In this document: positions 1-64,000 of the stretch, one piece after another | How the letters are laid out: every line of letters starts with the position of its first letter | How positions within the stretch are numbered: position 1 is the stretch's first letter | Source: Chiloscyllium plagiosum | Lineage: Eukaryota | Reading direction: 5' to 3' | Assembly (NCBI RefSeq): GCF_004010195.1 | Contig: NC_057718.1 | Coordinates: 80,665,187-80,729,186, forward strand | Length of the DNA stretch: 64,000 nucleotides | Notes under the pieces: model-generated | Told to the model about the DNA's origin: nothing | Seen by the model: only the letters and a program-made list of their open reading frames with translations | The model's database searches: none | Translations under genes and position numbers: made by a program

Positions 1-359
1 GGCGAGAGTCTTGGTTAAAGAAGTAGGCACGGAGGCGAAGGCGGCGGAAGAATTGTTCGATGTCACGCCGCGTGTTGAACTCATTAATCCGGGAGCGTAG
101 GTGAGGCCTCTGCTGAGGACTGATCTTTCATCCTCAGAGAGGGGTAGGTCTGGAGGGATAGTGAAAACACGGCAGGGCTGGGAGCTAGGACCTGGTGTGG
201 GGCTGGAGCTGGGTGTGGGGGCGGGGTTAGGTCTGGGGACGGGGACGGGGAGTGGCGTGGGGGCAGGGTTGGGCATGGTGATGGCGATAGGCGAAGGGGC
301 GGGGTTAGACGCGGTGACGGAAATTGGCGTGGGGGCTGAGGCTTAACTGTTAACGTCAT
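1..359 (-). mobile_element. Penelope-like retroelement, N-terminal ORF fragment (frameshifted), runs off the window edge
   Basis: An alternative minus-strand frame reads SSQPCRVFTIPPDLPLSEDERSVLSRGLT, then after a frameshift RINEFNTRRDIEQFFRRLRLRAYFFNQDSR. This resembles the pre-RT region of Penelope-like ORFs and is preceded by a Pro-rich low-complexity tract. Confidence 0.75.
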
Positions 360-426
360 ATTAAAATCACAACTACCGAAGCAAGGCAGAGAGGCTTTTT
401 TTTAAGCAAGTGCCGAACATCATCTT

Positions 427-678
427 TGATTAGCTTAGATTCCCTACAGTGTAGAAACAGGTCCACACTGACCCTCCGAAGAACAACTTACCCAGGCCCA
501 TTCCCCTCTGACTAATACACCTAACATTAGGAGCAATTTAGCATAGCCAATTCACTTAACCTGCACATTTTTAGACTGTGGGAGGAAACCCACACAGACA
601 GTTGCCCGAGGCGCGAAATGAACCTGGGACCCTGGTGCTGTGAGGCAGCAGTGCTAACCACTGAGCCACAGTGCCACT
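427..678 (-). mobile_element. HE1-type tRNA-derived V-SINE
   Basis: Reverse complement starts GTGGCACTGTGGCTCAGTGGTTAGCACTGCTGCCTCACAGCACCAGGG (A box, B-box-like GGTTC), has the CCTCCCACAGTC body and ends TGTAGGGAATCTAAGCTAATC. Confidence 0.9.
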
Positions 679-684
679 AGATCT

Positions 685-1135
685 ATTAAGGTACAATACG
701 TGAGTGTTATGGAATATTCACTACTTGCCTGCATGAGTACAAACATAACGTTCAAGAAGTTCAATAAAACTCAGCATCTGTTTGATTGACAACGCTGACA
801 CCAGGCTCATTATCTGTCATTCTATTATTGACATATTTGACTACAGGATGCATTACAGCAACTCATTAAGTTTGCTTTGACAATGCCTCTCTGCCCTGCA
901 AGAGGAAAGAACAATATGTTGTAGGAAAGCTATCATTATTTCCAAGTTATTTGGATATCCCGATTTGGATATGTACTATAATTTCTTCAACATCACTGAT
1001 TTAATATTTTGGAATTTGCTACCTGAAACTATGGGAGCACTTGGATGTTAGCTGTTCAAAGGGAAAATCCACCACCAGCATCTCAAGAATACTGAAGAGA
1101 TATATAAGTTAAGCTATTATTCATACCTGAGAATA
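685..1135 (+). mobile_element. Old 3' fragment of a CR1/L2-superclade LINE (same family as 31345-34290)
   Basis: Decayed KAQVRSVMEYSPLAW-like coding sequence followed by a 3' UTR-like tail; similar to 31155-31340. Confidence 0.55.
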
Positions 1136-1299
1136 ATTTCTAAAATAAAGGTTAACTATTCGATCAGCAAAGCTGACTGAATGGTGCTGATACGTTTTAA
1201 GAATTTTAAGAAGGTATGTAGCACAAGATCAAATTGTACAATCAAAATTCACTTTGCAGCTTTATATTACTGGAAAGAATGCCACCAAGCTCAAATTCA

Positions 1300-2157
1300 G
1301 AGTTAAAAATCACACAACGCCAGGTTACAGTCCTGAATTGAATTGAATTGAATTTATTGTCACGTGTACCAAGGCACAGTGAAAAGCTTTTCTTGCAAGC
1401 AATACAGGCAGATCACAGAGTTAAGTAGCATAGATAGTATATAATAGGTAAACAGCTGCAAACATAAAAACAAGTACAAGAAAATATTAAGAGTTTGTGA
1501 GTCCATTCAGTATTCTAACAACAGTAGGTTAGAAACTGTTGTGAAACCGGCTGGTGCATGTATACAAGCTTCTATACCTTCTCCCCGATGGTAGAGGTTG
1601 TAGAAAAACATTGCCAGGGTGGGAGGGATCCAGGTTTGTTTAGAAGCATTAGCTTTCAGAGCGCTGCACCTTCATCAGGTGGAGTATCAGACACAATTTA
1701 TGGCGAAAGGTTACAGTGTCATACAGTGATATGTTGAGCAAACCTGGATTGTTAAGTCTTTTTTTGGATGCAGGTATCGGTTCATTAATATATAAATCCC
1801 AGAAATTCTTTTAAGTCACCTTCTTGAGATAACTTAAGGTTTATAACAAAAAGTGACAAATCAGCTCAGACAATGCATTAAAGGTGTGGGGTCAAAGTCT
1901 GTCTGTATCCCATGAACCAAAACCTACATTCTAAAAAATGAAGAATTTAATAATCCACGTTTGTTCAATACATCACTGTATGACACTAACCTTTTGCTAT
2001 AAATTCTGTGTCTTGTGACCTTATACTCCACAATCACCTGATGAAGGAGCTGCGCTCCAAAAGCTAGTGCTTCCAAATAAATCAGTTGGACTATAACCTG
2101 GAGTTATGTGATTTTTAACTTTGTCCACCATAGTCCAACAGTGGCTCCTCCACATCA
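1300..2157 (+). mobile_element. Penelope-derived non-coding element with inverted termini and hammerhead cores (family B), interrupted by a Rex1 3' fragment
   Basis: The left arm (1301-1333 plus 1631-1681) is the inverse of the right arm (~2035-2120). Cores at 1654-1678 (-) and 2038-2062 (+). Flanks are AAGCTCAAATTCA (1287-1299) and AAGCTCAAGTTCA (2158-2170). Confidence 0.8.
1334..1630 (-). mobile_element. Rex1/Babar LINE 3' end
   Basis: (TGAAT)n tail on the + strand; near-identical to the 3' end of the long Rex1 copy at 53128-53420. Confidence 0.85.
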
Positions 2158-3420
2158 AAGCTCAAGTTCAAGCTCACCTTTGAGGGAGAGGAGAAGATCA
2201 TAAAGTAGAAACTTCAATAAAAACATTAAACAATAGAATAGACAACTCAAATAATAAATAATCATGCTGTTGTGAAATATGAAGCACGTTATTTTGTCAT
2301 TTTCCTCGAACACTTATTATTTAGGAATTTCAGCTTTTGAGGAAAAAAATTACAATTACATTTTCAAAGTACGCTTCAAATAATTTTTGGATGAAAGATC
2401 AGTATAATTACCCAATAATACACCTTGTAAAATATTGAGTGTAAAGTGACAGACCATATTCAACAAGGATCATATACCACTGCCCAAAAGTGAGGCTGGA
2501 TGTTGTACATGCAGGAGCTAGTGTGTTTAGGAGCCGGTGAAGGGGTTAACAGCACTGAAGCTGACAACAAATCAGGAAACCAACTCCAATCTACTGCCTT
2601 CTGCATTTAATTGTAATACATTAGGTTGTGAGAGGCAGATTGTTAATTTTAAACTTTAATCATTCATTAAGAAGGATACTAACATGGACCTTGGTATTTA
2701 ACTATGGGTGTCCAAGTTCCTCAATTTTCCTTGGGCTTGTCACTGCCAGTGCCAAAGATGCAGCAACAATTGAGTAACCCTGCAGAAATTACAAGCATTA
2801 AGTTCCCATAAGTACTGAAATGCATGGCTATTTTCTTACCTAATTGGTTAAAAAAAGACTTTTGCTTAATATTTGTTCTCAAAGGTTGCTTTTCTTGTAA
2901 CTACTCTGGAATTTATTTGCAGTACTTTAGGATTGCTTTCTTTATTTTGGAAGTTTGTGCGTCTGATATCCACTTCCATCAGGTCAGCATGAGTCCTACT
3001 TATACTGTATTTACGTGGGTATCAAATTACAGCTAAGCTGATCGGCAGAAGCAAGAGCAACAAGAACAACACTAACATTTGCCCTAGCACAGCATCAGAA
3101 AGAACAGCAGTAGCTCTTCTCTTCAAACCTGATGCTCAACAGGAGAGATGATGAGGAGCTGGGCTGTTCACAGAATGCAAAATGTCGACGTATGCTGAAC
3201 ATATAGTCAACGTAGATACAGCTTCCTGAACCTATTGGAATAATGGTGTTTCAATCTGTATCATGTGATGGCAGATATTAGCAGTCTGCCAGAAGACCTG
3301 ATGCTAAGTAAACCGAATGGGCATGGGCAAGGACGAGAGGATATGACTACTATTGAGGCAGGTATAGTGATCCAGGAGATGATGCTTGATATGGCAAATT
3401 CCCAATGAGGCTCGCCAATT

Positions 3421-4560
3421 TGTTATGATTCCAAACAGGATATAAAAACTTATCAAGCTTCGAGGTGAGGAGGGATGAACTGGCTTTATTTGTTATTTAT
3501 CTAGCCATTTGGTTGCTTGCAATAATGTTAACTGAAATAGGATCCCTGCTTTTATGATGCCTTTCTTTTAGTCCAAATTTATGTTTTAAAAATTAGTGTG
3601 TTTAACCAGGCTTTCTTGAGTTAACATAAGAGTGAGTTTATGATTTGCTAAACACGAAAGGAAATGATGATGCAACAAATATAGACACAGGTTAGAAATG
3701 GAAGGTGAGTCCGATAAAAGTTAAAAGTTCAAAAGGTATGCATATTAATCTCTTAGTTCCATGAAAATTACATAGTTGGACATTGTGGTTGTTACTTTGG
3801 GGGATTCCAATAGCACTGATGTTGGTTGGTATGCAGTTGGATTTGAGATACTAAAATTTGCAGGTCAGTTGAAAGGTCTCTTTCCTGTTTCCTTTTGACA
3901 GTGGCTTCATTTGCTTTCTAGCTTTCAGCAAAGACCTTCTGTCTTGTCATACATGCACTACAGGTGACAAGACAGGATCTCTCTCTCTCTCTTTGCCAAA
4001 AAACAGAAAGCAAATGAAACCACAGTTGAAAAGAAATAGGACAACAACCTTTCAGCTGATATGCAAATCTAAATATCTTGAAACAGCAGTACACCTACCA
4101 ACATCAGTGCTACTGAGTATTACCAAAAGTAATAGCCATGTAACAGAAATGCAGGGATGACAAGCGTTTTTCTTAGCTGTGATCCTTGTAGCACATACCT
4201 TCATCCACTAGCACGCAAAGAACAGGACTGAAACTAGCAGTACGTGCGTATTCTGGAAAAAGGGAAAACACAAATATGTCTCTTAACCGGACTTCTCTCT
4301 TCTTTGCCATCATATTCACAGCCTAAAATAACTCACAAGATGTTACAGTTACACTTGCAGTTCATATCTCCATTTGAATTTCTTCTCTTTGTAGCTTCCT
4401 TGACATCCAACAGGTGTGGTATATGAGTCTCCCTCAAGGCTAGGGATAATCCACATAGGCTTTGTGGACAGTCATTGAATTATATTACTCGAAATTTACA
4501 TTTTCAATCATTCTTTGGCTTTGTCCTTTTTTAAAAAGACACATGTTGTAATTGAAAGGT
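3421..4560. mobile_element. Probable decayed solo LTR
   Basis: Starts TGTTATGA, is non-coding and resembles 26578-27190 in organisation; right end uncertain. Confidence 0.35.
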
Positions 4561-4769
4561 CAGTATGTCAATAGGTGATCTTGAGTTTTAATCATCATCA
4601 TGGCACATGTAAGGAGTCTTAGGCCTGCATATTCAACAGTCTGTATGAATAAGAGCAGGAACCTCCAGGAAAATGAGAAAGTTGACCACAGTCCTTGTGA
4701 CCTTGCATGTTGAGGAAGTAAACAGGGATATAGTAGAGTTGGAGACAATATACTTAAGGGAATATATGC

Positions 4770-5705
4770 TGCCGCTGCAGCTAAAGTATGGAGTCCCAAA
4801 GATGCCTGCCTACTGTCAGGATGAAGAAGATCTCCTCAGGACTGAATAGGAAATCAGAGTAGAAGGAGAAGGATCTGTTATGGTTCACATGGATACCAAT
4901 GATATAAGTAGTACTAAAAAGTGGTTCTGCAAGGAATATGAGCAGCTAGAACTTGAATTACAAATAAGAACTACAAAGCTCATAATCTTTGGATTACTAA
5001 GTGAGCCATGAACAAATAGACATTGACAATAAGATCAAAGAATTGAATTCCTGGCTCAAAGACGGTGTCAGAGAAATTGGTTCCCGTTCATGCAGCATTG
5101 GCACTGGGGAGAAAGAGAACTGCTGTGTTGGGAAGAGCTTCACTTGGACAATGATGGGATCACTATTCTGGCAAATTGCAAAAATAGGCCTGTGGAGAAA
5201 GCTTTAGACTAAACACTGCGTGTTTGTGTGGGTGAATGTATACCAGTGATGTGGAGGGTTCAGGAGAACAGAAACATAAAAAGTTAAAAAGAATAAAGGC
5301 AAATCACTTGTGCAAGGTAATGGTATGAATAATGATAATTGATATGTGACAGCAAAGGAGAAGATATATAATCATAAGAGTGTATCAGCAAATCAGATCA
5401 GAATAATAAATGTGGGAAAACAAGAAAAATAATTAAAAGGCCTATCACCTGAATGCATGAGAATTTCTAACAGAATATGTAAATTAATGATACACATAGG
5501 AATAACCAGTTATGATCTGATAGCAGTTGCAGAAATGTTGCAAGATGACCAAAACTGGGAGCAGAATATTTAAGGTTATTTGACATCTTGAAAAAATATG
5601 AAGAAAGGGGGAAAAAAAATAGGTGTAACTCTGTTAATAAAGTGTGAGATTGGTGCAATAGTGAGAAGTTTTCTTGGTTTGGAAGATCAAAGTGTAGAAC
5701 CAATT
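4770..5705 (+). mobile_element. Decayed CR1 LINE: ORF1 esterase end and start of the ORF2 endonuclease; resumes at ~8316-8398
   Basis: VHMDTNDI (GxND-like) motif, IKELNSWLKD, and similarity to 34400-35250 and 57990-58700. Confidence 0.7.
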
Positions 5706-6540
5706 TCACAAAATCACAAAATTGTTACAATGGCAGAGGAGGCCATTCATCTTGACATGCTTGGACTGGTTCTATAACCTTGTGCCAATTTCCTACCTTA
5801 TTCTACATCCCTGCAAACTATTTCTATCCAAATAATCATCCAATGCACTCTTTAATATCTCAACTGAACCTGCCTCCACCTTATTTCCAGATACTACATT
5901 CCATATCCTAACTACTCGCTGTATGAAAAAGTTTTACCTCATATCACCCTTTCTTTATTTGTACTTCACTTTAAAAATATGCCTTTTTTTTGTTTTAATA
6001 GAGGGAACAGTTTCTCCCTATGTACTCTGTTCATGATTTTGAAAACCTCTATCAACTCTCCTTTCAGCCTTCTTCAGTCCCAAATTCTTTAGTCTATTTT
6101 CATAGTTGAAGTTGCTAATTCCTGGAACTATTCTTGTAAATTCCTTCTGCATTCTCTCCAATGCATTCACATATTTCCTACAAGGTGGCAACTATAGCTG
6201 TGCACTGTACTTTAGCCGAGGTCTGACAAATATACAATTTCAACATCACCTCTTTGCACTTGTAATCTATGCCTCTATTAATAAAACTGAGAACACTGTA
6301 TGCTTTATTAAGCATCTCTGCCTGTCCTGCCAACGCAGGTCCCTCTGTTCTTGAACCCTGTTTGCAGTTGTACTCCCCAATTTATGTTGTGTTTCAATGT
6401 GCCTCCAATCAAAGCCTATCACCTCATACTTCTCTCTGTTGAACCTCCTCTGCCACCTGTCCACCCACTCCACAAACTTGCGATGTTCTTTTTAATTGCC
6501 ACACAGTCCTCCTCTCTGTTTAAAATTCTTCCATTTTTTT

Positions 6541-6855
6541 TAGATTAGATTACTTACAGTGGAACAGGCCCTTCGGCCCAACAAGTCCACACCGACCCGC
6601 CGAAGTGCAACCCACCCAGACCCATTCCCCTACATTTACCCCTTCACCTAACACTACGGGCAATTCAGCATGGCCAATTCACCTAATCTGCACATTTTTG
6701 GACTGTGGAAGGAAACCGGAGCACCCAGAGGAAACCCACGCAGAAACGGGGAGAATGTGCAAACTCCACACAGAAAGTCGCCTGAGGCGGGAATTGAACT
6801 CAGGTCTCTGGTGCTGTGAGGCAGCAGTGCCAACCACTGTGCCACCATGCCGCCC
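6541..6855 (-). mobile_element. HE1-type V-SINE, full length, inserted in the CR1 RT
   Basis: Reverse complement runs GGGCGGCATGGTGGCACAGTGGTTGGCACTGCTGCCTCACAGC...GAGTTCAATTCC...TGTAAGTAATCTAATCTA and interrupts the CR1 just after KFADD. Confidence 0.92.
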
Positions 6856-7836
6856 ATGTTTAATGTCATCTGCAAACTTTGAAATTGTCCTCATGCACAT
6901 CAAAATCCAGATCATTAATATGTAGCAACAAAAGTAAGGGTCACAATACCAACCCTGGGAAACACCGCGACAGACCTTTCTCCAGCCCAAAAAAATCCAC
7001 TGACCATCAATCCGTCTCTGTTTCCCATCAGTCAGCTAATTTTGTATCCATGTTGCTACTAATCCTTTTATACCACGAACAGTAATGTTCCTCACAAATT
7101 AACTGTATCAGGTGCCTTCAGGAAATCCATGTATGCCAAATCAACAGCATTATCCTCATCAACATTTTCTGTCACCTCTTCCAAAAACAACAACAAGTTA
7201 TATAATCATGATTTCCCTTTTAGAAATCTATACTGACTCTTCCTAATCATCACACCATTTTCCATCTGTTACTAATTCTATCCTGAATAATTGTTTCTAG
7301 AATTAACCCCACTACTGAAGTTAAACTCAGCAGACAGTAATTTTTGGGGTTATCCTTACAACCTTTCTTGAACAAATCTATAATATTTGCAGTTCTTTGG
7401 TCTTCTGGCACTTGCCCCTGAGTCCAGAAAAATATCTGACTCATTTCCTTCATCCTCAGATGCATCTCATCCATTTCCTGTGCATTGTCAACTTTAACTG
7501 CCAATAATCTTTCCAAGACTGCTTTCCTTATTAACTTTGAACCCTTTTAGTGACAGGGTTTCCTCCTTTATCACTATGGCCTGAGTAGCATCCTCCTCTT
7601 TTGTAAAGACAAGTGCAACATATTGACCTAACACCTCCGCTCTGTCCCCTGCTTCCATGTTAGATACCCTTTTTGGTCTCTGATTGGCCCTACTCCTCCT
7701 TTAACCACTTTCCTATCATTTATATGTTATAGAGGACTTTGAGATTTACCTTAATGTTAGCTGCTAGTCTTTTCTCATTGTTCCTCTTTGCTTCTCTTTC
7801 TCTTTGCTTTTTCATCTCCCCCATCAATCTTCAGAT

Positions 7837-8020
7837 TGGGATGGGTTCGCTGAGTTGGTCGGACGACTGGTTTACGATGCAGAATAATGCCAACAGCATG
7901 GCTGAGGCAACCTTGAAGGTTCCCCCTTCTCAACCTTGCCCCTTGCCTGAGGCATGGTGACCCTCAATTTAAACTCACTATCAATAGTGTAGAGACAGAG
8001 CAGCCATCGTCCTTGGTTTC
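7837..8020 (+). mobile_element. tRNA-derived SINE (second family)
   Basis: Similar to 23094-23320 (+) and 17965-18170 (-), sharing the CCTTCTCAACC...GCCTGAGG..TGGTGACCCTC body. Confidence 0.7.
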
Positions 8021-8399
8021 CCTTTAAACCTGTGTTCATGTTGAACTTCAACTGCAATTTTCATCTTACACATGTCATGAGCACACTATTTTGTTTTAAT
8101 ATTAACTTCTACTTCCTCTGTCATGCAGGGAACTCTAGATTTGTTTGTCCTACATTTTTCCATTAGAGGACTATAACTCTACCTGAAGCATCTGCTCTTT
8201 GGAATTGGCCCATTGTTTTACCCACCAATCTCTTATTCCAATCATGCCTGCTCAGTTCTGTTCTTGCCCCATTAAAGTCAGCTTTACATAAATTAATTTT
8301 TGTTTTTAAATTTGATTGGGAAAAAAGAGATAGTAAGGAAGAAGGGTCATTGTTGGGAGTAGTTTATATATGACAGAGTATCAATCAAGAAATAACCTG

Positions 8400-8494
8400 A
8401 AACAAAAACAGAAATTGCTGGAAAAGCTCAGCAGGGAGCATTTGTGCAGTGGAGTCGAGTTAACCTTTCAGGTCTAGTGACCTTTCCTCAGAAC
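8400..8494 (-). mobile_element. Short Penelope-derived element with hammerhead core
   Basis: Reverse complement GTT-CTGAGGA-A-AGGTC-ACTA-GACCT-GAAA-GGTTA, followed by the family tail CTGCTGAGCTTTTCCAGCAATTTCTGTTTTTG. Confidence 0.7.
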
Positions 8495-9685
8495 ACAGCT
8501 CCTTGTTGTGAAAAACTGAGACAATAAGGTTTGATATAATTTGCTACCTTTTGGATGTATGGCCTCTGTATTTGACATCATACTAGCACTGGAATTCATA
8601 TATCATTCTATCCATTTTTAAGATAGGCTTTGTCTTAATGGATCATCCTGTTTCCACTTTCAGGACTATTCATTTCTTCTTTTCAAAATACTCATGAATC
8701 TGTCAATTTAGCACAGCCATTCATAGTCCCATTTAAGAAAGCTTTAACCTGTTATTCAGTTCTCTGTACAAGATAGATCTTTGATGATTATACAGCAAAG
8801 TATGGCAAATTGCCATGTTTTTATTTACCACAGGTTAGGCAAGGAGGCAGTTCATCCATTCAAACTGCTTCAAAGGTCTCGTACGCTATTTCAATGAAGT
8901 TCAGTGTAAGGTTGCGGACCAGTATCCTATCTTTCAATTAGGCGTTTACAAACTTCTGGATTCAACATTTAATCACTGCACCCATTTTGTCATACAGCAC
9001 CCATTGATATTGTTTCTGTAATTCCTGATCACATCTCCCCAAGATGTCTGTCATTTAATTGTCTCGTTATCATCCCTTTTTGTTTTGAAAATTCATCCCT
9101 TTTGTTACTTATTCATCCTAGAATCAACTGGGTCGCACACCTTCTTTATTTCACTCCATGCCTCTGTAATTGCTTAAAACGAATTCTTTCTCTAACATTT
9201 TCCAGTTCTGTGAAAAGTTATTGACCCAAAACAATGGCTGGATTTCCATGTGAAAGGAGGGAATCCGAAGACAAAACTATTCCCAACTCCTCAATGTTCC
9301 TTTTACTCAAAACTGACTGCAGAGGGGGTACCTTGTGGGACTCTGGGCAAGCAGGCAGTTGCACCTCCTGATCATTTTAAGCCCACCTCAGCTGATCCAT
9401 TCACTGCTCATCACCTCAACCATCTCACATCCAACCTTTATAACATTCACCTTTACTCCTTTGTGTTATGCCTCGTCCCTGATGTCACACATCCTCATTC
9501 TCCTCATCAATAACTTGTTCATTTATTGGTCACCTTGTGGACAAAGCTCTCAAGACCCATTATAACATTTACAAGCAGCTGAATAACCCATAATGATCAA
9601 TCAGACTCTTTAAAGCAGTTTTATAAACAATGTCAAACATTTCTGAAACAAGGCGGTGGTGGATTACAGAGAAAGATCCCATTAA

Positions 9686-9859
9686 GGTTAGGTGAGTTGG
9701 CCATGCTAAATTACCCATAATTTCCAGGGATGTGTAGGTTAGGTGCATTAGTCAGGGGTATGTTGGCGAGGGAATGGGTCTGGGTGGGTTACTCTTTAGA
9801 GGTTGGATTTGTTGGGCCAAATGACCTGTTTTCACATTGAAGGGATTCTATGAATTCTA
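9686..9859 (+). mobile_element. HE1-type SINE, 3' half
   Basis: TTGGCCATGCTAAATTACCC...TTGTTGGGCCAAATGACCTGTTT...GGATTCTATG. Confidence 0.8.
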
Positions 9860-9924
9860 CCTCACAGATACCTAGACTGAAAACACAAAAGCAATTAGAA
9901 TCAAAGAAACAAATAGATTTGGTT

Positions 9925-9960
9925 ATTTCTGAAGAAGGGCTTATGCCCGAAACGTCGATT
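9925..9960 (+). ncRNA. Minimal type I hammerhead ribozyme motif
   Basis: CTGAAGA (9929-9935), A, GGGC-TTAT-GCCC, GAAA (9949-9952), then CGTC with palindromic ACGT and a GUC cleavage triplet. Stem I is weak in this copy. Confidence 0.75.
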
Positions 9961-10057
9961 CTCCTGTTCCCTGGATGCTGCCTGACCTGCTGCGCTTTTC
10001 CAGCAACACATTTTCAGCTCTGATCTCCAGCATCTGCAGACCTCACTTTCTCCTCAA
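9928..10057 (+). mobile_element. 130-bp hammerhead-bearing Penelope-derived monomer (family A) with 13-bp TSD
   Basis: AGATTTGGTTATT occurs at 9915-9927 and 10058-10070; the element ends CTCCAGCATCTGCAGACCTCACTTTCTCCT. Confidence 0.88.
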
Positions 10058-10109
10058 AGATTTGGTTATTGTACTAAGATACTTTTTAAAACATTATCCC
10101 AAGTATTTC

Positions 10110-10260
10110 TTCATTCCTTTCCTGTCATGTGGTCAAATTCCTGGAACTCCTTTCCACATACTCATACCCCTGGTATTGGAGCAAAGAAAGAAGAAAGCTC
10201 ATTATCACATTCTCAGAGCAATCAGGAATGGAAGTAAAAGCTGGCCCAACCAGTGAGGTA
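10110..10260 (+). mobile_element. 3' tail fragment of the CR1/L2-superclade LINE family
   Basis: GGTCAAATTCCTGGAACTCC...CACATTCTCAGAGCAATCAGGAATGG matches the inverse of 31365-31490. Confidence 0.6.
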
Positions 10261-11274
10261 TATACATATAAGCAAATAACAATCATCTAAAGACTTTTCC
10301 ACAATTGCGATATTGATCTTTGAAATCACAGCACAGTCCTAACTCACCTTTCGTAACATAGCTGCAATGCATCCTATAGCATTTGCTTATTATAAAAAGA
10401 AGGAAATATTATTTTACTTACCTTTTAAAATATTTTCAAAACCCTGATGGTAAAGTGCATTAGAATTAAGCCCCACTATCCGACAATTATTAATGCCTAC
10501 TATGAGACATTTGAGGGACATTGAGGTGGTGGGAATAGTCGTGTCTATTGTCTACATACTAATAATCCTGATTGTTAACTCCTACTATGCATACTTAAAT
10601 TTAATATCCCTTGTAGACATATCCATTTATATCCATATCCATAATATCCCAAGCACATATCCATTTATGCATAAATAACAAAGACAAGACAGACCGCTCT
10701 ACAGAAATATCATGGTGTAAAACAAGGGCAAAAATAAATAAATTCTATAAATCAAGAATCCAAGCCACAAATGTGGAATAAAGTTGTTTTCTAGTAGTTT
10801 GTTTCGTTTTTGGCATTACTAATATGTTATTATTGACCGCAAATCTTCATTTTGGTAACCAATCATTTGGACCTAGATCTTTTCATGAGTAAGAAGTTTT
10901 TTCTTTTCTGAGATCGTGAAAGTTGTTTTTTTTCAACCACAGAGGGTGAGAAAGAGTGACAAACTTTGCAGGCTTTGTTTACAGGTTTTCAGGAGTTGTG
11001 TGCTCAAGTGTCCTTCTCAGGTCAGTGACAGATTTCAACTTAAAAATCCAAAAGGCTGTTGCTTGGCAGTTCTTTTCAATCTAAATGCTCCTGTGTCAGC
11101 CTTTGTCTCATTAAGTAGCAAATACATGTTGCATGACCTAGTAACACCTCACAGTTCTCCTTTAGACCTTCAATTTGTGAAGGAAAAGTACTATCTGTGA
11201 AGGAAAAACATTCTCTGCAACAAAGCAATATCCAAACTTTCATTTTTCCCAGTTTGTATTCCAAAAAATATTTG

Positions 11275-11600
11275 TAGTCATAAAAACAAACTGTACAGAA
11301 GAGGCCCCTCAGTCCATCAAGTCTGTACCCCAAAACTACACTAAATCTACAATACTTTCCATCATTAGACCCATTGCTTTGAATGTTATGAGATTCCAGT
11401 ATTCACCCAAGCTCAACTACCCTCCCAAGCAATGCATTCCAGACCCCTATTGCCAAAGGGTGAAAATGCTTTCCCTCAGTTCCCCTCTAAACCTCCTGTC
11501 TTCCACTTAGAAGTGTGCTCCCTTGTTACTGATTCTTCAACTAAGGGGAACAACTGTTTTCTATCCACTCTGTCCATATCCTCATACTCTTATACACCTC
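11275..11600 (-). mobile_element. CR1 3' fragment
   Basis: GGCCCCTCAGTCCATCAAGTCTG and GCATTCCAGACCCCTA...CCCCTCTAAACC match the other CR1 3' ends in the window. Confidence 0.7.
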
Positions 11601-12079
11601 TATTCTCTATCTGTACTTCTATTGTAATCTTTACAGTCTTCCCACCCCAATCCATCATTGGCATCTAATGAAGCTAAAGCAAAACCCAACAGTTGCTAAT
11701 GCCCGACTGTTTACAAGAAAATTAAAATTGTGCCTGGGGCAGGTTTTCAATGAGTCCACTATGCTGTTATTTGCTTCCTCCATAGCAGTGTGTGGATTCC
11801 ATTGCCTAGATCTTCCTCAATCCTTGTAACAATGGCTGAGGGTGGAAACAAAGGCAGGAATTCTGCTATCATACTCATTAGCAATTTTTTGGCTCTGCCT
11901 CCACTTGATCCCTAACGGGACTATGAAAATCTAATCCATTATTTCTGTTTTTCTTTCTCCACAAATGCTGCCTAACCCATGGCATATTTCGAAAAGATTT
12001 TTGTTTGTGTCGCTCTGACTTCCCCCAGATTCATGATTAATCTAAAGGTAGGAAAGGTTGAAAAGAAAGCACATTAGCG

Positions 12080-13143
12080 AGTTTTGATAAGATTTGGAGC
12101 TCAGGTTGAGGTTCTGGATGTAGGTTTGCTCATTGAGCTGGAAGGTACATTTTCAGACGTTTCGTCAGCATAGTAGGTAACATCTTCAGTGAGCATCTGG
12201 ACAAAGTACTGCTGATGATACCTGTTTTCTATTTATATGTTTGGGTTTCTTTGGGTTGGTGATGTCATTTTCGGTTCTTTTTCTCAGAAGGTGGTAAATT
12301 GAGTCCAAGTCAATCTGTTTGTTGATCAGATTCCGGTTGGAATGCCATGCTTATAGGAATTCTCGTGCGTGTCTCTGTTTGGCTTGTCCTAGGATGGATG
12401 TGTTGTCCCAGTCGAAGTGGTGTCCTTCCTCATCCATATGTGAGGATACTAGTGAGAGAGGGTCATGTCGTTTTGTGGCTAGTTGATGTTCATGTATCCT
12501 GGTGGCTAGTTTTCTGCCTGTTTGTACAATGTAGTGTTTGTTACTGCCTTTGCATGGTATTTTGTAAATGACATTAGTTTTGCTCTGTGTAGGGTCTTTC
12601 AAGTTCATTAGCTGATGTTTTAGTGTTTTGGTGGGTTTGTGGGCTACCATGATGCCAAGGGGTCTGAGTAGTCTGGTAGTCATTTCCGAGATGTCTTTGA
12701 TGTAGGGGAGAGTGGCTAGGGTTTCTGGACGTGTTTTGTTGCTTGTTTGGGTTTGTTGCTGAGAAATCTGCAGACTGTGTTCATTGGGTACCCATTCTTT
12801 TTGAATACACTATATAGGTGATTTTCTTCTGCTTTGCATAGTTCCTCTGTGCTGCAGTGTGTGGTGGCTCGTTGGAATAAAGTTTTGATGCAGCTTCATT
12901 TGTGGATGTTGGGGTGATTGGTTCTGTAGTTCAATATTTGGCCAATATGTGTTTTCCTGAAGGTGCTGGTTTGAAGTTCCCCATTGGCTGTTCGCTCTAC
13001 TGCGACATTTAGGAAGGCAGTTTGTTGTTGTTTTCCTCCTCTTTGGTGAATTTTATGCCAGTAAGGGTATTATTGATGGTCTTGAAGATTTCCTCTAATT
13101 TGTTTCGTTCAGTGATGATGAAGGTGTCATCCATGTAGCGGAC
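12080..13143 (-). mobile_element. Penelope-like (Poseidon-type) retroelement: RT C-terminus, GIY-YIG endonuclease and pLTR
   Basis: RYMDDTFII...IKFTKEEENNNKLP (RT) and NVIYKIPCKGSNKHYIVQTGRKLATRIHEHQ (GIY-YIG); frameshifted. Confidence 0.92.
12153..12192 (-). ncRNA. Hammerhead ribozyme motif in the Penelope pLTR
   Basis: Reverse complement TCA-CTGAAGA-TGTTACCTACTATGCTGAC-GAAA-CGTC-TGA; TCA/TGA can form stem I, and stem II is imperfect. Confidence 0.72.
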
Positions 13144-13355
13144 CCTTGCAAGAACAGTATCGTCAAGCTCGTGGACCTTTGCCTTACCACTCACTTCACC
13201 TTCAACAACAAAACTTACAGACAAACTAATGGAACACCCATGGGATCTTTCATATCAAGGTTCGTGGCGGAGACAGTAATGCAGAGACTTGAACAAATAG
13301 CTCTGCCAACCATCCAACCCAAACTTTGGGTCCACTACGTGGATGACCCTTTCGT
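13144..13355 (+). mobile_element. Inverted upstream RT segment of the same Penelope element
   Basis: DLCLTTHFTFNNKTYRQTNGTPMGS...KLWVHYVDD (RT motifs B-C) lies on the opposite strand, abutting the minus-strand part. Confidence 0.88.
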
Positions 13356-13920
13356 ATGTTAACTCCATTCAGTTCTATTTTTGACTTCTCTGATGATTGG
13401 CTATCTTTCCTGACTCTTTGTCTTGAGGATTGTAGAAAGAAATTACTTATTAAATTATTTAGTTATAGCTCTAGATTGATCCAATGTTTCAATAACTTAT
13501 GAAAATCAAGGAAACTAAACCAGCAGAATAAACCTATATGTATTTGTGATGATCAAAATATTTTGTGGTGCTTTGAAAAACTTAAAAGTGAAATGCTAAG
13601 AAAGGTGTTCCAAGTGTGTATAATGACTGCCACAAACTGCACACAAAGGCACTTAGAGTAGAGGCAATGGTCACATGACTCCAACAAGCCATGCCAGTGC
13701 ACTTGGTATCTCTGCATTTCTCCTAACAAAATGCCCTTTTACAAACTAAACCAAAAAAAATTTACATGCCATAGCAAGCTACGCAAGTCACCCAATACAC
13801 AGGTTCACAAGAGAAAAAATATCACTAATCTACAAAACTTTATGTTAATTCCAGTTAGTCCTATTTTTGACAGTCTTGGCAAATGTATCACATCGTCTTT
13901 AAATTATTGCAGGTTTCCTA

Positions 13921-14645
13921 ATGAATTAGAATTAGCTTTATTATCACATGTACTCAATGAGTACAGTGAAAAGTTTCAGTCACCACTTGCAACACCATCT
14001 TCGGTACAAAGGTACCTAGGTACAGATTCTTAAGTGCAAATTCTTAGGAGGAGAAAATACAGAGAAATAAAAGGTCCAGCATTACAGATCATAGGATTAT
14101 ATTAGAAAAATAAAGAAATAAAAAGTTCAAAATAACAGCCCTTCCAACCCAGTCCACAATGACACCTAGCCTCTAGTCTGTGCCGGGTTCCACCTCAAAG
14201 CTGAGAGACCGCTCTGGAATCATCTTGAGGCCAGAAGTCACATTGAGACCATGCCAAGCCACTGGAGACTGTTGCTTTGGGCCACCAAGACACCGCCATG
14301 ATTGGCCAAGAGACCGCCACTCCAGGCCACCAGGAGACCATCGGATCACGCCAGACCAGGAGACCACCACACTTTGCCACTGAGAGACGATCGTGTCATG
14401 TCAGGCCGGGGACCCCCACACTGGACCAAGAGACAACCACTCCAGGCCAGGAGCCTGCCACGCTGAGCCAGGAGACAACCACAGCGAGCAAAGAGATCAC
14501 CAAGCTGGGTCCATGCTGAGGCCAGGAGTTCAGGGATATTTCTGAGAAAAAAGAGGGCAAAAAACAAAAAAGTGGGGAACAAAGAAAAGAAGCAGATGGA
14601 GCAGACAAACTATAGCTGAAGAGTCCTACTCCACTGTCATTTTGG
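13921..14645 (-). mobile_element. Non-coding element with Rex1-like ends and internal GC-rich short repeats
   Basis: Reverse complement starts CCAAAATGACAGTGGAGTAGGAC and ends TTTTCACTGTAC...GTGATAATAAAGCTAATTCTAATTC; CCAGGAGAC(C/A)ACCAC-like units recur at ~14300-14530. Confidence 0.65.
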
Positions 14646-14653
14646 ATATGAAT

Positions 14654-14884
14654 AATGTGGAGGAGCTGATGTTAAGACTGGAGTGTACAAAGTTAAAAAT
14701 CACACAACACCAGGTTATAGTCCAACAGATTTATTTGGAAGCACTAGCTTTCACAGCACTGCTCCTTCATCAGGTAGCAGTTGTCACAACTCTGTCACAG
14801 CTACCTGAGGAAGGAGCAGTGCTCCGAAAGTGCTTCCAAATAAACCTGTTAGACTATAACCTGGTGTTGTGTGATTTTTAACTC
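14654..14884 (-). mobile_element. Fold-back hammerhead-bearing Penelope-derived element (family B) with 10-bp TSD
   Basis: Inverted arms at ~14691-14778 and ~14800-14883; cores at 14745-14773 (-) and 14805-14829 (+); GGATATGAAT at 14644-14653 and 14885-14894. Confidence 0.88.
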
Positions 14885-15663
14885 GGATATGAATGGTAGA
14901 ATTGGATGTTGTTGGTTGCTGGTCTGATATCTGCTTATTCCTGAGGTGGTGTTCAGAGGAATGTAATTCCCTTGGCACATGCTGCTCCTGTGGTAACCGT
15001 TACCATTGATCCATTGCCATCGCTGGAGAATGGTGAACCTCAAGGGACTGATGATTATTCTGTCCTCTCTGTAGGTAGTGTTATCATATCTTCCTGATCA
15101 GCTACCTGCAGTGGAGACACAACTTCTTTCGTGGTATGTAGATGTCTGTGATTATGATGTTGTATCTTGTGCTTCACATTCGCCACAGATGATCAAGTTA
15201 ACAACTGCTGAATACCGGTATCACATTGTCACGTGGACTGGTTCTTATTGAGAGGGTTGAACATTTGCACTCTGACTGGTAATCCAATGCCCAGCTCTCA
15301 CAGTAATTTGGCAGCTTTATCAAAGTACATGTTGGTTCTGTCATTTCACCTTGATTTTGTCACTTAAGTCTGTTACTACTTCTGACATTAGTAGTTTTTG
15401 TTTGCTATTGGAAGAGTAAGTTGGATCTGGCATGACACTAGCCTTTAAATAGACTATTTCCCATGCTTTCAATAGGTATGTTACTTCACTAAAGAATTGA
15501 CTTGTAGAAGTCTGCGCTACATTTGCTAATTTTTTTTTACACTCCCTTTGGTGATCTTCACTACTGCCTGATTTCAATCAGAATAGTGTGGAAATGATGT
15601 ATAGTTTTGAATTTCCCAATCCTTTATGAAATGGCTAAGCTCTTCATTCATGGTATGGGGACC

Positions 15664-16257
15664 GAAATGGCTTAATAAGCCACTGAGTTGTATTCATCGT
15701 TATGAAGTCTCAACAAGGAAATGAAACTTGATGGCCCACCTAGATACATTGGAAAAGACAATGGCAGAAACAATTCTGAAAACCCTGCCCTATCCTCCTT
15801 ATTAACATATGGAGGCTTGTGTCAAAATTGGGAGAACTGACCAGTCAAGCAACAGCCTGATATGGTCATACTCAGAAAATCATACCTTCCATGCAATGTC
15901 CCAGATACCGCCATCTCTATTCCTGGATTGGTCCTGTACCACCAGCAGGACAGACACAGCAGAGATGGCTGCATTGTGGTATACAGTCATTGGGAGTCCT
16001 CAACATTGACTCAATGTTCCATGAAGTCTCATGGCTTCAACTTAAATATAGGTAAGGAAACTTTCGGCTGATTACCATGTACCACCCTCCCTTAGCTGAT
16101 AAATCAGTAGTCCTCCATGCTGAACAGCACTTGGAGGAAGCAATAAGCATGACAAGGGCATAAAATGAACTCTGTTGGGGATTTCAATAGCTCGGCAGCA
16201 GCAATACTGATTGGGCTAGTCAGGTCCTCAATGATGTAGCCGCCAGACTGTTTCTAT
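15664..16257 (+). repeat. 594-bp inverted duplicate of 33583-34176 (LINE 5' UTR/endonuclease segment)
   Basis: Colinear reverse complement of equal length with about 15 substitutions counted by eye; ORFs 15862-16071 (+) and 33769-33978 (-) are near-identical. Confidence 0.92.
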
Positions 16258-16300
16258 TTTTAGCTCTGATCTCCAGCATCTGCAGTCCTCACTTTCTCCT
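16258..16300 (+). mobile_element. 3' terminal fragment of a family A hammerhead element
   Basis: TTTTAGCTCTGATCTCCAGCATCTGCAGTCCTCACTTTCTCCT matches the 3' end of 9928-10057. Confidence 0.85.
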
Positions 16301-17964
16301 GTCTATAAAGGATATTGCTATTCTTTTTGTTGTTGATTACATCTTTGCAAATCATCTTACATATCTCTATATAACTTTTAAAAAATTTATTTTGTCATAA
16401 CTATTTCTTTTTGTTAGAAGTACCGTATATTGGCAACCACATGTGAATATGTTCAGTGACTGATGACCATAGTAATCTAATTGCAAAACTAAATTAAGGT
16501 CTATCAAGTTAGGTTTCATTTTGGGATATGAGCTGTCTGGTATTATCGATTAGGATCATATCAAGATTGTTTGGATTTGTGTATTCCAGGTATGTTTTTT
16601 CACTGCTACCATGCAGATAAACCAATCCGTAGGATTTTTCACTTTCTTGGTTGCTCCTTTCTTTCCCAGCTCCTCGATTTTATCTTTGAAAGTGGACTGT
16701 TGGACAGCGGGAACTCTCTTCAGGAGATTCTGCTGTGGTCTCATACTCTCGTTCACTTCAAGTGAATGTTCACTAGGATGATATTTGAGACCTCTAAAAT
16801 ACCTTTTAGCATCCTAAAGGATGTGTTCAGCAGTCAATGGCTTAGTAGCCAATGAGATGCTACAAATCTCTTCTGGCCTGTTTAGAATTTATTCATCCAA
16901 GCTTTATACTTGCTACAGCTGACGAGTAGATTTTACAAAATGTCTACTCTCTGGAACATCAGATTTTCATAATTCACATTGAACTGAATGCTCAGTTTCA
17001 TTTGTCCTCTTGACAAATATCATTCTATCGTATTGGTTCAACTTCACTTTGGAAGAATTCAATTTTGGATTACTAAAAGTCTTAAATCTCATGATATTGC
17101 ACAAACTATTGATGTCCAACTGACACTTCACATTCACTTGATGCTCTTGTCTGCAGTCCTCATTCTAACAGCCATTAACCAATTATCACCATTAGAACTC
17201 ATAATACCAACCTGTTGTATGCTATAGGATGATAAATCAGACTCATTGACTGATATCTTTCCAGCAGCCACCTTTAGAGCTTTGCTTTGAGTCTTTGTAG
17301 CTAAATACTTGTATACAAAATGATTTTGTTTTTTGCAGTTAGAGCATTTCTCCACCCTGCTGGACATGGTTCCTTTTCTTTTGTATGGTGGTATATACAA
17401 TATATACATCCTGTCCTCTGGCTTTGATCTTCCTGCTTGATTTTCTGCAAATATTTCTTCCTTTTTCCTAGTAGGTGGTTTTCATTCAGCATGGACTGTC
17501 TCTCAGCATAATGAGAAGTCACTCTGTTGTCCTATTAATAAATTGCAGCTGATGAATGGCAATCTCAATCTTTCTACACATATCCATAGCTTTCTACATA
17601 GAAAAGGTCCCCTCACTCTTGGCAGATATGTTCTCACATTATATTTCAGTTGATCTAGTTCATAGGATTCTGCTAGGATGATCAGAGTAGTCACATACCT
17701 CTCAACAGTTCCCTTCTCCCCTTGAGTTCTAATATTAAACAAATATTGATCCTAAGTAACATAGGGTTCAAGGTGTATCTTCAGATTCTCAAAACTTCAA
17801 GAGTCTGGCTTTTATGCTCCTCAGTGAGATCTAGTTTGTAATGCAGCCTGTAGGTCTCTTACCCCAGCACAGAAAGCAGGGTTGCTGCTCAGATTTGCTC
17901 TGTCTTTTTGTTTAATTCTGTAACAGTTTCTTTTCCATTGGTGTTTCTTCCAGTGAAGTAAGTA

Positions 17965-18170
17965 AGTTATCATAGTCCTGCTGGTCCATAGCTACTATCC
18001 CTAGTTAGACAAATGACTGGTAGCGATTTAATTAGAGGTTCACTGTGCCTCAGGTGAAGGAAGAAGTTGAGAAAGCGAGTCCTTCATGTTAACCTCAGCC
18101 AATGCAGGAATACAGTTGGTGTCACTCTGAATTACAAACAGCCTTCCAGCCAACTGAGCTATACTAATCC
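17965..18170 (-). mobile_element. tRNA-derived SINE (second family)
   Basis: Reverse complement starts GGGGATTAGTATAGCTCAGTTGGCTGGAAGGCTG; similar to 23094-23320. Confidence 0.72.
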
Positions 18171-18182
18171 CCATTTTCATTC

Positions 18183-18411
18183 AAAAACAGAAATTGTTGG
18201 AGAAACTCTGGTTTAACAGCATTTGTGGACAAAAGTCAAAGTTAATATTTTGAGTCCAGTGATCCTTTTCGGAAACATTCTGAAGAATGGTCACTGGACT
18301 CAATGTTAAATCTTTCTTTCCAAATATACTGCCAGACCTGATGAGTTTCTCTGCCAATTTCTGTTTTGATTTCAGATTTACAGCATCCACAGTTCTTTGT
18401 TATATTTCCTG
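18183..18411 (+). mobile_element. Older fold-back Penelope-derived element with decayed hammerhead cores
   Basis: Imperfect inverted arms centred near 18275; CTGAAGAATGGTCACTGGACTC at 18280; ATTTTCATTC at 18173-18182 and 18412-18421. Confidence 0.7.
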
Positions 18412-19374
18412 ATTTTCATTCTTTAAGTAGCCAGCTGTTATAAAACTTTGAAAATCCATGCAATTTCAGCTCACTATTTCTCACATTGCATTTCAAGTGA
18501 TGTGCAATAACGGTCTGGGACTGCACTCAAACTTACAGCAAAGATTGAGGCCACATGACAATGGGAAGCCAGCCAGTACACTGAGTACAATTGTATTTTT
18601 CCAAAGAACAAGAGCTTTTATAGCTTTTTGACAAACCTTTTTTAGTCATAGAGTTAGCAGCTGAAGAAAGAACTTATGTAATTGTTATGTAAGCTGACAA
18701 AATCAAATTCTTTTGTTTAGAAATGGCACAGAAATGCATTGTGCAGCTTTAGCAGATATAAAATGGGCACCTAAGAATCCAACATCGCAAGCACCATTTA
18801 CCACTAAAAGAGCATCTATATTAACGTCTGCTCAATAGGCATCCAAGATGGGCACCTGAAACTTATTAAATTAGGTTTATTGTACATATCAATCAATGGC
18901 TGAAATGCTTTTTCCAGACTGATTGGCAAATGACAACAACTTACAGTATCCTTTTCCTCCTTCACCCACAAAACAAACAGTACTGAACATGTTACTCTGC
19001 CACAGTAATCTGCCACCCAATACAAGTGCCCAGTAGCTCCATAGTCCTATTAATGCCATGTCCAAGCTTGGACACTCTTGGACTAGCAATTTTTTAAAGG
19101 CGAAGATAATTTGTAAACTGGACTTTCGGTAAGTCTGGGTATTTCTGCAGACTGGGAGACAGGCCCCAGCAGAGAGGGTGAGGGAGGTGGAGGCCAGGCT
19201 TGAGAGGCCAGGGGTTTGAGTTAACATGGGTGATCCATCAATCTGCAGAGTGGTGCTGTCCAAAGGCAGCCCATAACTTTTTTTCAAACACCAACACTCC
19301 CAGTGAAGCCTGCAGGCTACCCATTTGGTGTGGAGTTCCTCTAGCCACCAATAAAATAGCAGCGAGGGCAAGTA

Positions 19375-21330
19375 TTTAGATTTTGATTTGATTTATTATT
19401 GTCACGTGTATCGAGATACAATGACAAGTATTGTATTGCATGCTAATGTCACTAATCATACCTACATATGTACATCAGGGTAATTGTTTAGAATATAGAA
19501 TATAATGTTACAGCTACAGAGAAGTTGCAGAGAAAGATCAGCTCTAAAATATGACAGGTCTGTTTATTAGTCTGATAACAGCAGGCAAGTAGCTGTTCTT
19601 AAATCTGTTAGTATGTGTTTTCAAACTTTTATAGCTTCTGCCTGATGGAAGAGGGTGGAATAAAGTAAAACCTGGGTGAGAGAGGTCTTTGATTGTGTTT
19701 ACTGCTTTCCCGAGGCAGCAGGAAGTGTAGGTGGGGTCAATAGAAGGAAGGCTGATTTTCATGATGGACTGGGCTGTGTTCCCCATTCTTGTGGTCTTGG
19801 GCAGAGCAAGCTTGTATCTGTCTTTCTATGGTGCATGTATAAAAATTGATGAGTCATTGTGGACATGCTGAATTTTCTTAGCCTTCTGAAGAAGTAGAGG
19901 CTTTGATGTGTTTTCTTGACGAGTATTGGCATAGATGTATCAGGATAGATCTTTGATGATATTTACTCCTCGGAACTTTGAGCTCCCTATCACCTCCACC
20001 TCAACACCACTGGTACAGACAGGGGCATAGTTTTAGAGACATACAGCATGGAAACAGACACTTCAGTCCAACTTGTCCATGCCAACAAAGTATCCTAAAT
20101 TAATCTAATCCCATTTGCTAGCATTTTGCCCATATACCTTTAAATCCTTCCTATTCAGATACCCATCCAGATGCCTTTTAAATGTGGCAATTGTACGAGC
20201 CTCCACTACTTCCTCTGGCAGCTCATTCCATACACACACCAATTTCTGTGTGACAAAGTGACCTCTTTGGTCCCTTTTAAATCTTTCCCCTCTCATCTTA
20301 AACCTATGCCCTCTAATGGTCAGGAATGACACACCAATTGTTGCAGGAGCACAATGGGAAATGAGGGTATCAAATTAGGAGATGTGATCAAACCAATCAT
20401 TGAGCCAGCAAAACGAGTTGGAGAACTTCAGATTCACTCTTTTCCAACGCAGTTGATGACCAATTCCTTCATTGTGCTGGCATTGAGGGAGAGAATGTAA
20501 TGTTTACACTATGCCACTAAGCTGTCTATTTCCCTCCTGTACTGTATATTTGTTTGAGATCTGCGCCACTGTGATGGTGTCATCAGCAAGTTTGAAAATG
20601 GAGTTAGAGCTGAATTTGGCTGCACAGTTGTGAGTATCGTAAAGGGCAGAGTACGCAGCCTTTGAGGGCACTGACATTGAGGATTATTGTGGAGGAAGTG
20701 TTATCACCTATCCTTATTGATTGAGGTCTGAGGGTCAGGAAGTTGAGGATCCGGTTGCAGAATGGGGAGCAGAGTCCTCGGTCTCAGAGTTTGGAAATGA
20801 GTTTTGTTGGAATCACGATGTTGAATTCGGAGCTAAAGTCAATAAATAGGTGGTTGACATAGGTGTCCTCACTATCCAAATGTTCCAGAAATGAATATAG
20901 GGCCAGTGAGGTGGCATCTGCTGTGGGCCTTTTGTAACAGGAGATGAGTTGTAATAGATCAAGGCAATCTGGGAGGCTGGAGTTGATGTGTGCCATTACG
21001 AACCGCTTGAAGCATTTCATAATGATGGATGACACAACCACTGAGTGGCAGTCATTAAGGCATGTTGACTGATTTTTCTTTGACACCAGGGTGACAACGA
21101 TCTTCTTGAAGCAGGCAGGAACCTCACATTGTAGTAAAGAGAGGTTAAAGATGTCTGCAAATACTCCCACCAGCTTGTCAGCATAGGATCTGAGTGCAAG
21201 GATGGGGATTCCATCCAGGCCAGGTGATTTCCAAGGGTTCACTCCCAGGAAGGCCGATCTGATGCTTGTGGTGGTGACTTCTGTTTAAAAAAAGCATAGA
21301 ATGCATTGAGATCGTCGGGAGGGATGCATT
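19375..21330 (-). mobile_element. Decayed Rex1/Babar LINE (RT and 3' end)
   Basis: NPWKSPGLDGIP...DIFNLSLLQCEVPACFKK...MKCFKR...FIDFSSEFNIVIP and HPLPSGRSYKSLKTHTNRFKNSY; GTGACAATAATAAATC tail. Confidence 0.9.
20030..20320 (-). mobile_element. CR1 3' end inserted in the Rex1
   Basis: RGHRFKMRGERFK...VWNELPEEVV...FKRHLDGYL. Confidence 0.9.
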
Positions 21331-23093
21331 GTTGACAGCCATATTGTGTAAGCTTTGTCACAGTCAACATGTGTTCCTGTGGTCATTTAAGGTCATTCAA
21401 CAGCCACAGGGGCAAATTGACCAGCCAAAAACTGAACTGCCCAACCCCTCCTCCCAACCCTGTAAATTGCAATATAGATTAAGAGTGGACAGGCCACATG
21501 CTGCAGCTTACAAGCTCCATCACCCTTCCTTAAAGAAGACTGGTATCTCCCATTCATTCAAAAGAAAGGTCACATATACTGGGCTCTTTCCAGAGCAATG
21601 CATGTGATAGGTGATCACTTACAAAAAAATCTTTCAAGTCTTTCACCAATTTTAGGACTTCAAAGTAGGCAACATTTTCGTAAGAATTTGCAAACTTCTC
21701 ATTATCATAATAAACCAACAAAAAAAATTCATAACATCATTTTATACTCTCCCAGCTTAAAGTAAGGAGAATTGAATGGTTTTTATTTATCTGGTTGATA
21801 TTTAATCCACCTTAGAAGTTTATTAGTCTGAAATAAAAATCACATTGTGAAAGCAAATCATATTTTCTTGTAAATACCACCCAGTATTCTAACTTAATTT
21901 CTGTGTATTAGTTTGTTGGAATTTATTTTGTGTACAGTTGGGTTGCATATCATTTTTCCCTTCATTTTTTCAAAGAAACCTGATTGACCAGTGCTTGAAA
22001 GTAAAAGTACTTTGCCAATAGATGTCCTACTGTATTTGTGCTGCAATCTTATTAAAAACAAATCTCTCAAAAACCCTTCCCCCTCCTGTCTTGTCTCTGA
22101 TTTAAACCCTTGCCAGTGTCTGTGACTAAGTTAAAAAAAATGTTCCAGGCTGTGCCTGGTAGGATGGCAGTGGCCTATGTCTGTGTTATGAGAATACTCT
22201 TAAGGCTTTTCTATGAAGAGGGTTCTGTATGCAGGGCTGACTGTTTGGTCTTTGTTTAGTGTCCTTGGCAGAATCTGAAAGAACGAGGACTGCAATGAGC
22301 AGGCCCAGAATGTCACTCAGTGGAAATAATAAACCATTGTCTTCATTAAACAACCCTTGTTTTAGCAAATAGATCCCTGAAATTCAAAAAGAAGTTTGAG
22401 TAGGGGTAGGGGTGCAGGGGTAAGCTTTAAAAAACATCACTGAGAGGAGTCTTTGTTTCATTCTATGGTTACTTACAAAGGAGATTCATATTCAAATAGA
22501 CTGGGTTTGTGAATTGGTTGTTCACACATTCTCATGCGCCCAGGATGGCTATGATTATAGCTAATTACAATGACGAATGAAATTTTAACAGGAGTACTCA
22601 ATCACATTGTTGTTCATGCATGAGCAACTAGGGCAAATCAAAGGAGGTGTGATTTCAACAATTAGAAATAATTCAAGTGTTTGCAGAAAGTTGAGTGGAT
22701 CTGAAAGACAAAATAAGATGCAATTTTTCAGTTCACAACAAATTCACACTGTGTTCTTTTACCCTGATTTTCACAAAAAAATGTTAGATTGGCAGACATG
22801 GGTCACAGGTTTCCCTCCATGTGTATCTTTTGGTTTTCCTGAAGTGTTACAGTTCACGTTGGATGATACATCTTCTCTGCTGTGGTTCAGTTCTGAGACT
22901 GGTCACCACAACCTTCTTAAAGACTACGATGAATTTTCAATAAGTGTTGGCCATGCAATCGATACTCCCATTATGAGTAAGTAAAAGGTTAGTGGGTCTT
23001 TCAGTCCCATTCTACAGATTGATCATCAGATTTAGACTAACACCTGGGTGGTGTATTGAGTGCGAGAATCACAGAATTGATACAACCCATCAT

Positions 23094-23320
23094 GGGGTCA
23101 GTTACCTTAGTTGGGCTGGATGGCTAACTTTCACTGCAGAGTGGTGCCAGCAAGGTGGGTTCAAATCTCTCACTGGCTGAGGTTACTCTGAAGGACTGTC
23201 CTTCTTGACTTCTCCCTTTGCCTGAGGTGTGGTGACTCTGAGGGTTAAAACATTACCAATTGTCTCTTTCTAATGAGACAGCAGTCCTAGGGCCCAGTAG
23301 TAGTAGTTGTACTTTACCAT
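23094..23320 (+). mobile_element. tRNA-derived SINE (second family)
   Basis: GGGGTCAGTTACCTTAGTTGGGCTGG (A-box-like) and GGGTTCAAATC (B box), followed by the family body. Confidence 0.75.
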
Positions 23321-23510
23321 TACAGCCCATCATGTTTAGGCTAGCTCTCAAAATGAGCATCTCACTTAATGTCATACTCCATCTTCTATGTCTTAACCTT
23401 GCATATTGTCCCTTTTCAAATAATCACCTAATTCATTTTTGAATGCCTTATCTGAACCTTCCTCCACCGCAATCTGAATCAATACATTCCAGAATCTAAA
23501 CTACACTATT

Positions 23511-23710
23511 AGAAGTGCTGTCTTTCAAATGAAATGAAACAAAGAATTTATCTGCTGTGCCAATTGGATCTAAGAAATTCATCACGTGGCACTATTACAA
23601 AGAAGAGCAGTGTTGTCCTGTTTTCCTTAGTCAATATTTGTTCCACAAATATCACCTTTAAAGTAGGTTAGATGGTAATTATCTCATTATCTTCTTTGTA
23701 AGATGCTCCA
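23511..23710 (+). mobile_element. DeuSINE (SacSINE1/AmnSINE-like) core domain, decayed
   Basis: GTGCTGTCTTTCAAATGA...TGGCACTATTACAAAGAAGAGCAG...CAATATTT...ATTATCTCATT resembles the Deu-domain consensus as I recall it. Confidence 0.65.
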
Positions 23711-23725
23711 TTCACATTCCCCTTC

Positions 23726-25462
23726 ATAGAACACAGAAGAATACAGCGCAGGACAGGCCCTTCGGCTCTGACCTGTGAAATTGATCTAAAGCCCACCTAG
23801 CTGAAACTTTATTGCTGGAACAGCACAGCAGGTCAGGCAGCATCTAGGGAACAGAAGATTCGACCCCACCTAACCTACGCTATTCCATTATCATCTGTAT
23901 GTTTATCCAATGACCATTTAAATGCCCTTAAAGTTGGCAAGTCCACGACAGTTGCAGGCAGGCATTCCATGCCCTTACTACTCTCTGAGTAAAGAAGCTA
24001 ACTCTGACATCCGTCCTATATCTATGACCCCCTCAGTTTAGCCATCACCATCCAAGGGAAAAGGTTCTCACTGTCCACACTATCTAATCCCCTGGTCATC
24101 TTGTATACCTCTACTAAATTACCTCTTCACCTTGTTCTCTCTAATGAAAACAGCTTCAAAGTCCCTCCGCCTTTCCTCATAAGACCTTCTGTCCATACCA
24201 GGCAACATCCTGATGAATCGCTTCTGCACGCTTTCCAATGCTTCCACATCCTTCCTACTGGACTGTACAAAATACTCCTAGCTTTGTACAGCTGCAATAT
24301 GACCTGATGACTCCAAAACGCAATCCCTCTACCAATAAAAGCTAACACACCATACTTAACGACTGTACTTAACAATGCCTTCTTAACAATTCTATCAACC
24401 TGGGTGGCAACTTTCAGGGATCTACGCACGAACACCGAGATCTCTCTGCTCATCCACACTCTCAAGAATCTTACCATTAGCCCAGTACTCTGTATTCCTG
24501 ATACTCCTTCCAAAGTGAATCACCTCACACTTTTCTGCATTAATCTCCATTTGCCATCCGTCAGCCTAGCTCTGCAGCTTATCTATCTCCCTCTGTAACC
24601 TGCAACATCCATAACTCCACCGACTTTAGTGTCATCTGCAAATTTACTAACCCATCCTTCTACGCTCTCATCCAGGTCATTTATAAAAATGACAAACAGC
24701 AGTGACCCCTAAACAGATCCTTGCAGTACACCACTATTAACTGAACTCCAGAATGAACATTTCCCATCAACCACCACCCTCTGTCTTCTTTCAGTTAGTC
24801 AATTTCTGATTCAAAACCACTAAATCACCCTCAATCCCATGTCACCGTATTTTCTGCAATAGCCTACCATGGGGAAACTTATCAAATGCTTTACTGAAAT
24901 CCATATACACCACATACACTCATCCACCTGTTTGGTCACCTTCTCAAAGAACTCAAGAAGGTTTGTGAGGCACAACCTACCCTTCACAAAACAGTGTTGA
25001 CGATCCCTAATCAATTTATTCCTTTCTATATGATTATAAACGCTATCTATTATAATCCTTTCCAACACTTTACCTACAACCGAAGTAAGGTTCACTGGTC
25101 TATAATTAATAGGGTTGTCTCTACTCCCCTTCTTGAACAAGGGGACAACTTTTGCTATCCTCCAGTCTTCTGGCACTATTCCTGTAGACAATGACAACAT
25201 AAACATTAAAACCCAGAGGCTTAGCCATCTCCTCCTAGCTTCCCAGAGAATTCCAGGATAAATCCCATCTGGCCCAGGGGGTTTATCTTTTTTTACACTT
25301 TCCAGAATTGCTAACACCTCCTCCTTATGAACCTCAATCCCACCTGGTCCAATAGCCTGTATTTCAATATTCTCCTCAACAACATTGTCTTTTACCTGCG
25401 TGAATACTGACGAAACGTATTCAGTTAACACCTTTCCTATCTCTTCAGACTCCACGCATTTC
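23726..25462 (-). mobile_element. 5'-truncated CR1 LINE
   Basis: DKPPGPDGIYP...WRIAKVVPLFKKGSRDNPINYRPVNLTSVVGKVLERII...LCLTNLLEFFE; TTCTATG-type tail at ~23726. Confidence 0.93.
23800..23864 (-). mobile_element. 65-bp fragment related to family A, with 8-bp TSD, inside the CR1 3' UTR
   Basis: Reverse complement GTCGAATCTTCTGTTCCCTAGATGCTGCCTGACCTGCTGTGCTGTTCCAGC; CCCACCTA at 23792-23799 and 23865-23872. Confidence 0.75.
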
Positions 25463-26577
25463 AAGGCCCTAATACTACCACATTCTTAATCCCTTTCTGG
25501 AATTCACTTACTATTGCATGTTGAAAATTCCAGCTACCTAGCCTTTGGCTCTCTATTCACCCCTACATCTCTGCAGTAACTGATCTACTGTGCCACATCA
25601 TTAACTCTACCTTTGAAGTCCTAGGCCTCAATAAAGCTAATTTTGCTCTTACCTTTGTCTATTTTCCTTGCAGAGGTCAAAATATTATTTTTTCAAGGGC
25701 TTCTGTTGATATTTTTGTGAACTCTACTTTTTGATTTTAAGACTATGGTTTGGTTGTTGGAGGCCACTTTTTGGTTATTAGGGGTTACATTTAATTCTCA
25801 CTAACTCATTTATTAGGTGCACCTGTCACATGTCTGTGTTGGCATATAAGATGTTTGAACTTACAAACGAAATTAGAACAATTCATCAATATTCTAAATA
25901 ATGACAACTCTCCTAAACTTAAGGCTGCAACACACAAGGAAAACATTAGCTTCTGAGATGCTACTGTAGTTAAGTTGGTACAAGTTGGCAGGCATAAATT
26001 AACAAAAATATGTTTTACAAATAATTGACACTTATACAATCAAGAAGCTATCATCCTAAAGATGTCTGCCATAGACTGGTGAGGCCACAGCTAATGCATT
26101 TCCATTACACATGCAGAAAGTTTGAACATTTCACCCAGGTAGTTACAAACCTGCTTACTACATCTCAGATCTCAACCTCATATTTAAATTTAATAATTTA
26201 AATTTTATTACTGGAGGACCCACAATACCTTTTCCAAATGTACAGCCACTGAACATACATATTCTAAACATGCCACATTCATTTCAAGGAATTTATTACC
26301 TCTGTAAATTGAAGATTTTTTGGATTCCAGTTTATTAAGTTTTCCTTTGGATAACAGGTTTAAAACCGTACTCTCTTCTTTGCAGTCTCCCTCTCCCTCC
26401 AACCTTGAAATTTCCCTAAGTTCCCTCCCACCGCATATCTCTTACAACCTAATTTTCCTCACACAAGGCTTCTTGCCCCTTCTTCCACACAATATTATCC
26501 ATGCAACTAGTTCTTCCTCCTTTCTTGATTGGCTCTTGGCTGATACCCAACCAAGGACCTCGGACTCAGCAAAGGAT

Positions 26578-27190
26578 TGTTATGGACCAAACCAGACCCC
26601 CTCAATATATTTTAAGAAGGTAGTAGAGACCCTTTTTCTTATTTTTAAAAGCAAATGTAAAATGGCTGTTCCAGATGCAAAGCAGCTGGTCAAGTTACTC
26701 AATGTTAAGCAAAACACAATTTATTTAAGTGCAGTAGTTAAAATACAACCAAAGAAAGAGGAATTTCACTTAACTTAATTGGAAAACGTAACAGAATAAT
26801 AGATACTGTAACTATTACAACTAGTAACTATTACAAATTAATTCTTCCAATATAGCAACATCCCATAAACAAGCCCCTTGGCAAAAAAGGCAATTTCAGA
26901 TACAAATTCTCACTTGCAGTTCTCCCATTAGGAGGAAAAAACATCAAGAGAAATTTCAGAGAGAGTAGCAGCCAGGAGAGGTTCACTGAATTAATTTCCA
27001 ACTCTGTTGAGACCCAAACAGCTTCTGCTTAAATCTAAACATAAAAACCAAGAAATCCTGATCTGTGAGAGTTAGCCACACCCATTCAGACTATTTTAAA
27101 AAAAACCCAAGGTCTCCCATTGTTAACTCCAGTGATTCTGGTAGACTGCTCTGCCTCTGACTTACAACGTCTCTTCATCAGGGCTACATC
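26578..27190 (-). mobile_element. Probable solo LTR (Gypsy-type)
   Basis: TGTTATGG start and a ...CA end; AATAAA-type signal on the minus strand (TTTATTT at ~26720); non-coding. Confidence 0.5.
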
Positions 27191-27823
27191 AAGTTTGTTG
27201 AATTTGCCTATCAGTGTCTCAATGAAATGCCCCATTTATCTTTGAGCCTTCAGCCCGAAAGTTATAACCCTGAAGCTAAAACTTATTTTTTAAAGTATGA
27301 ATTAGGAACCAGATTTTTGCTGCACCTCACTATAATCTCTCTTGACTTCTCCTCCATTGCTAAATTATCAGACTGTTTGGTTTTGATGTTACACTTTCCA
27401 GTGAGATAAGGTAGGTGAAGTGGGAAATGCTCAGTTCACTTCTTCTAGTCCCTGTCATTTCAGCACACCAAATCAAGCAACAAGTGATGAAAATACCATC
27501 CCATCAGTGTTATGAAATAGGACTCCATTCTTAATGGATTTTGTAGAGCGAGATATCAGCCAGGAGAAGGGCGAGGCAATGAACTCAAAGTTTGTTTACA
27601 CCACCAATTCAAAGACTCCTTTTCATCTTATTCTCTGCTTAATTGTTATATCAGCCTGTAAAGGTTGAACAAACAAATGCTGACACCTCCAGAAGCAGAT
27701 TCTGCTTCTGCATGCAACTACGGTCTTGTTTGCAGACCTTTTCATCACCCTTGAACTACCTCCTCACATATAACTACACAAACTTCTAATCTATATTGAC
27801 TTCTGGTCAAACATGTTGTTATT

Positions 27824-27882
27824 TTAAAATTATTTTATATTTTGGTGAAAATCTAAAATTATTTTATACTTTGTTGAAAATC
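27824..27882. repeat. Two-copy tandem repeat of ~29 bp
   Basis: TAAAATTATTTTATATTTTGGTGAAAATC followed by TAAAATTATTTTATACTTTGTTGAAAATC. Confidence 0.85.
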
Positions 27883-28200
27883 CCTCCGTGCCCCTACATA
27901 TCTCTATAATTTTCTGTAGTTCCACAGTAGTCTGAAATATCTATACTCCTTTTAATCTGGCCTCTTGTACATTCCTGATTCTAATTCTCTACCATTTCTG
28001 GCCATGCTTTCAGTTGCCAAGGCTCTAAGTTCTGGAATTCCTTTTCTACACCTCTCTGATCTCTGTGTTAGCTCTTTCCTCTAGGATACTCCATAAAAAT
28101 TATCCCTTTGACCATATCATTTATGTGTTCAATATCCCACTTTGTTTTATATTTTCCTGTGAAGCATCATGTTAAAGGTACTGTATAAATATATTGTTTT
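27883..28200 (+). mobile_element. L2 LINE 3' end
   Basis: TCTGGCCTCTTG...GCTTTCAGTTGCCAAGGCTCTAAGTTCTGGAATTCC (AFS..PKFWNS-like) and a GTTAAAGGTACTGTATAAAT tail. Confidence 0.65.
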
Positions 28201-28237
28201 TGTATGGTTACTTATGGACCATGTTCTGAGCTAATTA

Positions 28238-28350
28238 GTAGCTGTGTTCCCTTCATTATCACAATGACTCCACTTGAAAAGCACTTAATTGGATGAAAAT
28301 TGCTTTATCCTGAGACGATGAAAAATACTTGATATATAAATGTTTCTATT
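28238..28350 (+). mobile_element. DeuSINE 3' tail fragment
   Basis: ACAATGACTCCACTTGAAAAGCACTTAATTGG...CCTGAGACGATGAAA...TATATAAATG. Confidence 0.55.
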
Positions 28351-28937
28351 TTTCGACATGTCTTTCAAAAATTGTAAGCTAGCCTGTTCCTGTTGCATTC
28401 AGTGCAAAGTTCTAGTAGTGCTTTTATATTACAGTGCTATTATCTGACTCTGATAACAGCATTGTAACATAAAGGAAGCATCACTATTATTTCTAGTAGG
28501 ACAAGATACAGTCTCACATGGGATTTATCTTCCTTCTGCGGGAAACTAAATACCTTTGGAGCAAGCACAAAAAGATAATGTGAATCATTGTATATGCTTT
28601 TACTGGCTGCTTTTATTTGATGTCAGGGAAGATCCTTGTCCATAAATTAACAATCAACTATTGGCACGACTGAAGTCATTGCTTTTGGTCCCCAGTCCAA
28701 ACTCCATTTCTTAGCTACCAACTCCATTCCAAATCAATTGTGCATGTACAGTCTCAACCACTTTTAAATATGCAATGTGATATGATCAAGGTAGATTCCA
28801 GAGGGTGGGAACATACTTAGCATTTTGCTGAGCTGACTTATAAAATGTGAAAGCAGAAGTTAGTATACAAAACATTCAAGATGTTTGTTTTTCACAAGGT
28901 GAGTATAAATTGTTCACTTCTCTAGATTTTTCCAATC

Positions 28938-29040
28938 AACTGATTGGGATGTTATTACATACTTCTGGAACACTTGGGACTTGGACCCAGGCCTTCTGGC
29001 TCAGAGGTAGGGTCAAATACCCATTGCACCACAAAAGCCT
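28938..29040 (-). mobile_element. Isolated tRNA-derived SINE head
   Basis: Reverse complement GGCTTTTGTGGTGCAATGGG...CTACCTCTGAGCCAGAAGGCCTGGGTCCAAGTCCC; similar to 38371-38470. Confidence 0.6.
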
Positions 29041-29289
29041 CTTTTTCACTTCTGTGATGCTGTGTGTTTCATCTCTTACACACACACACACACAACTCTT
29101 ACATCTGGTGTGCATGCATCTTAGCTCAAAAGAAAAGTAGTAAAAATGCCTACAATTTAGTACAAAGAAGAGGGGATCTGGAGTAGACCACACTATGCTT
29201 TTCAGTTGAGTCATATCTAGTCTCCATCTCAATTCCATTCACCCAATTTTCTTTGTATCCTTTGATGTCCTTGCCCAACAAAAGTACAT

Positions 29290-29385
29290 AAAATAAAAGC
29301 AGAAAATGCTGGAGAGACTCAGAAGATCTGGTAGTATTTTTGGAGAAAAAGAAACAGATTCAATGCTTAATGTCCAAAGGCTCTC
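29290..29385 (-). mobile_element. Decayed Penelope-derived short element
   Basis: AAAAGCAGAAAATGCTGGAGAGACTCAGAAGATCTGGTAGTAT resembles the family tail; the core is not recognisable. Confidence 0.5.
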
Positions 29386-30289
29386 CTTTGAAAAACAAAT
29401 TCTATCAATTTCAGCCTTGAAAATGTCAATTGGCCCAACAATCACAATGTTGTGAGGAGACAGTTTCATGTTTCTGTGATGCTTTGTTTGAAAAAGTTCT
29501 TCTTGATTTCATTGCCAAATTATTGCCACCAACTTTAAGTTTATACTCTTGGACTCTGCATTATCTACTAAATTAAATAGTGTTATGATTCCCAGAGTGA
29601 CCAACAAACCAAAAGAGCCAGTTTTATCAAACAACCCATTGAGAAAACAAATGGTCATGACTTCACCACTTCTAAATTTTCAATCAAACCAAAATGAAGA
29701 TAAGTTAAACATGAGATATCAGACAAATTTCAGCCAACATAATCTCAATGACTCTGTGACTCTATACACAACAATGACGTATCTCATGGATATACTAGGT
29801 AGTCCACAGCATACGTGGCTCTAATTTCAACTGTAACGTCCTTCAAAACTCCAAACTTTCTCTGGTAGAACTCCAGGTATCTGTTTCTTTGAAGATTTTG
29901 CCTAATCTGCAGCTGATAGCAGTAATCAACCAATTCAACTGCCACAGATGCAATTCTCACTAAAGTGGTACAAGTTAGCAGAACCTCCTCAATTCTGTTC
30001 ACAAAAGCCAAGATGATGTGAACCCACTGATGCTATCTTTAAATAACAGAAATAGCTGCAGCAACTGTCTACTTTCCGATTTCCAATTCCTGGATCCATC
30101 TTCCATTTTCTTTAGGCTTCCTGCACTGCCACCATCAAGATCCCCAGAAACCTGAAGATTCTGTTCCATTTCTGTTTGCATTTAATTTTTCCTAAAAATT
30201 AAAATGTTCAGTTTTCCTTTAAGCTTGCTGGAGTTTCAATTTCAGTTCCATTTAGGAGCTGTCTCAAAAAATACAAGATTATTTTCTAT

Positions 30290-30592
30290 TCATTCACAGA
30301 AAAAGGGTGTTATTGGCTCGGCCAATACTTATTGCCCTGTCTCAGTTAGCAATTCAGAGTCAACCACTTTCTGTGGGTCTGGAGGCACACATAGGCCAGG
30401 TCTGGTAAGGACAGCGGAGTTCCTTCCCTAAAGCGCATTACAGAGCAATCAACAATTGTCATCATTTGATTCTTAAATCCCGACTTTTATTAGATTCAAA
30501 TTTTTTAATGGTGGAATGCAAACCCAGAATATTAATCTGGGTTTCTGGATTAGTAGTCTAGCCATAATACCATTAGGCTATCACCTCCTCCA
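30290..30592 (-). mobile_element. SINE-like element with tRNA-like head, sharing sequence with the LINE 5' region at 34180-34290
   Basis: Reverse complement starts GGAGGTGATAGCCTAATGGTATTATGGCTAGACTACTAATCCAGA; GAGTCAACCAC...TCTGGAG...CCTTCCCTAAAG is shared with 34190-34270. Confidence 0.6.
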
Positions 30593-30609
30593 AATTCTGC
30601 CCAACTGTT

Positions 30610-31340
30610 CTTGACATCAGTGACTGATGGTGACATCAAAAAGCCCTAGCAAAACACAAGTAAATGGAAATCAGAGACAAAGCTCTCGATTTGTTCAAGT
30701 CATACCTCACACAAAGGAAAATGTTTGTGGTTGTGAGGGATCAGGCATCTCAACTCTCAGTTGATCTGTAGGAGGCCTCAGAGTACTGATCTCTGCCCAA
30801 ATATCTTCATTTGCTTCATCAATTACCTTCCTTACAGCATAAAATCAGAAGTGAGGATGATTACACAATGTTCAATATCGCTTGCAACTCCTTAAATGGC
30901 AAAAACTTTTGCAGCACAAAAGTGCCAGTCAATGACTAGATCCAACAAGAAAGAATTCAGCCAAAATGCTTGACATTGAACAACATTATCATCGATGACT
31001 CCCCCCTACTCCCCAACTATTAACATCCTGAGTATCACCACTGAGCAGTAATTGGACTGGCCATATAATCACAGTGGCTACAACAGCAGCTCAGAGACTA
31101 GGAATCCTTCACCGAGTAATTCATCTCCTGACTTCCTAAAGCCTATCCACCATCCACAAGGCTTAAATTAGGAGTATGATATTCTCCACCTATGAGTGCA
31201 GCTCCAGCAGATAAAATGACACTTGCACAAATATCAACTCTCTCTACCATCAGCACTCAATAGTAGCATTATAAGATGCACAAGATACACAAAAGAAATC
31301 CACCCAGACTCCTCAGACAACATCTTCCAAACCTGACCTT
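30610..31340 (+). mobile_element. Decayed CR1/L2-superclade LINE RT fragment
   Basis: Similar to the inverse of 31600-32400 (SYLTQRKMFVVV, IFICFINYLP). Confidence 0.7.
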
Positions 31341-31344
31341 TTTT

Positions 31345-34290
31345 TATTCACTCAAATAATGGCTATCCCTAATCGCCCTTGAGAAGGTGGTGGTAAGCTG
31401 CCTTCTTGGACCATTGCAGTCCACGTTCTTGTAATGACCACGCAGAGGGAATTCCAGGATTTTGACTTAGCAGCAGTGAAGGAATGGCAGTATGTTTCAA
31501 ACTCATGATGGTGAGTGGTTGGAAAGATAATTGCACGAAGTGGTGTTCCCATATAACTGCTGCCCTTGTCCTTCAAGATGTGAATTTGGTAGGTGCTGCA
31601 GTTAATTTCTGTGGTGCATATTGAATATATTATACACTGCTGCTACTACATATTGATGACGGAGGGAGTAAATGTCTGTGAATGTGGTGCTAATTAAGTG
31701 GACTGCTTTGTTCTAGATGCTTTCAAACTTTTGAGTGTTGTTGAAATTGCAGTCACCCAGGCATGTGGGGAGTATTCCATCACACACCTGACTTGTGCTT
31801 TTTAGATGGTGGACAGCCTTTGGTGAGTCAGGAGGTGAGTTACTCACTGCAGTATTCCTAGCCTCTCACCTGCTCTTCTTGCCATTGTTTTTATGAGTCC
31901 AGTTAAGTTTCTGATTAATAGTAACCACAAGAATATTGATAGTGGAAGGTTATGTGGTGGTGGTGGTGCCATTGAATGTCAAGGGACAGTGGTTATATTG
32001 CTTCATCTTGGAAATGGTCATTGTTTGGCATTTGTGTGGTGCAAATGTTACTTTCCATTTGTCAGCACAAGCTTGGATATTGTCCAGCTTTTGTTGCATT
32101 TGAACATAGACTGCTTTAGTATCAGAAAAGTTGTGAATGGTGCTGAGTATTGTACAGTCATCACTAAACATGTGCCCCCCTTCTGACCTTATGAAGGAGG
32201 GAAGGTCATTAATGAAGCAGCTGATTGTTGTTGGGTCTCGGACAGTACCCTAAGAAACTCCTGCAGAGATATATTGGAGCTGAGATAACTGACTTCCAAC
32301 AACCACAACAGTCTTCCTATGTGCCAGGTACAACTCCAGCCTGTAGACTGTTTTTCCCCAATACCTGTTGATTCCAATTTTACTCAGGATCCCCGATGCC
32401 ACATGAATATGGCCTTGATGTCAAAGGCTGTCACTCTCACTTCACCTCTGGAATTCATGTTTGAGACAAGGCTGTAATGAGATCAGGAGCTGAGTGGAGC
32501 TGGTGGAATCCAAACTGGGCACAAATGATTCAGTTATTGCCGAGCAGGTGATGCTTGATAGCACTGTTGATGACACCTTTCATCATTTTACCGATAATTA
32601 AGAGTATACTGATGAGGTGGTAATTGGCCAGGTTGGGTTTCTCCTACTTTTCCTGGGCAACTTTTAAAATTGTTGAATTTATGACAATGTTGTAATTGTA
32701 CTGGCAAAGCTTGGCTATCTGAGCGGCAAATTCTGGAACACAAGTCTTCAGTACAAATACCGGAATGTTGTCAGAGCCCATAATATTTTGCAGTATCTAG
32801 TGTGTCTAGATATCACATTGTATGAATTAAATTGGCTGATGACTGGTATCTGTGATGCTGGGAACCACTGAAGAAGTCTGAGATGGATCATTCATTTATT
32901 GCGTCTTGCTGAAGATTGCAAAGAATTCTTTTGCCTTATCTTTTGCATTGATGTGTTGGGCTTTTCCATCATTGAGGATAGGGATATTGTGGAGCCTGTC
33001 TTGCAGTGAGTGTTTTAATTGTCCATCATCATTTATGACTGGACATCGCAGAACTGCAGAGCTTATATATGATCTGTTGGTTGGGAGTTCAGTTAGCTCT
33101 ATCTATCACTTACTACTCATATTGTTCAGCGTGCAAGTAGTCCTGTTTGGTAACTTCACCAAGTTGGTGCCTCAGTTTTAGGTGTACCTGATCCTGCTCC
33201 TCACATGTCACCCTGCACTGTCTATTGAAGCAAGGTTGACCCCTGGCTTGATGGTAATGGTTGGGTAACGAGTGGGGGATATGCCAGGCCATGAGATTGC
33301 AAATTGTGCTGGAGTGCAATTCTGCTGCTGTTGAATAGCGCCTCATGGATACCCAGTCTTGAGTTGCTAGATTTGTTCAATGTATGTCCCATTTAACACA
33401 GTGATTGTGACACACAACACAGTGGAGATTATTCTCAATGTGAATGCGGGACTTTGCCTCCACAAGGACTGTGTAATGATCATTCTGATCAATAGTGTCA
33501 TAGCCAGATGCATCTGCAACCAGCAGATTGGTAAGAATGATGTCAAGTACAGTTTTCTCTCTTGTTGGTTCCCTCACCTACTATAGAAACAGTCTGGCGG
33601 CTACATCATTGAGGACCTGACTAGCCCAATCAGTATTGCTGCTGCCGAGCTATTGAAATCCCCAACAGAGTTCATTTTATGCCCATGTCATGCTTATTGC
33701 TTCCTCCAAGTGCTGTTCAGCATGGAGGACTACTGATTTACCAGCTGAGGGAGAGTGGTACATGGTAATCAGCAGGAAGTTTCTTTACCTATATTTAAGT
33801 TGAAGCCATGAGACTTCATGGAACATTGAGTCAATGTTGAGGACTCACAATGACTGTATACTACAAGGCAGCCACCTCTGCTGTGTCTGTCCTGCTGGTG
33901 GTACAGGACCAATCCAGGAATAGAGATGGCGGTATCTGGGACATTGCGCGGAAGGTATGATTTTCTGAGTATGACCATATCAGGCTGTTGCTTGACTGGT
34001 CAGTTCTCCCAATTTTGACACAAGCCTCCATATATTAATAAGGAGGATAGGGCAGGGTTTTCAGAATTGTTTCTGCCATTGTCTTTTCCAATGTATCTAG
34101 GTGGGCCATCAAGTTTCATTTCCTTGTTGAGACTTCATAACGATGAATACAACTCAGTGGCTTATTAAGCCATTTCAGAGGGCAGTTGGGAGTCAACCAC
34201 ATTGCTGTAGATCTGGAGTTACATGTAGCCCAGACCAGGTGAGGATGGCAGATTTCTTTCCCTGAAGGATATTAGTGAACTATTAGTAAC
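31345..34290 (-). mobile_element. Near full-length decayed CR1/L2-superclade LINE (APE endonuclease plus RT)
   Basis: EPTREKTVLDIILTN...DHYTV (APE end) and MFSDDCT...LDNIQACADKWKVTFAPHKCQTMTI (RT); 3' end AATAAAAAAA on the minus strand. Confidence 0.85.
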
Positions 34291-34399
34291 TACTACCATT
34301 AGAAAAAATTTCCCCTCTGAACATCCACTCAACATCCTGATTTGGAAATATATTGTTGTTCCTTCAGTATCACTTTTGGAAGTCCCTCCAAAACAGTAT

Positions 34400-37280
34400 G
34401 CAAACAGCCTCCCCGGTGCCAGGGTCTGGGATGTCACCCATCAGGTTTACAGGATTCTGAAGGAGGAGGGTGAGCAGCCAGAAATCGTGTACACATTGGC
34501 ACCAATGATATAGCCAGGAAAGGGATTGAGGATCTGACAAGTGACTACTGAGAGTTAGGTTGGAAGCTGAAGAGCAGGACGAGTAGAGTAGTGATCTCAG
34601 GTTTGCTGTCAGTGCCACGAGATAGTTAGGTGTGGAACAGTCAGCGAATGCAGCTTAACATGTTGCTGCGAGGCTGGTGCAGGAGGAAAGGCTTCAGATA
34701 ACTAGACCATTGGGATACCTTCTAGAGAAGGTGGGACCTGTACATGAAGGACGGGTTGCACCTGAACTGGAGGGGCACAAATGTCCTGGGTGGGAGATTC
34801 GCTTGTGTGATTCGGGAGGGTTGAAACTAGTTTGGCAGGGGAGTGGGAATCAGAGCCACAAATCTAAGAGGGGGGCAGTTGCAGATGGAGCAGTGACAGG
34901 ATATAGTGAATCTATCGGGAAGGTTTCTCATGTGATGAAACAAAGGGATCGGTTAAAGTGTGTCTGCTTTAATACAAGGAGTGTCAGAAATAAGAGTGAC
35001 GAACTTCGAGCATGGATCAGTGCTTGGGACTATGATGTTGTGGCCATAAAGGAGACGTGGGTTTCACAGGGGCAGGAATGGTTGCTAGATGTTCCAGGGT
35101 TTAGAACGTTCAAAAAGAATAGGGAGGTTGGAAAAAGAGGATGGGGTGTAGCATTGCTAATCGGAGAGTGCATCATAGCTACAGAAACAAAGGTGGTTGA
35201 GGAAGGTTTGTCGACTGAGTCAGTATGGGTGGAAGTGAAGAACAGCAAGGGCGCAGTCACCTCATTGGGGGCTTTCTACAGACCCCCTAATAGCAGTAGA
35301 GAGATTGAAGAATTCATAGGCGGGCAGATTCTGGAAAAATGCACATGTAGCAGGGTTGTTGTTATGTGTGATTCCAACTTTCCCAATATCAACTGGAACC
35401 TCCTAAGTGCAGATGATTTGGATGGAGCTGTTTTTGTCAGGTGTGTTCAGGAGGGTTTCCTTACTCAGTATGTAGACAGATCAATGGCAATGAGCCAGGA
35501 CAGGTGCCAAATCTCGTGGTAGGAGAACCCTTTGGTAACAGTGATCACAATTGCCTCACATTTACCATAGCCTTGGAGAGGGAAAGGAGCAGTTACCAGT
35601 TAATTGGGGAAAAGGAAATTATGACGCTATCAGACAGGAGTTGGGAAGTACAGACTGGGAGCAATTGTCCCACAGAAAGGGCACAGCAGAGATGTGGAAA
35701 CTACTTAAGGAGCAGTTGTTGCGAATGATACACGAATTTGTTCCTCTGAGACAGGTAAGAAGGGGTAAGATTAAGGAACCTTGGATGACGAGAACAGAGG
35801 AGCTTCTCGTCAAAAGGAAGAAGGCAGCTTACATGAGGAAGCAAGGATCTAACACAGCTTTAGAGGATTACAGACTTGCTAGAAAGGAGCTCAGAAATGG
35901 ACTGAGGAGAGTCGGGAGGAGGCACGAAAAAGGCTTGGCAATACATGAGGAATAAGAGAATGATCAGGGAGAAGGTAGGGTCAATCAGGGATAGCGTGGG
36001 GAACTTGTGTGTGGAGTCTGAGCAGGTAGGGGAAGCCCTAAATGAGCTTTTTGCTTCAGTTTTCACTCAGGAAAGGGACCTTGTTGTGAATGAGAACTTT
36101 GAGGAGCTGGGATACAGGCTTGACCAGATCAAGATTGATGAAATTAATGTGCTACAAATTTTGGAAAACATTAAGATTGATAAGTCCCCAGGGCCAGACC
36201 AGATTTATCCTAGGCTGCTCCAGGAAGCGAGAAAGGAGGTTGCTAAGCCGCTGGCGAAGATCTTTGCCTCCTTACTCTCCACAGGAGTCATACCGGAGGT
36301 TTGGAAGGAGGCGAATGTTGTTCCTCTCTTTAAGAAAGGTAACAGGGAAATCCCTGGCAATTACAGACCAGTCAGTCTTAAATCTGTGGTCAGCAAAGTT
36401 TTGGAAAGAATTCTAAGGGATAGGATTTATGACTATTTGGCAAAGCATACCGTGATTAAAGGCAGTCAGCATGGCTTTGTGAGGGGCAGGTCATGCCTCA
36501 CAAATCTTATTGAGTTCTTTGAGGAGATGACGAGACAGGTCTACAAAGGTTGAGCAGTGGATGTGATGTGGTGTATATGGACTTCAGCAAGGCATTTGAT
36601 AAGGTCCCCCATGGTAGGTTCATTCATAAAGTCAGCAAGTATGGGATGCAGGGAGTTTTGGCTATCTGGATTCAAAATTGGTTGGCTGACAGAAGGCAGA
36701 GAGTGGTTGTTGATGGAAAGTATTCTGCCTGGAGGTCAGTGTTGGGTGGGGTCCCGCAGGGCTCTGTTCTTGGTCCTCTGCTCTTTGTAGTCTTTGATAA
36801 GTGATTTGGATGGGGAGGTTGAGGGGTGGGTTAGTAAATTTGCAGATGACACAAAGGTTGGAGGTGCCGTCGATAGTATAGAGGGCTATTGCAGGCTGCA
36901 GTACGACATAGACAGGATGCAGAGCTGGGTTGTGACATGGCAGTTGGAGTTCAACCTGGATAAATGTGAAATGCATTTTGGAAGGTCGAACATGAATCCT
37001 GAATATAGGATTAAAGATGGGATTCTTGGCAGTGTGGAGGAACAGAGGGATCTTGGTGTGCACCCAAGTGGATAGGTTGTTAAGAAAGCATATGGTGCTT
37101 TGGCTTTCATTAACAGGAGGATCGAGTTTAAGAGCCGCAAGGCTTTGCTACTTCTCTACAAGTCCCTGGTGAGACTACACTTGGTGTCCAGTTCGGGTCG
37201 CCCTACTATAGGAAAGATACAGAGGCTTTGGAGAGGGTGCAAAGAAGGTTTACCAGGATGCTGCCTGGACTGGAGAGCTT
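34400..37280 (+). mobile_element. CR1 LINE: ORF1 esterase end plus most of ORF2, frameshifted
   Basis: HIGTND; LKCVCFNTRSVRNK...DVVAIKETW...YRPPNS; KSPGPDQIYPRLL...NYRPVSL...QHGFVRGRSCLTNL; DFSKAFDKVPH; GVPQGSVLGP; KFADDTK. Confidence 0.96.
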
Positions 37281-37462
37281 GCTAATCCACCTAACTTGCA
37301 CATCTTTGGACTGTGGAAGGAAACTGGAGCACCCAGAGGAAGGCCATGCAGACATTGGGAGGATGTGCAAATTCCACACAGACAGTTACCTGAGGGTGGA
37401 ATCAAATCCAGGTCTCTGGCGCTGTGAGGCAGCAGTGCTAACCGCTGAGCAACCACGTCACT
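37281..37462 (-). mobile_element. HE1-type SINE, 5' half
   Basis: Reverse complement GTGGTTGCTCAGCGGTTAGCACTGCTGCCTCACAGCGCCAGAGACC...CCACAGTCCAAAGATGTGCAAG. Confidence 0.88.
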
Positions 37463-37879
37463 CCCTTCCTAGCTGTCAGCAAGGAGGGATTTGAACTGGA
37501 GTCCTATGACCAATGACAGAACCACTACACTGTCGCTTCCACCAATATATAATCAAACCAGGCTTCATTCTGCAATCTCACTTGTCCAGTAAAGCAATAA
37601 ACTTGGATTATAACAACATATGTATTTAAAAATTGTTGCAAAGTCTTGCATATGGTACATGCCTAATGGCTACAAATCTTACTCCTTGATTATTTTAATG
37701 AAGGGATTCAAATTCAAATATGCTGCAATTTTAAATTGGTGATTTGAAATAACTGCACTGAGGCTGGTATCCATCCACAAAGTCACCCTTTATTTACGTG
37801 TGCACAGTACACTGGCTGTGGCCAGCTAGCTCAGGGTCAGTCCCCTGAACAGAGGACGTTCGAAATCTCTTGTTTATAT

Positions 37880-38345
37880 ATTTTTTCTTCTTCTTTTAAG
37901 AAAAGACACCTGAGTGGCCAGTGACAAGCAGTGCCCTTCTTTTCAAGGACAAAGCCAATGTGAACGAAAAAGTTAAAAGGAGGGTAGGAATTAAATCAAA
38001 ATAGAGTTGGAGGGGGAAGTAAGACACTTCACGTCTCATGGTGCCCACCTCTCCACCTCTGGTCACTCTCGCCACCACAACCCTCCCTACCAACAGCCAC
38101 TCGAACCTGCGATTGCGGAGGTGTGGATTCCTGAGCAATGGTTGCCTAATGACAGCCTGTTGGAGGGTAGGCATGACGTGTGTTGACCATGTTCCAGACA
38201 TTGATCAGGTCCTGGTAAAAGACAGGCAGCGTCCTGAGGGAGGCCTCCAAACCATCACAGTCGATAAACAGGAGCTGCATATTGCATGAGGTTACGCACC
38301 TGGCAGACATTTTTGTGTTGAAGTATAATGCTACCACCAGTCCGT
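37880..38345 (-). mobile_element. Tx1/L1-like LINE fragments including a 3' UTR
   Basis: LRTLPVFYQDLINVWNMV; 37905-38015 is homologous to 38800-38925. Confidence 0.7.
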
Positions 38346-38370
38346 TATGGATTTTTAAAAAAATAAACCT

Positions 38371-38470
38371 GTTTAGTCATGGTATGATCTACCTGCAGTA
38401 TAGGTGGAACCTGAACCTGGGTCCTCAGTCTCAGAGGCAGGGGTGCTATCTCTGTGCCACAAGAGCCCCA
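38371..38470 (-). mobile_element. Isolated tRNA-derived SINE head
   Basis: Reverse complement GGGGCTCTTGTGGCACAGAGATAGCACCCCTGCCTCTGAGACTGAGGACCCAGGTTCAGGTTCC. Confidence 0.6.
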
Positions 38471-38479
38471 ACTCCTTTA

Positions 38480-39592
38480 TATATTTTTTTTCTTTTCTGA
38501 AGAAAACAAACCAAAACCAAAAACACAAAACCAACGAAGAAAAAGGAAAGTAATGTCTCGTAGTCAAGGGAGCTTTTCTCCCCAGTACACTGGCTGTCTC
38601 TTAGTTGCATATATTTCTTTTCTTCTTTCATTATTTTTTTCTTTGCTCTTTTCTTTTCCTGTTTGACCTCCCACACTACCACCAAACAGCAGTAGTGCTT
38701 ACTTTTCCCGAGCACCCATGTCATTTGTGTGCAGGTGTAGGACACAGGGAAAAAATGAGTGCAAAAAACTTTATTCATATTCCACTACCAGGAAGAAAGG
38801 AAACACCTGAGTGGCCAGTGACAAGCAGAGCCCTTCTCAACAAAGGGCAATGTTAAGTGATCAGAAAAGTGAAGGGGAGGGTAGGGATTAAATCAAAATA
38901 CAGTTGGAGGATGAAATAAAATACTCCACACCCCATGGTGCCCACCTCCCTCTGAAAACCTCAAAGGTGTTGGTAGATATTACATGCTGCTTCTCCCGGG
39001 CCCAAACGTAATCCCGGAAGAGGGGCAGGCAATCAGCCATAACGACCCACACCACAGCCCAATGCCTGGACCTGTTTATGGCCAGCCTGGCCAGGCCCAG
39101 GAGGAGACCCACCAGGAGATCCTCTGATCTGCCTTTCCCCCTCCGCACTGGGTGCCCAAAGATCAGGAGCATGGGGCTGAAGTGCAACCAAAAGCAGAGG
39201 AGATCTTTAAGAAAACTAAAAAGTACTGCAAACGTCCACATCACATATATACATGGTCCACGGACTCCACAGCATCACATAACAAGCAGTTGGACTGGGA
39301 GTCTATGAACCACTGGAATCTGCGGTTGCAGGGGACTGCTGCATGCAGCACTCATCATACCAGATACCCAAGTGAAAGGGAGAGGACTTCTGTGCAGGGA
39401 GCTCTTCCACTGGGGATCCCCACCGCATGGTGGTAAATGGGCACACCTAGGTGTGTCTGGGCAATGGATGTGGGAAAAGAGTGGATGGTGTGCAGCAGTA
39501 GTCAATAAATGGCCTGCTATTTTGCATCCCTGTAGGTGGCTCAGATTTTGGGGCACAGGCACCCACTGAGGTAATGGGACCTTGGGGCCAAT
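38480..39592 (-). mobile_element. Tx1/L1-like LINE 3' fragment with A-rich tail
   Basis: LLIFGHPVRRGKGRSEDLLVGLLLGLARLAINRSR...DCLPLFRDYV (Tx1-like C-terminus); T-rich end at ~38480-38495 on the + strand. Confidence 0.78.
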
Positions 39593-40824
39593 GTGACAAA
39601 GAAGATTGATGAGGGCAGAGCAGTAGATGTGATCTATATGGACTTCAGTAAGGCGTCCGACAAGGTTCCCCATGGGAGACTGATTAGCAAGGTTAGATCT
39701 CATGGAATACAGGGAGAACTAGCCATTTGGATATAGAACTGGCTCAAAGGTAGAAGACAGAGGGTGGTGGTGGAGGGTTGTTTTTCAGACTGGAGGCCTG
39801 TGACCAGTGGAGTGCCACAAGTATAGGTGCTGGGTCCTCTACTATTTGTCATTTACATAAATGATTTGGACGCGAGCATAAGAAGTATAGTTAGTAAGTT
39901 TGCAGATGACACCAAAATTGGAGGTGTAGTGGACAGCGAAGAATGTTACCTCAGATTACAACAGGATCTGGACCAAATGGGCCAATGGGCTGAGAAGTGG
40001 CAGATGGAGTTTAATTCAGATAAATGCGAGGTGCTGCATTTTGGGAAAGCAAATCTTAGCAGGACTTATACACTTAATGGTAAGGTCCTGGGGAGTGTTG
40101 CTGAACAAAGAGACCTTGGATGGAAGATTCATAGCTCCTTGAAAATGGAGTCGCAGGTAGATAGGATAGTGGAGAAAGTGTTTGGAAACCAAAAATGCTT
40201 TCCTTTATTGGTCAGAGTATTGAGTACAGGAGTTGGGAGGTCATGTTGTGGCTGTACAGGACATTGGTTAGGCCACTGTTGGAATATTGCATGCAATTCT
40301 GGTCTCCTTCCTATCGAAAAGATGCTGTGAAACTTGAAAGGGTTCAGAAAAGATTTACAAGGATGTTGCCAGGGTTGGAGTATTTGAGCCATAGGGAGAG
40401 GCTGAACAGGTTGGGGCTGTTTTCCCTGGAGCATCGGAGGCTGAGGGGTGACCTTATAGAAGTTTACAAAATTATGAGGGGCATGGATAGGATAAATAGG
40501 CAAAGTCTTTTCCCTGGGGTCGGGGAATCCAGAACTCGAGGGCATAGGTTTAGGGTGGGAGGGGAAAGATATAAAAGAGATCTACGTGGCAACTTTTTCA
40601 TGCAGAGGGTGGTAAGTATATGGAATGAGCTGCCAGAGGAAGTGGTGGAGGCTGGTACAATTACAACATTTAAGAGGCATTTGGATGGGTATATGAATAG
40701 GAAGGGTTTGGAGGGATATGGGCCGGGTGCTGGCAGGTGGGACTAGATTGGGTTGGGATATCTGGTCAGCATGGACAGGTTGGACCAAAGGGTCTGTTTC
40801 CATGTACATCTCTATTACTCTATG
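39593..40824 (+). mobile_element. Relatively young 5'-truncated CR1 LINE
   Basis: LGPLLFVIYINDL...KFADDTK...WQMEFNSDKCEVLHFG; LYRTLVRPLLEYC...LERVQKRFTRML...WNELPEEVV; ends CTCTATTACTCTATG. Confidence 0.96.
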
Positions 40825-41890
40825 TCAGTATGACCAATCTATAATTCCTTGTTTTCCCTCCATCTCCATTTTTAAATAGTGCGGTTACATGAGCTACAAT
40901 CCATAAGAAAATTCTAGATTATATAGAATCTTGAAAGATGACCACATATATCTATTATTTATCTGGCCACTTCCTTAATTGCCCTGGGATGTAAATTACC
41001 AAGCTCTGGGGACTTATTGGCCTTTAATCCTGTCAACTTCCCCAACACAATTTCCCTATTAATTCTGATTTCCTTCAGTCTCTCCCTTTTTTTAGACCTT
41101 GTGTTCTTCAACTTTTTTGGGGTGTTATTTGGGTCCTCCTTTGTGAAAACAGAAACAAAATATCTGTCTAATTCGTCTGCCATGTCTTTGATCCCAATTA
41201 TAACATCTCCTTTTTTTGCCTTTCTCTTCACAAAACTATATAAGCTTGTAAATCAGTTTTTATGTTCCCCACAAGCTTAATATTGTACTCTATTTTCCCT
41301 TGTTTAATCAATCCTCTTTTTCCTCTTTTCTGAAAGCTAAATTGTTGTCAGTCCACAGGTTTGCTGCTTTTTTTGACCAATTCATATGTTTTGTCCTTGA
41401 ATCAAATCCCATCCCTTCTTTCTTTTGTTAACCATTGTCAGCCATTCTTTCCCACTTTACTTTTGTGCCTGATTGAAAAGAACAATAATTATTGCAGTTC
41501 ATTCTTGCACTCTTCAAATGTTTGCCATTGCCTATCCATTGTCATCCTTTTTCATAAAGCTCTTCTTTTTATCATAACCAGCCCACGTCTCATACCATTA
41601 TTATTTTCTTTATTTAGATTCAAGACCCTAGTCTAGAATCAATGACATCAAGCTCCATTTTAACAAAGAATTCTATCATATTGTAGTCTCTTCTTCAAGG
41701 GGCCTTTCACAGATGGATTGCCAGTTACTCCTTTCTTATTATATAATGCACAGTTTAGGATAACTTGAGTTTCTTCAACAAATTGATCCAGAAGGCCATC
41801 TTACATACACTCCAGGAATTCCTCCTATATAGTATTGTTACAGATTTGTTTCGTCCAATCTATACATAGATGAAAGTCACCTATGATTAC
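40825..41890 (-). mobile_element. Decayed internal CR1 ORF2 fragment
   Basis: MADELDRYFVSVFTKED...LKANKSPELGNLHPRAIKEVA. Confidence 0.8.
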
Positions 41891-43879
41891 AGCTATATCT
41901 TTATCACTTGCAAAGTTAAATTGGAAGAACAAAAACTGATAATGAAATAGCTGGGTCCAGTTATTTCAATAGATGAGATGAAAAATAATTCCAGGCAATG
42001 AAATGTCAATTTCTTAGCCCAGTTTTTAGAAATATTATACCCATCAGAAGAGGTGATTGAACTGTGGTTACCTGCAGATAGCTTTGTTTTGTACAATGAT
42101 ACTTTGGCAACTATTGCCATTGCAGAAAGCAGTAATTAACTCTTCCACAGAAGCAAATGTTTTAAGGATCAAAGTTGTTTAGTAATATGTTGTTTAGTAA
42201 GTTGTTTAGTTGTAGTGATTCTTTGTGTGATCAACAACAGTTCACAGCCAGGTCTCGGATGGAAAACAATAGACATATAAGTTTACAAAGATAGGATTTT
42301 GTTACACTACAGTGTCTCTTTACAAAGCTTGGTGCATATTTAAGTCAGATGTGCCTCTATTTTATGTCTGTCTTTTGTAATCTAACACAAGGATTGCAAA
42401 ACGTAAAGAATTCAATTCAGCCAAGGCGTACATCTCTCTTAGCAATAGTTATTAGATGATGTGTTGGAAATCAAAATCACAGACACGGAGGCATTTCAGT
42501 TTCACAGGACAGACTTCCAACTAAACAAATAAGTAAAGTGGTGGTGTTAAGTCAACTCCTTTACTGAGATCAAATCTCACTATCATTGGCAGGTATGTCA
42601 CATTTATGTGGCACATTTAACATTGTAAAATATCTCTAGATATTTCAAGACAGCAGCTGTGTGAATAAAATGAACCAGTGAAGGTGTTGGGGACTGGAAT
42701 TCAATCAGGTACTTTAGCATTTCTTGTTCGTTCACTGAATTTTGTTGCAGTTAAATATACATATGGAAAATTTGTTCATATAGAGTGGCACGGCATGTCT
42801 ATGTCTGTCTTGAATAAAGATTTTTCTAATGGTATCATGCTTCCTGATGTTGTCTTTGTTTCGACTACGACTAACAACAAGGATTGGTGGTTGTCAAATT
42901 ACTTAAAGCCTCTCAACCCAGCTATTGTAACATGGTGCCAGCAGTAACAATCTGAATAATTAATTTAGCTATAAATTATAGTATGCTGGCAGCAGTGGAC
43001 ACCACTGTCTCATATAAGGTAGGAGCAGCAGTGGGCAGAGACTGAAAAACTCTTCAATTCTACAAAAGCCACAGCATTCTAAGGAGATAAAAGCAGAAAA
43101 AAAATCAGAAACCTGACAATGTATCTCTCAACATTCAGCAGCAAAAAGGCACACAGAGTCTGTCAGCCTCTGTAAATGCACCAGCAGTTAAAACAATAAC
43201 ACTAATTAAGCCTAAAACAGCCTAAAACTTTGAAAAAGCTTGAGTACCATAAACACTCTTACCAGGGCTACAAGAGAAAAATCACAATGATGAATTATAA
43301 CCAAGATGTTGCTTATTAATACAGAGGACAATAGGGCTAAAGGTAAGTCCAGGTAATGTGGCACAGCCTTGCCTGTGCAAATGATTTGATTATTATGTCA
43401 CTTTATGAGTGAGAGTACAGAATAAGTGAGTAATCTCAGTGGAAAATTTTGTTCCTTGAGCTTTTCAGGAAAGCATAGTGACATTCATGGCTGGAGATGT
43501 TCAGTTGACAACTCACATACCTGCTGTCCCTCATAATGCAGTGCTCTGGAAAGAAAAGCTGCTCAAAATGCTGAACTGTTGAGGTTAAACATTGTCATCA
43601 AGGATGTTCAAGCATATCAAGATAAGTTACAGTCACTGCTCACTCTGAAGCGTTGAAAGGGTACAGATTATGCAAGGGTCAAAAGAAGCTTCCTCAAGAT
43701 CCATTATCAACTTGATGGGTGTTCCCATGTATCTCCTGCTTTGTCCTTGCTGTCAGTGATTGTGGGCTTTCTCAGGTGCTGTCTAAGGCTATTTGATGAA
43801 TTTAACCAACAAAGCCACTCCACCTCCTTTTCCTTTTTGTCTGTCATTACAATACCTCCACAGACTGCCTTGTCCGCTT

Positions 43880-44110
43880 TCTTTGCCTGGCTGTCACCTT
43901 TTCCCTCCCCACCTGAGGAATATTAACCTAAGGAGTGCCTACCTTTCTGTATGTGCTCTTGTTGCCATGATCCACAGTGTATCTAGTCACCGCTTCAGCT
44001 CTGAAACTTGGGCTTCCAGGAGCTGCAGCTGGAGACATTTCCTGCATACATTCTAGTTTCACGCATTGGAACTGTGCCCAAATTCCCAAGTCGGACAGAT
44101 CCCACATAGA
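43880..44110 (-). mobile_element. CR1 ORF1 fragment
   Basis: The minus strand reads VCRKCLQLQLLEAQVSELKR, typical of the CR1 ORF1 zinc-finger/coiled-coil junction. Confidence 0.6.
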
Positions 44111-44299
44111 ATGCCCTTAAAATCAAGTAATATTAATTAATCTAGGGTCTATCTTTATTTGACCTCTGAACTAATGCCCTTACCAACTGGAAACCCAAAA
44201 TAAAGACCTTACAAACTAGAACTGTTAAAAATAGCATAAATAGTCTCCTGACCTTACTCACCTAACCAGCTGTTGCTTCTCAGCCTGAGTCACCTTTTG

Positions 44300-44960
44300 A
44301 CGCTCCACCCACACTGCTTCACTGTAATACTGCTGCAGGACATGTCTCACAAGAATGTTCCTTAGTGTATGAGATATTCTTCTTTTTCTGTTCCAGATTT
44401 ATAAACAGGTATTTTTCTTTTTTTTTCTTCTACCTTTCTTTGTCGTCCCTTTTCAATTCTCTTTTGTTTTCCTTCTTTCTCAACTGAAAATCCAGTTCTA
44501 ACTTTTTCTCACTCTGACATGCTGTTTGTTTGTTTCCTCTCTCTCTGAAATTTAGATTTTGAGATTTTTTTTCATTTTGAAGTGTTTTCATTTTATCTCT
44601 CTCTGAAATTTAGGTTTTGTGATTTTTTTTTCATTTTGAAGTGTTTTCATTTTATTTCCTTGTTCAATCTACTTGTTCTGGAATTGAATTTTCACAAATT
44701 CAATTGATGCGCGAATTGTAAGCCTTACTTCTTTCAATTTCAGATTCTATGATGTTATCCCAATTAAGTCTCCTTTCCAAACCCCTGCTTTTAATTCTAA
44801 CCTCAAATTGTCTACCCGTTCTAATCGCCTCCATTTGGTTACTTTGCGAATCACTCAGGGATAAATCTTCCATCTTTCCATTTATCCTTTATTTTTTCAC
44901 TTCTGATTTCACATTGTTCGTTTTGCATATCCCACTGCGAGACCCCAAGTTTATGTTGTG
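44300..44960 (-). mobile_element. Possible Gypsy 5' internal remnant with a degenerate tRNA-Pro primer-binding site
   Basis: Reverse complement at ~44928-44958 is CAACATAAACTTGGGGTCTCGCAGTGGGAT, compared with the tRNA-Pro PBS TGGGGGCTCGTCCGGGAT. Confidence 0.4.
44539..44656. repeat. Two-copy tandem duplication of ~59 bp
   Basis: CTCTCTCTGAAATTTAG.TTTTG.GATTTTTTT(T)CATTTTGAAGTGTTTTCATTTTAT occurs twice. Confidence 0.9.
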
Positions 44961-45289
44961 AATGAGATGGGTGGAGTGCATTGTCTTTCCCTAGACCATA
45001 CTGTTTTATCCATTTCTCAATAAGGCCAATTATATGCTTTCTCTATATTATATATAGATTGAAAAGATCTGTCCATCAAAAAAATTTACTCAACAAAGAT
45101 ACAGAATTTATTAATACAGTTTATAATGTCAAAATATTAATCTAAAAACACATATACATGGACACACACACCAGGTAAGGGGGAAGAGGGACAAATTTGT
45201 CTTTGCATATTTTCAGTTGGGGAAAATACATTTATGCCAAAAATGGTTAATTCGTAAAGGAAACAGGGATAAAGTGTGGAATATTCAGA

Positions 45290-46210
45290 GGGTGTCAATA
45301 TGGAATTCTGGTACACATTGACATTTGGTAAACTAGGATTTAAATATCACTTATTTTGCTTTGGCCATTTTGAATTGTAAGCCAGAGGCATGTAGGTTTA
45401 ATGATTAACTTGTAAATATTTCTATAGACATTGTGATTTAAAAAAAAATAGTTTTAGGATAGCTTTGGAGGAATAATGAGTTTTTATTTATGTTAAAATC
45501 GTTGATGTGTGAGCAAAGTACATAGAGTAGTACTTCAAACTTTCTCACAGAAGTTTCTGCACCTTTTCTCCCCAAGCTTAAGGAAACACTATAGCTTGGA
45601 AGAAAAGGTTTAGTTTTAATTTCAGTTTGAGGCAGATCTGTAGCAGTCTTGAATAAAGATAGGTATGTAAAGCAGTGTTTCTGCTCAGTGAGAAAGGGAG
45701 AAGATAGTAAAAAATAAATTATTTCCAGTGAGGAGTTGAGTAATAATTCCAGACCAGAAATGTTCAGATAAAATACTGAAAAGGTTATTTGAAGCTGAGA
45801 ACATTTAAGCTCAGGTATCGGGAAAGCTTCAGAAGAGGCCAGATTTTCCATACTGGTTGTGGGAATCACATTAAATGAAACTTAAAGAGGTGTTTGAAGG
45901 CAATTTTTCCTTGGTATAAGTACTGTACAAAGGCTACTTTGGGAAACTGTTCTGGGGCATTTGTGAGATCTATAAATAAGTGTTTCTCAGATTAATTTTA
46001 CCATATTTTTTAAAAGCTTTAATGTCATGTCAATTTGGTTCATACTTTTTTTTTGCTTAATGAACTTCAGTTTTATTATTTGAACCAAATCTACAACATT
46101 GTATGCTTGTATTTCAGTGAGAGGTCATCTCATTAAAACAAAGCAAGTTTATTAAACCAGATTTCAATCTGGTATCTGACTTGTCCAGTAATAGCTGGGA
46201 TCATAATACT
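45290..46210 (+). mobile_element. Probable decayed LTR
   Basis: The end AAACCAGATTTCAATCTGGTATCTGACTTGTCCAGTAA...GGGATCATAATA is homologous to 37555-37615. Confidence 0.4.
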
Positions 46211-46852
46211 AGACATTTGGAGTTTTTTCAGGAAACACAGTACTGAGAAGTCATCCAGACACACTTTCAAGAGGACAATCTGGATCTGTTTATATACTGG
46301 ATTCACAAGAGTGTTTTAGAAAGGCAAAGAGATGAGATGAACAGTAGGTTCCTCAGCAGAAATCTTCCTACTGAAAACCAAAACAATCTCCATCACCGAC
46401 AAATAACGTTCAAACAGAATAGCCATAAAAGTCAAGTGACGTCCAGCAAACAAGTCCACCAATTAGGTTGAAATCATGTGATTTCCCAAAAATGTAGTTT
46501 TTTCGAAAAAACTACATGTTTCATTGACCTTTTCAATGAATAATCCAGTTATTTCCAAACAAATAGTGAGACCTTATTTTTCCACAATCCTTGAAAGCTT
46601 TTTCTCAAAACAATGCTAAAAATGAAGACTTCAAAACAAATGTGATAAATCTTGAAGAATATTGCAAAAGCTGTGAGTATAATCTTTATTGAAAAAGGGG
46701 CATTCATTCAGAAACTTGGGAAAACAGCAGTATAAATCAATTAATGAGCATGGAAAAATTGAAGGCAGATAAAACAAGTATTTTGAAGGGAAACAAGTAG
46801 TTATTGTTCAACTGAAAATATTTTTAAGAAACATTATCAACCTGGTGTTGAT

Positions 46853-47477
46853 CCAAGATGACAGCAGAGTAGGACGCTCTGGTCAGAGCTCCTTTTCTCG
46901 CCAGTGCCTCTCCCTTTTCCTTTTTTTCTCCACTTTGTAGCTTTTCCGGTCTCCCCAATCACAACTCCACCCCTCACCCCACCTTACCTGGAGAGTAGAG
47001 TTGAGGAGCAGAGCGAGCTGGTAGTGTCCCGCGGCAGAATGGAGCAAGCGGGCCATGTCCCAGAGTGAGCACATGCCGAGTCCAGCAGCTTAGCAAGCAC
47101 AGACTGAGTCTTGTGGTGGAGTGAGCGTGGGCTAAGTCCCACGTCAGCAGTGGAGCAAGCGTGTGATTCCCAAAATAGCAGCGGAGCAAGTCCTGGCACA
47201 TGAAGGCAGCATGGCCTCATGTTCTGGAGCCTGCAGGCACTGACTAGAAGTTAAGTAGTTATGGTCACTTATTATCGTTCTGGACCTTTTCACTGTTTCA
47301 GGCTAATCGATATTCTTTTTAACTCTAACAGCACTAAATGTTTTTAATCTGTAAGATTTGTACCAAGCTATCGGTACTTAAGATGGTGACATTCAAGGCA
47401 GCCATTGTAAAAACTTTTCACTGTACTTCTGTACTGGAGTATGTGTGTCAATGAAGGATAGTCTGTTCTTCTATTCG
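46853..47477 (+). mobile_element. Non-coding element with Rex1-like ends
   Basis: Starts CCAAGATGACAGCAGAGTAGGAC, ends CTTTTCACTGTAC...GTGTCAATGAAG; GTTGAT at 46847-46852 and 47478-47483. Confidence 0.65.
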
Positions 47478-47567
47478 GTTGATGCCATTTTTTTAACATG
47501 TAAAGTTCAGAGAAGAAGTAGAAAGGCCATGAATCATCTGTCGTCTTAAAAGTGGTACAAACGTTTA

Positions 47568-47879
47568 GGGCGGCATGGTGGCTCAGTGGTTAGCACTGCA
47601 GCCTCACAGCACCAGGGACCTGGGTTCGAATCCAGCCTTGGGCAATTTTCTCTGTGGAGTTTGCACATTCTCCCTGTGTCTGCATGGGTTTCCACCGGTA
47701 CTCCGGTTTCCTCACAAACTTCTGCGCAGGTCACGTGGATTGGCCATCCTAAATTGCCCATAATGTTAGGTGCATTAGTCAGAGGGAAATGGGTCTGGGT
47801 GCATTAATCTTTGGAGGGTCAGTGTGCACTTGTTGGGCTAAATGGCCTATTTCCATACTGTAGAGAATTTCATCTAATC
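47568..47879 (+). mobile_element. HE1-type V-SINE, full length
   Basis: GGGCGGCATGGTGGCTCAGTGGTTAGCAC...GGGTTCGAATCC...TTCCATACTGTAGAGAAT. Confidence 0.92.
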
Positions 47880-48178
47880 CAAAATCAGGAAGGAGAAAGT
47901 GCCACAAAATTACAATCTTTCCTATACCTTGGGAGAAAATATAAAATGCAATGACATTGAAATATTTGAAAATAATTTTTACAGAAAAATTGGATAGTTC
48001 TGAAACATTAAGAAATAAAAATAATCTGTAAGGCAGAGAAAAGTAAAATCAATAAATCGTAAAAAGAGAAAAATTACACAACAAATTTCAAGAAAATCAT
48101 TTAAATAAGAAGCAACAGCAGGGTATGGTGGTGAAATTATAAACCTACTTTGCTTATTTGAAACAATTGTAACAAGAT

Positions 48179-48490
48179 GGGTGGCACAGTGGTTAACACT
48201 GCTGCCTCACAGCGCCTGAGACCCGGGTTCAATTCCCACCTCAGGCGACTGACTGTGTGGAGTTTGCACGTTCTCCCCGTGTCTGCGTGGGTTTCCTCCG
48301 GGTGGTCCGGTTTTCTTCCACAGTCCAAAGATATGCAGGTCAGGTGAATTGGCCATGCTAAATTGTCCGTAGTGTTAGGTAAGCGGTAAATGCAGGGGTA
48401 TGGGTGGGTTGCGCTTCGGCGGGTCGGTGTGGACTTGTTGGGCCGAAGGGCCTGTTTCCACACTGTAATGTAATCTAAAAAAAATCTAAG
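48179..48490 (+). mobile_element. HE1-type V-SINE
   Basis: GGTGGCACAGTGGTTAACACTGCTGCCTCACAGC...GGGTTCAATTCC...CCTGTTTCCACACTGTAATGTAATCTA. Confidence 0.93.
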
Positions 48491-48609
48491 ATTTTCATAA
48501 CCAGAGGAAGATTGGCAGAGATGTTGTATAAGGCAGTTAATCCCTGAAACAATTAACTGACATCATATTGAAAAGCTTCATCATCAGATGTAAAGCACTG
48601 TTTTGGAGG

Positions 48610-48910
48610 AGCTAATTGGGCAGAGGCAGTGCCCTGAGTGGGGACTCCTGCCTGTGGTGATTCCTGAAGTGTTCACTCTTGGAGGGGTTGTCATTGCTGT
48701 ATGCAGAGATGGAACTCCTGAGGCTCGGAACACCTTGCAGAGACCTTGCAAAAACCCTGGAGCTGGGTTTGAAGACCCCTTGTACAGAGGATGAAACTCT
48801 ATTTCAGTAATTTCTTTCTATTCTTTTTGTAACTCAATATGGCACTTGATTATGGCGTCAAGACACTTTTCATTGTATCTTTCTAGATATATATGACAAT
48901 AAATAAATAA
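48610..48910 (+). mobile_element. 3' part of a non-coding element with a Rex1-like tail
   Basis: Ends CACTTTTCATTGTATC...ATGACAATAAATAAATAA. Confidence 0.5.
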
Positions 48911-49365
48911 CCAGTTCTCTGTTTGCTACAATATTTTTGTGAGAATGTTTCAGTTGAACTAATTTGAACTTACTCTTAAGTTGAGCCTAATGTCTTACAA
49001 TCGACCATCATGAATTGAGATTCAGCCTATTTTCTGCTAAAGTATTTGTGTTGATGTCATTCCCCACTTGGTATGAATAGCTCAGACTAATATCAGCAAG
49101 AAAGGCAAGAGGTGAGATGGGTTCCTCCTACTGAAAACCAAAACAATCTCCATCACCTGCAAATAACATTCAAACAGAACAGCTACTGAAACTAGACAAA
49201 GCTTCACAGTCCCACTGTTATAATACTCTGGAAGAGTTCTGGCTTGTTCTGCCCACTGAGCTCTCATGATATCTCAATGTAATAAATTTTGAGTCAGCCC
49301 TGGGTATCCTTTCAGGTGCAGTAGTAATCACTGGTAATCCCTGCAAGTAGCTCAATATGCGAGCC

Positions 49366-49466
49366 AGTTCTGAAGAAGGGTCTCTGGACTCAAAGCATTA
49401 ACTCTACTTTCTTTCCTCAGAAGCTGCCAGAGCTGCTGAGTTTCTCCAACAATTTCTGTCTTTGTA
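49366..49466 (+). mobile_element. Short Penelope-derived element with mutated hammerhead core
   Basis: CTGAAGA (49370)-A-GGGTC-TCTG-GACTC-AAAG..., then GCTGCCAGAGCTGCTGAGTTTCTCCAACAATTTCTG. Confidence 0.7.
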
Positions 49467-50821
49467 CCGACTTCTCAAGCTTTTCCATCCAGCCTTTCCC
49501 TGTGATCATCATCTCTGATTTCCCACCACACATGCTGTACTCGTTCCACAATTTCTCTGTTACTTCTATTATATGTTTACTCCCCATTTCCTTCCAGAAT
49601 GTCTTCACACTGTCAAATTACCTCTATTTCAGTCACTCTCACTTGACCTGTCTGTCGGCAGTTGCAGACTTAAACTGCTGAGTTCCTATCTGATGAGTAG
49701 CCAGCTTTCCAAAGTGGATGTTTCAAAAGTCAGGAAACCTAAAGCAACAAATCAAAACATGCTTTATAATGCCATTCAAACCAATTTTCAATTACCTGAT
49801 CGTAAATTCACCTTCCTATTTCACATGCCTTGGTGAATCTCAAGATTAATCTGTTATGAATGAGAAAATGTGAAGCTTTTCCAATTTAACATATAGTGAC
49901 TTATGACATGGCAGAAATTGATGCATCTTGCACTCATATGCAAATATTTTTCAAACTTGTGACATGTACTTTATTTTGAACCACAGCATTTAAACATTGT
50001 GTAATTTTAAATACAGAATTGTAACACTGTGCTGCTTCATGTTCTTTTCTCAGGCATAGAATTTCTGATCAAAGCATTGAATTGACCTTAAACCAATTTG
50101 ATTTTTTTTTCCATCATTTATTTGTACTTGAAGGATTAAATTGTCCTGAAATTCCCTTGATGGTTTTTGTAATTTAGGCAGAATGTTATCAGGATTCTTG
50201 GAGCATTTTTATTGTTTTATTTTCTTTCTGAGAGTTTTACTGATTTTCCACTGACGTTCAGCAATAGATCAGGAGAATGTTTGTTGAACTTTAGGGTATA
50301 AAGGTAGTTTCAAGCATGTGATCTACCTTAGGATTCATATTTCTAAATGCAAAATGTGCTCTGTTCACTGTCTGATTATATTTGTTTAGAATAAGCCTTG
50401 ATGGAATAATCAAACATATTGAATCATCCATTTTGATTTTTCAATTTCTAAAGAGCATAATGCAGCAATGCAATTTCTTAGAAACCTTGCAGATTCAATT
50501 GTGAAAAATATATTTGACCTATTGACTTCGTGGTAATCTTTCAGTAACTAAGGAAAATAATAAATATCTAAATGCCAGATCTTGCTGGCATAAACAAGTT
50601 ACTTGGAGGTAAGCTTGCACTACCAATCACAAGTAAAAGCTTTTCATCTAATTTACATCTCCCTTTATAACAATCCTTTAGAATCATTACTCTTGTAAGA
50701 ACTTACAATAGAGCTGAATCTTACATTTCTTTGGATAGGTACATGTTACGTAGGGGTTTTTGGAGGGTCTTACATTCTAGAACCTAACAGGTTTACTCAC
50801 CATGTCTTACTAAACTCACTT

Positions 50822-50946
50822 TCTGAAGAAGGGCTTATGCCCAAAACGTCGGTTCTTCTGTTCCTTGGATGCTGCCTGACCTGCTGCGCTTTTCCAGCAA
50901 CACATTTTCAGCTCTGATCTCCAGCATCTGCAGTCTTCAATTTCTC
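50822..50946 (+). mobile_element. Family A hammerhead monomer with 7-bp TSD
   Basis: Near-identical to 9928-10057; core CTGAAGAAGGGCTTATGCCC-AAAA-CGTC; CTCACTT at 50815-50821 and 50947-50953. Confidence 0.88.
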
Positions 50947-51169
50947 CTCACTTCATTAACTGCCTACCTCTTCCTTAGGGTGCCCTGTGCACAATTCCAG
51001 CCCCATCTTATCATACGCTGTTATCAGAATAACTCACTAATACTGTGATATGCCAGAATTAGTCAGCATCCTTTTGTCCAAGAAATCTTTAGAAGACTTG
51101 TGTACCGAGATAAGCACTGTAAGTCAGGAGTTGCCATGTATTGTTCATGATGTTTGCTCCAGACATAGC

Positions 51170-51642
51170 AAATGGAGGAAATCAGTGCCCTGCTTTGCAG
51201 GCAGAGTCCTGGAGATCCTGCTGAATGGAGTGTTGCAGAGAAGGCCGCAACATCAGACCATGCCATTTCTGATCTGAAGTTGCCACCTGGATTAAAACAG
51301 TTGTCTGGAGGAATGCCTAGTAATGTAGGAAGAGGGTCAAAGACCTTCTCCACTCTGTCAACATAAGTGTCCCATTTCCTCTCTCATACCTCACAGTCAG
51401 CCCAACTCCCACCAACTCCCATGCTATAGGTACCACTCCCATCGTTGCCTCCAGTATCACTCACTCACTGTTACCCACCCTAATCCCTGATGCCCCGAAC
51501 CGTTTTGCTCTCTGCACTGTCTACTCACTTGCTCTCCCCTCGGTGCCATCTGCTTTAGTCTCCCATAATATCTGTCTCTCTCTCTCTCATTACATGAGAA
51601 AACAGTCAGGTAGGGCAGAAAGATTCAAGATGGTTGCTGGGT
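51170..51642 (+). pseudogene. PIF/Harbinger Myb/SANT-like gene remnant (two exons)
   Basis: WRKSVPCFAGRVLEILLNGVLQRR, then CRKRVKDLLHSV followed by a degenerate donor (ataagt), a pyrimidine tract and RAERFKMVAG (KTGGG-like). Confidence 0.55.
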
Positions 51643-51644
51643 TA

Positions 51645-51945
51645 GAGTCAGAGTTATAGAGGTCTACAGCACAGAAAAAGATGTTTTCATCTTTCAAGTC
51701 TATGCTGATCAAAAACAAGCAGCTAACTATTCTAATCAGATTTTCCAGCACTTGGCCCATAGCCTTGTATGCCTTAGAGTTGCAAGTGCAAATCTAAATG
51801 CTTCTTAAATATTATGAGGGTTTCTGCTTCTCCCACACTTATAGGCAGTGAGTTCCAGACTCCCACAATCCTCACATCTTCAAAACTTTTCTCACCTCCC
51901 CTCTTATCCTCTTGCCCCTTACCTTAAATCTATGCCCTGATCATT
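51645..51945 (-). mobile_element. CR1 3' end
   Basis: GTCAGAGTTATAGAGGTCTACAGCACAGAAA...GAGTTCCAGACTCCCAC...CCTTAAATCTATGCCC. Confidence 0.8.
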
Positions 51946-51964
51946 GAGAGAAAGAGAGAGAGAG

Positions 51965-53127
51965 AGAAACTTTTATTTGTCGTTTCTACCATATACAATT
52001 GATACAGTAAAAACGAGACAGTGTTCCTCCAGTACCAAGGGTGCCACATTGACAGCACAAGCTACAGCATTGTACAGAGCATAAGTGCCAAAGAAGTGCA
52101 AAACAAGTGTAACACAAGTTATAGTGTAACAAGAATGATGAATAATAGACATTTTTATTGCAGCAATACGAAAGAATTTCAGAGGAGCGAGAGTCCAATT
52201 ATACTATGTTAAGGAGCCTCATGGCTTGGGGGAAGAAATTGTTGCACAGTCTGACCGTGAGACACCGTATGCTCCAGTATCTTCTGCCAGATGGCAGGAG
52301 GGAGATGACGTTGAGTGAGGGGTGTGTGGAGTCTCCCACAATGCTCTTAGCCATTCAGATGCAGTGTGTTGTGTAAATGTCTATAAAGGAGGGAAGAGAG
52401 ACTCCGATGATCTTCTTAGCTGTCCTCATTATCTGTTGTAGCGTCTTATGATCCGAGACGGTGCAATTCCCGAACGAGGCAGTGATGCAGCAGCTCAGGA
52501 TACTCTTAATGAGCCCTCTGTAGAAAGTGGTGAGGTTGGTGGGAGGTGGGCTTTTCTCAGCCTGTGCTGAAAGTAGAGATGCTGCTGGGCTTTCTTGGCT
52601 GTGGAGCTGACATTGAGGGTCCAGTTGAGATTCTCTGCCAGGTATATGCCAAGAAATTTGGTGCTGTTCACCATCTCCAAGGGGGAGCCGTTGATGTCCA
52701 GCAGAGAGTGGTCGCTCCGTGCCCTCCTGAAGTCAATAATTATCTCTTTCATCTTGTCCACGTTCAGAGACAGGTTACTGGCTCTGCACCAGTCCGTTAG
52801 CTGCTGCACCCCCTCCCTGTATGCTGACTCATCGTTCCTGCTGATGATACCTACTGCAGTCATATCACCAGTGAACTTGACGATGTGATTTGACCTGTGC
52901 ATCACTGCACAGTTGTGTGTCAGCAGAGTGAACAGCAGTTGATTGAGCAAACAGCCCTTGGGGGGGGGCTGCTCAGTGTGATGGTGTTGGAGATGCTGTT
53001 CCTGATCCAAAATGACTGAGGTTTCCCAGTCAGGAAGTCCAGGATCCAGTTACACAGGGAGGTGTTTAGGCCCAGCGGATTCAGCTTTCCAATCAGGTGC
53101 TGAGGAATGGTAGTGTTAAATGCAGAA
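51965..53127 (-). mobile_element. Rex1/Babar LINE (outer copy), 3' part
   Basis: SAFNTTIPQHLIGKL...LCNWILDFLTGKPQ; LLFTLLTHNC...LSLNVDKMKEIIIDFRR...KFLGIYL...KKAQQHLYF. Confidence 0.92.
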
Positions 53128-56077
53128 TTGAATTGAATTGAATGTATTGTCACACGTAAGGCACAGTGAAAAGCTTTGTCTTGTGAGTAATACGGGCAGA
53201 TCATATAGTTAAGTAGCATAGATAAGTAAATAATAGGTAAACAGTAGCAAAAACAAAAACACAGGTACAGATGAATGTTAAGTGTTTGTGAGTCCATTCA
53301 GTATTCTAACAACAGTAGGGTAGAAACTGTTACAAAACCTGCTGATGCGTGTGTTCAGGCTTCTGTACCTTCTTACTGATAGTAGAGGTTCTAGAAAAGC
53401 ATTGCTAAGGTGGGTGGGCCTTTGAGAATGCTGGCGGCCTTTCCTTGACAGCGGGCCTGGTAGATGGATTCCATAAATGGGAGGTTGGCCTTTGTGATTG
53501 TCTGGGCCGAGTGCACCACTCTCTGCAACTGTCTCCAATCGTGAATGGTGCAGTTGCCAAACCATGTAGTGATACATCCGGACAGAATGTTCTCGATGGC
53601 ACACCTATTAAAGTTGGCAAGGATATTCGCCATTATGCCAAATTTCCTCAGCTGCCTGAGGAAGAAGAGACATTGTTGGGCCTTTGTAACCAGTACGTCC
53701 ACATGAAAAATCCAAGAAAGCTTGTTGTGGATGACTACTTCAGGAGCTTGACACTTTCCACTCATTCCACCTTTGTTCTGTTAATGTGTACGGTGGGCAT
53801 GAGTAACATCCCGCCAAAAGTCAATAATGAGTTCCTTGGTTTTGCTGGCATTCAGATCTAGATTGTTCTCAGTGCACCATTTTTCCAAGCCTTCCACCTC
53901 CTGTCTGTGGTTTGTTTCGTCACCATCTGAGATTCAACCGACTGTGGTGGTGTCATCAGCAAACTTGTAAATGGCATTAGTCTGGTATTTGGCAACACAG
54001 TCATGGGTACACAGTGAGTACTGTACGGGGCTGAGTATGCACCCCTGGGGGGCTCCAGTGTTGAGTGTTAGTGAGGACGAAATGTTGACCCCAACCTTCA
54101 CTGATTGTGGCCTGTGGGTCAGGAAACTGAGGATCTCGTTGCAGAGAGTGGGACTTAGTCCGAGATCACTAAGTTTAGTCATCAATCTCAAGGGGATAAT
54201 AGTGTTAAAGGCTGAATTGTAGTCAATGAGTAGGATTCTTACATAGCTGTTATTGGTGTCAAAGTGTTCTAGGGAGGAATGAAGGGCAAGTGATATGGCA
54301 CCTGACATGGATCTATTGGTCCAATAGGCAAATTGAAGTGTGCCAAGAGGAGTGGGAAAGCTGGAGTTGATTAATGCCATGACCAGCCTTTCAAAGCACT
54401 TCATGACCACCGAAGTTAGGGCCACTGGTGGGTAATCATTGAGACATGCTGCATGAGCCTTCTTAGGTACAGGGATGATGTTGACCCTCTTGAAATAGAC
54501 AGGGACAGTGACCTGCTGCAGGGAGAGGTTGAAGATGTCCGAGAAGACCTGTGCCAGTTGATCTGCACGTGTTCTGAGTGCACAGCCTGGTACTCCATCT
54601 GGTCCCATCACTTTCCTTGGATTCCTTGGAAAACTGATCTGACCTCTGATGCAGTGACTGTTGGGATAGGTTCGTCAAGACTTGTTAGAATAGGTGTTAC
54701 CTCTCCGCCGAAATTCTGCTCAAAGAGAGCACAGAAGGCGTTGAGACGATCTGGGAGAGATATGTCATTGTCTGCTATCTTGCACTGTCTCTTTTTAGAA
54801 CCTGTGATGTCATTCATTCCTTGCCATAGTTGCCGGGTGTCTGTCTGGGTCTCTAGTTTGGATCAGGATTGATCCTTGGCTGTCTTAATGGCTCTGCGAA
54901 AGTCATACTTGTATTCCTTATATTTGAGTGGGTCTCCTGATCTAAAGGCCTCACGCCTGGTTTTTAGCAAGTTTTGTATGTCCTGATTCATTCAGGGTTT
55001 CCTGTTGGGGAACACCCGGATTGACTTCCTCAGTATGTAGTCCTCCACACACTTGCTGATAAAGTCTGTGACAGTGGTGGCATACTCGTCCAACGTACTG
55101 TTTGAACATGGCCCAATCAGCCAATTCCAGACAGCACCAGAGTTGATCCTCTGCTTCTTCCGACCAGACCTGGACCTGTATATCTGCGAGGGGGTCTCCT
55201 GCTTGAGCTTTTGCCTGTAAGCCGGGAGAAGAGATACGGCATTGTAGTCAGAGTTCCCAAAATGAGGGTAGGAGATGGAGCGGTAGCATCCTTCACAGTG
55301 GTGTAGCAGTGGGCCCCTGGGTGGGGCAGGTAATGTTCTGGTGGTACTTGGGCAACACCTTCCTTAGAATGGCTTGATTGAAGTTGCCAGTTACAATAAA
55401 CAGTGCTTCAGGGTGTTCCATCTCTCCAGGGTATTAGAGGTGGAATACAGCACATCTAGAGCTTCTTGAACCTTTGCTTGTGGCGGTATGTACACAGTAG
55501 TTAGTATAGCAGTGGTAAATTCCCATGGTAAATAAAAGGGGCGGCATTTGATGGTGAGGAATTCAAGGTTTGGGAAGCAATGGCTGCCCAGTCTTGCAGT
55601 GTCCATGCACCACAAGTTGTTGATTAAAAAGCAAACCCCTCCACCCTTTGTCTTACCCGAGGACGCTGTATGGTCCATATGATGGATAGAAAAACCATCA
55701 GCCTGAAGTGCGCAGTCGGGAGTGGATGGGTTGAACCAGGTTTCCGTGAAGCAAAGTGCGCAGCAATCCCGCAGTTCATGCTGGAAGCTGAGCCGCGTTC
55801 TGAGTTTGCCCATCTTGGTCTCCAGCGATTGTACATTTGCTAAGAGTAAGCTAGGAAGGGGGGATTTTGAAACCGCAGAGTCTCAGTCTTACGAGAAGGC
55901 CGACATGCTTACCCCACTTCCTCACAGGTTTCTTACATTTGAATGGTCCGGTGGTCTAGTGGAGTGGACTCTGACTGCTTCTAGTTAAGTGATCCTTCCT
56001 AGGAGCCTTGGAACAGGTAGGTTGCAGTTTAGTGTATTTTTGCAGAAGGTCTGCTTTGGACCCAATGTTGCAGGTAA
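53128..56077 (-). mobile_element. Near full-length Rex1/Babar LINE (endonuclease plus RT, frameshifted) nested in another Rex1
   Basis: LCFTETWF...GGGVCFLIN...VYIPP (APE); GPDGVPG...[13 protein letters not shown]...[11 protein letters not shown]...[11 protein letters not shown]...KFADDTT; (ATTCA)n tail; CAGAA at 53123-53127 and 56078-56082. Confidence 0.95.
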
Positions 56078-56935
56078 CAGAACTAAAGTCTATGAACCTC
56101 TGGCGTAGGTGTCCTTTTCTTCCAGGTGGGTGAGGGCCAATGGAGGTTGGTGGAAATGGTATCATCTGTTGAGCTCAACATTAGAGAGGTGCTGGAAAAG
56201 CACAGCAGGTCAGGCAGCATCCGAGGACCAGGAAAATTGACGTTTCGGGCAAAAGTCCTACATCAGAAATGTCATTCAGATTCCTGATGAAGGGCTTTTG
56301 CCTGAAACGTTGATTTTCCTACTCCTCGGATGCTGCCTGACCTGCTATGCTTTTCCAGTACCACTCTAATCTTGACTCTAATCTCCAGCATCTGCAGTAC
56401 CCACTTCTGCATATCATCTGTTGAGCTGTTAGGTCGATATGCGAACTGCAGGGTGTGCAGGGGACAGCAGAGTCTTAATAAGCCTCATCATGAGCCTCTC
56501 TAAGCACTTCATGATGATGGGTGTCAGCGCAGAAGGGCAGTAGTCATTCAGACAGGATGCAGAAGACTTCTTCAGTACGGGAACGATGGTAGTGACCTTG
56601 AAGCACATTGGAACTGTGGCGCAGCTCAGGGAGATGTTGAAAATGTCTTTGAAAACTTCTGCAGTATGTTAGAGTGTCCTCTGAGGACTCTGCCAGGGAT
56701 ATTTTCCGGTCCAGCAACCTTATGTGGCTTTCCTCACATTGGCCGTGGTAAGACACAGCACCTGGTCATCGGATGGGGGTGTGTGCTTCCTCACTGCCAC
56801 ATCATTTTGTGCCTCAAACTGTGCATAAAAGTTGTTCAACTCATCCAGGAGGGAGGCATCATGAGCACAAGCAGGTGATGCTGTTCTGTGGTTGGTGATG
56901 ACCTGAATGCCTTTCCACATGATCCATCCATCAAG
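56078..56935 (-). mobile_element. Rex1/Babar LINE (outer copy), upstream part
   Basis: MWKGIQVIT...LLDELNNFYAQFE; FIDFSS joins in frame to AFNT at 53127 once the insert is removed. Confidence 0.88.
56176..56411 (+). mobile_element. Fold-back hammerhead-bearing Penelope-derived element with 16-bp TSD
   Basis: Inverted arms at ~56180-56270 and ~56280-56370; core CTGATGA-A-GGGC-TTTT-GCCT-GAAA-CGTT at 56284-56311; TATCATCTGTTGAGCT at 56160-56175 and 56412-56427. Confidence 0.9.
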
Positions 56936-57370
56936 GGGAAAAGTAGACTGCCTATGTGTGATTTATAGGGCATTGTCCCTTTGTGAACAGGGTTTTCAGT
57001 AGTGCTGTTATTCCCCAAGTTGAATTTTTCTGTGGCTGGTATTTGGTCCAATTTTCCAGAGGGATAAGACCTAACTTTAGGAGCATGTGACAAATATGGT
57101 CATTTATTCTTGCATACTCCCGTTTTAGGTGTTTGAGAAATAGAGATAAAAATTCCCTTTAAATTCAGAGTCCTTGAAACCTAGTCAAAACCCTTGTGAT
57201 AAATTATACATAAATTGGTGAATTATTTTGCACAAATATGATGCTTGAATATTTACCATTGAAAATCTGGGAGTCCTTCTTGTTGCTGATTATGTCCATG
57301 CCAAGGCTGCTACTGCTTAAGACATCTAGGACTGTTGAAAACTGGATATTCACCAATTTCTTGCTGGTGG

Positions 57371-57587
57371 TTTTTCTTGACCAAAGCCTCAAATTCTCTA
57401 GTCATCCAGCATTCCCTACACCCACTAGCTTTGCCCTTCACACTAATAGGAACATACTGACTCTGAATGTTTGTTATTTCATTATCCCACTTTGCAACCA
57501 CCCCTTTTACTTGCACATTGTCTCTCCAAATCCAGTTTTGAAAATTCTTGCTTCATACCATCAAAATTGGCTTTACTCCAATTCAGA
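57371..57587 (-). repeat. 217-bp inverted copy of 59043-59259
   Basis: I saw no mismatch against the reverse complement; both copies give the identical peptide MQVKGVVAKWDNEITNIQSQYVP... Confidence 0.93.
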
Positions 57588-57744
57588 TATTCACTGCAAT
57601 TCACTGCAAATATTCCCCATTCCCAACACTGGTAATCCAGTGAAGTGAAATATTCTCATTCTAAATGCATGATAAATTAGGTTGCCTGGTAACAAAGGTG
57701 AACAGGACATTAACAAGAATAGAAACTGCTGCATAAACATTTTT

Positions 57745-57875
57745 GTGCAAGAGCCATTTTGGACTTGAAATGTTAATTCTGCTTCTCTTGCTACGGATGC
57801 TACCAGATTTTCTGCGCCTTTCCAGCACTTTATGTTTTTATTTCAGATCTCCAGCATTCGTAGTATTTTGCTTGT
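57745..57875 (+). mobile_element. Decayed Penelope-derived short element
   Basis: GGACTTGAAATGTTAA...GATGCTACCAGA...TTTCCAGCAC...TCAGATCTCCAGCATTCGTAG; the 5' half of the core is lost. Confidence 0.6.
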
Positions 57876-57989
57876 ATTTAAATGTACAGCTTATTGGAAG
57901 ATTGATATGTGTTGGTGTTAGTTTCATGCACTCTCTAATCTTCCAACAGAAGGAGAATCTAGCCAATAGTAACTGAGTATGAATACTGA

Positions 57990-60900
57990 GGAAAGCCTAA
58001 GATTCTGAAGAGAGAATGTAAGAAATTAGGCAGGAGGTTAAGACAGTAGTTCCTCAAGGATAGCAATATCTGGACAACTACCAGTGCCACATGCAAGTGA
58101 GAGTAGGAACAGGAGGATAGAGCAGATGAATGCATGACTGAGGAACTGGTGCAGGGGGCTGGGATTCACATTTTTGAATCATTGGAATCTCTTATGGGAC
58201 AGAAGTGACCTGTTTCAGAAGGATGTTTTGCACCTGAATTGGAAGGGGACCAATATCCTAGGGAGGAGATTTGCTAGTGTTATTCAAGAGGGTTTAAACA
58301 TGTAAGTGGAAGGCAGCCCAAAGAGATAAAGACAGGTCTGAGGCTGGTGCAGTTGCAATGAGGAGCAAATCAAATAGTCTGGGCAGGGCAAGAGCAAGGC
58401 AAAGAATGAGGTAAGAATGATAAATTAAACTGCATTTATTTCAATGCAAGAGGCCTGACAGGTAAGACATTTTTGGGATATCATTGCTGTTACAGAAATG
58501 TGGCTCAGGGAAGGGCAGAACTGGCACCTTAATGTTCCAGGGTATAGATACGACAGAACGATAGAAAGGGGGACAAGGGAGGAGGAGAAGTGTTGTTTTT
58601 GCTTAGGGATAATATGATGGCTGTACTTAGGGAGGATATTCTTGAGAGTAGGTCCACTGAAGTTATTTGGGTGGACTGAAAAATAAGAAAGCGATAATCA
58701 TCTTCTTGCGGTTCTCCTATAGACCACCGAATAGTCAGCAGGAAATTGAGACCTCAGATATCTGTAAGAATGATAGGGTTGTAATGGTAGGGGATTTTAA
58801 CTTTCCAAACATAGACTGGAACTGCATCGTGTTAAGGGCTTAGATAGAGAAGAATTTGTTAATATTTAGTATGTGGATGAGCCTACTTGAGAAGGAGTGA
58901 AATTTGACCTTCTCTTGGGAAATAAGGCAGGACAAGAGACCAAGGTGTCTGTGGGGGAGCACTTTTTGGGGCCTATGATCATAATTCTATTAGTTTTAAA
59001 ATAGTAATGGAAAAGGATAGACCTGATCTATAGCATTAAAGTTCTGAATTGGAGTAAAGCCAATTTTGATGGTATGAAGCAAGAATTTTCAAAACTGGAT
59101 TTGGAGAGACAATGTGCAAGTAAAAGGGGTGGTTGCAAAGTGGGATAATGAAATAACAAACATTCAGAGTCAGTATGTTCCTATTAGTGTGAAGGGCAAA
59201 GCTAGTGGGTGTAGGGAATGCTGGATGACTAGAGAATTTGAGGCTTTGGTCAAGAAAAAGGAGGAGAATGGCCGTGCAGACTGCTTGGATTCAGTTAATT
59301 CCTTGAGGAGTATAAGGACGGTGGAAGTAGAATTGAGGGAAATCAGGAGGATAAAAGGGTACATAAAATTTCTTTGGCAAATGGGGTTATGAAGCTTCCA
59401 TAGACATCCTACAAGTACATTAAGATCAACAAGGCTGTCTATGTGTGGAATTGCAGGAGATGGAGACACTGAACAAGTATTTTGCATCAGTATTTTGTGG
59501 AGAAGGATATGGAAGCAAGAGCACGTAGGGAAATAAACAGTGATTTCGTGAAAAGAATCCATATTACAACTGAGAAGGGGCTAGATGTCATAAAATACAT
59601 AAAGATAGATAATCCCTGGAACCTGATCAGGTGTTTCCCAGAACTTTCTGGGAAGCTAGGGAAGAGATTGCTGATCCTCTTGCTGAGATATTTGCATCAC
59701 CAACAGCCACAGGTGATGTGCCAGAAGACTGGAGATTGGCTAATGTGGTGCCATTTTTAAGGAAGTGACAAGGAAAAGCCAAGGAATTACAGAACAGTGT
59801 ACCTTACGTCAGCAGTGTGTAGGTTGTTGGAGAAGATTCTGAGGGTTAGCCTTTACATGCATTTGGAAAGGCAAGGACAAATTAGGGATAATCAGCATGG
59901 TATTGTGCATGGGAAATCATGACTCACTAACTTCACTGAAATTTTTTAATACATGTTAAAAAATGATTGTTGAAGGCAGAGCGGTGGATGTTGTGTATAT
60001 GGACTTCGGCAAAGTATTTGATAGGGTTCTGCATGGTAGATAGGTTGCAAGTTTAGATCACATGGAATCCAAGGGGAGCTAGCCATTTCGATACAAAATT
60101 GGCTAGAAGGTAGAAGGAGAAAGTGAGGACTGCAGATGCTGGAGATCAGAGCTGAAAATATGAAGCTGGAAAAGCGCAGCAGATCAGGCAGCATCGAAGG
60201 ACCAGGAGAATCGACGTTTCGGGCATGAACCCTTCTTCAGGAATGAGGAGAGTGTGCCAAGCAGGCTAAGATATCTTAGCCTGCTTGGCACACTCTCCTC
60301 ATTCCTGAAGAAGGACTCATACCTGAAACGTCGATTCTCCTGCTCCTTAGAAGGTAGAAGACAGAGTATAGTGGTGGGCAGTTGATTTTTAAGTTGAACG
60401 CTTGTGACCAGCAGTGTGCTACAAGGATTGGTGCTGGGTCCACGACTTTTCATCATTTATATAAATGTTTTGGATGTGAATATAGGAGGTATGGTTAGTA
60501 AGATTGCAGATGACATCAAAATTAGTGGCGTGGTAGACAACAAAGAAGGTTATCTCAGAGTGCAATAGAACCTTGATCAGATGGGCCAGTGGGCTGAGGA
60601 ATGGCAGATGGAGTTTAATGTCGATGAATGAGAGATGTTGCATTTTAGTAAGGAAAATGAGTTATTGGTAGGGACTTGGGGAGTGTTGCTAAACAAAGAG
60701 ACCGAGGGGTGCAGGTGCATAGTTCCTTGAAAGTGGTGTTGCAAGTAGACATAATGATGAAGAAGGCATTTGGCATGCTTGTTTTTATTGGTTAGTGTGG
60801 GGGTTAAGGAGTTGGGACATCATGTTATGGCCATACAGGACATTGATGAGGCTATTTTTAGGATACTGTGTTCAATTCTGGTCTCCCTGCTATAGGAAGA

Positions 60901-61392
60901 ACATTGTTAAACTTGAAAGGATTCAGAAAATATTTACAAGGATGTTGACAGGCTTGGACAGGTTGAGCAACAGGGAGAGGCTGAATAGGCTGTGGCTTTT
61001 ATCCCGAGAGCGTCGGAGGCTGTGGGGTGACCATATACAAGTTTAGAAAATTATGAGGGCATGGATAGCGTGAATAGCCAAGGTGTTTTTTCTTGCAAAG
61101 GGGAGTCCAAAGCTAGAGGGCGTAGCTTTAAGCTGAGAGGCAAAAGATTTAAAAGGTACCTAAGGGGCAACCTTTTCAGGCAGAGAGTGGTATGTGTATG
61201 GAAAAAGCTGTGAAAGGAAATGGTGGAGGCGATTACAACTACAACATTTAAATTGCATCTGTAAGGGTACATGAATGCGAAGGGTTTAAAGGACTAGGGA
61301 CCAAATACCTGCAAATATGACTCGTCCTCATGGACGAGTTGGACTGAAGGGCCTGATTCCATGCTGTATAAATCTATTCCTCTATGACTATG
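57990..61392 (+). mobile_element. Decayed CR1 LINE (ORF1 end, full ORF2 span, 3' end)
   Basis: Homologous throughout to 34550-37280 and 39593-40824 (YFNARGL, YRPPNS, GDFNFP, KIADD, ERIQKIFTRML); ends CTCTATGACTATGACT. Confidence 0.92.
60117..60347 (-). mobile_element. Fold-back family A hammerhead element with a perfect central palindrome and 13-bp TSD
   Basis: 60231-60314 is a perfect spacer-free palindrome; cores at 60213-60240 (-) and 60305-60332 (+); TAGAAGGTAGAAG at 60104-60116 and 60348-60360. Confidence 0.93.
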
Positions 61393-63671
61393 ACTGACTA
61401 TAGATACCTCCCGAAGTGACTTCACAGGACAATCCTGCCTAAGCACAGTCACTCCCTCGATTGATGTGTCCATCGTACCCCACTGCCCTAACTGAAGAGT
61501 AGGTCTTGCCTCAGCTATTCTGCAAGAATCCCTGGACTCTGGTAGAAATAGGTGCTTGACTGACTGTGGACTACCCTTTGGACTGAAATTGGAGAGACCA
61601 TTGACTGAGTGTGATTGTATCTTCCAACAGACCATAGACCTCCTTGACCCCATGAAGGACTGCTCTTCTTTGATTTTCAAAAATGTCAATTTTCTTGAAG
61701 TATGTGTAGTGTCAGCTGTTGGCACATGCAGCAGGTGTGATGCTGATGTAGCCCAGTGCCACCCAGGTGACAGTCTATCACACTGATTGTTCAGTGTTCT
61801 CCAACTTGACAAGCTGTTTGTCTCTCCCTCTGTGCTGAAAACAAATGAAAGCTACAAAAACTGGCAGCTTCTAACTCAGCACTGAAGAGCCTTTGCATTA
61901 AAAAGGAATGCAAACTACAAAGGATGACAATTTACAAGTAAGCACAAAGTGAGTGAGTCCTAAGAAAATAAACAAAGCCATAAAATGCATCTGGTGTAAA
62001 GACACCTAGCAGAAGCATGTCAAATCAGAGATGTCACTGAGCTCAAAAGTCAGTGTTGAAGGACTAATGTGGTATGAGAGTTGATCTGAGAGAAGCCTTA
62101 ATGTTGTGATGAGGTTGATGATTTGCCACTGCCGACTTGAGTAGATGAAATGTTGAAGAGGATGGTGGGATGAAGCATACAAGGAAGTTATGCTGCGTAC
62201 AAAATTGAATGATGGTTCGTACAAGCATGTGAAGAGTTGCAGCTGACAGTTAACTGCTCTGATCTTCTTGTCTGGAATGTACGCCATCTAGTTTATCAGG
62301 GAAAGAGAGAAGAATTGGAAATAGAATAAAAATAAGGTGAGCTGGTTTAATTATGAGATGAAAATGCATAGAAATAAGATAGTTGATGCTCAATAGATTC
62401 TGAACTTGTCATTTAAATCTTAAGGGTAAAACTGCAAAACATTTTCTCAATGTTGAGATTCTGATTTTTTAATCCTCGCTATATTTTCTAAAGTATCTTG
62501 ACATTGCCCATGTCATATCAGGGAGGACAAAATTCCTCAATTCATTCTACATTGGAGCATAAAACCTTTCTGATTTTTTTCCTATTAGGTCTTTCTTTGC
62601 AGATGTGCTGAATCTGTATAGGGAACACAACCAAATGATTTGTTTGCTTCAATTTTGACATGAGCTGAGTGCAATCTGACCAAATGTTTTTGAAACTGAC
62701 TGATACTGTCACCTCTGCATTTTACCAATATAAAATAGAAGTAGATTGCAGCAGTTTTTTTTCATATGGAAGAAGCAAAAAGCTATAGACGCAGTCACAA
62801 CTTCTTACATCTTAAATTAGTTTGCAAATGCTCCATTGAGCTCTCTTATGTCCTGACTTCAAAGAAATCACATGGTATTTGAAAACATGATGAAGTTAAA
62901 TGTTTACAGTTATGAGGAAACAATACAAACCATGAAATGAAAGTCAAACTATAGTATGTCTATATAACACTCAGATTATTACAATCTTTTGGAAATTTGG
63001 CAACTTTTATTTCATTTTCATCAGATTTAGAGGCTGCAATTTTGATTTCAGGAAAGGACTCATTATACTTCAGCCTATGTTCTCAGCAGAGCTATCATCC
63101 ATTTTTGAGTATTTTCTATTTGGATTTTTCAGCCCCAGTTATTTTAAATCACTTCCAATTCACATTGGCTTCACAAGCTTCAGTATACAGGTATGCTTAC
63201 AGAACTGTGCTCAGAATAATGAACAAAATAACCCTTCTGTTCATTACTGTAACTTGTTGAGTTATGTATGTCATGCCACCAGAGAATTCCTCTCCAGTTT
63301 TTGAAAGACCATGCATCATCACAACATCAGACTTTGGCTTTTTAACTGTCAAGCTAATTTATTTAATAATAAACAAATGGTTAAATAATGGCAATGCAGC
63401 ACATTTATGTTTAAGGTGAAAACTAGCTGATAATTAGATTCTAAATTTTTCTGTACTGCTCCTCTGGAAGTTCATTCTGTTCATTGATCATTCTTTGTGT
63501 AAAGAATTCCCTGACATGCTTTTATGAATCAGAATCTATATTTCCTTGTCCTTCTCTCACTTTTTCATTGATAGCAGTACTCCAAGTTTATATTTTTCAT
63601 TCCCATAACTATTTATATAACTCTAAGATTTCTCTTTTTCAGTCTGGAAAAGACCACTTAGAGTAATGGAT

Positions 63672-63812
63672 TCATAGAGTTGTACAGCACAGAAATAGAC
63701 CCTTCGGTCCAACTCATCTTTGCCAACCAGATATCTAAATTAATCTTGTCCCATTTGCCAGCATTTCGCCCATATGCATCTAAACCATTCCTATTCACGA
63801 ATCTATCCAGAT
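63672..63812 (-). mobile_element. CR1 3' terminal segment
   Basis: TCATAGAGTTGTACAGCACAGAAATAGACCCTTCGGTCCAAC...CCATTCCTATTCA is the inverse of the 40680-40820-type end. Confidence 0.88.
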
Positions 63813-64000
63813 GAGACCTTGGAGTGCAGGTTCATAGCTCCTTGAAAGTGGAATCGCAGGTAAATAAGATAGTGAAGAAGGCATTTGGTATGCTTTCCTT
63901 TATTGGTCAGAGTATTGAGTACAGGAGTTGGGAGGTCATGTTGCAGCTGTACAGGACATTGGTTAGGCCACTGTTGGAATATTGTATGCAATTCTGGTCT
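63813..64000 (+). mobile_element. CR1 RT C-terminal segment, inverted relative to the adjacent 3' end; runs off the window
   Basis: Closely matches 40110-40300 (DLGVQVHSSLKVESQV...LYRTLVRPLLEYC). Confidence 0.9.

Follow-up and report, generated by a model that had tools for sequence, protein, structure and literature searches.

Minimal hammerhead ribozymes in the terminal repeats of metazoan Penelope-like elements (PLEs) were described by Cervera and De la Pena in 2014 (PMC4209133), so the motif kind has been in print since then; in the consulted part of that account they occur in fishes, coelacanth, amphibians and reptiles, and cleave poorly in vitro. Insertion units of endonuclease-bearing PLEs are described as comprising partial tandems, a neighbouring inverted copy truncated at its 5′ end, and a tail of 30-40 bp (Craig et al. 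2021, PMC8557442; PMC11167929), and a unit defined by its ribozyme has been proposed for retrozymes and, tentatively, for PLEs. The preprint of Li, Clavereau and Pollet (2026, 10.64898/2026.07.22.740005) sampled one cartilaginous fish and reports solo monomers. The window analysed here (the whole stretch of 64,000 nucleotides of Chiloscyllium plagiosum DNA) contains short inserts which are probably 3′-terminal copies of endonuclease-bearing PLEs of at least three families. Their motif class is the minimal type I hammerhead of PLEs, and with their abundance they add to a kind already known rather than forming a new mobile system.

Self-BLAST of the window assigned repeats of three families to all nine places at which the sequence-only reading had listed hammerhead-bearing inserts: family A at 1298-2157 and 14654-14884, family B at 9929-10057, 50822-50946, 56176-56411 and 60117-60347, and family C at 8400-8494, 18183-18406 and 49366-49466. 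While the repeats are real, the count of "about nine" intact or nearly intact cores was too generous, as inspection by eye of the 14 family arms extending into the ribozyme region showed only 4 to be intact (9929+, 56284+, 60240-, 8491-). The other ten are altered by a G12 to A change (2039+, 50822+), stem II mismatches (1678-, 14773-, 60305+), a 4-nt deletion in helix III (14805+) or loss of the core (both arms of 18183-18406, 49370+, 56267-). Nor are all inserts single units, since five of the nine are head-to-head inverted pairs.

Both members of family A are such pairs. The right arm of 1298..2157 (about 1912-2157, + strand) has its core at 2039 and a 35-nt tail at its outer end, while the left arm (- strand, 1298-1333 plus about 1631-1911, core at 1678-1654 with a single stem II mismatch) is split by an unrelated nested repeat (1334-1630); the target site duplication (TSD, 1287-1299 / 2158-2170) is 13 bp long and 12/13 identical. 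In 14654..14884 the arms (14654-14781, -; 14797-14884, +) both have damaged cores, the 37-nt tail is present on the left arm only, and the 10-bp TSD (14644-14653 / 14885-14894) reads GGATATGAAT. Family B includes two single short units on the + strand. The first, 9929..10057, starts 1 nt before its core and is flanked by a direct repeat (9916-9928 / 10058-10070) that is partly element tail (AAGATTTG); because other copies continue with those letters, 3′ microhomology and TSD are both possible readings of its 7 inner bases. The second, 50822..50946, carries the G12 to A change (CCCAAAACG) and a 7-bp TSD (CTCACTT, 50815-50821 / 50947-50953). In the family B pair 56176..56411 (arms 56175-56270, -, and 56280-56375, +), the right arm, with an intact core that includes a G.U pair, continues to 56411 as a 36-nt tail, and the TSD is 16 bp (56160-56175 / 56412-56427). 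The pair 60117..60347 has no spacer between its arms (60194-60272 / 60273-60351); the left arm (-) runs out to 60117 and, on its other side, extends 33 nt upstream of its core, the right arm, in which stem II is decayed, ends about 45 nt beyond the first base of the core, and the TSD is 13 bp (60104-60116 / 60348-60360). Within family C, the single unit 8400..8494 (-) has its intact core at 8491-8466 (stem II AGGUC/GACCU, GAAA, GGUUAAC, UC), the pair 18183..18406 has a 39-nt tail on the right arm only, a 10-bp TSD (18173-18182 / 18412-18421) and mutated CTGANGA and GAAA in both arms, and the single short unit 49366..49466 (+) belongs to a sub-lineage without G12, with CUCAAAG instead of the expected CGAAA; no TSD was found at 8400-8494 or 49366-49466.

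The flanking direct repeats previously noted at seven loci are borne out as TSDs of 7-16 bp at 7/9 loci (in order 13, 13, 10, 10, 7, 16 and 13 bp), and in all five pairs just one of the two sides has a tail or an arm that is much longer, the tails in the window being 35-39 nt long. Copies sampled elsewhere repeat this pattern of an inverted 5′-truncated arm and a one-sided tail, the inverted arms ending between +76 and +95 and the direct ones no earlier than +124, and the arm-arm junctions vary from copy to copy. Only single units or head-to-head pairs are seen in the window, which has no head-to-tail arrays of these units (nine Tandem Repeats Finder rows, none on units). The core-less fragments that had been reported are present, at 16255..16300 (+, a family B 3′ end), 23799-23864 (-) and 57782-57857 (+). 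Absent from the first list was an older, fourth PLE remnant at 12151..12611 (-), in which a coding fragment of the GIY-YIG region at 12611-12354, matching five PLE proteins with 27.6-54.8% identity and a lowest E of 2.2e-06, is followed, 162 nt past the end of its frame, by a hammerhead-like core (CUGAAGA ... GAAACGUC) at 12189-12151.

The loose pattern CTGANGA-N6-30-GAAA was found 17 times in the window, against 6.68 ± 2.55 expected (17 or more in 0/100 shuffles); eight of these matches lie in the listed families, two overlap at 12151-12189(-), and the seven outside the families and the remnant look like noise. A hammerhead search was positive with our own descriptor (core, GAAA, a stem II no shorter than 4 bp, self-complementary helix III, UH), which gave 4 matches in the window compared to a mean of 0.05 and a maximum of 1 in 100 dinucleotide shuffles, and 49 matches in about 261 kb of sampled DNA. 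It was negative with Rfam, as none of the hammerhead families (types I, II and III, HH9, HH10) reached the gathering score in the window, and none was among the 15 matches obtained down to E 10, of which seven are miRNA look-alikes because the inverted pairs are hairpin-shaped. As had been observed from the letters, stem II differs between the families and remains paired (GGGC/GCCC, GGAGC/GCUCC, AGGUC/GACCU), and three of its pairs are altered on both sides: pair 10.1-11.1 (G-C/A-U), the third (G-C/A-U) and the fourth (C-G/G-C/U-A). Families A and B close stem II with G-C at 10.1-11.1, where family C and two related types have A-U or G.U, and an unpaired A between A9 and 10.1 is found in 21/21 aligned sequences from the three families and their relatives. 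The palindromic tetramer after GAA, followed by H, is also there: positions 15.2-16.2 are self-complementary (ACGU, AGCU or AUAU), and family B reads ACGU-C, family A AGCU-A, two related types AUAU-C, and family C, in the unit at 8491, GGUUAAC-UC. Together, the descriptor counts, the constant A and the self-complementary 15.2-16.2 agree with the proposed assignment to the minimal type I hammerheads of PLEs. Lunse, Weinberg and Breaker (2017, in RNA Biology) reportedly described small PLE-associated hammerhead variants that have a short palindromic stem III and cleave as dimers, the features that the sequence-only reading had cited.

We searched the animal's own genome with the Pfam GIY-YIG model, which gave 14,403 first-look candidates, of which 150 were scored and 47 matched. 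Seventeen distinct places were fetched, and in 10 of them the GIY-YIG match is followed on the same strand, 50-720 nt downstream, by a family-B-like segment; five of the seven own-genome frames scanned score 25.3-27.4 bits (cut-off 22.6). Locus L050 has a frame of 429 aa (GIY-YIG 25.6 bits) with the core beginning 155 nt behind it, and the letters of the 3′ UTR between frame and core match the upstream part of long family-B copies; at L074 and L075, where the frames have 893 and 684 aa, the distance to the core is 159 nt. The core of family B, the commonest of the families, lies 155-159 nt behind GIY-YIG-bearing ORFs in this genome. The L050 frame has 36 longer relatives at E <= 1e-10, and precomputed Pfam assignments give RVT_1 on 26 and GIY-YIG on 11 of these. 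A relative of the approximately 800-aa class (P0004) has RVT_1 at residues 291-479 (29.4 bits, just below the cut-off of 29.6) and GIY-YIG at 708-751, and its search against the own genome gave 162,137 first-look candidates, with 57 matches passing E <= 1e-20 and spanning residues 91-800 in open frame. By these domain matches, the full-length relatives of the family-B-linked ORFs carry a reverse transcriptase (RT) and, C-terminal to it, a GIY-YIG domain in one ORF, and the source elements of family B are predicted to do the same. No full-length element with a 5′ end was found: 5′ truncation affects the best three copies with an ORF as well as another three stretches read upstream, and runs of N abut many copies. 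The hammerhead regions linked directly to an ORF are those of family B and the old remnant; family C has a 3′ block in common with family B in the self-BLAST. The known minimal type I hammerhead motif sits in the terminal, pLTR-type region of these elements, and the linkage to GIY-YIG ORFs, together with the PLE-type inverted arms, one-sided tail and TSDs, indicates that the copies were made by PLE machinery, as the sequence-only reading had proposed.

The 5′ ends of the short copies pile up just before the core. We counted them in 83 family-B arms (a non-random sample, as 29 loci were drawn with a short copy as query) against an ORF-linked reference, with positions given relative to the core's first C, and 61/83 start at -18 to +11, 39/83 at -6 to 0, while 16 reach more than 100 nt upstream; the boundaries of family B copies are thus non-random. 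When reads and contigs are aligned to a long copy, depth rises 5-7-fold, and position 3687 of L076, which is -4 from the core, has loose ends with unlike flanks as well as inverted joints, in a DNA-type run too. For family C, 12 of the 20 fetched copies begin at the core and eight have an upstream extension in common. Family A has no pile-up at the core, as 37 of 39 genomic matches extend upstream of it by 10 nt or more, as far as the query goes. RNA read starts did not pile up at -4 in the about 2% of a poly-A single-cell run that was read, a library poorly suited to RNA ends; RNA depth tracks DNA copy number on both strands and 94% of the aligned reads enter unlike flanks, and the RNA signal over the copies looks like passive read-through.

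We propose that the PLE's own RT/GIY-YIG protein would make each copy by target-primed reverse transcription, with synthesis beginning at one of two or three neighbouring sites near the RNA 3′ end, which would leave a tail of 30-46 nt on one arm only. A staggered target cut would give the 7-16 bp TSDs, and frequent extension of both cut strands, a step we infer, would give the two head-to-head arms. As most family B and C copies stop about 4 nt before the core, giving units of approximately 100-135 bp, the template RNA may have a discrete 5′ end at that point, for which the simplest cause would be a transcription start inside the terminal repeat. If so, the stubs are solo terminal repeats that ordinary source copies of PLEs generate again and again, dead on arrival and unable to form families that propagate themselves. 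The conserved core and the co-variation of stem II between families suggest that the motif is maintained in the source elements, where it would function as a ribozyme.

Alternatively, the units of about 100-135 bp could be independent non-autonomous families, SINE- or retrozyme-like as the sequence-only reading had them, with their own transcribed masters and mobilised in trans by PLE proteins. Sharp boundaries at both ends, a very high copy number and a plan common to several families would fit this, and there are precedents in the non-autonomous PLE derivatives of Chlamys (PMC8557442) and the vertebrate non-LTR retrozymes (10.64898/2026.07.22.740005). However, in a family-B tree of 66 rows (50 short, 15 long, 1 between) and 129 columns, in which 40/63 inner branches are unresolved, the short/long label changes 13 times against 13.8 in shuffles (183/500 shuffles as low), and three well-supported groups unite long with short copies; being interleaved with the long, ORF-linked copies, the short ones form no lineages of their own. 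With everything upstream of -4 absent, the short units carry no upstream promoter, and their head is the hammerhead motif: the window has no tRNA-like gene (ARAGORN), no 5S or 7SL (Rfam) and no tandem arrays of units. Unit-length transcripts are likewise not indicated by the RNA reads, in what is a weak library for this purpose. We therefore regard independent families as unlikely, and the short family-B copies as most likely by-products of PLE lineages.

Far less probable still, and disfavoured here, is that self-cleavage of multimeric transcripts, possibly with circularisation, sets the copied unit. Core and pairing are conserved between otherwise unalignable families, and the self-complementary helix III fits dimer action (PMC4209133); co-folding of two copies is 3.8-7.8 kcal/mol better than two monomers for the four arms tried, though the predicted pairing covers core bases too. 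The cut site would however lie between +27 and +28, and at most 2/83 arms start near it (at +25 or +28), compared to the 61 that start around the first base of the core and so hold the whole ribozyme; in the one poly-A single-cell RNA run, read ends do not pile up at this site either, and a tie between cut site and copy ends is not borne out. One family-C lineage was amplified without the catalytic G12, which is absent from 19/20 sampled copies, always as CA and never TG, indicating that the source element already lacked it and still amplified. The lack of head-to-tail arrays in the window does not fit processing of multimers, and core mutants of an anole PLE insert normally in vitro (PMC11167929). 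Judged from the copies, cleavage has left no trace in the genome and appears dispensable for at least one amplified lineage. Fold-back (MITE-like) DNA transposons moved by a transposase that recognises the inverted arms would explain the five inverted repeats with flanking direct repeats, but not the variable TSD length (7-16 bp), the unequal arms with a one-sided tail, the differing junctions, or the fact that the same sequence is found both in single units and at RT/GIY-YIG ORFs, where it forms the 3′ end, and for practical purposes the ORF linkage refutes them.

Compared to published systems, the PLE-derived inserts share with the non-LTR retrozymes (PMC7229834; 10.64898/2026.07.22.740005) a type I hammerhead, the lack of coding sequence and an origin from PLE terminal regions. 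Retrozymes have head-to-tail units of about 170-400 bp, canonical hammerheads and circular RNAs (PMC7229834, the 2020 paper by Cervera and de la Pena; 10.64898/2026.07.22.740005), whereas the present units have minimal motifs and form no tandem arrays, and cleaved or circular RNA is not indicated by the weak library. From the anole Poseidon element of the 2024 Mobile DNA paper (PMC11167929), whose ORF starts inside the ribozyme, they differ in having the ribozyme 155-162 nt after the ORF. The PLE insertion units of PMC8557442 and PMC11167929 agree with ours in the strong 5′ truncation, the inverted truncated copy at the 5′ side, the tail at one end only, the hammerhead near the 3′ end, the GIY-YIG domain C-terminal behind the RT, and the N runs that adjoin copies and may be assembly gaps. 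Compared to those units, family B and family C have extremely short arms of about 45-135 bp, and the direct partial tandem (pLTR-ORF-pLTR) was seen neither in the window nor at six ORF-bearing loci, all of them 5′-truncated or N-interrupted. The closest match is to the metazoan PLE hammerheads of PMC4209133, which have the same CUGANGA ... GAAA core, no real helix III with self-complementary 15.2-16.2, a short helix I (2-4 pairs in the present copies), several families per genome with mostly single motifs outside full elements, and motif pairs on opposite strands a short distance apart. Stem II has 4-5 bp here compared to the 6-8 bp stressed for flatworm and fly motifs, and the A-U or G.U closing pair of family C and its relatives contrasts with the published G-C (PMC4209133). 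The accumulation of 5′ ends some 4 nt ahead of the core that families B and C show, of which the consulted part of PMC4209133 makes no mention, is a detail beyond the published PLE accounts consulted.

Self-comparison of the nine short-insert loci resolved them into three repeat families. Family A comprises 1298-2157 and 14654-14884; family B comprises 9929-10057, 50822-50946, 56176-56411 and 60117-60347, together with core-less fragments at 16255-16300, 23799-23864 and 57782-57857; and family C comprises 8400-8494, 18183-18406 and 49366-49466. Five of the nine loci consist of two inverted arms (each a copy of the unit) placed head-to-head and the remaining four of single units, while in all head-to-head pairs the tail is one-sided, with an extra 35-39 nt, or far greater length, at the outer end of one arm only. 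Similarly, among the sampled family B copies the ends of inverted arms lie at +76 to +95 (counted from the first C of the hammerhead core), and direct arms reach +124 or further. An unrelated repeat of ~295 bp (1334-1630, 84% alike to its other copy at 53125-53418) is nested in the left arm of the family A pair. The direct repeats of 7-16 bp that the sequence-only reading had reported at seven inserts were recovered, and these target site duplications (TSDs) bracket seven of the nine loci, i.e. 56160/56412 (16 bp), 60104/60348 (13 bp), 14644/14885 (10 bp), 18173/18412 (10 bp), 50815/50947 (7 bp), 1287/2158 (13 bp, 12/13 identical) and 9916/10058 (13 bp). For the last of these the same seven letters continue in other genomic copies (AAGATTTG-type end), and thus part of this "duplication" is the element's own tail matching the target.

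With regard to the ribozyme, a loose core pattern gave 17 matches in the window where 6.68 ± 2.55 were expected (none of 100 shuffles reached 17), eight of them inside families A, B and C. A stricter descriptor of our own making (core, stem II of at least four pairs, GAAA, a self-complementary helix III, then U and H) found four motifs in the window versus a mean of 0.05 in 100 shuffles, and therefore the hammerhead motif is real and not due to chance. The earlier count of about nine intact or nearly intact cores was too high, however, as only four of the 14 arms reaching the ribozyme region were intact when read by eye (9929+, 56284+, 60240- and 8491-); the other arms have a G12-to-A change, stem II mismatches or a 4-nt deletion at helix III, or have lost the core. 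Stem II pairs were read directly from the sequences, the MAFFT alignment having set family A one column out of register. Three of these pairs differ on both sides between families with pairing kept, as had been noticed previously, while only one-sided G.U changes were seen within family B. The two-sided changes lend support to structural selection on the hammerhead in the source elements, on a basis of only three or four independent designs. The family B core (e.g. 9948-9957) contains CpGs at C11.1-G12, C15.2-G16.2 and C17-G1.1, and its common variants GCCU-GAAA, CCCA-AAA and GAAAUGUC are the expected CpG decay products, from which it follows that inserted ribozymes die fast. Rfam searches of the window returned no hammerhead family, whether at the gathering threshold or with E relaxed to 10, and seven of the 15 weak matches were miRNA look-alikes located on hairpin-shaped pairs (60236-60309, 56236-56316, 14752-14826 and 18243-18308, all head-to-head; best E 0.0004). 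Such pairs mimic miRNA precursors and are a trap for annotation, making masking advisable.

The inserts belong to Penelope-like elements (PLE), the coding sequence of which is abundant in this 3.56 Gb genome: a GIY-YIG model gave 14,403 first-look candidates, and P0004, an 806-aa relative with RT and GIY-YIG on which RVT_1 scores slightly below the cut-off, gave 162,137 first-look candidates and 57 matches at E <= 1e-20. Of the 17 distinct GIY-YIG places that were retrieved, 10 have a family-B-like segment on the same strand further downstream. In one of the fetched stretches (L050), the core comes 155 nt after a 429-aa frame whose match to GIY-YIG exceeds the cut-off, and the sequence between them recurs as the upstream part of long family B copies; in two others (L074 and L075) the core lies 159 nt past the end of long open frames. 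Family C has a 3' block in common with family B, and family A has the insertion anatomy of the other families, ORF linkage being seen in family B. The window itself contains a fourth PLE remnant with coding sequence and core (12151-12611, minus strand), absent from the list of the sequence-only reading, in which a decayed hammerhead-like core, its stem II unlike that of the other families, lies 162 nt beyond an endonuclease-region coding match at 12611-12354 (-). Further PLE coding remnants are an N-terminal region at 2-168 (-) and an RT piece at 13135-13347 (+). The window also holds two LINE-type remnants, one with AP-endonuclease and RVT_1 frames (34659-40746, plus strand) and one with RVT_1 and an ALKBH8_N-like piece (52495-54674, minus strand).

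No RT or endonuclease domain was found beside five long family B copies, which are abutted by N runs. Such runs, of 117-3844 bases, directly abut PLE copies in L031, L032, L033, L035, L039/L049, L048 and L051, may be assembly gaps at inverted repeats, and conceal the RT region in several fetched loci. A full-length 5' end was found neither in the three best ORF copies nor in three additional upstream stretches, every one of which is truncated at its 5' side. At its start, the 5'-truncated insertion in L074 (reverse strand, 1072-1587) has a 120-bp piece of its own coding sequence present as four tandem copies (97-99% alike), and it lies within another abundant repeat with a 12-bp TSD (CCAACAAGTCCA). 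In a separate comparison (public runs X1-X14), 15-48% of the sampled words of L076:3300-3900, from a long family B copy, were present in contigs from runs labelled as four other organisms; several species labels thus appear to share this PLE family or close relatives of it.

Copy starts were measured against an ORF-linked reference, so that their positions were not forced by the query. Among 83 family B arms, 61 start between -18 and +11 (39 of these between -6 and 0), 16 extend upstream by over 100 nt, and five have a later start; part of this sample had been selected with a short query and part came from untargeted flanks, and the spike was present in both parts. Public reads and contigs placed on a long copy showed a genome-wide 5-7-fold rise in depth at -4, where loose ends with dissimilar flanks were also numerous, as were inverted joints. 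For family C, 12 of 20 fetched copies start at the core and eight have a common upstream extension, while a spike of starts at the core was absent from family A. The family A break at query position 232 was forced by the query's own arm junction, and match limits from short queries were set by query length; neither was used as boundary evidence. As the ribozyme cut site lies between +27 and +28, and only two of the 83 arms start at +25 or +28, the copy-start boundary differs from the cut site. The clustering of starts just ahead of the ribozyme, seen in families B and C, suggests that the RNA has a defined 5' end. Both families have the initiator-like letters TCA at -4, a motif too short to count as evidence and of use only as a lead. 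A splice acceptor, for which the pyrimidine tract and CAG before the unit start of family C would speak, was dropped as a general explanation since family B has no AG there.

The inserts had been proposed to form SINE- or retrozyme-like derivative families of their own. In a tree built on the unit common to short and long copies (66 rows, i.e. 50 short, 15 long and one between; 129 columns, low resolution), the two classes were mixed, with the long label changing 13 times versus 13.8 in shuffles, and three well-supported groups united short copies with a long or ORF-linked copy. Nothing in this low-resolution tree suggests that short copies breed true. Given this mixing, and the absence from the window of head-to-tail arrays of units and of tRNA-like heads, we regard the short copies, or stubs, as by-products to which ordinary PLE source copies have repeatedly given rise.

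Next we considered whether cleavage is needed. Of the 20 copies sampled (L054-L073) from the family C sub-lineage to which 49366-49466 belongs, 19 have an A in place of G12, always as CA and never as TG, and hence the loss was inherited from the source and is not later CpG decay. G12 is essential for hammerhead catalysis, and this sub-lineage has therefore multiplied without an active ribozyme. In RNA run X19, units were found on both strands at a depth tracking DNA copy number, and 94% of the reads extend into unlike flanks. The RNA ends anticipated at the NUH site did not pile up there or at -4 in this run, which is weak evidence either way as it is a poly-A single-cell library of which ~2% was read; run X20, the second of the two RNA runs, gave no placed reads.

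For families B and C, the template RNA would have a discrete 5' end ~4 nt before the core, which would most simply be a transcription start inside the terminal repeat; the Penelope pLTR of D. virilis is reported to harbour a TSS (PMC8557442). Reverse transcription beginning 90-135 nt downstream and running to the RNA 5' end would then yield a stub, and extension of both cut strands would yield the head-to-head form. We put forward, as a tentative and rather doubtful proposal, that stubs are a distinct product of PLE replication, arising from a start ~4 nt before the hammerhead and an internal RT start 90-135 nt downstream, with the hammerhead kept to mark or shape the RNA 5' end (folding, protein loading or translation) and not to cut. 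If true, each promoter-bearing PLE remnant sheds "strong-stop-like" solo-repeat cDNAs, which would explain why the genome has several-fold more stubs than longer copies.

Elements of this kind have been in print since 2014, when Cervera and De la Pena reported such motifs in their thousands per genome, most of them single, along with opposite-strand pairs (PMC4209133), and a 2026 preprint describes hammerhead repeats of PLE origin across the vertebrates, with one cartilaginous fish among them (10.64898/2026.07.22.740005); by title or abstract, no literature was found on these particular families in sharks. Extrapolated roughly from the window, the number of PLE terminal stubs in the genome is in the hundreds of thousands, each with a ribozyme motif that decays quickly (three CpGs in the family B core region); the find mainly illustrates the extent that a known process can reach. 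The 5'-end pile-up and the amplified lineage without G12 could be useful to PLE specialists. The motif matches the minimal hammerhead as described in PMC4209133 in having an extra nucleotide after A9, self-complementary 15.2-16.2 and a short helix I. PLE insertions are reported to be strongly 5'-truncated, often with a truncated copy in inverse orientation on the 5' side (Craig et al. 2021, PMC8557442), to bear a tail of 30-40 bp on just one end and to be troublesome in short-read assembly (PMC8557442), while the protein of an anole PLE acts on both DNA strands, cutting and extending each, and starts reverse transcription at two adjacent internal sites, the spacing of which matches the tail (2024 Mobile DNA, PMC11167929). 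On these reported features, the window loci agree with both accounts point by point, and the amplification of a lineage without the catalytic G12 agrees with the in vitro finding for the anole PLE that the hammerhead core, and thus cleavage, is unnecessary for insertion (PMC11167929).

Follow-up and report, generated by a model that had tools for sequence, protein, structure and literature searches.

The window analysed here, a stretch of 64,000 nucleotides of Chiloscyllium plagiosum DNA, contains an insertion of 232 nt overall, formed by two arms of unequal length (158 versus about 76 nt) that meet head to head inside an old LINE. The features of the insertion, of its host and of the related copies in the window are the following:

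59901..60600 (+), host, the decayed reverse transcriptase (RT) region of a CR1-like LINE split by the insertion; this is the stretch tested, and the LINE extends beyond it
60104..60116 (+), left target site duplication (TSD), 13 bp, whose last 2 nt overlap the terminal bases of the element
60115..60272 (-), long arm, the 158-nt 3' end module of the repeat, in the ribozyme sense, stopping at the common 3' end of the family
60213..60240 (-), minimal type I hammerhead with a CUGAAGA core, an extra A, a 4-bp stem II and GAAAC-GUC
60231..60314 (unstranded), perfect 84-bp palindrome with no spacer and no CpG, equal to the family majority everywhere
60272..60273 (unstranded), central TA common to both arms, a 2-nt self-complementary overlap at the edge of the T run of the parent
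60273..60348 (+), short arm, an inverted copy of the first ~76 nt, without the last ~82 nt of the long arm
60305..60332 (+), second hammerhead motif, in which three transitions (60315, 60321, 60324) disrupt stem II
60348..60360 (+), right TSD, 13 bp, sharing its first base with the short arm
9928..10054 (+), monomer from this family that begins with the hammerhead core
50820..50948 (+), another such monomer, likewise beginning with the hammerhead core
56177..56410 (unstranded), second head-to-head copy, from a related subfamily, with a 16-bp TSD and a ~9-nt centre

The perfect palindrome that the original prediction had centred on 60272/60273 is present, with arms of 42 + 42 and a spacer of 0, and it is the sole one in the window for arms of at least 14 and spacers of 0-20. 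The imperfect pairing proposed beyond it also exists, with 34 extra pairs that reach 60197/60348 and include 5 mismatches. A repeat finder gives the same hairpin as 79 nt at 92%, because it extends into the TSD. The computed DNA hairpin energy is about -81 to -84 kcal/mol. Four of the five mismatches between the arms are transitions within or beside stem II (60224-60230 and 60315-60324), a possible hot spot. The short arm of the 56177 copy carries the same G-to-A change as the stem II region of these arms.

The insertion had been placed in a CR1 element and between 13-bp TSD, and both statements hold. The duplication TAGAAGGTAGAAG is found at both ends (13/13 identical), and the excision of the insert plus one TSD copy restores a CR1-like LINE. 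Four further LINE copies of the window align with this empty site right across the junction (397 nt, 77% and 1 gap for the best of them), the flanks of the insertion translate into RT-like sequence and the Pfam match of a sister copy of the host is RVT_1. By recognition, the host is taken here to be CR1. The TSD and the clean empty site thus agree with the proposal of a retrotransposed, TSD-flanked unit. No host exon was recognised among 13 scanned ORFs (two LINE domains, eleven with nothing), a scan that short exons would escape. Contigs from 4 of the 24 listed runs, representing three organisms, were aligned to 59980-60480 at 88% likeness. A contig of organism C spans 60000-60138 with 3 differences and passes the TSD by 22 nt, short of the 31-letter bridging rule; it suggests that the insertion is shared and old.

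The minus-strand hammerhead had been described as having an intact core. The core and stem II (three G-C pairs and one U-G) are as stated, but the word intact overstates the ribozyme, given its poor helix I. This helix is made of 2 pairs, a U-U mismatch and 1 further pair, and falls short of 4-5 bp, with 3 of the first 8 positions pairing in both arms. Helix III is palindromic and loopless, and the cut is predicted between 60213 and 60212. The long arm carries the whole set that defines minimal hammerheads of Penelope-like elements (PLE), namely the core, the extra base after position 9, G10.1-C11.1 and the palindromic 15.2-16.2. The plus-strand motif has a broken stem II, as anticipated. In the long arm of the 56177-56410 copy helix I is better, with 5 of the first 6 positions paired. 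At the gathering score, Rfam gave 0 matches in the 64-kb window, in a search that minimal hammerheads escape. Single minimal motifs are inactive and dimers weakly active according to the accessible part of PMC4209133. With two hammerheads on opposite strands, both of the dimer type, the locus is unlikely to self-cleave and, as judged from its sequence, an active ribozyme at 60104-60360 is unlikely.

A transcript across the insert would, in the modelled fold, form a ~76-bp duplex and would be unable to assemble a dimeric hammerhead in cis. The original prediction expected such a duplex to bury the ribozyme. The duplex itself is strongly predicted (-157 / -155 kcal/mol, z ~ -20), but the sequestration matters little because the sense hammerhead is single on each strand and of a type that needs a dimer. 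Folded by itself, the long arm is no more stable than shuffled sequences (z -0.08). The runs listed for the region include no RNA run, which says nothing about expression.

The contigs place the centre of the palindrome within a longer family sequence. In 4/4 runs, 59-75 contigs per run track the long arm to 60273 and then enter one common purine-rich sequence; the agreement with this shared parent sequence beyond 60273 is 0.79-0.85. Since the contigs run past the centre into a shared sequence, the centre is family sequence of a longer parent, and the link between the centre and a longer family member, put forward beforehand, is thereby upheld. The ~32 nt upstream of the core that were said to be missing from the monomers are absent from both intact monomers of the window. 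Contig pieces on the short arm begin at 60272 and the left-arm matches reach 60273, so that the central TA belongs to both arms. Over 60230-60314 every alternative letter in the family contigs stays below 10%, and the inner arms therefore correspond to the family majority. At the opposite end the element exits at 60115 into unrelated flanks, in 732-1499 contigs per run, which defines the shared 3' end. Read in the ribozyme sense, the parent has at 60272-60280 a tract of pyrimidines that closes with TTAG a little inside the centre, a candidate splice-acceptor-like sequence. The part of PMC4209133 available places an intron end beside helix I in the Drosophila Penelope.

The search for an autonomous parent was successful in part: the centre runs into a longer parent, but no RT/endonuclease ORF was found. 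A protein search with the 41-residue monomer frame, against longer proteins only, gave 1 candidate and none at E 0.001, which is weak evidence. The exact 22-nt family motif had 0 matches in metagenome contigs and 0 in viral contigs. As the autonomous parent was not found, the assignment to PLE rests on motif and anatomy. None of the 32 contig pieces listed, of about 187,700, spans the exact centre; a high-copy palindrome is a place where contigs from short reads should break, and the missing spanning piece consequently proves nothing.

The repeat that carries the hammerhead is very abundant, and three fragments of it are found in the window in addition to the copies listed above. In the second head-to-head copy (56177-56410) the short arm lacks 37 nt, a tail-sized piece, and the arms differ at 12/94 positions, with changes right up to the centre. 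This copy sits in another LINE, and the small duplicated motif at its centre resembles slippage or templated insertion. The comparison of centres among copies gave a varied picture, in which 14 of the 15 joints listed (310 in total) pass from the antisense to the sense arm elsewhere; these joints come from paralogues, most have fewer than 30 letters on the shorter side and their breakpoints are biased by the mutations of the 60231-60314 copy itself. Head-to-head joints are present in 4/4 runs, and in this family they are frequent and varied. One of them (60237 -> 60322, with ATG between, in 2 contigs) may be read as a fold-back with a 3-bp stem and a 5-nt loop.

The window contains other repeats with comparable parts. 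A decayed Penelope-like fragment of another family, at about 12100-13200 (-), retains the RT motif YMDD and remnants of a GIY-YIG-like ORF. The RT-GIY-YIG remnants are followed by the same hammerhead layout, with a minimal hammerhead of its own at 12189. The GIY-YIG-like ORF has no Pfam match at E 0.01; among the members of its Atlas look-alikes, at 0.95, 19-55% have HTH_animal and GIY-YIG. Further repeat families contribute hammerhead-like cores at 1678 (-), 14773 (-), 14805 (+) and 8491 (-), and the cores at 14773 and 14805 are back to back, ~30 nt apart, probably in a head-to-head unit. Two inverted pairs, 15664-16257 / 33583-34176 (594 nt, 98%) and 57371-57600 / 59030-59259 (230 nt, 98%), may be young repeats or local inverted duplications, and a third pair within 3846-4078 has 89 nt at 76% with a 55-nt spacer.

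The element is very probably the hammerhead-bearing end of a Penelope-like element. The insertion is best explained, with moderate confidence, as a dead, non-coding product of target-primed reverse transcription of this end. Staggered nicks 13 nt apart in the old LINE created two 3' ends, as the TSD shows. One target end would have primed a cDNA at the usual 3' end of the family, giving rise to the long arm, and the varied joints among copies suggest that the mirror arm was built within the same insertion event. For the mirror arm itself, a route with two cDNAs has about an even chance of being correct. The second target end may have primed another cDNA 82 nt further in, and both cDNAs may have stopped, or been trimmed back, at one common point, 32 nt upstream of the core, where the U run has its edge. 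The two 3' ends could then have paired at the self-complementary TA, each cDNA serving as template for the other, from which exact symmetry would follow. The available part of PMC11167929 describes a PLE protein that nicks and extends both target strands and starts inside the RNA, and that is predicted to be a dimer. In the accessible text of PMC8557442, the generation of inverted structures by PLE is called still undefined.

The original prediction had taken the zero spacer as a sign of fold-back synthesis or of hairpin opening during integration. The argument for fold-back is weakened, since the terminal 3' base has no way to pair with the base next to it, and a zero spacer would thus speak against a simple fold-back; the exact symmetry seems better suited to two cDNAs annealed at TA. 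Self-priming by fold-back, in which the end of the first cDNA, close to the TA, would have looped back as a primer and the strand, after ~76 nt of copying, would have been joined to the other target end, is nevertheless a possible origin, although the less probable one. It is the published reading of PLE junction palindromes, as far as the accessible part of PMC3846280 goes, and a single pass over the template suffices. The paralogous joint 60237/60322, and possibly that at 60243/60325, resemble short-stem fold-backs, and the former looks like a textbook case, which counts against the two-cDNA route. On the other hand, the parent offers no stem at this position, so that an untemplated base or a later loss of the loop would be needed. 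At the far junction, the target end agrees by eye with the family sequence just past the short arm at 5/9 bases, with 2 possible wobbles, a point for the two-cDNA route that is equally compatible with end joining of a folded-back strand. Annealing of two cDNAs also has to face that a central self-complementary dinucleotide arises by chance in ~1 in 4 cases and that 5' ends do not accumulate visibly at 60273, where the loose ends are 79-85% parent-like. In addition, the short arm lacks 82 nt, while two described start sites would lead one to expect a tail of 30-40 nt.

A palindrome that already existed in the donor, as the 5' inverted pLTR of a longer element, would make the insert a truncated read-through retrocopy. 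Full PLE copies often bear an adjacent inverted pLTR, according to the available parts of PMC8557442 and PMC3846280, but the centre at 60272/60273 is crossed by none of the 15 joints or 32 pieces listed, the joints vary, and the RT would need to unwind a 76-bp RNA duplex; this origin is improbable. The same lack of a spanning piece among the 32 listed (of about 187,700) would be expected from an assembly or polishing artefact, that is, a chimeric fold-back read or inner arms made identical by polishing, and the best indexed run contains 0.53 of the words of the region. The arms, however, have 5 differences, the 13-bp TSD restores the LINE exactly, the contig of organism C covers 60000-60138 and head-to-head joints occur in 4/4 runs, all of which make an artefact very improbable.

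The identity of the inner arms could have a cause of its own. Homogenisation of the arms after insertion, by intra-palindrome conversion or hairpin-templated repair, would add to the preferred origin by annealed cDNAs; it would preserve identity across the inner 42 bp and may also have removed a spacer. Mismatches number 0 in the inner 42 pairs and 5 in the outer 34 (p = 0.015, or 0.034 without the CpG change; values uncorrected for the selection of the locus), and zero changes in 84 bp have p 0.003-0.03 at assumed rates of 6.5-4%. The spacer-bearing 56177-56410 dimer, changed up to its centre, points the same way. However, this locus was picked for its perfection from a very abundant family, in which a 1-3% event is expected somewhere, and the inner 84 bp are devoid of CpG. 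No change shared by both arms is seen against the family majority, as random conversion would often leave, and the stem II region in which four of the five mismatches cluster may mutate faster. Given the selection for perfection, the absence of inner CpG and the absence of mirrored derived changes, chance stays adequate and conversion is rather unlikely. A literature search without most subscription papers found nothing on arm conversion in elements of this size.

The broader proposal, that zero-spacer PLE palindromes are fossils of both-strand priming subsequently kept identical by germ-line arm conversion, is doubtful. If true, these palindromes would be what remains in vivo of the extension of both strands observed in vitro, and a genome with very many dated copies would make priming of both strands and conversion testable by counting. 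The single locus is of little weight, being a dead copy, among many, of a repeat whose architecture is already described. It is useful as a data point, since the way in which PLE produce inversions is recorded in the joints of thousands of stubs like it. Surveying the centres could tell fold-back apart from priming of both strands, and copies of known age with zero spacer could gauge the survival of short perfect palindromes in a vertebrate genome. No paper on this hammerhead-bearing family was found in a literature search without most subscription journals or supplements.

The comparisons that follow refer to the accessible sections of the papers cited. In PLE, head-to-head inverted pLTR, junction palindromes and shorter inverted copies are described (PMC3846280), an adjacent inverted truncated copy is common (PMC8557442) and dual minimal hammerheads occur on opposite strands (PMC4209133). 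The present insert shows the corresponding traits: a terminal-repeat hammerhead ~100 nt before the 3' end, an inverted copy with a junction palindrome and a TSD of variable length (13 bp here, 16 bp at 56177-56410). It resembles the insertion units of EN+ PLE (Arkhipova et al. 2013, PMC3846280; Craig et al. 2021, PMC8557442) in the head-to-head arrangement, the shorter inverted copy, the junction palindrome and the TSD of ~8-16 bp. The optional arm tail of 30-40 nt has a 37-nt counterpart in the second dimer, while the piece missing from the short arm of the 60231-60314 copy has 82 nt and is more than tail-sized. The insert also differs in having no ORF within its whole 232 nt and in its perfect, spacer-free 84 bp, where the palindromes reported in these sections have 18 bp and a nearly perfect 38 bp.

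With the minimal type I hammerheads of metazoan PLE (Cervera and de la Pena 2014, PMC4209133) the long-arm motif shares the CUGANGA core, the extra base between 9 and 10.1, the G10.1-C11.1 pair, the palindromic 15.2-16.2 and the lack of loop 3; solo motifs and opposite-strand pairs occur in both. The differences here are a stem II of only 4 bp, a helix I below the described strength of 4-5 bp and a distance of ~65 bp between the two motifs, not 100-700 bp. Non-LTR retrozymes (bioRxiv 10.64898/2026.07.22.740005) are likewise non-coding, with a type I hammerhead and a probable PLE origin. The assignment to a non-LTR retrozyme was rejected, as the accessible description requires head-to-tail units with at least 2 same-strand hammerheads, whereas the motifs here are on opposite strands.

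A MITE or DNA transposon was rejected as well, with arms of 158 versus 76, monomers that have no mirror arm and TSD of different lengths. In the twin priming of LINE-1, both target ends prime cDNA, the products meet at short microhomology and the TSD is kept. The priming, joint and TSD proposed here are alike; on the other hand, LINE-1 joins adjacent and mostly non-overlapping parts of its RNA, whereas the same 76 nt are present twice in this insert. The head-to-head layout is thus already described for PLE, and what is unusual at this locus is the exactly symmetric, mutation-free centre alone.
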